Shown: positions 1 through 64,000 of the stretch, piece after piece
Position numbering within the stretch: the stretch's first letter is position 1
Layout: each line of letters starts with the position of its first letter
Source of the DNA: Balanoglossus misakiensis
Taxonomy: Eukaryota; Animalia; Hemichordata
Assembly: GCA_040954595.2 (NCBI GenBank)
Contig: CM082586.2
Location: 4,074,349 to 4,138,348 of the forward strand
Reading direction: 5' to 3'
Length of the DNA stretch: 64,000 bases
Notes under the pieces: model-generated
Told to the model about the DNA's origin: nothing
Database searches by the model: none
Seen by the model: only the letters and a program-made list of their open reading frames with translations
Made by a program: the position numbers and the translations under genes

Positions 1-314
1 GACCAGTATTCACACAGTACTGCATGAAGAAATTGAAACCACTATGAAGCTTAACTGTTTTTACTTAATCTCACAGGATTTCTTACAATCGCATATATAT
101 AAGTTGAGACATCTGGCGTTGGGTTACCCAGAATGCACATTTTTGGCCTTATTGCATGCAGAGACGCAGCGTCACCAACTTTTGACAATTCTAGTATTTC
201 CAAGTAAGGTTAATATTTTGGCCTAATGTTCGCATAGGTGGCACGATGCACACAGCATTTTGGCATTAATCTTCATCTATTGCTGTACTAAAAATCTACT
301 GAGGAAAACCTTAC

Positions 315-2677
315 TTTATTCTTTTGACCTCTGTATATTTCTTTCCGACTTTGACAATCTTCACATTCTCTCCAAACTTGGAGTGGAATGTATATTGCTC
401 TCCGTCAATGATGCCATTTTTACTGGCTAGATCGTCTTGATTGTCTCCATCATTGTCCCCGTCAGCTTTGATCTCATCACTGCTTTTGGAACATTTCGAT
501 TGTATTATATCATGGACGTCAGAAGGTAGATCTGCCTTTGTTACATCTTTAGTAACAGAATCTTGTTTTCGATCATTCGCTGTAAATTAAAAATCGCTTT
601 AACGTTATTCATTATTATTGTCCAGTAAAACAGAACAATGACATGGCTTACTGCAGATATCGTTGTATAATGGGCGATTTATGGAAATTCATGGAATTAT
701 TGTTCATTTTTAGAATACTATAACACCCTACATACGCGATCGAGTGTGGCGATCGATCGCGTCACATTATTCATACATACGTACCATCTGTCTTGCAACC
801 AGCTGATGGAACATCATTCTCTTGAGATTTTACACCATGGTTAGGTGATATCTCGCCCCCATCAGCCTCATCAATGCTGTTGGCACATTTCGACTGTCTT
901 TCTGCAGTGTTTTTATAAAAACGTTCAACGTCTAGGTCACAGGGTAAAATGTCTCCATCTCTCTCCGATACGTCTTTAGTAGCAATCTTTTGTTTTCCAT
1001 CAACCACTGCAAATAAAAACCGAGTATCAGAAAACGACATGCTTACCAAAGATTGAGTTCGATTACGGGCAATTTTGCTAGCATTGGGGCGCGCGCGTAA
1101 CGTCAGCATTTGCACTGCGGTGAAAACACCAACACATTATGACGGTATACCTGCAGTTAATGAGTGCATTGCAGGAACTACTTAAGGTTTTGCTGTAAAC
1201 ATCTACGTAAACAAATCAGACATTGCCACCTTTCTCACCAATTATCATAAAGAGAACACTTACTGTATATTGAGACATGGGTACCTTCTCCAGACATATA
1301 CACCAAACCATGCAGGTTTTCCCAGCCATCATCAGCTTTGGAGGTCAATTCAATGTCGTCGCCATTTCCCAATGGTACCATTTCCAGCACATTTTCTTTG
1401 GAGATTTTCCCCACATCTTCATCATTGAAATAGAAGATCAACGAATCATTTGTTTTCATGACACCAACTCTGTCTCCAACCTATAGAAACAAAGTGCGTG
1501 CAAGTTGAGTAAGTTCCTATTGACATATACATAACCAATGAGCCGTTATCGACATTCTAACTAAAAGTAATTTGAACCACCCTCCCGCACTAACTTTTAC
1601 TTCTCGACGCCATGAAACACAGGTGTTATAGCTGTAAGCTTATCCTTCGTTGACAAAGTGCATATCGTCCTGTATTGTTTACTGATAGAATTACAGAACT
1701 TACCGAACACTCGTTTATGTCCTTTGTAAGATCGACCTTACGTTCACCACCCACATAAACGCTGTTACCAGACCAAGCAATGCTCAGACCACCCGAGTCT
1801 TTATTCTGAGGCATGTCTGGAGAGACTGAACATTGGTGAGACGGATTCGATGTGGCGCCGATAACAATTTTCCCGGGAACATCACTCGCCCTATCTTCCA
1901 CTTTGATTTCGAACAAAGTACCAACTTTCAAAAGTTCATGTGCGATAGTACTTCCTCCATCAGTATTCTGTTCTTCCCTATACAAGAAAATGTTTTACAA
2001 TCAATGCATGAAATATCGTCTATTAGATCAAAATAAAACCACGTGGGAACTAAATAAATGTGCCCCTCTAATCTGATTTTTTAAATTTAAAATATGCATT
2101 CTCCCTAACGGTCATATTCGGAAATCTAACCTTATGATTGCGACCTTTGAGTATCTTCTCCCCACTTTGACAACTGTAAAACTCCCGGATTGGAATATAT
2201 GCTGTCCTGAGTCAACGGGGCCATCTGTACTAGATAGGTCGTCTTGTCTGTCTCTATCAGTCTTGCGATCAGCTGATGAAATAACACCACTCTCTTGAGA
2301 TTGTACACCATATTTAAATGATACTTTATTCCCACGAGGAATGGTTTCATCAATGTTGTTGGCACATTTCAACTGTCTTTCCAAATTGCTGAGATCACAG
2401 TGTTCCACGTGAAGGCGAGAAGGTAAAATGTCCCCATCTTCCTTTGAAACGTCCTCTGTAGCAATCCTTTGTTTTCGATCAACTACAGCAAATTAACAAA
2501 ATACCTTCAACAGTTATTCGTGTAGGCAAAATTGACATTCACACATACATACATACATACATACATACATACATACATACATACATACATACATACATAC
2601 ATACATACATACATACATACATACATACATACATACATACATACATACATACATACATACATACATACATACATACA

Positions 2678-2711
<34 letters not shown>

Positions 2712-2965
2712 AATTATTTGATAAATTGTATTTAAAGAGTAAACTATTAGCAATCAATTTGAAATCCGAAAGTGGTTTGAGGTGATGGTTTACCTTCTCT
2801 TCCGTTCGTAGGAACAGTTGGGATGGTTCGCTTGAAGTTGCATTGCCTTCGACCATATGCATCTTCCTCATATGATGAAATGTTCCACGCACTGGACGAT
2901 GTCTCGGCATTGGCTTTCTCGCTTAAATTGTACGCAGATTTGCTTCTGGACATGCTCTTCCCCAT
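315..2965 (-). CDS. Neuralized homology repeat (NHR) domain protein, NEURL-like, 3'-partial; exons 2965-2794, 2482-2131, 1977-1704, 1480-1264, 1006-785, 579-315
   Basis: Six exons join in frame through GT-AG sites (phases 1,2,0,1,1). The translation has NHR-like segments LLKVGTLFEIKV...GKIVIGATS...WSGNSVYVGG and VGDRVGVMKTNDSLIFYFNDEDVG...LHGLVY, and a second NHR start YTFHSKFGENVKIV...VKRI. The N-terminus MGKSMS fits MGxxxS. Domain call is by motif recognition, not HMM. Confidence 0.75.
2541..2706. repeat. (TACA)n microsatellite in intron 1 of the NHR gene
   Basis: Long perfect acat tetranucleotide run. Confidence 0.98.
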
Positions 2966-3230
2966 GGCTGTGTGCTGTTGTTGTTGTCAAAAGAGAAACG
3001 GGCAATGAAGTTCAAGTTTGGTGTCTGCCTTTTGCCATGTGTAAGTCTGAAAGGACATCAGTGGCTTCATCATGATTATGCATCGACGTTGCCCGTCCCA
3101 AACATTTTCATACGAAAAATAACAAGCTGACAAGTACAATGTTTAATACTCGCCTACCTATCCTATCAGATAAGATCCAGGGGTTTAGTTGGGACTCGGT
3201 CACATTTTCTACGAAATACGTATTCATTAA

Positions 3231-5275
3231 CGTTTTATAAATGATTCGTGTGTCTCGCATAGCGCACTGGATCACAACCAATCAAACAAGAATGCGTCAT
3301 CGAACATTGCTCGATTTACCATAGTATTTCTGGGAAATAGTCTTATATTTGCATGGTTTAGTATAGTTACTAAAGTGGAATTCCGGGCACTCATTGACAC
3401 GCCATAAAACCTAACTACTAGAATATTCAGTCAAAATACATACAGCCATAAAGTGGAGGAATGTTAAGACAGTATGCGATAAAACAAACCACCTCTTTGT
3501 ATCTCGTACTGATTTTTTTTTCTGCGACAAGTCTGTGCAGGCCGACCAGTTGTATCGCTTTGGCGAATTAGCAGTGGCTATACCATGGCCAAAATATGCA
3601 TGAGAACAAAAATATTCAATTGTGATTAAGTTGTAAGGGTGTTATCGTATGCACCTGTTCCTAATTGAAAATACTAAGTAACAATAAATTCATCACAGGC
3701 ACGGTTGCGTTGGCCCCGTAAGTATTGTATACGACCACACGATTCCGTTCAGACCCAAGAATCTCGTGGCGGGAAAAACCTCAGACCGATTAGATATCTG
3801 ATTATTGGTTGCACACTTCAAGCAGAATTACCACTTGCCGCCATCGTTCATGAACAATCAACATCTATTAATTATGATTACCTTCTTGCATTAGAAATGA
3901 GAATTTTGTAATGCTTTAATCCAATTTTACGAAATTTGACTTAGTTTTTTATACCGTATTTGCATATCGGAAATATCTTCGTTAAGTTTATAGAATCACG
4001 GAATATAAAATCATCGCCTTATTCAGAATATCAATAATCACGTGTATTTGACAGACTTTAATATTCACCAAATACAGCGAAAGCTTGTAATAAAACATAG
4101 GAAAATCAGTCAGACTGGAGCGTGGACCACGAAGTAGACGCGTTGGCGAAGTGAACAGCCCGAGTAATGGTGCCCAAAGTGAAGTCTGGGAGCAAACTAC
4201 TAGAATTTTCAGTCAAAATACATACAGCCATAAAGTGGAGGAACGTTAAGACAGTATGCGATAAAATAAACCACGTTTTATAAATGATTCGTTATCAATG
4301 GCAAATAGCCATGTGTCTCGCATAGCGCACTGGATCACAACCAATCAAACAAGAATGCGTCATCGAACATTGCTCGATTTACCATATTATTTCTGGGAAA
4401 TAGTCTTATATTTGCATGGTTTAGTATAGTTACTAAAGTGGAATTCCGGGCACTCATTGACACGCCATAAAACCTAACTACTAGAATATTCAGTCAAAAT
4501 ACATACAGCCATAAAGTGGAGGAATGTTAAGACAGTATGCGATAAAACAAACCACCTCCTTGTATCTCGTACTGATTTTTTTTTCTGCGACAAGTCTGTG
4601 CAGGCCGACCAGTTGTATCGCTTTGGCGAATTAGCAGTGGCTATACCATGGCCAAAATATGCATGAGAACAAAAATATTCAATTGTGATTAAGTTGTAAG
4701 GGTGTTATCGTATGCACCTGTTCCTAATTGAAAATACTAAGTAACAATAAATTCATCACAGGCACGGTTGCGTTGGCCCCGTAAGTATTGTATACGACCA
4801 CACGATTCCGTTCAGACCCAAGAATCTCGTGGCGGGAAAAACCTCAGACCGATTAGATATCTGATTATTGGTTGCACACTTCAAGCAGAATTACCACTTG
4901 CCGCCATCGTTCATGAACAATCAACATCTATTAATTATGATTACCTTCTTGCATTAGAAATGAGAATTTTGTAATGCTTTAATCCAATTTTACGAAATTT
5001 GACTTAGTTTTTTATACCGTATTTGCATATCGGAAATATCTTCGTTAAGTTTATAGAATCACGGAATATAAAATCATCGCCTTATTCAGAATATCAATAA
5101 TCACGTGTATTTGACAGACTTTAATATTCACCAAATACAGCGAAAGCTTGTAATTAAAACATAGGAAAATTCGACTTACCTTAATTCAGTCAGACTGAAG
5201 CGTGGACCACGAAGTAGACGCGTTGGCGAAGTGAACAGCCCGAGTAATGGTGCCCAAAGTGAAGTCTGGGAGCAA
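3231..5275. repeat. Near-identical tandem duplication with ~1063-bp offset (copy 1 ~3231-4195, junction insert ~4196-4273, copy 2 ~4275-5275)
   Basis: Identical ORFs at 3705 and 4768; the two copies match nearly base for base apart from a few SNPs and two short indels. Confidence 0.95.
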
Positions 5276-5305
5276 TTTAATGTGAATTTTATCAGATTAC
5301 TAAAA

Positions 5306-5549
5306 TCTTAATGAGCGTCATCTCACCATTCTCTTTTAACATTTTCTTAAATTCAACCAATCAGGTTGGTTGGTTGCCTTGTCAAAATGTCTTAATGAGC
5401 GTCATCTCACCATTCTCTTTTAACATTTTCTAAAATTCAACCAATCAGGTTGGTTGCCTTGTCAAAATGTCTTAATGAGCGTCATCTCACCATTCCCTTT
5501 TAACATTTTCTAAAATTCAACCAATCAGGTTGGTTTCCTTGTCAAAATG
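5306..5549. repeat. Three tandem copies of an 80-84 bp unit containing AACCAATCAG (CCAAT box) and TGAGCGTCA
   Basis: Units start at 5306, 5390 and 5470 (tcttaatgagcgtcatctcaccatt...ccttgtcaaaatg). Confidence 0.95.
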
Positions 5550-6799
5550 TCGCCTGCTGCATGCCTTTTTCTCAGAAAGAGGCTCATATTTACATAACTT
5601 AGTTTAAAATTATAAAAAACAGGTAGCCGATACACTTTAAGAAGTAGGTCGGATGTAAGGGTAAAATGAGTAAACAGAATTTGAGACCTACGTGGTTTCC
5701 AAAGTTGAAGTTAATCAGTGATACATTTCGGGGTGTGGCCAAGAATTTCTGAGTACTTTCGTGCACTGACACATTTGTTGGTTATAAAATTGGCGTGGTA
5801 GGTATAGGTGGCGTTCCAAATGCATAAAGTCGATTAACTTGCTAATTAATTATGGTCCTTCGATTCTTTTTGTACACGCAGAAGGAATAAATTTATCCAG
5901 TTGTATATGTCCCTGTCACCAAAATTTCATAAGGGGTGCTGGATAACGGAATTCCATAATTTGTGTGATGTGAACTCGAGCATTACAATAAGGAAACCTT
6001 TCTCGTGTATGTATTTAGTGTTAGCATAGGTCTGTGTGCAGCATTGACTCCGAGCTGCATTACATTCCATGAATTAATTCGAAGAAAATACCCTCTGGCA
6101 AGCGTCCAAAGCCAAAACAGTGACTTCATTCATACTCAATTAATTACATGCCTCACGGGATTTGTGTCATAAATCGGCCATGTGACACAATGTTGACACT
6201 TTTGAAGGAGCATATTTTTATTGCGGGTGCACGTGTGCTGCTATATACCATGCTTGTTTATAAACCAGCACAGTTAATGTTCATATGGCAGGCAAGTTTC
6301 AACATTTTGGCACGGAGTGACCTTGATTAAAATTACTATTCTGCAACAGGGTCGTGGACTTTGACAAAGTTCGCGACTACCTTGAGATATCACATTTACG
6401 TGTACACTCGAGAGGCGAGTAGAAACCGCTGCCCGACCGTGATGACCTCGTTTATGGGTGTGTTTTAGATATAGAGAAATTTCTATGTATCTAAAACACA
6501 CTGGTCTGGAGCCAGGCTAGGGTGACACTATCACACTATCGACACTATCAATTGCCGCCATCTTTGTACTAGTAATATCTCGTTCGCCAGATAGCTGAAA
6601 TGTATTTGCTTTACTGAACTTTGATATGTTTTCGTAACAGGCCTAACCCTAGCTTTTGGAATAAAATAAACGTTTTCAGAGACGCAACAGCTGTGATATT
6701 TATATATATCTGACCAGTTAATATCAATGTCGTGCTTTTGTAAAAAAAAAATAGTTTCCATTTTGTATTAGGTCAAACGCACTCAGACTGCAATCGTTT

Positions 6800-6875
6800 A
6801 ATGAATGAATGAATGAATGAATGAATGAATACATTGATGGGTGGATGGATGGATGGGTGGATGGATGGATGGACG
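6800..6875. repeat. (TGAA)n and (TGGA)n microsatellites
   Basis: Direct reading. Confidence 0.9.
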
Positions 6876-7127
6876 GACAGACGCAAGCACGGAAAAGTGA
6901 AAGGGAGGAGGGAGTGAGTGAGGGAGGGGTGGGATTTTATTTGTTAATCCACAGTAACTACTTCACCCTTTCCCCTCTTTTAAGTGACGCAGCATAGCCT
7001 TCACTGGAAGTCTGAATACTACAGTGAATACATCTGTATGGCCTATTATTAATACAGTTTGTGCAGTTTGAAAATAGATGTTATGACAATTTCCCAAAAG
7101 TTGCAGCTCCTGTCCTTACCGATAGAG

Positions 7128-7152
7128 CGCAATGCATTGTGGGACCGGAAAT
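7128..7152. promoter_or_regulatory. Staf/ZNF143-type site plus ETS core; probable promoter of the kelch gene
   Basis: Minus strand reads TCCCACAATGCATTGCG (Staf-like), immediately followed by CCGGAAAT. It lies in a CpG-rich patch upstream of a strong donor GAG|GTAAGT at 7289/7290, a probable non-coding exon 1. Confidence 0.6.
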
Positions 7153-7589
7153 AGTGTTTCTTCCGTACAGTCGCGTCGTCACACAGCAAGAGCGTCGCGA
7201 CGCGTAGCCAGAGGTACGTACGTACGAACGCTTACTACGGTGACTTCATTGTGTTATGAAATAATAAAGGCTGATTTAACATTTTCGAGGTAAGTTCGAA
7301 AGACTCCCCACCACATGGACATGTCTGTTATTCTTCCCGGTCAACTAGCACCCGACACCGCCGTCGTTCCTTCGGCTTGGGGATCCCGGTGCGGCCTGCC
7401 CACCCGATCACTGTGCAGTGCAGCGTAGGGGTTCACCGGTTGTCATAGAAACTGGCAGCTTACACTTGCCAGCTTATGGCTGAAAGTGACTGCAGCGTGA
7501 GGTTTCGATATAGAGATTTATGATGGAAGGTTGGGTATTTTCTCCTGAATCGTGTTGTGGTTTGCGTCATACTAAACCCCTTGCTCAGC

Positions 7590-7714
7590 AGCTGTGGAAA
7601 CACAGCTATTGGGAGGGGCCGGAGGGGTGTCTATGCAGGTCCCCCCGACCAATTACTTTAGGGGAACCTGGATAGACTACCTCCCCTCCCACAAATAGCT
7701 GTGTTTCCACAGCT
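7590..7714. mobile_element. ~125-bp foldback/MITE-like element in the first intron of the kelch gene
   Basis: Perfect 21-bp terminal inverted repeat AGCTGTGGAAACACAGCTATT...AATAGCTGTGTTTCCACAGCT plus imperfect inner arms. Confidence 0.75.
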
Positions 7715-7987
7715 ACAGAGGCCCATAAGTCAACAAGTCGAAGCCGCAGTGATTTGTTCCCCTTTCTATCAGATTTTATAGTTAGCTGTCAGTCTCAGAT
7801 TGGGAAAAGATAGGAGTATATAAAGAAGTTTTCGGTTGAAATTGTACAAATAAACAAAAGAATTTGTAATATTGACACTCGCATTTGGTGGAAATGAAAT
7901 GTATCTGTATCAAGTCTATCTCTATTCTAATTCATCTGATTTTCTGTGTTACAGTCTTGTAGTGTGTACTGAAGTGTGCAAATCAAG

Positions 7988-9995
7988 ATGTCTGAATCAG
8001 GACTAGATTTAAAACCATATCAGCTTCATTTCGCTGAAGAACTCATCTGTGGACTTAACTCTCTACAAGAAGAGAAGATGCTGTGTGACGTTGTGTTGAA
8101 AATTGGCGAGAGAGAGTTCCAAGCCCACCGGGTGATACTCTCGGCGCTGAGCGATTACTTCAGAGCCATGTTTTCCGGTTTGCTGCGCGAGAGCAAGGAG
8201 GACGTGATCGAACTGAAGGACATGAGCATTACGCCCAACTCCTTCCAGCTGTTGCTGGACTACTGCTACTCGGCCGAGCTGGAGCTGACCATCGAGAACG
8301 TCTTCGAGATCCTGGGCGCCGCCCACCACCTGCGGATCACCTCGGCCATGGACTGCTGCTGCGAGTTCATCCAGGAGCAGTTCGACGAGCAGAATTTCCA
8401 CTTCCACGACTTCATCCGGATCGCGGAGATGGCGGACACGTACAGCCTGCTGGAGCTGAAGGGCGTCGCCGACGGCTACATCGCGGAGAATTTTGTGGAC
8501 GTGACGCAGTCGGAAGACTTCCTGGAGTACGTGACGGCGTCTAGACTCAGTGAATTTCTCGACAGGGGCGATTTGGCGGTGACGAGCGAGCTGCTGGTTC
8601 TCAAAGCGGTGGTGGCGTGGTTGATGCACAGGAAGGAGACTCGCATGGTGCACGCCAACGTCCTGCTGAACAAAGTGAGGCTTGGCTTTGTCAGCGCCCA
8701 TGACATAGTGGAGCAGTTTAAACCCGAGATCAAAAAAATGAAGGAGTGTGAAAAGTTATTCAATGAACTGATGCAACACCATGCCATTGGGAAACCAATA
8801 TCTGGGGCATTCCCACTCAATAAACCTCAACTGTTTGCACCAAGAGGTTGTACCAAGGTAAGCATGGGATATATCCGCACATATTCTTTAGGACACTCAA
8901 ATATGCCATTTCAGCCATATATGGGCGTATGTAAATTGGTGGTGACCGCATACCTTTAAACCCCCCTGTGGCAGGGCCAGGGATTTGGATTAACGTCAAT
9001 GATTTCACTGCGAAGACACAAAGTATTGGATATAAAATGAAATGAAAAATGAATAATAACTATTTTGTATTTTTCAGTCTTTGCTGGCTATTGGTGGGCG
9101 GACGTCAATGAGTTGTGTACGTTACTACGACGTGAACACACACAACTGGGTTGCGCTGAAGAACTTTGCCCAGCCTCCCTACAGCACCTTCACAAACCAC
9201 GGCATGGTGGTGGTGCACCACAACTTGTACATAGCCGGCGGGGAGTACTACAGCTCCAACAAGTGGCAGACCAGAAACTACGTCTACAAGTACGACGCCT
9301 CCGGCAACAAGTGGCAGAGCCTCGCGCCCATGAAGCACGAGCGCAGCCACTTCGGACTGGTCAGTCTGCAGGGTTACATTTACGCCGTGGGCGGCCTGAA
9401 CAAGGACAACCACAGCCGTCGCAGCGTGGAGCGATACAACATAGCCACCAACAAGTGGCAGATCATCGCGTCGCTGCCGACGCCTAGATACGACATGGTG
9501 GCCGCGGTGCACGACGGCAAGATAGTGATCGTCGGCGGTCAACAGAGCGTCAAGTCCGATCCGGCCGATGTGCTGGACGTGCAGGTGTTCGACCCGCAGT
9601 TGAACGAATGGGTCACCAAGGCGAAACCGCTGTCTGCCCGCAGCCAGGGGAGTAGTCTGGTCGCCGGGGATAAACTCTACATCGCCGGGGGTTACCAGCC
9701 GTCGGCCGAAGACCCCGGCAAGACGGAAATCTCAAACCTAGTGGAGGAATTTAACGATGAACACAACTCCTGGACCACGGTATGTCAGGCGTTGATTCCG
9801 AAGAATGATATCGGCGCGTTCCGCGTCAACAGTCGTGTGTACTTCAGCATCTGTGGCCACAGCTACGATAGCAACATAAGCATACCCGACCATGAAGTCT
9901 ATGATGTTGACCTTGATGACTGGGTCAAACTGAAGCAAAACACAAACGGTGCCGCCATCACCGAGTTTACTTTTAATTGTAAGAAATTAAAATGA
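7988..9995 (+). CDS. Kelch-like protein (BTB-BACK-Kelch, putative Cullin-3 substrate adaptor); exons 7988-8857 and 9078-9995, 595 aa
   Basis: BTB motif LCDVVLKIG..F.AHRVILSALSDYFRAMF, BACK motif SELLVLKAVVAWL, kelch repeats LYIAGG, IYAVGG...VERYN...W, IVIVGG, LYIAGG; one phase-0 GT-AG intron; AATAAA at 10608. Confidence 0.93.
8883..8958 (+). repeat. Fragment of a dispersed repeat; second copy at ~39832-39908
   Basis: ttctttaggacactcaaatatgccatttcagccatatatgggcgtatgtaaattggtggtgaccgcataccttta closely matches the sequence at 39832-39908. Confidence 0.8.
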
Positions 9996-10848
9996 TGCAA
10001 TTACACACATGCAGAAATTTGATTGTGTAGAAGTCCAGTATAAAAATTTCCTCATTTTTTCCCAGTGTTTCATTTTCACACTTTGATGAAAATGAAATAA
10101 TTAAAGGATATTAGACTGAAAATACTGTAAGGTGGTTTATAAATGAATGAACAAAATATACAATTTCATGATCATTTGAAACATTAAGGGTTCTGTATTG
10201 ATGTTGTAATTACACTGGAAAGGTATACAATGCATTCTCTGTGTGATATGTTTTATTTATACATCACGTTATATTCAAACTACAGGGCATATTTTATTTT
10301 AATACATCCAACAATTTTAAATTATAATTTTTTTATTTTATGCCTGATACATGTTACGTGTCTGGAAGTTCTAAAGTATAAACATGCTGAGAAAAACTTT
10401 GCCTGGATGCTACCATGTTGTTTGCCCGTTACCTGGAAATGACAGTGTTGTGGGTCACATTTCCAGATCGCGTGATTGATATTAAAGAATTGTACATTTG
10501 CCTAGAAATGTAGATAAAATGTTACAGATTTTGGATATTATGAAATGTTAGTATCTTGTAAGGCAATATAATTTTGTGTATATTGCCAAGCAACTGACAC
10601 ATTTTCTAATAAAAGTATACCAATAGTAACCTTGCTATCTGTAGTTTTCATTTCACAATTATTTTGTCAGTATGTCAGTATCATCATCTGCTATCAACCC
10701 CCCTGCCCCCCCCCCCAAAAAAAAATCCTCCAGTCATTCCTCCCAAAAATTAAATGGTTCTCCCCTAAGTACACACGTATTCCACATCAGAGAACAATTC
10801 GGATTCCGATTCGGATTCTGAATCCAATGTCACTTTTGTACACAAAAG

Positions 10849-12703
10849 ATGGCGGACGTCAAAATAAGAGAGATCACATCCGCGTTTACCAGAAGTGTTT
10901 TGTGCCTTTTCTTGTCAACTGTTTTACAGGTATGTGACTTCATTGTTCTCCTTAAAGGAATATTTAGCGAATTTAGACATCTTGGACTTCCCTATTTCTA
11001 CTTGATTGCCATTATTCGTGTGACAGACGTTTGTTTACATTTCATTTGGCATTGCATAAGTTGGGGGTGTGGTACACAAGAATAGTACTTGATTGCCGGA
11101 TGTTTTTATTCGACGGTTCGACCATTAATATTTTCATGAAACAACTGTCTTTTATTTTTTATAGATTTCCTTGACAAATAATTTGATTGTCGGACATGAA
11201 GAAGTGACTGAAGACTGCAGTGCACATGACATCAACAAGAAGATTCAGCACTTACAAAACCAGGACAGATATCTCTTTATTTATGAAAAATGTAACATTT
11301 ATGTACATCCACTTGTGAGAAAACATGATGGTCAAAAGGTAATAGTTGCAACATATAAATTTTACCATATGTGTATTCTGATAATCTTAGTATTGCAGAA
11401 AAACTACTGTCATACAAATATACTAGCAACAGTATTCTTCTGACTTTGATTGCAGCTTGTAAGAAGTGTGCAGAATGCCAAACTAGCCAGTGCATCAGAG
11501 ACGTGCTCAGATCCGAACAGTCACTGGAATAGCACAGCTGAAGAGTGCATGTGTAACCATGCCTATTTCATGAATGATGATGAAGAATGCAGTCCGTGTG
11601 TGCCTTGTTGTCCAGATGACGTACAAATTGTACATGCCTGTGTGGACCAGGATCTAGAGCAGGATATATGTCAAGAAGTGCCTGCTTGTACACCTGACAG
11701 TGGTAAGTGACAAGTTATGCAGTCTGTGTTATGTACTGTACCATGCAGTTGGGTGGTGCGTATAAGTTATGTTCAATAAGCCAACCGTTGTCGTCAACCA
11801 CAGGCCCCGTTACAGGGACAAAGTCTCTCTCTCGCTGCCCTTTTTCCATTAATTATGTTTGATACAAGACACTGTTTATTTTATTCTACATGTGGATATA
11901 CAGAGAATCAACGTTTGACCACACACAACTTCCATCCCGTTTGTAGGATATGAGAGTAAAAACTCGCCCAAAATGAATAAATGGTAGTGAACAATTATTC
12001 TTGTGTCTACAAGGGGGATGGAAGATTAACTCAAAGATGTTCATGCTTACACCTCAACAGACTCAGTTATTTCATTATTTTTTGTTCCAGGTTCAGACTC
12101 AGGTGTGTCATGGATCACAGTCATTCTAGGAATTGCTGCTGCTCTGCTGGGCTTTGTGATACTCTTAGCAACACTTTTATTTTTGATATTACACAGAGAA
12201 AGGCTACAGATGAGATGGAGGAGGCTAAGAGGCAAGTTTATTTATCCCTTCATACATGTGGGTGCCCAGGGCACATAGAGTCGGCTCAATCTTCAGACGA
12301 GTGTTGAGATTAAATACCAAGGAAACTTTGCTTCAAATTTTGTGATATTTATTGGTTTACTTTTTGTCTTGCTTACAGAGCGTAATGAACCAACAGAAAA
12401 CGATGCTTCACCAACTTCAACAGAACCGACAGAAGATGTATCACCAGATTTGACGAATTTTATGCCAACCTCAAATGTGAGCATACTTTTCTTCATTCTT
12501 TCAAGCTAAAGGGGCATATTCATTGTCAGCAAAGAGTAATGCAAAAAAGCAGCTTTTCAGGCTCTTAGTGATTGGTGCATAACATGTAATCAGGGTATCA
12601 GCATATATCACAAGAAAAAATGTTTTGTGTATGAAAAAATGACACTTTTTATTATGTTCTCTTTTTGTAGAATACGGATGAACCGTCAGACAGCACAGTA
12701 TGA
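10849..12703 (+). CDS. Small type I membrane protein with TNFR-like cysteine-rich ectodomain, 199 aa; exons 10849-10929, 11456-11702, 12091-12231, 12379-12476, 12671-12703
   Basis: AAGATGGCGG start context; hydrophobic leader; Cys-rich CSDP..CMCNHAYF..EECSPCVPCC...C...C...C; TM segment WITVILGIAAALLGFVILLATLLFLIL followed by basic HRERLQMRWRRLR; acidic S/T/P tail ending DSTV*. All phases are consistent if intron 3 uses a GC donor. Confidence 0.8.
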
Positions 12704-14324
12704 TTCAAGCATATCATTGGATGAAGAGAAAAATTGAGTAACAGCAATAACACTGTACAAAGTGATGAAGGGTGGTAGATCATGGTACATATATTGCCTG
12801 TTCAAGTCTTAGACTTGGTGACTAGATTGTAATTGATGTGGCCAGTTTACAAACTAGTTTGTTTCACTTGATGGAATCTTCATGGTGTGTGTGACAGTGA
12901 GTGTGTGTATGTGTATGAGTATTCCTGCGTGTGTGTGCGTGCGTGTGCTTCACATTATGCGTGAGTGTGCATGCATGTTTGCACCCCACCGATCTTACAC
13001 ATGCTAAAAACTCAAAAAAGTGAATTTGACTTTGCAAGTCACATTTAAAGACAATGATAGACTGTTATTAAAAACAATCAAAATGTACGGTCATTTATGA
13101 GTAAACAGATTCTTGGTTTTATTTCCATGTATTTAAAATGAAAGTACAAAAAACTTGAGTCCCAGAATGTACTTACGTGTATATTTACAGGTGTCATGTA
13201 CAGAAAAAGTTAAAAGTTAATTTTTTTTCATTTACTATTTGCTTTGTTTTCAAACTTTCACTTCTGACAGACAAGGGTTTCATGATATCCTGGATTAAAT
13301 GTACTCAGTTGTATATATGGAAGAATGTGACTTTTAGACTTGCTGCTTATACTGGTAATCAGTCAAAGGTGTCAACATTCTTGTAGCAGAAAAATCATGT
13401 ATTGTTACCACTGTCTACAGGGTTCTCCCCAAGCTGGTCATGTTTGACTTTGTTAATATTTTGAATCATGAATTGTTTATATGTTGCCATATAGCAAGAT
13501 GGAATATTATGTGTATTAAAAGGTGGCAGTACTTTTGGATTCTTTGACAACTCCCTGTATGACACATATCATGAAATCAAAATTCTCAAATTCCATAGAC
13601 ACAAGTCCCTTGAGGAAGCAGAAATCTGACAATGACATAAAATGTCAATCTTCGAAAAATAGGTAAATATATTTATTTAATAAAATCTGGGACAAGTAAA
13701 ATGAATACAGAGTGCCTGGTTCTATTTATCTTACAGTACTATGAATGGCTACTTTGCAATTCCTAAAAATTGGTAAATGATGTTAGATGTCTTTGTATTG
13801 GTCATTTTAGACCATGCCAACTATGCTTAGAAGAAAAGAAAGCATTTAAATATCAAGTTTCCTATCCAGCTTACTAAAAACTGAGACAAAACGATTGGTT
13901 ATTGATTCACACATCAGTGTGTGCCTTGTCCATCAAACCTGTGATTTGTAACATTTACAGAATTTAATACATGGATATGAAAATTGTGCATCCATGGAGT
14001 TTTATAGCAAGTTATTTAACATTATCAAGTAATTGTTACCATATCTGTTGTATAGTGTTTGTCATTATGTGTAGTCTTTATCATGAAATGTTCATGTAAT
14101 TATATGCATTTACATGAGGGTTGCATATGGTTAGTAGATGCTGTGTATTGTGCAATATGAATGGCTATATATCAATACTTGTAATTTTATTCAATTGAAT
14201 GGGATTTAATAAATATCAAAAGTTGTTTGATCACCTGCTGACTCTGTATGGATCAAATCATGTATGAGTGTGTCAGAATGTCGTTCTCCTTTTAATTAAA
14301 GTGACTGAGCTTCCATATTGACAA

Positions 14325-14715
14325 ACGCTGTTACTACAACAACAAAATCTCCCGACCACACCCATTACTGATACAAGAGCAGAGAACATGACTCTTGACA
14401 ACTGCTCAACTTCCCGAAAATATTGGGTTTGCAAAAAAATGCTAAATTGCATTGTTTTAATCCCATACGCTCCCCAAGAAGTAACTACATACTGCCATGG
14501 CCTGAAGGTCACGCAGGGGTCAGCTGAAATAACGCCACCACGCGGCAACAGTGCGACAGGACAGGGTAACGATTATACATGTAAATGAGCTGAAGCTAGC
14601 AACAGGAAAACAATATGGCGGCCACGAGTAGACATTCCACAACAAAACTGTCTAATCGTCGATAAAAGTGATCGTTGACTGAAAAACTTGTTGTGAGTGC
14701 TTCCGAAGACTTATG
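14325..14715 (+). promoter_or_regulatory. Probable promoter and non-coding first exon of the dynein gene
   Basis: CpG-richer patch after the upstream gene's 3' UTR, with RFX-like half sites (GGCAAC, GGTAAC, TAGCAAC), YY1-like AATATGGCGGCC and donor ATG|GTAAGT at 14715/14716; acceptor at 15252 just before the ATG at 15260. Confidence 0.5.
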
Positions 14716-15259
14716 GTAAGTACGGTTCTAATATATGTTCAAGAGATTTTGCGATGCAGTGGTCTGTTTTGATATTTTCGAGCTGAGGCCGTTACCTGGG
14801 CTGAGCTGCTATGTTGCGGACGACAGACTCAAGACAGTACACCGAACGACCTGAAGAGTGATGATGAAAGACTTGAAAGTTATAAACAGTGCGTTCGTGG
14901 CACTAAGTTGGAGTAATAAATTGACTCATTAATCTGGGTGCTCATCATATGGTAGCATACAGAAATATAATCAAATATTTCTGCAAGTAGTACTTAGTAC
15001 ACGTACCAGACTATAGAGATCAGAATCTGCTGCACCTGATCGCATCTCAGTCTGGAGGTCACGCTAACTTTGAGGACATTTTAGTTACACATCGGAAAAT
15101 GAGGCGAAATTTTCTTGTTTTTCGTATGTCTGTATAAAAATGTCTCGTCGTGTCAGTCAGGCAGTGCCACTGCAATATTCTAAAATAACCGTCTTAAGTC
15201 TTGCATTATTAATATTGGTCATTAATATCAATGATCGTGTATGTTTCTCTAGCTTGAAG

Positions 15260-16826
15260 ATGGAAGTCGATGAACGACTCCGTTGGTTAGAATCTCGAAT
15301 TACCTCAAGTCTACGGCCGCGAAATGATGATTTGAAGGCACTTTTTGCCAATGACGACAATAGGTACGTATACGGTGCGGTATAGTCAATCAATGTTCCT
15401 TGCAAATGAAAATTGTAAGTTATGATTTATGTTAAAGAAATGGAATATAATTGTGCTTATCCAGATGTGGAGTAACTATTTTAACCACTGATACACCAAC
15501 ATCATTTCTGATGTTCGTCTTTTTCTAAAGACACTGATTCGTCGAAATAGTTTTTGTTAATTTACATAATAATGTCACTTTGTCACAATCAACAAATCAA
15601 ATTAGTCAAAAAGTTTGACAAAAATTACTGTTTATTATTTCCAAGTTCCAGTGTTAATGTTCGGTTGAATACTTAAAAGACTATAATGGTTCATCTTTTC
15701 TTTTATCAGACACGCCTTCTTGGAATTCTGCAACAACGAAGATGTCAGGCGTTTGTTTGTATTTACAAAACCACCCAAACATACACTTTGTGCATCGCTC
15801 TACCCTCCGCACGAAGTCCGGAGTAAAGCTGTGTTCTTCCTCAAAACAAATCAAGCGTCCAAGTTGACGAAGGACAATATCAGAGAAGATGTAGTATATT
15901 CCGACTGTGATACAGTGACGTTACAGCAGTTGGATCTACTTGCCAAAGAGGTAAGTTTCGAGGGTTACATCCTTTAAAACTTTATTAAAACTCTATCTAG
16001 GTACAATATAGACATAAGGTTGAACACAAAAATAATGGGTGTTCTGGTAACCTAACCTGTGCTATTTCAAATTGGCCAACCCTAAGCTTTGTGAAAGGTG
16101 AAAATGGTGAAATTTGGGGTGAAAGGGTTAAACAAGGAATCACCACCCATATACCTCAAATAGATAAACTTGTTTACTACTTTTCTGTCTAGTTTTCAGA
16201 AAACATTTAATCCAGTTGTATGGAGTTGTATGCGACAGGTCTTTATTCACACTTATCAACTATTTCATTTTTTTCCAGATATATTTACCACTACTATGCA
16301 CAGATGGAGCACAGACATACGGCGGTGTGAGTTCTGATAAACTGATGGATGTACTTCACAGGTTGATGGGTACATTGGAAGTCACAGAGGGTCATGTAGA
16401 GGTGAGTTTATGGAATTCTAATTTTAAAAAATCAGGAGAATGTTTCACTTGCTGCAGATTTTAGACTTGGATTGCCTGAAAATGTTTCTGCTGGTAAGGG
16501 ATTTGAAAAATGGCTGCGTTCATAACTTTTAGAAAGTCTAAATATTGCTAAAATTTCTGACGATTTCTCCCTATTATTTTTTTTTTATCCATAGGGCAAA
16601 ATAACCCTTCCATTGCCATCCATTGAAGTCCTGGCTGAAGCAGCTGCTTTACCAACAAGAAGAGCTGCTGTAATCCACGTTTTAGAATCCTCTGTTATCG
16701 GATGGATTAAACAGATTAAGGTATGTGTGGATAAAAGAGATTAATATCAGTTTGTTATTGTCAGGTTTTCAGTGAACTCATAAGAATAATTATGAAAACA
16801 GATAGGGAGAGAGATATGGATGGATG

Positions 16827-16866
<40 letters not shown>

Positions 16867-19800
16867 AAGTAGGAAGGGAGAGAGAGATGGAGGGTGGGAG
16901 GGGTGGGAGAGAGAGAGAGAGGGTGAAGAGAGAAAGAAAGGGAGAGGGGGAGGGAGGGGTGGGGGAGGGAGGGAGGGGTGGGGGAGAGAGGGAGGGGTGG
17001 GGGAGAGACAGAAAGGGTAATACTCCAATCTTAGTTTTGCCAACACTTTCTAATGTCTACTCTTGCCATCCTTCTTCAGCTTGTATTGAAACATGACCCA
17101 ATGCACGAGTTACAACGACGATTCGGCAACCGACCCGGTCCCATGGATGAAGTGCAGATGTGGCAGGATAGACGGGATCAGTTACATTCCATCAATCAGC
17201 AATTAGACTCGCCCATTGCCAGCGACATCCTGATGAATTTAGATGAAGCCAACAGCACCTACTCACATTCTTTTCACAATGTCAGGAAGGACATTACAAA
17301 GGTAGGAGTGGCAATTTATGCAGATTCAGATATTAGTACTGATTCCAATTCTTTAATAAAATTGTTGAAAAATAAATTAAGCACTACATGTTTCTCAATT
17401 TAAATTGCAGTTCACCTGATACACGTATAGAAAACTAGCACACTTGTATATCGTCTATCTAGTGAATTTATCCTGAACAAAAAATATTCCTAAAGTAAAA
17501 ACAGTGGTCAAAATAAAGGACACACTTTGCAAACAAGCAAATGAGACTCACAGAATTCACCATCTACTGAACTACTTTTTGACATTCAAGAATTTGCCAT
17601 GATTTTAATAAACATTTTTTTATCATTTTACCAGGCATTAGTGGAAACCAATGAAAACTTGAAGTTCCTCAGCACTCTATTGCCCTGGTTTGAACAGCTT
17701 CACGATGCAACAAAACCTTCAGAGATGTTACGCCTGTTTTCGCCCGTCATCCATACAATGACATTAGTGTGGTCACATTCTAGGTAAGCCCTCATTTGTG
17801 TTGTCGTTGTGTTTAACACTACCCATCGATTCAAGTTTTAGTTCAGTTTGCAAAAGGATTTCTGATTGAAATTTTATCATTGACAAATCTTGGTACTATT
17901 ATATCACTAAATTCTTTTGTAGATACTACCATGATGAAAAGAAATTCAATAACTTATTACGATTAGTATCAAATGAAGTTGTAGCCAGAGCAGAATCCAT
18001 GGTCGGTCCCGATGTAGTCCAGAACCCACTGCAGGTAAGAATCTGAATCTCACTCAAATAAAAGTATAAATGTTTACATCAAATTAATAACTGCAGCTCT
18101 TCTGTATATAAATATGTACATGAGCTTATATATGCCAATTATCAAAGATAATCGCAATGCTATTTTTTATCAACGCCAGTCATACACCAGACTGAAGGAT
18201 GCGCTGAGGATCTGTGCAGCATTTCGAGGTACATACTTAGACTTCAAAGACAAGGCTGATGCCATCAACGCTCAGAGGAATTCAGAAACAGAAGAAGCTA
18301 TGTGAGTTTTGTAATATTTTGTGCCTTTCCATAATATCTAATCCCGATCTCGTAAAACACTTTTTCACATCCACCCCCCCACCCCCCAGAAATATAAAAA
18401 TGCGATAGCACTTCTGGTTATTTTACCTTTGTAGGACACTAAATCCACCCAAAGGTGTGCTATACAGTACCAAACTGTACGGCATTTCTGCTAAACGCAA
18501 GACCGATATCCTGGCTGGATCTGCAAAAGACCCGACACAGCTGGACATGACTTCGATATTGAAAGACGATGAGTGGACGGACTCGCCATGGCCACCGAGA
18601 AATGCACCGTGCTTTGATGTCATGAATAGTTTCATGGAAAGGTGTGTGTGTAAATCCTATTTCTGTAAATCATGGACAGAAAGTTCCAAATAATTCCAAA
18701 ACGATCACATTTTGAATCATTGCATGACTAACATGTATAATCTGCTAATTTTGCATCAAGTGTTTCATTCAGTGTGGTATCAGCATATGGGATATGTCTC
18801 CCTTTCTTTGCCAGAATATACTGAATTATACTGATTATTCTGGTGTTTCTCGTTGTAGATGCAATGATGTTCTGGAGTTGGTACAGACGGTGCGTCACTT
18901 TCATCTCTTGGAGACGACGGCCGAAGTGGGCGGAGCCGGAACGCAGAGCCTGGATTCACTTGTCAGGGAAATCCATGAAGAGTTCGTCTCAGCCATGAAC
19001 GAGTTCTCCGACAAAGTGGGAGAAGATGTCTTGGATATCTCGGACGGACACGCATTTGAAAAAGCATTCTTTGCTTTTAGATCCGTTGTGAAGGTCAGTC
19101 AGATGTTTATTACTGAGTAGCAGTATTCAACAATAAGGAATTTATATTCAAACTCTAAAAATATGATTTCAGTTCATTTTGTTTGGGATTTTCATATGTG
19201 TTGCTGATAATCATTGTTTTCTTGTCGTATTTCAACAGGATCTAGAGAAAAGACTCGCCATCGTACTGCGTCAGAGTTTCTTACAGTGTCCTACGATTGG
19301 TGCCCAGCTGAGACTTCTAGAAGTCTTTGAAGGCATCAGCGGTCGGGAGATGGTACAAGAAAATCTGAAGGATAAAGACAGACATCTCGTCAACTCACTG
19401 ACAGGGGAGTTGATTTCTGTCAAGTCCATGTTCCACGCTACCATGAGGAAACCCCCACTTCATTCGAACATGCCGCCGGCTGTCAGCAATTTGATCTGGA
19501 TCAGAGCCTTGAAGTCTAGAGTTCAGGTACGTAGTCCGCCAGTCTGTGTCTAGTATGGGGGTCACACACACACGCACATTTGCAGTGAACCCCACCATAC
19601 TCAACCATAGCTTCCCAAACTTTTATTCTGCAGCATACATATGTCTTCCAGTTTTGCCAATCTTAAATGAATTTTTTAGCAAACTGAGGATATTGAAGGG
19701 TATACTGAAGGGTTTTAAAGGCTTGTGCATTCTCATATTTCTCTAAACCCGAGCCTTACATAGTGTTTTCCACTGTGTGTACATTTTACAAGCACCATAG

Positions 19801-22800
19801 CAGCACATCCAAGTAACTTTATTACAGTGGGATCATTTTGAGTTTAAGTTTCACAACATTTTGATTATTACATTTTACTAGGACCCAATGGAGAAACTGA
19901 GACGGATTAGTCCACAGTCATTGGAGGGTGATACAGGATGGCATGTGAGGGACATATTTGCCGATTGCATGGATGACTTTGACAAGTACGAGCAGAAGAT
20001 CATTCGTGAATGGCAAAACAACATTGTGACTGAACTCAGAGATCGGCTCAAACAACCACTACTGGTAAGTTGTCTTATTAACACAGTGGCAGTGATTTTA
20101 ATTTTCATTCATTCATTCATTCATTCATTCATTCATTCATTCATTCATTCATTCATTCATTCATTCATTCATTCATTCATTCATTCACTCATTCATTCAG
20201 AGCGGTGTTTATTTCTGATAGTAGAGTCATAGTATTTTATTGCAAATTCTAACTTGCACTGTTTATTTCTACTCGCAGGTTGCTGATGACTACGACGAAG
20301 AACAAGACATCCGTCCGCAGAGCGTCAATGTCAACCTTGACCCTGAACTTTATTTACTGCTCCGCGAAGTCCACTACCTGGCCCAGGCGCCGTACAATGT
20401 GAAGATTCCGGATGATGTGCGAGCGTTGCTTAGGAACACGGATGCGGCCACGCTGAGGACCACAGCTGCCAGACTGGAAACCATCGTGGCCAAGTACAAC
20501 ACGGTCATGAGAACTATCACTGACTTTGAAAGACCTCTGTTTGAAAGGAAGCTCGGCAAGATCGATCATGTAAGTTAGGGTAGGGGTCCGTGCTCGCATT
20601 GAAACCCCTGGAATTGGGAACCCGCTACTGGAAAAAAACTTGGAAAAAACAAACTCAGATTTGGAGAAAACAAACTCAGATTTCCTCTCAGAAAGCCCTG
20701 GAAAATTTGCTTAGCCACTTATGATATAAAATATAGACTACATATACTGTAATCAGTCAGTGGTGATGATTGTAGAGAAAGTTGACGCAGCTACTGTAGC
20801 ACAATCTCACTGTAAGACTCGGTAAACTTCATTTTGATCCTATAAGTTCAGGAAAAGTTCCAGAAATTGAGAGTGACTTCATGTATATGAACCGTAGGAA
20901 AAAAATCCTTCACATGTACAACATTGCCTCACATACTCTTCATTGTTACTTTTGCGTTACAGCTGTTCGAACAAGGTTTGAGTCACTACACGTGGAAGAT
21001 GACAGAAAGTGCGGACTTCATCGAACTGGCCCATTCATTGGTCTGCTCCGATTTGCATCACAATCTGTCCATTGTACAGAGTAATTGCCACGAGATGATT
21101 GACATTTCTGAGTCCTGGTCCAAGATGGCGCTTGATGTGTTCGAAGTACGAGATCACGATCAGAGTTACTCCATGGATTTTCTCATTGACTGGCAAAAGT
21201 GAGTAGAATTTTCCATGTAGTTAAAAAAAATGTTTGTACTGTATTTCCCCAAACTGTGCTTGACAACAGCAATATTTTTCATAGTCAAACAGTCAATTCA
21301 AACTTAGTAATAATTGTTACATGTAATATTTTCTGTGTGCAGAGAATTGGATGAAGATCATCAGAGTTATGTCATTCCATCAGGAAACAAAATACATCAA
21401 TTGTTGCAATCTTCATTTGAGGTGAGTATTGATGGCAGTGATGGCATATACCAGTGGTACATATCAATGTATGAAACTAGAAATAACGGTTCCATTTTGT
21501 ATTTGAATTTTTAGGCGGTTGAAATCAGTAGAGCCTCCCCTGCTTGGGAGGAATATGTTGCCCACATGGACGCTTTGGTGCTGAATGGACTGAAACAGAC
21601 GACAGTGAAAAGTCTAAGGTCAATGTTGAACACGATTGTACACTCCAACATGGCTGAGGTAAATTTGTTGTTGTTGTTGTTGTTAATATTGTTGTTGTTG
21701 TTGATGACAAATAAATTTCAGCCTGTGTTTGTTTTTAAGTTTCATCAACGACACTATACATGTACAAGGATAGAGGTTTTCTTGATAAGCCTTTGTTCCA
21801 GCATGTTATACATTTCCCGTTACACAATATATACTAGTATTTAGAAAGGTTGTATACCGAGATTAATACGTGCCGTTTCTTGTATGATTTGTAGAAACAA
21901 GGCACCATCACACCGGTGCTGACCATTCGCATGGAGCTGATCGAGAACTTTGTCAGTTTCACGCCGCCACTGGACCAGAGTACAGCCGTGGTCAGTGTCC
22001 AGGAGCGGGTCACTCAGTGGTTGTCCGGATTCCGAGCCCGAGGGTCACTGGTCAGAATGCTGGGAAGTGACGAGAAGGTAAAGTCAAGGGCCAGTCGAAA
22101 TTTGACACCTGGGTCGTGTTTGAAGCCACCCTCATCCTGACTTTGACAACAAAATGATATCATGCAGATTAAAAATTTCTGGAGACTATGTTTTTTTCGA
22201 TAATAAAAGGTGCATGTTCAGCTTTGCAAAAACTAGTTCCTTATTTAACATTTTCATCACCATAGTCACGATTTTCTGTGGTTAAACTTGGAACTCTAGA
22301 GGGTGGTGAAAGGGTTAATACAATCTGGTTGTGGAAATTTTCCTAAATACTATTGTCACTAGTGATCTCGCAAGAATATTTACCACCTGTGATATTAATT
22401 TATGTGTGTTTCTTGTCATTAGCATGGATATGAAGAGTACATCACAATGGATGAAGATGTCCATCAGTTTACGCAGCAGATTCTGATGATGGTCAGAGAA
22501 AATGGCGAGGAGTGCAAGGTAATGCATTAAAATCCTGTACTGAAATTTTACGATAGTCTTTCTTTATTTCCAAAAACAAATCACCAATATTAAAAGTTCT
22601 TGTAAATGTTTTCAACCTGAAACTAGTACAAAAGCAGCAACAGTCATATTTCAACAATTTTTCTCAAATTTTCCACAAGCAAACGATGCACCACTTTATA
22701 CTTTGCTGCAACTCATCTGAATTTTTGGTCTAATTTTCAGGAATTGTTGAAACTGTTTACGAACTACACCTTCCTGTGGCTGCAAGATATCAACGCCACA

Positions 22801-25800
22801 TTTGAGGAATTCTTGCAAGGGCGTCTGACGCCAAATCCTCGCAGAAATCCGTCCAAACTGGACGCAGCTGCAGGGATGAGGGAAATTGCCTCGGCCAGGT
22901 CAAACAGATCAGTCAACAGTGACAGGTGAGTCAATAAAGTGAATTATCACGCTTAAAATGAATGCTGTATAATTTCTGTACTTATCTTCTCTTCGTCATG
23001 AAGCAATCAGACCCACAAACTGAGCTGTAGTAATTAACTGTTTACAGTTAGAAACCATGTTGGCCGATTATTTACAGATGAGTGTTCCAGACAGAAACTG
23101 AAAATAACTACTCTTTTCACTTTTCACCCCAATGAATTCATAAAATAAATCTTATGGTTGCACTGCAAGGGATGATGGGATACTTGTCCATATCATACAT
23201 GTATTTCATGATCTTGTCATGTAATGTATTTTATACGTTGTGTTTGTACATCTCATGTCTGTTCTCTTCTAACTCACTGTCAATCTGAAGGTTGCAGACA
23301 CAGATTAATCACATTAACGTGTTTGGGTAAGTCAACTTGTCAGCCCCCCCCCCCTCCCCATCCAACCCCCACACCACCACCGCCATTCTTTCATGCACAA
23401 TTACTGTTTACTCCTATACTGTATGAGAGTCACTCATCTTCAGTCATTCCTTCATATTCTTTATTTTTCAAAAACATTATTTTTATAAGCTTTTTTCAGT
23501 CGTAAATAATTTAAAAATTAATTTTCTGGTCACGTTTTTAACACATTTTTAAAGATGTAAATCATGCAGGTGTTAGTAATGTCATGCACAGGTATTTTAT
23601 GGTAGTAGTTGTGGTCACAATAATTTTTGAAGTTTTCATTTTTAAATTTGATGCAGAGTTTGGTATAGTATTAAGTTCGTTTCATCACCATATGGATATT
23701 ACCATTAAATTTGGGATTTATATTAATGTGAATCATTATAGAAATGTATGTAAAATAACACCAAACACCACAATGTAATGCATGCATCTGTATTTCAACT
23801 AGTCACTAATACACCAACTATTGTATCGACCATATTACAAAATGTTAAGATTTAATAAAAAGTCATTGCAATGCAAGCTACACATGCAGCAATATGCAGT
23901 GAGGGTGGCAATTCACAATGGGAGTTTGGTGACATTTGTCATTGAAATGGTTAATATAATTTCATGATGTCGGTACATGTAGTTGACAGCATTTCCATTA
24001 TCACCATTGTGGAATATTCCATGCTTTATTTCCATTGCAGAGCGAGTACAGCATCCAACAGCATCGGAGCATCCGGGTTGATGGGCACGGCCGAGAGATC
24101 TTTCCTGACTCCCAAGCGATCCCGAGATTCCAACATCAACGTGCCCACACTGGACATGTTTGATTCGGAAATCGACATCTACAAGGTTGGTGTGCCTGCT
24201 GTGTACAGTTAGGTGTTTTTGGTGGGGGAGGGGCAGGCTTACGTGAATAATTCCACTAAATTTCTTAATTGTCATTTGTTCTATACAGAGTGCAAGGGAT
24301 GAGATTGCTGATCTCCAGAACTGCCAAGATGTGGGTTGGCTGCGTGTGGATTTGATGCCGATCAAACAAGTCTTGACAACCTATGCCAGCAGATGGATGT
24401 GGACTTTCACCAAATATTTGTCAGATCAGGTCAGTATCTACCAATGTCATTACAGAATCAAGACTGACTTGGCAACTAGCCGTGGTGATATTAAAATATT
24501 TGTCATAGTTTCAGTATATAAATATCAAAATTGTACCACTTTTGATTTTTTTAATCACTAGGTGACTGATTTATTGACCGACTTGGATAGTTTCCTGAAA
24601 CACATTGAACCAGAGATTGAAAGCATCACTGGTGAGGAGAGAGACACAGCGTCCTTTATGAAAATGATGAGATTATTCAATGAGGTAAGTCTGCATTTCA
24701 TGTGTTCAGGGAGAACTTCAAACAGGATTGATGACCTGCTAGAAATTAATATATTGGATAAAATGTAAAGATAATCGTCGATGTGATTTCATTTTGACAG
24801 GTGTCTGCAAAACAACAGGAAATGGACGGCAAATTTACAGCCATGAACAGAACAGTGTTGTTGATCAAGAAATACAAACAAGAACTTCCCGAGAGCACAC
24901 AACATCTGTTTGACGCAGCGCCTGGTCGTTGGAATAATCTGAAAACCAAAGTGTCTCTGGCCAAACAGAGACTGGGTCCAAGAATTCAAGAGGAGGCTGA
25001 TAGAATCACTAGGGTAGGTTGTGTTCTATTTCAGCTGATGTGTTTTGTGCATGGGTAATCACCGGACAATGGTCACACAAGTATAGAGTCTCAGCAATAC
25101 ATACAAAATTAGAATTATCTATTAATTTTATGAATTTTTATTTTTTGATAGGACCTAGCGGCTTTCGGTGAGAGAGTCGATGCCTTCAATCAAGAATTGT
25201 CTGCATCCGAGATCTACACCCGAGAATGCAGCATCGAACAGGCCTATGAGTTGATTGGCGATTTCACCAAGAGATTAGATGAACTTGACAGTGAAGCTCA
25301 GGTACGTCTTTCAATCAATTTCAAAATCCAAGGAAATGACAATACAGCTGTAATTTATTTCAGTGCTTATACATCCTTGATAGTATCACATGCAAATCGT
25401 ACATACCATAATATCAATGAATGGGTGGATTTTTTCTAAAATAATTGGATATCCCACATGTTTATGTGTGTTTTCACATCACAGTAAAGGGCTATAAAAA
25501 TAAAGTGTGTTTTTTTCATTGAATTATTCATTGTGGATGTTGTAACAGCCAAGGTGTCAGTTCTAAATAACCCTTTCACCGCTATGGTTCAGTCCAAACC
25601 CATTGTATTCTGTGGTAAGGTTGGACCTCTACAGAAGGATCTGGGGGTGTATCTTAACAGTACACTTATCTCACATGAGAAAGACACGTATACACACATA
25701 ATTCTCAAGTCTTTCGTTCTCCTAATACATTTCTCTTTGAAACTCAGTGAGAACTGACACCTTAGCTAATATTTTGTATCTTTCCCCCTCCAACCACTCT

Positions 25801-28800
25801 AAGTAATAACGCATTAATCTCCACTTTCTCTTTTGTGTCTCTGTCTCCATACATGTTGCTGTGTTATCTGACTGCATGGCCCTGCATGCACTTCTGTGTA
25901 TATGTGTTTCTACACTAGAGTTTTCAGTGGTTTGTAAGTGTAACTTTAAAAATGCCTACTTGTAATCTCCTACTAGTATCGGCTCCAGTTTTCATTTGAG
26001 TTCTTTAAAATGTCACCAAGCAAAGTTAATGAACTTAACACAGCATTCATGAACACTGTGTTTTTGCTAAGGCTAAGGAACACTGATAAATGACTTGGGA
26101 ACCCCAGTAAAGCTCTTGCTATTGACTAATATGACTGCATTGATATACCAAGGGGAGCCCCGGTAAAATGACTGGACTCATATAGTACCTACTCATATAG
26201 TACATAAAACATTACAAAACAGCGTTTGGTATAAGGGATTCTAAGCTTTAATAAGGGTCTAACTTCTAACATACCAGTCATGTAGAGTCTATGTAATCCA
26301 CATACATGTAGTACACAAGTGTTTACAATATAGGTATGAAAAAAGCATCAACCATTTTCATATCAGTGATTTACTAACAACACTAGATTTCATTTTCAGG
26401 TACATAAACTAGCCAAGATCACAGTGATATTACTACCATTATTGCTGTACTGTCTCACTTTTGATGTCTGCGTATCTTTTTCTCAAACTGACACTTTTTT
26501 CTCGACATCCATCCTAACTGCATCATTCTATTACTTTTTTATACTTCTTGTATAAAAGGGCTTTGTTGATTTGATTGTCACCTCGGTAGGACTCCTTTCA
26601 CCTCTTGTGACTATTTGCATGTCTAAGACTTTCTTCAATTTTGTCTTTTTTTTCTTCTAAGTCTTGGTATTGTGTCTTGTCTGTGTGGAATTTTGAAAAA
26701 GTCACATCCAAAATTTAATTTAGTTTTACAGTTTTTTTTAATTAAAAAAGTAAATGCATGAATTTTTTTCCTTCGTTTTTGCACATTTTGGAGAACAATA
26801 TGAGATACATGTATCTCAAGATTATGATGATCTATCTTATCCCCTAAGACATGCATTTTAGAATACTCGAGTTTTTTTGGCAATTCCACTTTCATGGAGA
26901 TAGAGGTGATATATTCAAAGATATGATCGTTTCATGTTGAAACTAACTATGGCTGTTCCCATTTTTAGGATTTGATTGAATTGCAAGAACTGTTGGAAAC
27001 CGCAGTGGTCAACTTCACCATCATACCAGAGTAAGTGTCAGGTTAACTAGGGACTTTGGAGTAATGGTGAATAGAGTTTTCTGTGAATATACATCAAATT
27101 GAGATCGTTGGTTGCTACAAAGTGTGCCATGAATATTATTGTTGCTTTAAAATATTTTCACAACATGACTGACATTAATTTGTAGATGCAGACATGAACT
27201 GAAGAATTTGAAACAAGTCTGGGAAACTGTCAGGTAAGTTTACAGTAAATACCTTTATTTATTATTTGTTTATGTCAGTTGTAGTAATCCATAACTTGGT
27301 ATGTGAGTCGACTTGGTATGTGAGGAAATTGAAAGATTCAATGCAGTTACGAGTGGATTATTAGAGGTAGATATTTTGTGCATTAAATTTGATTTTTCCA
27401 AATTTTGGTGTATTTACTACGCTGATCAATTTTTTTGATTTGTCAGATTGGTCGAGGAACAACAAAACGAATGGAAGAGAGAACGTTGGCAGAAAATGAA
27501 CACCAAGTATCTGCGTGAAGCCACAAACGATCAGCTGGAAATGGTCAACGGTTTGTCTGAAGAAGTTCAACTCTGGGACGTCTACCTTGGCATGCAGGAC
27601 TCCATTCTTGTCATACAGGTAAACGTGAAACTGAATTATGAATGGTAGTTGAAACTAGCATTCCGTGCAGTCCTTTGACCCTTTCACCCCCATTTTCCTG
27701 TACAAAGGTCCAGCATTGCTTTTGAAAGCAATGGAGTTGGACCAAACCATGGTGTTGAAAAGGGTTAAAGAGACATTGGAAGGAAAGAATTCTGACTCAT
27801 CATTTCTTTGGGGTTACATGTTTATTTACTAAATTATTTCAAAGGCTAAACAAAACAAGAAAAACATTTCTTTGCAAAATCACATAAATTGTTATTCATG
27901 CAATGTACTTCTAAATATCTAAATGTATAATTGTTTATAATTTTAAAGAACGATTTGAAGAAAATTGTACGTGTGTTACATTTATTTATTTGTTTATTTA
28001 TTTTTATTTGTTTTTTTTTTTACAGGCATGTCTCCCATTGATTGATGATCTGAGTAATCCAGCCATGAGACCGAGACATTGGAAACAGTTGGTCAGAGTG
28101 ATTGGTGTCATGCTACAAATTGACAATGATAGTCTGAATCGAATGACACTGGGTCAGTTATTGCAGCTTGGACTACACAGTAAGTATATACTTGGATGTT
28201 GGGATGAGTGGGTAGGTTGGACCCTGAATTGACTTGGTAGAAGAGAAAACTGAATAGTCTTTGCATTTCTATGGAATGTGATAAACTGTACATGTCCTTG
28301 TTATAGACTTCTAGAATCCATGACATCTAAGAACAATTAATGTTTGATTGACAGATCATGTAGATGAAGTGAGGTCGATAGTCCACCGTGCAGTCAAGGA
28401 CGTCGCCATTGAGAGTGCCCTCAGAACTTATGAAGAAATCTGGCTCAGCAAAATCTTTGAGCTTCGTGCGCACGTGCGGAGTGCTGTTCCGGTTGAGGGA
28501 CCACCTGCGGAGGTAAGATGAAAATTATTAGATGCTTGCGTCTAATTATAACATGGCAGTGATAATACATTTGATAATGACTGCCATTTTGGGGGATTTT
28601 TTTTTAATTTGTCCACTAAACCTGATCGAATGTCCATCTCCTGAATTATTAGGATACGGCCACCAAGAGTGAAATGAGTGACTCGGACATGGACAAAGAC
28701 AAGAGTCGGGCCAACGTGAGCAGACGAACGCAGAGTCGCATGTCCAGTGTGACAGGAGGACAGAGTCGAAACAGAAGAACAAGCGTCTCTTCTCTGCCGG

Positions 28801-31800
28801 CATCTTTGTTGAATCTCGGAGATGTAAGTTTTGTCTGGTCTTTCTCTCTGATGGCACTCAACTCACAGTAAAACCTCTATTGAATCAAACACATGGTCAA
28901 ACATCTATTAAATTGAACATACTGTAAAACCCCTATTAATGCATTCTCTTTCAGCGACAGTGGCAGTGTTTTAATACATAGTGTGTTCTAATTGCAACAT
29001 GCAGCTACAATCGGGCATCGATAAGCTGTTCATGTATACCTATCAGTAAGCTTATTTAGATGGACCAATTTACGTTGGAAATTAAAATCATGTAATAATG
29101 CAAAAAGTGGCAGTTCTAGGGTCTTTAATGTATCATTCTGTTGTTTTGTTTTCAATATTTTACATTCAATGACCAGGTGTTGAAGGTTTTATTTCTTCCT
29201 ATATAGACCCACACAATAACATGGGATCATTATCGCACAATGGAGATGGATAAACTTGTTTGTTGGTTCTTTAATTCATTGCTAATATGCGTTACCTTTC
29301 TCCATGTTTTCTTTTCTCCCTGACTGACCTCTGACCTCTACAGCTAAATGTCCTTAATGTAAGTAAAGATGGTGGCATGACTATCGCAATAATGTCATGT
29401 TTTAATGGCTTTTTGGTCACAAATCGTAAAATGTGCTCTTGTAGTTGTACAATCCTCCCATGCATGCTGCACCCACTTCCTGTTCACCTTTGACCTCTGC
29501 CAATTCAAACCAAGTAGTCAGGGCAACTACACACAAAAGTGTCCATATTTAATTTTTTTTTCTGCACGAGTCAGTAGTGTTTAAAGTAATGTCAGTTTTC
29601 TAATAATGTCAAAACTTATTAAAATCAAATATTCAATTTTACTTAAAAAAAGAGAATATTGGATAGAATTTAGAGATGGTTTGAATATACAGAAGTTTTG
29701 AGATGGGCAGTATGTCCTCACATAGCTAGAATTCCTGCATAACTTCGTACACAAATCTTCGTCTAGAGCAAAAGCATTCTGTTTATTTGCCTATCACTTG
29801 TTCCCCAGTCTTTTCCAGCCATAATGACTTTAAAAATATATTCTTCTAACTAAGCCATCAAAACTACTACTTCTAAAATCTAGCCACCACGAATTTTAAG
29901 AGAAGCACTTTTTAAAATACATGTAGTACCATTTTGCTCAAATGAAAACTGTGATAGTGCATTCTCAATAGTTAATTCTCAATAGTGTCTTCTATCGTAA
30001 GAACGATTAAATCGTTCCTATGTCATTTCTGTGACTACTTTTCCAGCAAAATACTTGACAAAGATTCTCACTCATCTTTCTGACGTTAGTTAGATCTCAA
30101 ATATTGACTCTTATTTTCCACAGTGAAAAAACTATACTCATTGTATTATGTTCCTTTAGTTAGTCTTTTTATATAAATACAATGGATCCTTGCTAAGATG
30201 CGATCTCTATAAGTTGACTTATGACTTAATGAGGGCCCAGTGTATTCACTTTCATAAATCTTGCACACTGCTTTCAGTAAATACAACTTGAGTAATTTGA
30301 CATGTGAAGTGTCTTCAATATGGCACAATGCATAGTGTAATTTAAATATATTATTGCAAAATTGTAAATGTGTGCTGCACCGTTGCCTCTTTATCGCTGC
30401 AGTAAAATCCCATTTTTTGGAAAATACAGTGAAATGTTGTCTATACATGTCTATACATGATTCCTGGGATAAATGTGCAGAGATATTTCACTGTATTTTT
30501 CCACACAGTTCCATTCACTCACCACATAGTTATTTTTTTGCAAATTTATTTTAATTTTAATTCAGACAAGATCACCAGTAGGTGTGCTGCGGAATAAAAC
30601 ATTGCATGTAGGTTGTGGTTCAAGTAATTACGCATAAATACTGCTCACATCACAGAATTTGACAACACCATGTTTATTGCTGTCGCACACAAGTACATGC
30701 ACTTTAAATGTATAGTTGTAATTTTATAATGGTACCTTAGCTGTAACTTTTGCTATGTTTTCAGTCTTTTTGTTACGGCTGATTTCCCTGTATTTTTACA
30801 CCTCACAAGCCATTTTATTTCACATGCCTTTCCACCAGCACACACGTGTAGGATCAGCAACCACTTGATTTAAGATCACAGCCTGCAGACAGCCAGGTTT
30901 TGCCAAGCACACACTCTGCATTTATAAGATCCAACATGTCCGATGCACAGGATTGGACCAACATTTCCTTCACAAGTCAAACATTGTCATCTTATTCCTT
31001 GCACTGTGCACAAATTTTAACCCCAAGTGAAAGTGCTTTTGGAAAAAACAACAACACACATTCAAGAAAACTCAAAATGTCAACAGTTCTACTACTACTT
31101 GTAGTATTATATTGCTAGATCAATCAGCAGTTACATTCTATGAAATATTACTCGAATTTCGTTATAGTAAATAATTAAAATAACACTAAAATCTATGAAA
31201 ATCGTTCTTTCAGACTGTAGAATTTTTAGCTGGAAATGTTGTAAAATTTCTGCTGCATTCTGCGCTGTGTAATGCTCTTTCTGTGGCTGGCTCAGTTATT
31301 CTGAGCACTGACTTTCTTTGCTGTAGGACAAATCCCAACAGATACTCTTCTATTTGGTCATAATCTTCTCAGAATGGGTAGTGGCCCAGGCTATAGTTTC
31401 GTGGCCAGCAGCTAAGTGGCTTGCTGGTAACTGGCAAGTAGCGTAGTGAAAAGCAACTTTGTCAACCGTGGCTTATAAGTTGCGAGCATCTTCAAGACCT
31501 GCAGCTGAGTAGCAGCTGGCTAACAGTTTAAAGAAAGATAAGGGAGAAAGAGAAACTAGCTTGCTCTATGCTCAAATCTGTCAAGGTGTTAAGTTTTTAT
31601 TAGGTCGTTCTTGAAATGATTGGGTGTTCGTCACATAAAGGTATCAAATCTATTTGACCATGTTTTTGAAACCTCTTCAGGAGACTGGCGGATTATTTCT
31701 CCTCCACGACACGGAGCCTGTCTTTGAGGAACTGGAAGCTCACCAGGTGTCCCTGCAAGCCATGCAGAACAGCAGCGTGGCCGGCTCCTTCCTGGATGAG

Positions 31801-34800
31801 GTCATCAAGTGGCAGAAACGCCTACAGACCATCGAAGCTGTCCTCTCCGTCTGGTTGGATGTGCAAGACAAGTGGGTGGAGTTGGAAGAGGTAGGTCAGA
31901 GAGAAATTTTTGCGCATCTCAGCTGAGCACCTTTGGCTGGTTGGAGAAGTTTTATTTTAATCATAAAGAGAGATATGTTTCGCCATCTTTGTTCCACACA
32001 TTTTGTATATTGTTCCAAGCAACCATTTGAGGCATGTTAGAACTACTCCATACTAATCTGGGGAAAAGTGAACCAGTCATTCACTATCATTCCTCTTAAT
32101 TTGTCTGTAGGTATTCTCGGGTGCTGATGTCAGAACCACTCTGTCGCAAGAAGCTAAACTTTTCAATTCTGCCAATCGAGACTTCCGTTTGTTGATGAGA
32201 GCCACGGAGAAAAATCCAAATGTCTTGCAGTGCTGCCAGAGGAAAGGTAAATTGTCAACCAGGCAGTGATTACCCTGGAAACAATATGTTATATTTATAT
32301 GTTGCATGATTTGATATTGTTGCATTATTTGATACGAAACCATTCATTTGATTTCCCCTCTGCCAGGAATACTTGTTGCCTTGGAAAAGATGAACACACA
32401 CCTGGAACAGTGCTGGAAGAGTCTGCTGCACCATCTGGAAAGAAGACGGCAGAAGTTTCCCCGATTTTACTTCCTTTCCCTGGAAGATGTTCTACATATC
32501 ATCTGCAATGGTGTGTACATGCAGTCTTAGTTGTAGCACCTATCAATGTGTGAGAACACAGGCATAGTTCTAGTGTTTTGAATTTTAGTAATGGCCTGAT
32601 TTGATATGGTTTCTTGTAGTTTACTGCATATAGAAAGTTAGATCAAAACATAAAACAGCATCCACTGTACACAAGTCAGTTTTAGCTTATAACTCAGTCT
32701 TTTCTGATACATGTTCTCTCAGGTTACGATGTTGGACAAGCCAACCTATACTTACCCAAACTGTTTGAAAACCTTGGTAAATTGGAATATGAAGACACTG
32801 TGAGTGAAGCCAATGACAGTGGGGTACAGATTACCAGTGTTATCAGCAACATGGGAGAGAAACTGCCGCTCAAACAGGTAAACTTATATCATTTGGTGGT
32901 AGCTGGTATTGAATAGTGGCAGTGTTTATGCTGGAGGGCCTAGGGTCACACCCCTTCTAGGTGTCTCACCGTCTGATTCATTGGTACATGTGAAGTTGTG
33001 ACTGAAATACGGATAACAAGTTAATGATAAGTGATGTTCTGAACTGGATTAAGACGAGAGTTTTAAAAATATACGAGAAAAGAAAAAAAATGGCATGAAA
33101 TATGGCAAACTGTAAGGATAAAAACATGCTTTTCAAATGCTAGCATTTTACGAGAACTTAAAATGGAAACATTCGATCAGGCAAAGGCTCAAAAAAATGA
33201 ATTTGTTCTCACATTGATTCAACACAGCCTTTGATGTTACTTTTGATGCTTTGTTTCAAATCATTCCAGGTCGTTCCCTGCGACGGGCACATAGAGAACT
33301 GGCTCTCCGTGCTGCTTCCGATCATCAGAGCCAGCATCCAGCAACAGGTTGCTTCAGCGCTGGGTCAGGATGTGGGAGATGTCACGCAGCCTGGTCGACC
33401 GGACAGAGAGATTCACAGCGCGGGGGCGAGGAAAGTGACAGTGTCCAGGGAAGAAAGAAAAGGTTAGTGTCTGATGATAGTGTTACAGTCAAACCTGTGT
33501 TAGTGGCCACCTCTATTTAGTGGCCACTTCTTTGTTATAGTCCCTGTGCAATTCACATGTACATTGATTGACCTGTTTATAGAGGCCAGTTCAGGGGAAG
33601 TCTGTGTGTGTGGATTGTGAAACTTTGTTAGATGCTGAAGAAATGTAATTTGTACACCTGAGTTCATGTGCTGAACAAATTATAATGAAGATGCATTTTC
33701 CATAATTTATTCGGCCTCCGCTTTGATTCATTCCATAATTGTATGATTGCAGGAAGCAGCAGGGCCGGAAGTCGTCTGGGAAGTCGGAAAAGCAAACGTG
33801 CCGGCTCGAAAACACCTGGTGAAGACGGCCATGCGAAAGAACAGAGCAGCCAGAAATCCTGGATGTTGGATCACGTGACCGAGGTGGTGTACCTAGCAAC
33901 GCAGATAGACTTGACGACGCAGACGGAACGATGTCTGAAAGCCGTTGATGGAGGTGAACGAGATGCCATGCAGGTTAGTTATAGTTACACTATACTTTGG
34001 ATTTTAGATGGTAGGGACTTTCTAAGGTATGACATGTTTTTTGAAGAGAGAGTAATTGTCACGAATGATCCATGTTTGTTGAAATTTCATTGTGCAATGC
34101 GTGTGACTGTTTCAGGAAACAATGGCCAAAGTGAACAAGAGTATAGAAGCAGCGGTTGTGATGTTGAAGGGACTCGAAGACGAGAAAGAAAGAAGAGCTA
34201 GACGAGAAAAAGAGAAGAAAAAGGAAAGAGATAGTGAGTATGCACCTTCTGTTGGAAATTTATAATTTCGTTTTCTATCTGAGTTCCCTTGGTTCTAAGA
34301 GAGTGGATGTCATTCAGAATGAATGAAATTTGAGTAACACAGCGACAAGATAACACTACAAGAAATCTTAAACTCTTTAGGTGTTTCTACAAAAGAGGAG
34401 AGTATTCCTGCAAAGGAAGATAGTCGTAGTCTGAGTGAGACTATTTCCCAGACGGGGAGACATAGTTCACAGCAGTCCTTCAAGGGGTCCCATCTTAGCC
34501 TAACGGAACAACCACCAATTGTTGAAGAAGGCAGCGTTATCACTGAAAAAACTGAACCCACAGCTGATGGTAAGAAATATTTGTGTGATGGTTTATTTCA
34601 CTCTCAGAATTTGAACAGACCATAATAAACACATTACAATGTACCACACTGCATAACACATCTATAGAAATATTTGTGTGATGGTTTATTTCACTCGCAG
34701 AATTTGAATAGACCACAATAAACACACTACCACACTGCATAACACATCTGTAGACATATTTGTACCATTAACCGATGTTTTGATTTGAAATCGACAGAAG

Positions 34801-37323
34801 TGGAACCCAAGACCCCGGAAGCCGTGGACACCATGAAAGTGGTCCTGCCACCGGAACGGCCGAAGGTCAAAGTGGAAGTGGAAGAAGCCATCGACAAGTC
34901 GGAATTGAAACTGATGCTGTTCCCCAGCCAGATCCAGAAGATCAGCAATCTGATCGCGTTGCTGGCCCACCAGAGAGACGTGATGAGGCGCTTTGTGGAG
35001 ACCGTGGAGAGTGGTTCCGGGAAAAGCGGTCTTCTGGAAAGTTTTGATTGGAAAGCTCAGCTGCAGTACCAGTGGAATGAATCTAACATGGGCATTAACA
35101 TCAAGGTAGGCCTTTTGTGGAGAATTTTTCTGTCAGTCGTAAAAATAATTTGACCTGATAGGCAGTCTTTGACCTGTGCCCTCTAACATACATAATTTTT
35201 AAAAGCTTTGAGTTAATTCAAGGATTTCTAAAAAAAATTCTCTGAGTCAGCCCTATACCTTTGCATGAAGTGTGGATAATTGCAGCCAAAGTGAAAATTA
35301 TTCTGGACAAATTACAAACAAATTTCTCCGTTTTCTCTTTCAGATCATGGATTCTGAGTTTGACTATGGTTACGAGTACATGGGCTCGGCCAACAGAGCC
35401 GTCGTCACACCTATGACTGAGAGAGTCTTTGTCAGCCTCACACAGGCTATCAAAGCCAATATGGCTGGGCTTTGTGTCAGTCCTAACGTGAGTTCCATCA
35501 ATAGTTTCTAGTGCATTGTCAAGTGTGTGGTCTTTGAATTTATAGGCCTTTAGTATAATATCTTGCTGGTCACTAAGTTAGAGAATATTATTAATTTTCT
35601 ATCCATGTTGCTTAGATCTGATATGTGTGATGATATGGTTCAATTCAATTCAATTTATTACCCTTGTTGAGAAGTATTTACATAGCTCGTGAGTAAAAAG
35701 AGATTGCATGAAAGGGTAATTGGGAACAGAAAATAGCAAGTGCTAGTCAAGTCTGTTCCCATTCCTCTGTACATTGCAGTATAAAAAATACAATGTAGTT
35801 ACATTTCTATTTGAGGGCAGTGTATCTCTTAGAGAAAAGCAACATTAGGCATGTACAATGTAAAGACAATTATGTACATGTACTTGGTTCATGGTCCAAC
35901 TGATCTTGGATTTTTTGGGGGTTGTCTTAACCAGCCAGTTATTAAAGGGTTTAAATCTTGTGTATTTTCAGTGGTGTGGAAGTCGAGAGACTATACAGGA
36001 ATTAAGCATCTCTCTGGGCAAACCAGTCTACATGTTCAACTGCAGTAAAACATTGGATTCATTCATGCTGGGAGATGTCTTCAAAGGACTAGCATCCACA
36101 GGTCTGTATTTGATGTTTGTTTAAAGAATTTGTTGTGAATTTATCGCCATGTCACTAGACTATATACAACACAGCAAAGTGCAATGATCTGATCTATATG
36201 TTGCTTTCATCTACTTCTTTTAGGCGCCTGGATTTGTCTCAGCAACATCGACTACATCAAACCGGATGTCCTCAGCATCTGCGCCCAGCTACTGCAGACC
36301 ATCTTGGACAGTCTGAGATCCGGCAAGACCAGCGTCTCCATCCAGTCGGACGACGTGACGCTGAACCCGCAGGCCGCGTGTTTTGCCACCATGGACAGCG
36401 CCATCAATCTGGCCCACAACGATCCGGAGAAACACCTGTTATTCGACTCGTCGGTCTCCAAGTTACCGTCGAGTTTAATCCGATCATTCCGGGTCATCTC
36501 CGTGACGAATCCGGACCTCAGAGTGGCCGTTGAAGTCATGCTGCTTAGCCAAGGTATGTGTGATAAGATTTGTGTATCAACCTGTTATTAAAATGAAAGA
36601 ATCAGTTCTTCCTTTTTCTGTTTAAAACACAATGACCGTTGTTGTGTTGACTTTGCCCATACTAGTATTAGATGAAAGAGCATACCAGGGGAAGCCCATG
36701 AAATGATCAAACCACTTTTGTTTTATTGGATGACATTTCCTAAATTGCAAATTTTTATTTCCACTCTTACAGGTTTTCTGTCAGCGACAGAGTTGTCATA
36801 CAAAGTAGTGGCACTGCAAGAAATGGCATCGAACTTACTGTCAACCCTGCCACCGATAGCAAAGAAACATTCCAGTAAGTCACCCTGACAAACATAATTT
36901 TAACGCTTTTAGTCAAAAAGTACACCCCAAACAGCCATTTGAAGACTTAGACATGCCTCTTTAACCATATACGGACATAATGTAAATTATCAATGATTGT
37001 ATGTCTTTAAAAGACGCCTTGTGTTTCTTTTTCTATTTTCAGCATACAACCCGACCATGTCCCAGGGCTGGAGTTTACAGACATTGCAATCCATAATACA
37101 GGAAGCCGGATCAATCCTGGATGAAATGCTGACAGTGGCTATCACAGAGGAACTCATGGAAGAAACCTGTAAGTCACGTTAAATGAATCCAACTGTGAAA
37201 CTTCACAAGTCTTTTGTTTTTCCTGTGTGAATTTTGGTAAATATTATGTATCATGTGTTGAGAATATTTAGTGTAACTGTAATTTGCTTGCTGTTTCCTG
37301 AATAATTCAAACCAGTATGTCTG

Positions 37324-37383
<60 letters not shown>

Positions 37384-40300
37384 GGTTTAGATGGTGTGAT
37401 GGATTGACTAATTTTAAAGTTATACGTGACAGGATATATCGAAACATGTGTGAGATTACGCACTGAATGATAATTTGTATGTTTTTTTGATAGTGACATA
37501 CCAGGATGAGTTAGTCGGCAGTTTTAAGCAGTCGTCGGAAGTGGGTGGAGGTGCACAGTCAGACTCAGAACCACAACCAACAACTGAGCAACCATCACAA
37601 CCATCCACGCAACCACCGGCAGAACCACCAGCACAAGCACCGACAGAAACTGAGAAAGGTAAATTATATCAATTCCATTCATTAACAAGTCTATGTATGT
37701 CTACCTGCCTGCCTACTGTTCCTGTCCGTGTCTGACTCTCTGTCTCTGTTTACATCTTTGTCATGTGTCCATTTATTTCCATCTCCCCTACACACAACAT
37801 AATGTTCTTACACACTGTCATTCTAGGGGCAGAAACTGCTGTTCCACCGGATGAGAAGAGATTTGAGAACGAAGCTCTGGTTCTTGCCCTCCGTGACAGC
37901 TCAATGCCAAAACTGCATGGACAAGATGCTGATGTGTTCATCACATTTTTGCAAGACCTCTTCCCAGATGTTGATGTACCACTAGACTTTGGTGGAAATA
38001 CAGACAGAACTGAGACTATACGGGGTGAGTTTAATGTAGATCTGTGATCCCCTGTTGTTGGATTGATGTGTAAAGTCAGATACCAAATTTCTACAAATTT
38101 CGACCAGTCTCCACATCTATTTTATCATAAGGTACATACATTGAAGGACATTAAGGGAGAGATTTTTCTGTATTCAGCATTTGACATATCATTATTTGAA
38201 GTGAATTATTTTCTTAACGCGTAAATTGCTTCTGATGAAACATTTCACTAAACCATCAACAGTACAGCATTGTTATGTCTCCTACATCCCGACATCTCCC
38301 TGTCATGTAGGCATGAAGCTGAACACTCCCGTCGTCAACGTAAACACAGCAACAGGCACCCAGGCCTTCACTCCTCTTGGATCCAACGAGAAACAAGCGT
38401 TAGAAGACATCAATGAAGCTATAGCTGTTGCCACGGCTGAACTCTCCTTGGTGCCAGGTGTTGTCTTCCAAGCCAGGGTCTCGCAGTTTGCACTGCTTAC
38501 AAATACCCACCAATGTGTAAGTAGCCCCACTCTACCCTTCAAATGTGTGTCTTTTGGTTCAATCCCGTTGTTTCCATTGGTGTGGTTGAACCAATTATAG
38601 GGGTGGCTGGGTGAAACTTGTCATATTTTGTTGTCAATACCATTGTAGCTACTGTGATTCGTCATTGACTATTGATGGGCATATTGTAACCTTTATAACT
38701 TGAAATCAGACCACAGGTACAATGCAGATCAAATTTCCAATGGTATATCCACCCATAAACTCTCTAATTTTGTGAATGCTGAGTTTCAGATGCTGATTGT
38801 TACCGCATTTGAAACATGCTGTAATGGTCACCATCTTACAAATTAAGTCTCCAGCAATGTAGCTGAAAGTCAGTTACAGCTATCAACTCCATGCTTCTAC
38901 ACTATACGAGCAGCAGTTCTTCACGAAACTGTATTTAGCCACGTCCCTGCAGTGCCCAACTAATAATAATTTTCCTTTTTGGCTTTTGTAGGTATTGGTG
39001 GTCGGCCCTGCAGGCTGCGGCAAGAGTGAATGCATCAATACGTACGTCGGAGCACAGAGAGAGATGGGCAAGATAGTGGGGGTGCAGAGAGTGTTTACAA
39101 GAGCCGTGGAGTCTGAGGAACTCCTGGGATACATCGACCCTACAACCAAGTAAGATTTTTTGTAATAAATATTATTATGCACTTACTGCCATAAGCAATG
39201 GCTCTCACGGAAAAAATTTCCATATTTGTACACACTGCATAGTCCCAATATATGGCTGACATGCACATAGATTTGTGTTTGTGTATCTAAAAACTGAGTG
39301 ATTGTGATATTTCTGTCTTTCTTTATCAGGGAATGGAAGGACGGTTTATTCCAGTCACTGATACGAAAACACTGCCTTCAGTCCAGTGTGGATTTCATCA
39401 ACAGCAAACCATTGGTCAAAGTTGTGCATATGGATGGTGAGGTAAGCAATGTTTAAATGTATGTGTATTGTCGGTTAACAGTATTCACCCAATTCTTGTT
39501 TTTTAGCCTAGTCACAAGATCATTGTTAGCGTAACAGTTTAGAAAATAACTTATGTTTTGTTTTGGTTTGTTGTTTCTCAGGTTGATGCACCACAAATGG
39601 AAATCCTGGGCTCAGTTTTCAACCGCAACAACAGTGACGTGCTGATCATGGGAAACAATGAAAGAATTCGTCTCTCAGATTCAGTCAGAGTTCTCTGGGA
39701 AGTAAGTACAATTTTTTGCTGTATACGGTCACCTAAGGAAATTTAGCTGCAGTTACCATGGTAAACTTGAGATCTGGCCAATCATGGATTTTCAGTGGGT
39801 GGCACACGCGTAAAAAAGAACGCCACCATATGTTCTTTAGAACACTCAAATATGTCATTTTAGCCATATATGGGCGAATGTAAATTGGAGGTGACTGTAT
39901 ACCTTTAAGTTATGAAGAAATGTGAAAATATTATTTTAATAAATAATAAATGAACAAGGGTATCTGATGTAATTACTTTGACTTGTTTGTAGATGGAATC
40001 TCTCGCCGATGTGAGTCCATCAGTGCTCTCCAAAGTAGGAATTATCTCCATGGATAAATCGGACGTGGGCTGGCAGTTGATCATAGCACGATGGTTGGCC
40101 ACACGTTCGGACATAGAGCAGGACATCCTGCATACACTGATGGATGTCTATGTGGAGCCGACGTTGGATTTCCTGGCAGGCTGTACCCAGCCGGCAATCA
40201 TGGGGAAGTCACCCCAGCCCAGAATGCAGAGGTGCATCGATACGTCCGACATGAATCTGGTATCGACGCTGTGTTCTTTGATGGAGGTAAGAGACTGTAC

Positions 40301-43300
40301 TCGGTTGGTTGGGTTTCAGATCCAACAGTGAAATCAGAATTTGAATTTAAGAACATGTACAATGCCTTCAGTACCCCAGAATTTTAACTTCTCTATGTTT
40401 GCAAAAGCCTAGATTATTCTGGACTTTAATCTTTGCTTCATCGACTTTCCTGTTGTGTTTTGCAGGCATTGCTGTCTCAACAGACCGACCTAGATGATCT
40501 GCAGTATGAGAGGTACTTCAACTTTGCCTGTATCTGGGCATTTGGTGGCACCCTGGAACAGAGATACAGATCGACATTCAGTCACTGGTGGAGACAACAA
40601 TGGAGTAAAAGAATCGACTATCCTGAAGACGGAGAGGTGAGTGTACTGTGAGAGATCTGGGTATGTGTTATGTATCACACTCATTTGATCGCAAGCATAA
40701 AAAAATTGTAGTTCTGTCATTTGCTGAGTTACAAAATACTTCATCACAGTGCTTTCTTGTTATATTTCCAGGTGTGGGATTACTTGGTTGACAGTGAGAC
40801 CAATGAATTCATTCACTGGCAAGATGCTGTTCCAGTTTATAGCATGCCTCCCCATGAAGGAATCCCAGAGGATGCCTTTGTACACACAATGTCCATTGAA
40901 GTAAGTTGTTTGTCTATTTTGAGTAGATTAAAATTCCTCCAACTACTTTAAAAGAAAACTGTTTTTCACTGTTTGAAATGAGATTTGTGATGATAAAGTG
41001 AAATGCAGTGAAAGTGCTCAATTTGTAATGCAATTGATTGATAATCTTAATTTCAGCAATTATCCTACCTGCTTGGTTTATTGAGCGACGCCGGCAAACC
41101 TGTCATGTTGGTTGGTGATAGTGGATGTGGTAAGACGGCCATTGTTAATGACAGAATCAGGACTGTGTGTTCGGGTGAAGTGGCTGAAGTTTTGGCACTG
41201 ACTGTCCACGCTAACAGGTGAGATATCGCAAAACACAATTTACACTTGAATCATCTTGGAAGCAACAACACACAGTTCGACTAATTATTTGTCTGTAGAT
41301 TGGAAAGTGTCGTTGAAATTTTGCATCGATCATAGATGGACAATTACCTTTATGGGAATTAGCATGTTCGGAAACTGGCATTTTAACTTGCAAACGTCTG
41401 AAAACTGGCAAGTTCTGGAATTTTTTAGATAGTCTGGGAGATAGACTCATATGGAGCGTACATTAAAAGATTACCCCTGTTAAACATTTGTCGATCTTTT
41501 CTTATCATTGCAGATTCACCACAGCCAGATTGCTGTGGCAGAGATTGGAAGAGAGACTGGAATGGAAACATGGCAGGACGTATGTGCCAAAAGGAAACAA
41601 GAAATTGATGTGTCTTGTGGATGATCTCAACCTAGCCAAGGTAATACATGTTACTAGTATGTCTTGTCATGTCACATCACATGTCCTGGATGATACACTA
41701 CACACTGTAAATTCCTCAGAATCTCATTACTGTCTTCTGTGTGTTCGATTTCAGGTTGACAGTTCAGGCAGCCAGTCTGCCTGTGAAATGGTACGTCAAC
41801 ACATCGACTGTGGCGGCGTTTATGACCCGGACAAGAGGGCTTGGAGAACGGTCAACAATGTGACCTACGTGACCACACTGAATCCAAGTATTTCGGCCAG
41901 TGTGCCCAAACCAAGCCAGAGATTGCTACGTCACTTTGCCGTCCTCGGATGCCCCTATCCAAGGTGATTATTTTTATAAATAATTATTGTTATAAACTTT
42001 ATATGTAGAATTCTTGTAATAATAAAAAAAAACACTTCCAATTTATTATTTTAACTGTTCATAAAACTGCTATCCTGTTTCTCATCTATGCCCTGGTTTT
42101 CTTTCAGTGCCAATGAGACACATGCAATATTTTCAACCCTGGTAAACACACACTTCCTGACGCCCCATACTTCATCAGCCACTGGCATCAGAGAGAAGGT
42201 ACGTTGAAGTCATCTACGGTGTCAGTTCATCTCATGCTGTGTTTGACCCTATTCCGTAAAATGGAGAGAAAAGGGCTGCCATTTTTGTGTGTGTTTCTCA
42301 TCGCCTAGCCACATAAATTTGGCACGATCACCGAGAGACATTTCTCGATGGAATTTTAGACTTCATAGATGATGTTTTCTGTTTCCCTTGGCGATAGATT
42401 TTGCATTCCGAGTTCAAAGAGGAAGAGCAACTGCGAGACTTGTTGTCTGTCGTCGTCAAGGTAACCATCGAAGTGCAGGACAAGATGAGGAGCATGTTCT
42501 TGCCGACGGCAGAAAGATGCCATTACATCTTCACGCTCAGAGACATGATGACGATATTCAGGTGAGCAGAGTTTGACTAAGTTCCTGAACCTATTCACCC
42601 CCATGTCCTAATGTAGAAGTCCCAATTTATCATAGAAGACAACTGATTTGGACCAAACCATGGTGGTGAAAGGGTCGAAGTCATGCCATTAGAAAAAGAT
42701 TAAATGGCTACTGTACTCTTTTATGAGATTCACTAGACCCCACACTAAGTTTGTGCTGATTTTCTTGATCGCAAAATATAAATCTTACTAGAATAACGAG
42801 ACGATGGAAATAAAACACATCAAGTCACTAGACTGTATTGCTTTATTTTTTCTCTTGGTAGAAATATCTGCCTGTCGCTGAAACCAAGATGCAAGAAAGA
42901 GGACCTCTTGTTGCTATGGCGACATGAGTGCCAGTGGGTGTATGGGGAGAAGTGTGTCAATTCTGTGGATGCCGACAGATACCAGCTGGCATTTGTCACT
43001 GCTGCAAGAAAGTTATTCACCAACGAAGAACTGGTAAGTTGGCATCAGTATAAGGCACAAAATTTTGTCAGAAATTGGATATTATGGAGCTTTTTCCGTT
43101 TCCTTCTCCTTTTTTCCAATCGAGTGGTTTTATCAAACCATACACCAAAGGGACTGAAAAATGATTTTTCGTTTTGCAGAGGTATCTGGTTTATAGAGGT
43201 TCTTTAACATATAGTTTCATGCGAATGACTGGCATGTGTGTTCAGTATAGACAGGTTTCCAGAATAGACAGGGTTTGGTTTAGATAGCTTTGCCTGTACT

Positions 43301-46300
43301 TGGTTCTGACAGACAACGAACTTACACTTAGCAATCAGTCATAGTATCCCTGATCTGATCACCTCTCTCTGCGTCCAGCTTCAGACAGTGGTGAGTACGG
43401 ACCAGCCGATGTTCAGCAACCTAGTGGAACAAGACAGCGGTATCGTCATGGCCGGTGTCTATCGACCGTCGTCGGGGAGCACCGTCGGCGGGGAGGAAGA
43501 CAGCACCGACCAATACCAAGCTTGCTGGCAGGAGGACAAATTGAGATTCCTGGTTGAACATTCGCTGGAGGAGTACAATAAAACCCATCCGAGAATGAAA
43601 CTGGCTTTGTACAGGGTAAGTTGTATTCTGTTTCAGAACTTCTGTGCCACTTCTTGTGCATGAGATTTGTTTTTTAATCAAGTAAATATTTACAGGGTAG
43701 GTTCTTCTACTAGATGCAGAGCATAGTATTACTGGGAATTCATTTTCAGTATATTTGCTGGTATCTGCATGATTTTGGCTGAAACAAAATTGCTGTGAAA
43801 ATGCCAATATTCTTTAACCCTTTCACGGCCTTGGTTTGGTCCAAATCTGTTGTTTTCTATGGTAATATTGGATCTCTATAAAAGGAACTGGGGGTGAAAG
43901 GGTTAGGAAGCATAGGACAAATTCATCCTGCAACTCTAAACTTCTGGCTTCAGCTCTGATAATTTTTGTTTTCTGTTACCTTCTCCTGCAGGAAACCATT
44001 GAGAGAGTATGCCGCATTGCTCGGTCTATCCACTCACCTCATAAAGTGGGCCATCAGTTGTTGGTGGCTGAAGGCTGCCCCGGGCTGGCCTCCATCATGA
44101 CCAAGCTGGCGGCTAATCTCTGCGGATATACCGTCTTTAATATTAATCCGTCCCCGGTCACCTCCAGTGTGGATTACAAGATGGATCAGTTCAAATCTGA
44201 TCTGGTGACGGCGTACACAAAGACAGCTGTCAAGGTGAGTGTGGTGGTTATGACTGAGTAAATAGAGTCACTGTGCCAGTCTATCTACCTATCTGCCTGC
44301 CTGTCTGATGAAATCCTATTCACGTATAATGACAAATATGATCACAGAATTCAGAGTCCACTTCCATCATCGATAATAATAACTCACCATTCATGGATTT
44401 CTTTCAGGGTGAGAAGATACTTCTGTTGATGAACGAAGATGAACTCTTGGATGAAGATTTCCTGATCTATGTGGGAGAGTTCATCGAAAACGGATCCATC
44501 ACTCACCTCTTCTCGTATGAGGAGCAGACAACTATCATCAATTCTATCCGCACAGAAGTCACGGCCGCCGGACTGACGTACACCAGAGAAGTTGCCTGGA
44601 ACTATTTCCTCAAGTAAGTTATTGGTCCCCACGGACTGGGTCCAGGGGGACCCATAAAATGGTAGTGACATCTCTGGGAACCGAAAATATTGTAAAACGG
44701 GAAATTTTCGCGAACGATAATTTTTTGGCATACTTGGCGAGAGTCAGAAAAAAGGAAATAGATAGTCGTGAATTTTGAAAATGTGCTAAGTGAAATAAGA
44801 ACACGGTAATAACCTTTTCTAATCTTGGTTTTTGTCTTGAAAAATCTGTCCTGAATAGAGAAGTGTCCTGATTACAGACTGAGGTGTCCGGAATCACATA
44901 CCTCACTCGTATCAACAGTTCTGAAAATTTAGACTCCAGGTCACACACACATACTAACAATGTATGCTGTTGTTGTTTGTATTTGACAGGACTGTACAGA
45001 ACAACTTCCGCGTCGTTCTGACTTCATCCAGTGGAAGCACAGCATTCCAGAGACGATGCCGGGAATATCCGACCGTAACCAGCCATTTGAGGTGTCTGTG
45101 GTTCCCCCACTGGTCCAAGGAGAAACTTGTCGCACATGCGTTCTATCACCTCAAAGGTAAATTGGTACTCCCTTAGTTAATTCCACCTTATTCAACCTGG
45201 CTGTACATGTTGATGTCTTGCCACAGAAGCCTACCTAATAACACCCACTCTTGTATCTCTGCAACTAGATTTGACGAGCATATCATACATACAGAAGGAA
45301 AATCTGGCGCATCTGTTGGCTACGATCCATATCGCAATACGTCACCTAGATGGCCGGGAGAGAGATGCTGGCAGCTACAACCACCTCACTAATACTTCCT
45401 ACGAGAAATTCATCGAGAGGCAAGTAGATATATTTTATGTAACACGCATTTTGAAATACACTACTCAAATTGCAGATGTTAGTGTGAGATCATGGTTTGT
45501 CTTCCAATCTCATTATTACTCTTTATTCCCAGAGTGCTCAGGCCATTTGAGGTTAAAACAGAACATTTTTATCAACAAATATTTGCTCCTGTTTTTTTTT
45601 TTCAGATTCATCTCTGTTGCCAAGGAGCGAGATGAAATGATCGAGAATGAACACGCAATAATGACCCAAGCTCTGCAGCACATCGACAAAGAAAATGAAC
45701 TTGCGTTCAGATTGAAGAAACAACTGGAGCACGAAAAAGTGGTACTGGAGGAAAGAAAGGAGGTACAGTCCGAGTTACACTTTTATTGTCAAATTCAGAT
45801 ATTTTTCAGTCGTTTGACCTGATTTTGTTCTGATGTTTTTCTCTGGGCAAGATAAGACCATAGATTTCTGGAAATTTGTACTATTCGCAAACTTTCTGGA
45901 TCAGTGGCTGAATTTAATGTTTGTTTAATACTTTATGTTGCGTCTAATGGAGTCTATCATATTGATCTCATAACCATGGTCAATAATGTCTTGATTTTTG
46001 CACATAGGGCACTGTCAAACTGTTGTCTCAAATTGGACAAGACACAGCCATTGCTGAACAACAAGTCAAAATTGTCAGAAAGCAAGAAGAGAAGATTGAA
46101 AACCTCAGAAAGGTAAGCGTTTGACAGAAATACATTCTGCAGCCAAGTTGAATCAAATCCATGGGTACGACAACAAACCAAGTCTTACAGGATCTTGCAA
46201 TGAGTGAGAAAACATCTGTGATCATGTTCAATGTTGATGGTCTATGATTGTTACTTTCCTCCCCCAGGCGTTGCCACGGTACCAGATAGCGCACGAGAGA

Positions 46301-49300
46301 GCCATCTTCAAAGCGTCGCGTATCGTGAAAGACACAAAACAAGTGGTGGAGTCATTGGACACAACAAGTCTTGCAGAGTTGAGGTCAATGCAAAAACCTG
46401 ACGTGGACATTGAGGATCTGATGGGTGCCATTATCATGATATGTGAGTCGCCATTTTGCTTGGTATAGAACCAGTGTTAAGTGCGAATGGATGCATAGGA
46501 TTGTTACCCCCTGACATTACCATTGCTAAGGTCAGGGCATACTGGGTAAGTGATCAGTGTGTAAATGTCCAGGGGGTGGCTGACCTAGAGTCAGAACATC
46601 AGTGTTGCTTATACCTAGCATCTCTGATCATTGGAATCATCAGCAGACATCATATTGTATGCAAGTGTCTGTATTGTTTGAGCTTTAGCACGCTGACCCC
46701 TGAAAATGGTGTAAGATTATTTCAAATCGAACTCACTTTATGATTGTATGTAGTACACTTCCATCCAGGGTTTGCACACTCTTGGAAGTTTGAATTGCTT
46801 AGCGTGTATGAACCCTGTCCATCTTTTAATAAAAATAAAACATTTTATTTCTTCATCACTAGTGAAAAGCCCATCGGCTGATCTGACATGGAGCAAAGGA
46901 GCAAAGAGACAGATGGCCAACATGGATAGGTAAGTTGTGTGTTCAGCAGTTCAGGCTAAAGAGTGTTTCACAGTCACTGTAATCTGTCTGTCCTACAGAT
47001 ACCCAGCAAACACTGTGTTAGCATATCAGCAGTGTTGATGGAAAGATCAAGTATTCATAGTGAGATATTAATAAAATTTGGCAATTGCAGGTTCATTGAT
47101 GAATTAATGGGTTTTGATGAGAATCAGCTGCCAGAGCCGACCTTGAATCTGGTGGAGCCCTATCTGAAGAAAACCTCGTTTATTCCTGAAAATATGATGA
47201 GGAAGACCAACAATGTGGCCACGGGATCACTCTGTAAGTGGCTTCGAGGGGTCATCAGGTATGTGGAAATTCCAGTTGTAGTGCTTGGCTAGCTCTCCTG
47301 ACTGAATCTAGCATACATAGGCATCTGGACATCAGAATCGTATATTATTTGTGGGAAATACCTTTACTGCACTGTGACTAGGAAAAGAACTTCCTCTTTG
47401 AAGTTTTCGTGAAATTGGTTTTGAATAATCAGTTTTGGTTTACCCAACTTGCCTCATCATTCCCTCCCTGTTGTTTTTGACGTAGGTACCATCGTTTGAT
47501 GATATCAAAGGTGAAACCGTTGCATTCCAAAGTAGAGGAGACGGCAGCTGCAGTGGAGGATGCGGAACACAAACTATCAACTCTCCAGAATAAGAGAAAG
47601 GTAACTATGACAGGAATCTGCGTAATATTATGTGAGGTCAATGGAAAATAGAAATAGGAAAGTGAATGTATATTTCAAAGTACAGACCACACTAATCTGT
47701 GAAGGGAAAACCTCATACAACTACATGTACAGTACTGCAGAATGACTCAGTGTATCTCAGAGTATTAGCATTCACATCAATAATTTTCTTCTCTGTGAAG
47801 GCGTTAGAAGATCGTCTTGCAGACCTGGCCAACGGTTTCGAAGAAGCCACGGTCGACAAGAACGACCAGGATGAGAAAACAAGGAAAATGGACCAGCAAC
47901 TTGAAACTGCTGCCAAGTTCAGACAAGTAAGTATTGGCTTAATATTAGTTCATTAACAAATCAAGAGCAAAACATTTCATTATTCATTGTTGCTTAAGTT
48001 AAAATTTGACGAGAGAACTGTTGCTAGTTTCTTAAATACATGCTTTGTTCTCATTCAGATCCTTGCTACAGAGCACGAACACTGTCTCCAGATCTACGAA
48101 TCTCTCCCAAGACGTAAAGCAGCCATTCCCGGCAGTGCCGCCATGGCCGCCGCTTTTGCCACCTACCTCGGACCGTACGACCACAACTTCCGCCGGGCCA
48201 TGCTGACCATTCATTGGCCGATGTGTCTTCGGGAACGTGGTGTGCCATTGGTCATTGATTCTATCGATCCAATGAAAGGTCAGATGTCTATTTGAGTCAC
48301 TAGAAATTACTCTCTGTCCTGTGTACTGTAAAACCTGTCTAAATCGAACCCTGTCCAATCTTGAAATCTGTACTAAGTGTATTTCCAGTTCCTTTTACAT
48401 AGGGTAGGATTAATGAACTGTTAAAAGCAGACATCTCTGCAAACCAAAAAACTTTTCTCAGTTCCTTCGGTGTCAAGTTTAGATTGATTCTACAGTATGT
48501 TACAACTTTTTGTGTGCATAGATCTTCTCAATTATCTCAGTTCCTATATGCAAGAGAAATCCATGAGAAAATGTTGAAATTAGTCAACAGTGTGATGAAA
48601 TTGTCATCTTTTTGATGTTACTTTTACAGGTCGTATAGTGGACTGGGCCATTGATGGCGGGCGAGCCACGGGACTGAACACGCAGGAACCAAGTTTTGTC
48701 ATCATTGAAGAAGAAGATGAGGGTGAAGAAAGTGGAATCGAAGATGATGGTGAAGACAAAGAGGAAAAGGTCCATAGCTTTTCTCATGTTCCGTTTCGTC
48801 TACTACATTTCAAACATAGGATTTCCAGTACGTCGTAAACAATGCTGACACTGTCGTTGTTTTGCATCTGTAGCAAGCTGATGGTGATGCTGCTGGCAAG
48901 ATGGAAGATGAAGGAGAAGAAAAGGAGGGTGGAGAGAATGAGAAAGATGATGGAGAAAGAGAGAAACCAACTGAAGACGCCGCTGAAAATGTTGAAGACG
49001 TCAAGGCTGGGAAAGGTTAGTGACGGCGACTTTAGTTGACAGTGTCTGCTTTGAAGTTCGACTTGGTATATTTCGATGGATGGTTCACATTGTCACAGTT
49101 TGACATTTTCCCAAAACATAACTCTACACACTGGTAATTTTATTATAATAATAGTAATGTTTTGTGTCTGATTTTTTAGCAGTTGGAGGTGGAGAGATGG
49201 AATTTGCTAACACGGGTGGAGATGCAATGATGGAAACAAGCAGTGAAATGAGCGAGAGTAGATATGCCTACACAGCTGAGACGTTACCGAACATCACACA

Positions 49301-52300
49301 GCAAGAATACACCCAGTATACCCGGGCATTGGTCAAAATCATGGTTGGGGATAAGGTGTTACAGGAATGGATTACTAAAGGTGATTATGAGTGTATTATC
49401 TGTGGATAGATTTGAGCTTTGGTACCCCTTCTATGATAAACTGATTCCCCCCCCCCCCCAAAAAAAAAAAAAAAAAAAAAAAAGGTAAAAATTTGATATT
49501 TTATGCGCAGGTCTAAGCCCGCGTGAAATCGAGAATGCGGCCATCTTGCAGACGTCATGGCAACGGCCGCCCCTGATCATCGATCCTTACATGAACGGCG
49601 TCAAGTGGATGAGAAGATCTGTTCCCAGAAGAAGTAAATTAATCTGTGTTGACATGCAAACAAGGTCAGTCAGTCTCTCATGTCAAAAAGTGACCTTATC
49701 ATTCTTAACATATTCCTCCATGTGCTTTGTAGCGAGATGACTTTGTCTTCGTCACTCAGTATCCATGGATACAGTGTATTCAGCAGATCCGGCTAAACAT
49801 CAAAAGGTTTATAAATATAATGATGAAATTCACACAGACTTTAACAGCTTGCAAGCAGTTTCCCAAAATGTATTGGGGCTTTGTCTTTCAATAAATATTC
49901 TCCTCACAGCAATTATGCCAGGTCTTTACCTATGCTTGGTATATTCAATGAAATGAGTGTTAATTTTTATGTTTTAAATATTTCCCCTTTTCTTCCCATG
50001 GACATGCACTATTCAATGTTATAGATGGTATGTATGCTTCTTTTCAAAGAGTCACTTTGAATGGCTTTTAATGCATGGCATGCTGATCATTTGGGGGTAA
50101 ATCTAATTATAAATGGATGGTGACAGTTATCAGGTTTAAATCAAGGAATTTGGTGTTTTCATCCAGAGATAAGAATGAGTTAAACAAGACAGACAAACAG
50201 ATAAACATACATAAATGCATATGTACATAGTTACATTACATATACATGTGTATGTACATGTATATACGTACATGCATAATACAGACATACATGTCATTCC
50301 CCCCAGACAATCTTAGATTTTCTGGTCCACCAGAATGAATATAAAAGTTTGGACATCAAAGCGTATTGGATGGAAATTATATGTGTCATGGAAAACTTTC
50401 ATAATCATACGTGTGTCTCATGTTCACTGACGTGTTTGCTGTTGTGTTGTTTTATGTGTAGTTTATAAAAGTTGATTTGTCTCTTCAAATTCATTAATTG
50501 TCACTGCCGCATTTTAAGCTGGTGACTGTGATGTATACAGCCTGTTTGTACCAGGACTATTGGGTCATGCAAGCGTGCGTGTTACATACCTCAGGTTCAT
50601 TCCAGACTTGCCCTAGGTATAGGTCTCTACAGACTCAGTTTCTTGTCAATCCACTGGTTGTGATGGACGATTAAAATGTTATATTCACAGGCGACACCAA
50701 GAAGTGCAAACATATTCCAAAGACAAGTATGAGTTGTAAGCATTTGTTCAGGATTACCGTAGTCTACCCACTGGTCTGCAGTTGGCAAACGCATTTTCGG
50801 TCGGACGTACACACATGTACAGATTAATTTTGACCGCAGTTTAGTCGCTATGGTGATGTAGTGACAGTGAAGAAACATCAGTCCATCATTAATGAGAATA
50901 TAACCTCATAGTTGTCTGTGTGATTTCAGTAACACTCTAACACATGTCTAACGGTAGACTAGTTTTTACAAATTTGTATAACAACACATTCACATTGACC
51001 GATACTTATCCATTCACTTTTTTTTTTGTGATGAGAGATGATGTAACAATTATAAAATTCTAATCCTGTTTGATCTAACCTGACTCAAAATGTGATTTTG
51101 TTTTGTTTATTTTGTCAATTTTAGATCATACAGTATATTTAGTTTCAGGCATTGTTGCACCACACAATCATTCATTTAATTTTATTGAGATTTTTAGTTG
51201 GGTGTTCTCTAACATGTTTTTATTGATTTTGCACAAAACTATACTTTTGTTTAGACCATTTTAACACATTTTTCAATTGCTTACATACAGCTTAAGTGAA
51301 ATGAAATGGGGGTAGGTGTTCTGTTCGCACATCAGTGCTCTGTATTTGGCCTTTTTTGTTGAGTTTTTCTCGCTTTTTTTCTCAAAATCAATCTCCATTT
51401 TATTCGTTTTTCACCTTGAGCTTGATGTATGTGTTTGTTCTTTTTTGCCTCCATTTTAATACGGCACCTACTACATTCATGACAGCCTAACTGACTGGCA
51501 GCGTCTAAAGTCTCACAAAGCACCATCATTGCATCGCACTGCCATTTTAACTTCGATAATCGAGAAACATGTTACAAATCCAATGGTCAACGTATTAAAT
51601 TAGAGACATACATACTGTCAGACATACATACTGTCAGAAGTTTGCATCTAGGTTCTTGCGTCCCTTTTGCTAATAGGGACTGAGTTATCCAGTTTTCAGT
51701 AGAGAAGGGGGGGGGGGAGGGAGAGATAGAGAGGGAAGGCTGGGGGAGGGAGTGGAAGAGAGTGACTTTGTATCTCTAACCATGAACTTTTCTCTTCAAC
51801 AGGTAGCAGTTTATTCTCTCATTTGTATGCGACTAACACCTTCTGATAAGATAATGTGTAGTCCATGCTACACATAGAAGGTACATGTACACATGACTGA
51901 CAGAGCTAGAGCTTGGCAATGACTGTTGTCTTGTTTCGTCGCAGGTTCGATCCTTCCATCATCGTACAGATTGAGAAGGCCATTCTGGGTGGCCACCCGG
52001 TGCTGCTGATGAACTGTGAACCTCACGTAGACAGCATGGTGACCCCGCTCATCCATCACAGAAACACGGCCAACGAGAAAGATGAAAAAGAAGGTATGTT
52101 ACCCCCTCACAACACCCCCATTTTCTAATGGTATCACCCTAATGTGGACAGGGAGAGTCTATTGGGACATGCGGGTAGGGGTATCCATTAGGGTCGATGA
52201 ATTGGGTTTATTGAGTTTTCATTGGTGGTATAGACACGATGTTCAGTGTCTCTTAGTGTCTGCTCTCATCAATTTGGTCATGTCCATTTTTTATCATGGT

Positions 52301-55300
52301 AGTGTTATCATCTCACACATATTACCTATATTATCTGACAAGAACAAATCTAATATGATAGACAATATGAACTTCTCAGAAAATTAAAGTTTTCCGTCAC
52401 GTAATTGAGTTGAATGGTAATGTAATCTGAGTTTTAATGCTTCCATAGTCTGTAATTGTAAGATAATACACAACGATTATATCATTTCTTGTAAATATTT
52501 TATATAGATTTGTTAAAAAATGATTAGTCACACATTTTGTGTCTTCATGTTAAAGATATTTCTTTTCTCAACAGTGTGATGTTCTTGAACACTCTAACCT
52601 GATCCTTTCTTTTTGTCACTGTACTTTGTGTTTTACAAACTATTTCTGTACATTGTCTCCCTCTCTCTCGATGTCATCAAGTTTTCTTCCTTTTCTATTG
52701 TTCTCATCAAAGCCATCACACGCCTGACCTGACCTAATACCAGTTTCCCACCATTTGCACTTCATTGTTACCAATTTTGTGCAGTTCATCATCGCTTTTT
52801 GGGCTTTTATGTCATCATATTCTGTGCTCACCGTCACCAAAATTACAATATGCCAGCTCCCTTCATCACCAAGCATGGAGTAGTGTCATTGACACTGTCC
52901 ATTGTGATGATGATGATATCATCAATAATCGCGCATTTCATCACCAGTTATTGTGCACTTTGTCACAAAAAGTTGTGCGATGTATTATCAGCCATGGCAG
53001 TGCGCATCACCCAATATTGGGCTTTCTAGCACTGTCATAGAGCAGTTCACCATCCCGCATACTTACCTTCTACATCATCAAATTCTGTGCACTTCATCAT
53101 CACATTCTGTGTTCCTCATCACCAGTTCACGAGCTTATCATCACCATGCATAAATCATCACTCTTTATCCAAATCATAGTCTCTTTCGTTAGCAGTCTAT
53201 TTTATTTCAATTCTTAATTGTATATGTTCACTCAAAATCTGTGTAATATGCAGTGTTCTCCCAAGAAATTTCTGGGTTGCCAATTCACAACACGACCTAT
53301 TAAAATGAAAATCAAAATTTAGGAAATTTTACCACTGTGCTGTAATTATCGATGGGAGAACACTGTTCTTTATCAGTAGTTTTTTTATTTATCTAACCAA
53401 GTGTGTTTTTTCTCTATCATTACTAATTTATTGCATGACCTCGGTGTGAACTATATATTTTATACAACTGGGTATTGGTAAAATAAAAATGTGTGTGCGG
53501 TGTGTAAAACGTGCATGCAGCGTTACTCTCCAACTTTGACAACTACGTGGACGGGCTTATCAACTCCATCATGCAGGCCCGAACCCAGACCAATGCTAAA
53601 GAAAAAGAAAGGAATAAGGATGAAGGTATTCCTTGTCACGTTTGTCTGGCTGAGCCTCCCAGCCTCCCCCTCGGTTGGGAATACGTGTAGTTGTCAGACA
53701 CATTGCTGGAACCGAGCACGGTTGTACGAGAGACATCACCGCTGTGTCGATCTCAGACTTCTGCATTGAAACACTCAGCCCTCCCCTGTGCAGAGTCTGA
53801 AATCGATGTCAGTGATAGAAGCCCTGTCGCTTACACTTAAGTCAATGTGTCTGGGAATCAGTATTGCAAAGGCGTATTTTTCGCTGATTGGTCAAGTTTA
53901 GTGGTTGTAAGGTGAAAATTAAGGTGTCAGTGCACAAAGTTTAGTGGTACATGTAAATCTAATGTAATATCGCTTCTGTATTGTATGCCTATTATTATAT
54001 AAAATAACACTTAAAATTTACATATGCATGGTAAATGTAAAGCTTAATCAAAAGTAGTAATGTAGATAGTGTAATAAATTAAAATGATAACCAGTTGTTA
54101 TTACTGAACTACATTGACTATATGACATGAGATAAGGCAATAAGTAAATACTCAGTGGTATTAACCCTTTTACCCCCTTTTCTCTGTATATTGGTTCAAC
54201 CACACCATTGGAAACAATGGGGTGGTACCAAATTCTGGGGATGATAGGGTTAATCACACTCACATGTCAAAGGTCAATGACCAGTTATGAACTGTGATGC
54301 ACAAAATATATGTACAAGCTCAATGTGTGCACAACACACCACATCACAGATCAAAATCACTTCTGAACCATTCAGAGTTTATCATTCTCAGCATCGTCAC
54401 AGTCACCTCTTTGTCACTCATGAATCAATTTTATTTTATATTGCACATAAATTGTTATTTATTTATTATGTATTTATTGATTGATTCGTAGCATGTGAAA
54501 GAATGTTGACTGTGGTGTGTGCAAGTCAGAGTGTAAAAATATAGAATTTCTGGTAGTGTTTGTAAATCTGCACAAATCTTACTAACACTTATTGCACTGC
54601 AGTGTATCGTAGACTTCAGTATCAACCTTTTCCTGGTCTTTGTCTTCACAGCAATTAAAGTTTTCTGTCTTATTGTCTTCGTACTACATTGACAATCTTC
54701 CCATCTTTTCCCTCCCCTCCCCCTGCCCCTCCCCTTCCTACTACTCCCCCCCCCCCCCCGCCCTGCCGTACCCCAAACCAGTCCATACATGTATAAAGAG
54801 CACCCCCCAAAAATATTGTTGCATGATGACGCCATTTTGTGGTGTTGGCGGGTCATAATTGGTTGCTATGGTGAAGGGTGATGTCATTTGGTGGTGGGTC
54901 ATGACAGTTGCTATGGTGAAGGGCAATATTGTAATAGAGGTGGCGGTCTATGGTGATTGGTGATTTTGTTTGGTGGTGGGCTGTTCGTTGCTATGGTGAA
55001 GGGCAATATTTTTATTTCAATCACTTGCATGCCCTCAGTGTTCAACGCTGTGCAAGGTTTAATCAGCCCAATGATTAACCCTTTCACCCCCAGTTTCCTC
55101 TGTAGAGGTCCAACTTTACATAGAAAACAATGGATTTGGACCAAACCATGGTGGTGAAAGGGTTAAAAAGCATTACTTGCACAAACAGCAGACGAATGTC
55201 ACAATCATGCTACCTGCTACACTATGTAATAACGTTCGTCAAACTGCACTCATTAGTAAAGTCATTGCAATGAATATATTTTACATATGCGCAGTGTTTG

Positions 55301-58300
55301 TCTGAATGAAGTCATTGCAAATAACCGCAAAATAATCCTACACTTATTTGCTGCAATGATCAATTGTAAGAACTCTAACTTCGCCCTAGTACAATATTAC
55401 TGTACACTGAAACACTGCAATTTTTTGTACAATTCTCATGGATATGTTATGCTTATATGCTGCCCCATGTTCCAAAAATAATTTGGCTTAAGACAATATT
55501 GTGACTTGTATCTGATTCACACATGTAGTGTGAAGAGCTGAAAAGGTTCAAGCAGCCATCAAGAAGTGCAGATACTAAAATCTCATCCATGACACTTTTC
55601 CCGATTCACAGAACCCCGGATGATCCGATACTCCAGCCGGCGTCTCCTCTGTCACGAGAACTTCCGTCTGTACATGCAGACCGGCAACGGCAGCGCGACG
55701 TTCAATCCGGAGGTGTCGTCCACCTCGGCTCTGATCGGCTACACCACGTCGGCCGAGACCCTGCAGGACGAGTTGTTGAGTCGAGCTTTCGCAAGAGTCC
55801 GTCCCGAGCTTTACATGGAGAGAAAGAAGGTTCTCAAAGCTATTCAACAACACAGAATCACCCTATATGTAAGTTGGACATAAATCAATGTCTTTAGCCT
55901 TTTCTCATCAATAATATTGTTCAAGGCATCTAAAGATTATTCCCTCATAAAATTAGGAATTAAAACTGAGGGTGGACACCGTGCAAAATTTTGAATATGA
56001 GAGCAAAATTGTTTCAATTTTGCAATTCAAAATGGCCGCCTATCTCTGCAATATCGAGATAACACAGAGATTTGTTTTCAAAAAGAATCCTCATATGCTT
56101 TAATATGGCAAAGAATTGAAAGGTTTGGATGACTGAAAATCAGATTTTATTATAAACTTTATTTTCTAATTATCATTTTCAGGATTTGGAGAATCTCCTG
56201 ATTGAGAAACTGAAAGGTGAAAAGACGGACATCTGGGAGCAGACTGAGTACGTGTCGGCCATCGTGGACGCCAAGGAACAAGTGGCCGGGAAATTAGAGG
56301 AAGCCCAGCAGGTACTTGGAGAGTTGGATCAACTGCAGGAGGAACTGTTCCCTGTGGCAAAGAGGGCAGCTCTGCTCTTCTCTATACTTCGCAGCTTGGA
56401 GGGAATTCAGCGAGAATATATCTTTGCTCTGCCGTTCTTCTTGTCGTTGTTCGACAGAGCCGTGGGCGAGGAACCACCACCTGAGGAAGAGGAGGAAGAA
56501 GATGAAGACGTGAGTTTTTTTTATGATGATTGGAACTTCAGTTAATTTTGATACTATAACATTTGGTATGCTACTTGCTTTCACAAAACAATCCAAATTT
56601 GGCCACCAAAGAGTGACACACTTCTTTGGATATTTGGAGTTGAATCTTAATCTGAAGTTACCCCTGTTATACAAACAATGATATATGCCCTGAAATGAAT
56701 AATTAATAATATATCTTTCAGGATGATGAGTCAACTGCCGAGGATGAATTACACGCCCTGTTGGCCAGACCTGTCAGTGTCTCCACCAAATGTTCTGACG
56801 AGCAAGACCAAGAGAAGAAGGACGATGATTATGCGGATGAGAAATTTGATGACGACGATGATGAGAATGCGGAAAAACCAACTCCGAGAGAAGGTCAGTC
56901 AGAGGTCATGAGTATTGAAAAGTAGTTTATTTATTGAACTTTCGGAAACAGTGGCTCCAACTCAGTAATGTTCGCTGCTGTGTTTTGGTCATGTTTAAAA
57001 AAGGATTCTTTATTTTCTGAAATGGTTCAGGTGGGGAAGCGGGAAGTCCAACTGAAGCCAACAAAGCTGCTCAGATCTCCGTCCCAGACGCCCCTCAGTT
57101 ACCGACAGAGGGAGTGGATTACAACAACATGTCCGCCAACCAAGTCAAACAGATCCTGGACAGTCTGACGCAGACGGTCTTCCAAAATGTCAGGCAGTAA
57201 GTAACATTTTTTTTAGGTGAAAAATTTGGCATTGCAAGATTTTTTTGTTGTTGTTCAGTTCTTGGTGTTGTTGTTCTTGTTAGTGCCCATTTGGTATATG
57301 TATTATGTATATACCATTGGGACCTTATGGGATCGGTTGCGTCTGTATGTATGTCTGTACGTACGTACGTACGTATGTATGTCTGTACGTACGTACGTAC
57401 GTACGTATGTATGTATGTATGTATGTATGTATGTATGTATGTATGTATGTATGTATGTATGTATGTATGTATGTATGTATGTATGTATGTATGTATGTAT
57501 GTATGTATGTATGTATGTATGTATGTATGTATGTATCATTGTATGTATCATTGTATGTATCATTGTATGTATGTATGTATGTATGTATGTTTGTTGTTGT
57601 TGTTGTTGTTGTTGTTGACAAACCGTAAGCACACTGTATGACAACTCATCGTTTCTTATTTCTTGTAGGAGTCTATATGAGGAGCATCGTCTACTCTTTG
57701 CCACAATGCTGTGTTTGAATATTCAGAATGAATCCTCAGATCATTTCGCAGAAGAAGAAATGGCTCTTCTCTTACAAGGTAGGTAATAGATTGGCTCTAC
57801 CATTCAATGGCATGGTGTGGAAGTCATCAAATTTGCAAGAGTTGTTTAGCCGGCCATTTTACTTGTAGCATGATGTAAAATCAGTGTTGAAGTACATGTA
57901 TGTTATTTTAATGGATAGAATGTGTTCCAGTACAAGTCTTCATTAGTAAAATCATTAATGATACACAACACTAGGAGAAATGTACTTACACATTTGCTAG
58001 TAGTTGTTCTAGTGTTCATTGACAAATGTTGGTGTCCAGGGACAATTTTATAAGTGCCTTTAAATAAAAAAAAATTATAAATTACAGCAAGCATTAATCA
58101 ACATGCAAATTGTGAGTGATAACTTAATTCCATTGTATCTCATTTCTCTAGGCAACCCTGGCTTCGGTAACATGGTTCTTTCACTGGCCGATTTCGACTG
58201 TGATGAACCGGTGCCACAATGGCTGCCTGTCGACAAATGGGATGATGTCATCGCCATGTCCGTGTTGCCGGGACCCCTGGATAGTCTCTGCGTTCAGGTA

Positions 58301-61300
58301 GCGGAAAACAGCGAGGAATGGGAAGCCTGGTATAAGACCGACATGCCGGAAAATGAACCGTTGCCGATGTTGAGCTCGGAAGAGACAACACGTGAGTAGT
58401 TCTTTAACAAGATTTGGTTTTTTTTCCTGTTGTTTTGTGTTCCGAATGTCAAGCATGGTGTCCACACTGATTACTGTTTTCTCTAATATACATATATGTC
58501 CATTTATGGTTATATGGGTGTTTCAATCATTACAAATGATCATGTAGGGATGGATGCCCTTTTTCTAACATGCACTTCAAGTGAAAATATGTGATTGGCT
58601 ACATCTCAGTAGTAAACTTTATAGTGATCGAGTCGTGTTGAGAAGTAGACATGGATGTTCAGTGAAATCATGTATGTTTCCTATATCTTGAACACATCAA
58701 TGCATTGTGATTTCTAAAGGAGTGTGGCCTGAATATTCATAATTAACACTTTATTATCATTTTGTCATCTCGACAGAAGAAGCTGGTCAAGCCAACGATG
58801 ACGAGGGAGCAGTGACCAACGCCAGTCCGGACCTCGGACCGATGACCGACTTCCACCAGCTGCTCATCCTGCGCATGCTGCGTCCCGACCGCCTGCCCAT
58901 CGCCATGGCGAAGTACGTCAACAAGCACATGACCAGCGTCAAGCATATAACGCCGTCGATCAGCAGCATCCAGGGCAGTGCCAACACGTCTCTGGGCATC
59001 CTGGTGATGATGCCCCCCAAGGCTGAACGCGAGCATTTCATCAGCTCCATTACTTTGAACACGCACCCGGTGGAGATCCTGAAACAACTTGCACAGGTGA
59101 GATTATTTTGACCCCTGTCATCCAGTTTCGGCAGACAAGATCTTCTTGTAATCATTGCGAAAATGTAAACCCAAATTTCAGGAAACCAGTGAATAAATTT
59201 AACAGATGCAATGCTGTGATCTAAGAAGTTAATACAGGTTTTTACTGTGTTACGGTGGTCACAACATAAACTACATACATTGTTGGATTTTGCAAACGAT
59301 CACTATGTTCAGTACTAAACAGACCTGCACTGAAATGAAAATAATGATCAGTAATATTATATTGGCTTTACTAAAGACATCACATAGAATCAGTGCAGAA
59401 AATCAAAAATATGTCTGTATACATGAATATGTACACCCTATGGTTTTGTCTGGATGCTTTTGCTGTGCTTTCTGAGTTTATGATACAAAGAATAGTGATT
59501 CATCATGATGATTTCTCTATCTGTCTGTGCATGTACAGTCCAAGAACATCCCAATTGACGTTGTCAACATCGCTGAGGGCTGTGAGGCAGAGGCTGATAT
59601 TGTGATCGACATGGCTGTCAAGAACGATGGATGGGTTGTTCTTCAAGATCTGCATCTGGCATCGCAGAGATTTTCTAAGGAACTGCGACATCACTTGATC
59701 CGTGTTGGCAACACTGGTGGTGAGTGAAATAACCACATGAGTCCTGCTGTCTCAGTGAAGAAAATGAACTCTTTTAAATCCAAAGAAATCTTAACGTGTA
59801 CAATTTGAAGAATCAAGAGAAAGTTCATGGTCACTGTTTAAATTTTTGGCCCGTCTCAGTGAACTGTACTGTAGTTGAAATTCAAAGTTGCCTTTAAATT
59901 CTATTTTTATTCTACTGTTTTCTAAGTCTTCAAATGGCCATGTTGAGGCACATATATTGTTCATGGCCAGCCCTTGAAAATCTGTCATTGGTTAGATGTC
60001 CCATTACCTTGGTGTAACTGTGGCTAAGCTTGCATACATGTTTAGATGACCATATACCTTTAATGTAATTTTGTTTTCAGGTCCAATGGGTTTGAATCCT
60101 ATTGAGAAAGAAGGCACCTCAAATTTCCGTGTGTGGATAACATCGCAGCCGAGTGAAGACATTGCATCAGCGTTGTTGCAGTCCTTACGCGTCATCAACT
60201 GGGACAACATTACACCTGCGTTGTTGGTTGGTGGAACTGAAGACACAGATGGTGCTGATAATGAATTCCAAGCTAACACTCTGCAGGACGTCTTGAAGAT
60301 CGGTGAGTCAAAACTCTGTCTTGTCATCAAATAAATGTATCCATATGGAAAGGCAATAATTGTCAAAAATGAAAGTAACTGACAAACAAGTCATGTTCAC
60401 TATATCCTGTCCCTTGAGAAAATGATCTATCTTTTATCTTTTGTTGCGCACTGTAAAACTCTGTCCCAGCCTTTTACATCCATTTTTTGTGTAGTCACCA
60501 AACCACATGATAAGAAACAATTGACTAAATCACTTCTAAGAAAATGTTATCTGAGAAAGCAGATGCAAAGCAGATGTCATATTGAATATGATGGAAAGCT
60601 TTTGTCTTTATGTGTCAGTTTGCTGTGTCTGTGTGTTTTAACCCTTTCCCCACAATGGTTCAGTCCAAAGCCCATTGTTTCCTATGATAAGGTTGGTCCT
60701 ATAAAGAGGGAAGTTGGGGTGAAAGGGTTAATCTTTACAATCGTCAAAGACTTTCTCTTACTGACAGTGGTGCATTTCCTCATTTGCAGCGATTGCATCG
60801 GCTTTGGATTCAGTCTCGGAGTCCCAGTGGAATCAGATCCGTGACCAGTCCAGCGCCGTCAAAGGCATGGTGTTTGGAATCTGCGTCGTCCACGGCATTC
60901 TGGTGGCGCGTCAGTCCTACGGTTGCCGTGGCATCTCCCAGTGGTACGCCTTCTCTCAAGTTCAAATACAGCAAGCCGTTGAGGCCGTCGCTGGTCCGTC
61001 TGCCAAAGCAGAGGGCGGTTCTGAACCCAAGCTTCAAGATGTGATTCACAGCCTCACACAGGTAATGCAGAAAACATGATTTTTATTTCCGTCAAGTCTG
61101 TCGTCGCTAGCCTGTATAATCACCATTATCTGGTCTTGTGTATAGTGTAGATTCATCGACAACGGGTTTTCTCTTGTCGACGTTTCAATCAATTTTGATT
61201 GCAAAAAATGTGTGCGATTTGGAACAGTGACAAGGAAAAATGCTGTTGTACCAAGCTACTGTGCTGATTGGAATTATTTGCTAAATTTTTATTTTTCTCA

Positions 61301-64000
61301 TGTCCACATTTCAGTTGGTGTACGGTAACTTGATTCAGAATGACTGGGACAAGCTTTATGTGGAGACTATAGTCAGCCATGTGATGTCAGCAACCAGCAG
61401 CCAATCAGGGAACCTGATGCTGGGCAGTGTTGCCATAGGAACCCCACCAGCCAATGTCGACCCAGCTAACTACAGCCAGTGGCTGTCTGAGAAGTGGTTG
61501 AACGAGGGCAACTCGAGCGATGCGTTGTCACTGGATTTCAGTGTGGAGAAACATTACAATCAAACAAAGTAAGCAAAACTAAATTCCATGAAATTGCACT
61601 ACATCTGACATCTTGCTATAGAAATATGATTGTGTATTGCTGTGGACACCCTCGCCAATCTAGTTAATGTAGAACACTGTAGTAGTCTGAATGCACCATT
61701 TTATTCTGGACAATGTCTATCTAAACTACACCTTACTCAAAAAGACAAGCAACATGAACTGTTCCTTTCAAATCGTAGAAATATTTGTTTTAATTTTCAA
61801 TCATTTCTCTCCTCCGCGCTATGTAGAACATGCAAATCAAAATAAAACTGATGAAAGCTAAATGTTTACGTTTGATTGCAGTGGCATCGACTTCTTGAAA
61901 TACATCGACAAACTATACGAACTACAACATTCAGGACCACACGACCACAGAGTCCGACTTCACATGAAGAAAGAAATGGACACGTATCGATTGCAGCATG
62001 CCATGGACATGGTTATCGAACAGCTGCCTCCGCTGCTGGAACTGGGAGCGATCCCGGATCAGATCCTGAACGAGGGCTATTCATTCCCGTATCACGTACC
62101 CTCCATCATAAGCTTGGCCAGCACAGTGGTTGACGAGATGCCGGAAACATTCGGATATGTGCTGCTACAGGTGAGTTGTACAATTTGAATTCATGCACAA
62201 ATCCCTGAAATTAGAAGCAGCCAACCGTAGCGTTGACTGGGCATGACAGCAACTGAAGATCCTAGTATACGTAGGTCGTGGCGACTGCAGTGAGGTTTGT
62301 ACTGGTATGGGAGGACATATTCTCATCAAGGGGGACACCCACGCGGTGCAACGACCCCTTCCCTTTAAATGATAATAATGCTGATTACTACAGAGGGCTG
62401 TGTTGCGAAAACCAAACACTAAGTAATAAGCCCAGGGCTGGAGTTACTTGGGTTTCAATCACCATGGCTTTTAATCATATTCTAACAAAACATGCACTAT
62501 GATTATTTGCAGGAATGCCATTGGCTCAATGCTTTGCTGTGTCATGTACGACAGTCTCTGCATGAATTGGACAAACACATACTCGGTGGCGAACATGCAA
62601 TACCGCAGGAATTTACAGAAGTGACCCAATCCCTACAAGAAGAATTTGTGCCGATATCATGGATACATCCTCTAAGCCAACCGACCACACATTCACTGCT
62701 GTCATGGCTGAAAGGTTTGTGTAGTTATCAAATCCTTTTACTATAGCGTGTTGACATATGGAGACATTTGCCTACAAGGCCTGATAGAAATTTTTGCCAA
62801 TCATGAGCTGTTTCAGGGGGTTACCGTGATGAGACAAATACACTATATATATAATTGAATTCATTTTTTTTTATTTCTGTTGTAGATTTGAACAAACGTC
62901 ACAGTCAACTCAAGCAGTGGGTGAAGGAAGGCAAAGTTCCAACCAAGAACAATAAAAACGACGGCGCTCGTGGTGAACTGACATCAGTCTGGCTTGGCGG
63001 TCTTGTCAACCCCAACGCTCTGATTACCGCCCTCAGACAAGAAAAAGCGGTCATTTCTGGCTGCCTTCTGACTGAGGTAAGTCACTGTGTAACAAAAGTT
63101 TACAGCCAGGTGTGCTTGTAGTTAGTCTTGAAAGGTACAAAAGTCACGTTTGACATTATTTTAGTTTCTTGTGGTAGTTTATTTATGCGTAGCTGACTGA
63201 AATATGCTACATGTCTGTTTTCTGAATTTTCGTCAATGCGGAAAGTAATCGTGACAGTTTCTATCAATTTCTGCAGGCCAAGTTATTGCGTTTAATTAAC
63301 TTTTAATTACTCGCAATTGATAATGTCTTGTAACTTGCTTGGCAGGTTGAACTTGAGTGTGATGTTTCTACGTCCATCGATTGTGACTCATTTGACATTG
63401 AACATGAAGGTGGAATGTACCTACGTGGGCTGTATCTCCAAGGTGCATCATGGGATATCCAAAATGGCTGCCTCTCTCCACCCAAGTAAGTCTCTTTGAC
63501 CAATCAGTGATGCCGTTACATCATTAAAACAGCTAGACCTTCTGTATGTATGTAGGCTTGTCTTGCATTCAGGTTTTGACCCTATTATTTTTGTATTCTG
63601 CTTTCCAGGACCGAGTTAAATTTGATGCCCAGTGTGTACATCCGACCAGTTGTGAAATCCACTGCGACCGACACCGACCAAAGCGAGCAACAGGATGTTG
63701 GATATTTTGAGTGTCCGGTTTGTGTCAATAAAGCTCGTCAAATCACCGCATTCACTCTACGTTTGAGATGTCCATTGCCGGTGGAGCAGTGGAAACAAGC
63801 AGGCACGGCCATCGTACTTGATCCAGGTAAGTTTCATTTCACACATCAGTGTTTCTTACAAATTGTAGCAACCTCTAAAATCAGCAGAGAAAAGCATGTA
63901 CTTGACACTAGACATGTTTTACCCAAAATGTAAGAATTTTAACATGTGAGAATATTTGTCTTTTTAGGTGCTCCTGAGGACAGCGTGAAGAAATCCAAGG
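15260..64000 (+). CDS. Divergent axonemal dynein heavy chain, outer-arm beta-like, 3'-partial; 94 coding exons, ~16.4 kb CDS, ~5,450 aa in window; AAA1 and AAA4 nucleotide sites degenerate
   Basis: Hand-spliced exons from 15260-15363 to 63968-64000 keep codon phase throughout. Dynein landmarks occur in order: N-terminal DERLRWLESRITSSL; tail FMERCNDVLELVQT; LSNPAMRPRHWKQL; linker KFPRFYFLSLEDVLHII; FDWKAQLQYQW; YGYEYMG...VVTPMTER; YMFNCS; AAA2 GPAGCGKS; AAA3 GDSGCGKT and VDDLN; FLPTAERCHYIFTLRD; stalk/MTBD; AAA5 LLMNC and NFRLYMQT; AAA6 GWVVLQDLHLA; C-terminal GMYLRGLYLQGASWD and FECPVC. Confidence 0.93.
16824..17015. repeat. (GACA)n plus GA/G-rich low-complexity tract in a dynein intron
   Basis: Direct reading. 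Confidence 0.9.
20104..20198. repeat. (ATTC)n microsatellite
   Basis: Direct reading. Confidence 0.97.
23291..23326 (+). other. Candidate 36-nt cassette exon of the dynein gene
   Basis: AG acceptor and GG|GTAAGT donor; phase 2-2, open frame (R)LQTQINHINVFG. Confidence 0.5.
25919..25933 (+). other. Candidate 15-nt microexon (SFQWF) of the dynein gene
   Basis: ctacactag|AGTTTTCAGTGGTTT|gtaagt within a phase-0 intron; long pyrimidine tract and TGCATG motifs upstream. Confidence 0.45.
27675..27768. mobile_element. piggyBac-like MITE copy
   Basis: ttga-CCCTTTCACC...GTTGAAAAGGG-ttaa; same family as the copy at 55075. Confidence 0.75.
29344..29358 (+). other. Candidate 15-nt microexon (LNVLN) of the dynein gene
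   Basis: Pyrimidine tract with ctgac branch-like sites, ctacag|CTAAATGTCCTTAAT|gtaagt, within a phase-0 intron. Confidence 0.55.
34573..34763. repeat. Intronic tandem duplication of a ~90-bp unit (two copies plus the start of a third)
   Basis: agaaatatttgtgtgatggtttatttcact...ccacactgcataacacatct at 34573 and 34666. Confidence 0.9.
35344..37168 (+). other. Dynein AAA1 region (exons 35344-35487, 35972-36101, 36224-36553, 36773-36874, 37043-37168) with substituted Walker A, Walker B and sensor residues
   Basis: AGLCVSPN|WCGSRETIQEL aligns without gaps to canonical SGAPAGPAGTGKTETTKDL; GAWICLSNIDYI aligns to GAWGCFDEFNRI. Confidence 0.88.
37325..37382. repeat. (TGAT)n microsatellite
   Basis: Direct reading. 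Confidence 0.95.
43814..43906. mobile_element. piggyBac-like MITE copy, opposite orientation to the 55075 copy
   Basis: ttaa-CCCTTTCAC...GGTGAAAGGG-ttag. Confidence 0.78.
45606..47926 (+). other. Dynein stalk coiled coil and microtubule-binding domain exons
   Basis: SLDTTSLAELRSMQKP...DLTWSKGAKRQMANMDRFIDELMGFD...YLKKTSFIPENM...GSLCKWLRGVIRY...KVKPL matches the MTBD helix pattern. Confidence 0.85.
48324..48497. mobile_element. Tc1/mariner-type MITE-like element
   Basis: TA-flanked imperfect inverted ends tactgtaaaacctgtctaaa...tttagattgattctacagta; related ends near 28866, 33484 and 43278. Confidence 0.55.
50025..50027 (+). other. Candidate 3-nt microexon of the dynein gene
   Basis: tttccccttttcttccc...tgcac...gttatag|ATG|gtatgt within a phase-2 intron; would insert one Trp. 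Confidence 0.35.
53251..53365. mobile_element. Small element with 12-bp terminal inverted repeats (CAG...CTG ends, hAT-like)
   Basis: CAGTGTTCTCCC...GGGAGAACACTG. Confidence 0.55.
53521..53625 (+). other. Candidate 105-nt cassette exon, paralogous to the 3' half of dynein exon 51945-52093
   Basis: gcag|...GATGAAG|gtattc, phase 1-1, open frame ALLSNFDNYVDGLINSIMQARTQTNAKEKERNKDE, resembling VLLMNCEPHVDSMVTPLIHHRNTANEKDEKE. Confidence 0.6.
54161..54253. mobile_element. piggyBac-like MITE copy (diverged)
   Basis: ttaa-CCCTTTTACC...GATGATAGGG-ttaa. Confidence 0.7.
55075..55166. mobile_element. piggyBac-like MITE, best-preserved copy (84-bp body plus TTAA target duplication)
   Basis: TTAA-CCCTTTCACC...GGTGAAAGGG-TTAA with a perfect 10-bp TIR. 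Confidence 0.85.
57345..57617. repeat. Compound (TACG)n/(TATG)n/(TTG)n microsatellite
   Basis: Direct reading. Confidence 0.97.
60638..60731. mobile_element. piggyBac-like MITE copy
   Basis: TTAA-CCCTTTCCCC...GGGGTGAAAGGG-TTAA; the body matches the copy at 25567-25657. Confidence 0.8.

Follow-up and report, generated by a model that had tools for sequence, protein, structure and literature searches.

What remains of a dynein heavy chain once the site that powers its stroke has been rewritten in a gene that otherwise looks whole? The question arises from the plus strand of a 64,000-nucleotide stretch of the genome of the hemichordate Balanoglossus misakiensis (hereafter, the window, to which all positions refer), where an initial annotation made from the sequence had described an intact but catalytically dead dynein heavy chain, conserved as a non-motile structural, braking, or scaffolding protein.

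Gene structure and nucleotide sites of the window protein

The gene extends from 15260 to 64000 (+). We modelled it by combining tblastn matches of eight orthologues with a coding model and correcting over-extended junctions by hand; a first-pass model of 5,596 aa, with over-extended exons and two spurious micro-exons, was dropped. The spliced model joins 94 exons, the last cut at the window end, into 16,354 nt and 5,451 codons with 0 stops; of its introns, 92 are GT-AG and one is GC-AG. The model search disallowed stops, so intactness was judged by separate, independent checks—orthologue alignment, exon identity, off-frame stops, and GC3. Residues 1-5449 are covered by a single BLAST alignment to a 5,936-aa sea-urchin orthologue at 56.7% identity. 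When each exon is compared with its best match among 10 orthologues, identity is 40% or more in 89 of 94; the other five are low-complexity inserts. Stops occur in 175 of the 188 alternative exon frames, and GC3 is 0.55 in the coding model versus 0.36 in the introns. A Saccoglossus fragment, found with one exon, is 74% identical to the window protein over 901 columns. The 94 in-phase exons without a stop over ~16.4 kb that had been reported at first sight are thus borne out by the spliced length and the end-to-end sea-urchin alignment.

A decaying pseudogene or an artefact of gene modelling could also present long frames here: the gene model was built on genomic DNA, it was barred from containing stops, and its five low-complexity exons fall below 40% identity to orthologues. 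We consider this extremely improbable in view of the full-length sea-urchin alignment, the Saccoglossus alignment, and the existence of orthologues in at least 34 further animals as far apart as coral and frog. Moreover, five assembled records of 16.9-18.2 kb hold an entire 5,295-aa coral frame, which suggests that they are spliced transcripts. A metagenome scan with exon 20279-20569 gave 293 pattern matches, with no relative among them.

Several further features of the window were recorded in passing. The sole GC-AG intron of the dynein gene lies at 45420-45605. A BTB-BACK-Kelch (KLHL-like) gene with Pfam BTB, BACK, and Kelch_1 matches occupies 7973-9995 (+), divided between a long frame at 7973-8959 and another at 9060-9995, and a weak Neuralized-repeat match at 1629-1994 (-) fell below the cut-off (E 0.002). 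Minus-strand frames at 311-2492 have, by eye, repeated acidic segments in common. Finally, a frame at 11450-12307 (+) that is rich in cysteine and precedes a hydrophobic stretch had no Pfam match; by eye, it resembles a TNF-receptor-type gene.

The domain order of the encoded chain, all on the plus strand and with approximate boundaries, could be followed from end to end. Searches with nine single exons recovered Pfam families of the tail, linker, AAA1, AAA lid, AAA4, stalk, AAA5, AAA6 lid, and C-terminal domain, three of them below the curated cut-off. The tail (15260..27185; aa 1-1387), with an N-terminal dimerisation domain and helical bundles, is of the outer-arm-beta (class 4) type, as judged from DHC_N1 on exon 20279-20569, the tail tree, and alignment. 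It is followed by the linker (27186..35050; aa ~1388-2160; DHC_N2 on exon 31681-31890), which carries low-complexity insertions, and by AAA1 (35365..38425; AAA_6, Saccoglossus fragment model), whose fold is predicted intact and whose catalytic site is degenerate. The AAA2 H2 and PS-I inserts are retained, and AAA4S, at 71 aa, has the canonical length. The stalk (45657..48229; Pfam MT) is likewise of canonical length, with a CC1 of 104 aa, a microtubule-binding domain (MTBD) of 123 aa (~46367-47545), and a CC2 of 118 aa. By alignment with canonical beta chains, an acidic insertion of 143 residues (48250..49305) marks the start of AAA5 (49366..58860; AAA_9), which includes the buttress helices and then a ~92-residue acidic insertion (~56462-57105). 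AAA6 and the C-terminal domain (58861..63826) are represented by AAA_lid_11 and Dynein_C, both below the curated cut-off on single exons, and exon 94 (63968..64000) supplies the first codons of a C-terminal extension that is interrupted by the window end. An intact gene with every domain from tail to C-terminal domain, as first described, is therefore what we find, with the correction that the gene runs on past the window.

Placing the nucleotide-site motifs on the spliced model by alignment, we found all five AAA1 substitutions of the initial annotation at the positions it had given, in a register against canonical motifs that holds in multiple alignments. Walker A reads SPNWCGSR in place of GPAGTGKT (35479..35986, split by an intron at 35488-35971); Walker B, LSNIDY in place of FDEFNR (36238..36255); sensor I, TMDSA in place of TMNPG, followed by a 14-residue insertion (36388..36402); sensor II, WSLQT in place of WGLRA (37069..37083); and the arginine finger that AAA2 contributes to AAA1, LSKVG in place of VSRAG (40026..40040, with Lys at 40032-40034). 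Of the elements of an active axonemal AAA1 (GxxGxGKT, DE, sensor I Asn, sensor II Arg, and arginine finger), the window protein thus has 0/5. The AAA2 P-loop GPAGCGKS (39004..39027) and the AAA3 P-loop GDSGCGKT (41114..41137) are intact, and by alignment the AAA3 Walker B, DDLNL (41617-41634), is Asp-Asp, as in canonical axonemal chains. To the AAA1 lesions can be added the AAA4 P-loop, AEGCPGLAS (44067..44093), which has lost its lysine.

A different exon supplying GPAGTGKT or FDEFNR would change this picture. A six-frame search of the window was negative for GPAGTGKT, FDEFNR, TMNP, WGLR, DEFN, and CFDE, and tblastn of canonical AAA1 against it matches only the substituted exons; thus, the window contains no alternative AAA1 exon. 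In a structural model of the Saccoglossus AAA1-AAA3 fragment (pLDDT 77.5), for which the structure matches listed are dyneins, the AAA fold is kept, so the site appears altered rather than unfolded. Without AAA1 hydrolysis, a dynein makes no power stroke. The account in PMC2533788 describes AAA1 as the main hydrolytic site, whose mutagenesis abolishes motility and linker swing, and the Walker B Glu as required for hydrolysis. Going by its motifs, AAA1 of the window protein is very probably catalytically dead, from which we infer a loss of motility.

Class membership and decay of the motor across animals

Orthologues of the window protein were found in echinoderms, amphioxus, gar, lungfish, newt, frog, brachiopod, annelid, nemertean, molluscs, flatworm, and coral, and no amniote, teleost, arthropod, or sponge member was among the matches listed. 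The full-length orthologues measure ~5,250-6,200 aa and bear labels such as "dynein beta chain, flagellar outer arm-like", "dynein heavy chain 9", or "uncharacterized". The motor-domain phylogeny that had been proposed as a check recovered these chains as one clade (79 rows, FastTree, SH 1.0; 28 rows, IQ-TREE, 100/100), in which the window protein is sister to the echinoderm chains, as it is in the tail tree. In the 28-row tree, computed under LG+G4 without a mixture model and with long-branch joins flagged for the class-12 and dynein-2 pairs, the clade is sister to outer-arm class 4 with support of 98/99. The window tail is nested inside class 4 (44 rows, SH 0.999), scoring 188-442 bits against class-4-type rows versus 41-141 bits against class-3-type rows. 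The suggested origin from an outer-arm beta-type chain is accordingly upheld by motor and tail alike.

Is this a class already catalogued, as the initial annotation had allowed? Kollmar's text (Kollmar 2016, PMC5100056) characterizes class 13 by a class-4-like tail, a longer AAA5, a low-complexity C-terminal extension, and a motor-domain clade of its own. The tail of the window protein groups with class 4 in both tree and bit scores, and its AAA5 exceeds that of canonical beta chains by 143 aa at the start and by 68 and 24 aa after the buttress. A polar C-terminal extension of 119-736 aa is present in 26/28 animal orthologues and 0/3 canonical chains, and the window holds its first 10 residues. 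The clade also stands apart from classes 1-9, 11, and 12. For class 12 and DNAHX we used coral chains as stand-ins, chosen by length, tree position, and insertions (P0017/P0291/P0293/P0297); a union of the window clade with these class-12 rows was rejected (AU test, p 0.0001), and so was a clade with mammalian DNHD1 (class 11; p-AU 0.024, with one DNHD1 row partial), which forms a separate branch in the trees. In the portions of PMC5100056 that treat sea urchin, the non-canonical chains are DHC11-13, and Table S3 gives one class-4 gene; since the window clade is neither class 11 nor class 12, DHC13 is left by elimination. It is highly likely that the gene belongs to Kollmar's class 13, an assignment made from his described features and by elimination. 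The chain thus does fall in a catalogued divergent class, although not in that of DNHD1, which had been named as one such chain.

Kollmar's text calls class 13 "Currently specific to metazoans" and notes basal non-animal orphans (PMC5100056). The core of the clade is animal in our trees as well, and a chain of the ichthyosporean Chromosphaera perkinsii (P0077, at 100/100) and the record P0118 branch basally to it. Because an ichthyosporean member sits at the base, the class-13 lineage would, on tree position, be older than animals and not strictly metazoan. P0118 at the base of class 13 and a second record, P0111, which branches with class 12, are both long single-frame chains with an altered AAA1 Walker B; they are possible non-animal members of a class 12/13 pair.

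We then scored the nucleotide sites in 35 animal species, the window included. Two AAA1 losses are universal: the Walker B Glu (0/35) and the Walker A Thr or Ser (0/35). The Walker B Asp persists in 5/35, the sensor I Asn in 3/35, the arginine finger in 8/35, and the sensor II Arg in 2/31 (4 of the 35 rows being unmapped). The window protein, with none of the scored AAA1 elements, is among the most decayed members. Loss of the Walker A lysine, which according to the initial annotation abolishes motility, is true of this protein but no hallmark of the family, as 26/35 animal members keep it (the flatworm Walker A alignment being uncertain); with the lysine kept by most, the locked state may differ among lineages. 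AAA2 and AAA3 retain GK[ST] in 35/35 each, and the AAA4 Lys is found in 0/33. The Chromosphaera chain keeps the Walker A GKT, Walker B Glu, sensor I, sensor II, arginine finger, and AAA4 P-loop, and its Walker B Asp is replaced by Lys. With this half-decayed chain at the base, AAA1 decay would have been stepwise and completed in the animal stem, and the chain offers a snapshot of a motor turning into a structural part. Some drift in AAA1 motifs was also seen in amphibian DNAH8 (P0098, P0236, and P0241; toad and frog), as in AAGKT, DEFSR, and TMSPK of Bufo gargarizans, with Lys, Thr, and Glu kept.

Class 13 might nonetheless be a slow or rewired motor in which residual hydrolysis at AAA1 or AAA3 still cycles microtubule affinity. 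Intact AAA2 and AAA3 P-loops in every member, and a linker, buttress, and stalk that are all retained, speak for such a motor. Yet the catalytic Glu and the Walker A Thr are both gone from AAA1 in every animal member examined, and AAA1 is relaxed relative to the rest of the chain; since AAA3 Walker B has Asp for Glu (Asp-Asp) in 33/35 members, AAA3 is unlikely to take over from AAA1. We regard a residual motor as very unlikely.

The microtubule-binding domain, a candidate partner, and possible roles

The part of the chain under the strongest constraint lies at the far end of the stalk. Among 20 segments compared across 14 members, the MTBD is the best conserved, with a mean identity of 0.69 versus 0.46 for AAA1L; the tail is strongly conserved too (0.55-0.60). 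MTBD identity exceeds AAA1L identity in 91/91 class-13 pairs versus 0/59 canonical pairs (0/15, 0/28, 0/10, and 0/6 in classes 3, 4, 5, and 6); the pairs are non-independent and the canonical sets reach across deeper taxa than the family set, but the direction holds regardless of depth. Invariant columns number 43/119 in the MTBD versus 15/162 in AAA1L. The Glu/Arg pair of MTBD helix H1 is kept (Glu 30/32, Arg 32/32), and in a stalk-MTBD model of a sea-urchin (Lytechinus) orthologue (pLDDT 86.5), whose top structure matches are dynein stalks, the coiled coil runs without a break to a helical tip. One departure is consistent: of the two prolines described as invariant at the stalk-MTBD hinge in the text of PMC4579568, the CC1 proline is missing in 32/32 animal members (window 46271-46330), with a Leu-Pro motif ~15 residues upstream in 28/32, and it is retained in the Chromosphaera chain. 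This loss may change the angle or stiffness of the stalk, through which, with the buttress, ring state is coupled to microtubule affinity according to the text of bioRxiv 10.1101/152645. The class-13 MTBD probably still binds microtubules, although its conservation could also serve a different partner.

The loss of AAA1 residues in all animal copies, combined with an MTBD that is the best conserved segment, points to a passive microtubule clamp as the likely role. In this scheme, AAA2 and AAA3 would hold nucleotide and keep the ring folded; AAA1, not hydrolysing, would permit no power stroke and leave the ring fixed in one state; and the MTBD would grip the doublet in a single affinity state, without cycling. 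The tail would dock with class 12 as half of an outer-arm-like heterodimer, class 13 providing the microtubule contact that DNAHX has lost, and the pair would act as a passive tether, a drag element, or a locked transport form. As a whole, the reading of class 13 as a chain that has lost AAA1 catalysis, with a normal stalk and conserved MTBD, serving as a non-hydrolysing clamp and probably tail-paired with class 12/DNAHX in motile cilia or sperm flagella, strikes us as evenly balanced between right and wrong.

A locked chain could serve assembly instead. Held in a weak-binding state, class 13 might act as a template on which DNAHX or some other dynein is packed as an autoinhibited phi particle and so carried by intraflagellar transport, its MTBD being kept for contact with a protein and not with a microtubule. 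Such a role has been put forward for DNAHX (Chai et al. 2025), a ring with Walker A Lys in 26/35 and catalytic Glu in 0/35 could trap ATP, and the AAA2 H2 and PS-I inserts are retained. Against this template, the MTBD is canonical in length, fold, and H1 Glu/Arg pair, and DNAHX, the template proposed, let its MTBD decay, the opposite of class 13. We consider an assembly or transport template unlikely.

Kollmar's text proposes a class-12/class-13 heterodimer from the tails and argues for concerted duplication of dynein heterodimers (Kollmar 2016, PMC5100056). In the DNAHX dimer of Chai et al. (2025), the second heavy chain, which the authors could not name, shows an extended stalk of the canonical kind and lacks the AAA4S insertion; class 13 matches both features, with a canonical stalk and an AAA4S of canonical length. 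Their mass spectrometry lists "DNAH17" at 34.83% and a minor "DNAH9" at 3.18%, and "dynein heavy chain 9, axonemal" is the NCBI name of the Strongylocentrotus purpuratus class-13 chain (XP_030834564.1), whereas Kollmar's text gives sea urchin one class-4 gene; from this we infer that the minor "DNAH9" may be the class-13 chain. By our own arithmetic, the six chains listed account for 94.4%, so that DNAHX and the single-headed chains together make up 5.6%, a share that would allow a near 1:1 ratio. Chai et al. themselves favour DNAH6/7 as the partner; 60% of their DNAHX particles are monomeric, and the class-13 chain goes unnamed in their mass-spectrometry text. Pairing in a phi particle also calls for a ring in the pre-powerstroke state, and class 13 of sea urchin is without the Walker A Lys on which ATP-driven ring closure would depend. 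The Lytechinus variegatus orthologue models are cut short, at 4,257 aa (XP_041471110.1) and 2,115 aa (XP_041470146.1). Two truncated reference models from this species (P0254 and P0256) share their N-terminal start and lie on a record of the same length, which points to a tandem gene copy or to duplication during assembly; in both cases the chain could be concealed in proteomics. In two proteomic studies of dynein modification (PMC10605206; bioRxiv 10.1101/2025.03.10.642390), the parts of the running text considered make no mention of class 13.

A complex predicted for two coral N-termini, aa 1-345 of class 13 and aa 1-362 of class 12, scored 0.43, versus 0.10 for the best of 3 controls, in a run made without alignments on chains from different corals and in which class 12 is not separable from canonical DNAH5/8. 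Runs agreed in at least 11% of contacts, with a partner pLDDT of at least 63. The mark used is passed by 51/78 solved complexes and 2/108 mismatches, and among eukaryotes by 39/65 solved pairs without a like complex and 2/126 unrelated pairs; at scores of at most 0.60, however, the benchmark holds only 5 of the 78 solved complexes and all 4 passing mismatches of 180. Such a pass would more often be wrong than right unless the pair is likely beforehand, and because outer-arm structures are already solved it may reflect mere likeness; as modelled, it weakly supports the pairing. All told, class 12/DNAHX as the partner of class 13 is a reasonable candidate that we place just below an even call.

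Alternatively, class 13 could take the place of the normal beta chain beside canonical DNAH5/8 in some outer arms and tune the beat as a brake. Its tail is of the class-4 type, and class 4 normally partners class 3; its stalk has canonical length, and the complex prediction is blind to which family member it docks. But class 12 arose from class 3, with which it groups at 100/100, by a duplication just as old, a pattern more simply explained if the whole pair was duplicated, and the text of PMC5100056 argues for concerted heterodimer duplication. A dead substitute for beta therefore seems improbable to us. Pairing with class 12 leads to a broader reading, which we offer tentatively and doubt somewhat more than we believe: that the entire outer arm was duplicated before animals and both copies became engine-less, class 12 (DNAHX) losing its microtubule foot and class 13 keeping and tightening it, so that class 13 would be the second dynein-X chain, masked in the published sea-urchin data under the minor "DNAH9" entry by reference models that are incomplete and wrongly named. 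If true, dynein-X would be a wholly motor-dead outer-arm mimic, a clamp or brake in aquatic animals, and not an inner-arm dynein carrier. Class 13 is in any case a named candidate for the second heavy chain of dynein-X, testable with existing mass-spectrometry and cryo-EM data.

Comparison with known dyneins

Neither class 13, described in 2016, nor non-motile dyneins as a kind are new, the latter including DNAHX and, in the text of PMC8754002, DNHD1. Our searches of the open literature yielded no study that addresses what class 13 does or the state of its ATP sites, and in its available text Kollmar 2016 (PMC5100056) leaves the ATP and microtubule sites of the class unanalysed and treats it as a motor with altered properties. 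With class 13 as that text describes it, the window protein shares the class-4-type tail, longer AAA5, low-complexity C-terminal extension, and an animal distribution that includes sea urchin and molluscs; our analysis differs in finding AAA1 and AAA4 degenerate family-wide and the MTBD to be the most conserved domain.

The closest solved structures by sequence are those of outer-arm beta chains (class 4: DNAH9/11/17 and Chlamydomonas beta), and no DNAHX or class-13 entry of the PDB was among the best 60 of 88 sequence matches. These class-4 chains, ~21-32% identical to the window protein, form its sister group and share its domain order and stalk length. Unlike it, they have intact AAA1 elements, AAA4 Lys, and CC1 proline, and no AAA5 insertions or C-terminal extension. 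DNHD1 is also an orphan heavy chain without the AAA1 Walker B catalytic residues (Chai et al. 2025; our alignment), but it forms a separate branch (joint clade p-AU 0.024) and is ~20-25% identical to the window protein over short stretches only.

The nearest functional parallel is DNAHX of dynein-X (XP_041462850; Chai et al. 2025, bioRxiv 10.1101/2025.01.18.633724), likewise full-length, outer-arm-derived, degenerate in AAA1, and found in aquatic animals up to amphibians. From its matching features, we equate DNAHX with Kollmar's class 12, although the preprint text is without the name "Kollmar". The window protein shares the degenerate AAA1 of DNAHX/class 12 and is not DNAHX itself: its Lytechinus variegatus orthologues are XP_041471110.1 and XP_041470146.1, not XP_041462850, and its residues mismatch at the four positions cited for DNAHX. 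Nor is it a class-12 chain of class-3 (DNAH5/8) descent, which the trees oppose (union p-AU 0.0001). The coral class-12 candidates (5,240-5,279 aa) show class-3 affinity, an AAA4S longer by 46 aa, a CC1 longer by 41 aa, and an MTBD about twice the normal size with no Pfam MT match; for AAA4S, CC1, and MTBD, the window protein has 71, 104, and 123 aa versus 117, 145, and 253 aa in a coral candidate. DNAHX thus combines a DNAH5/8-side origin, a kept Walker B, an AAA4S insertion, and a broken stalk and MTBD, whereas the window family combines a beta-side origin, loss of the Walker B Glu, no AAA4S insertion, and a clean stalk. What seems new is a class 13 that reads as dead in all animal members examined, with its MTBD more tightly constrained than any other domain—the inverse of the pattern in DNAHX.
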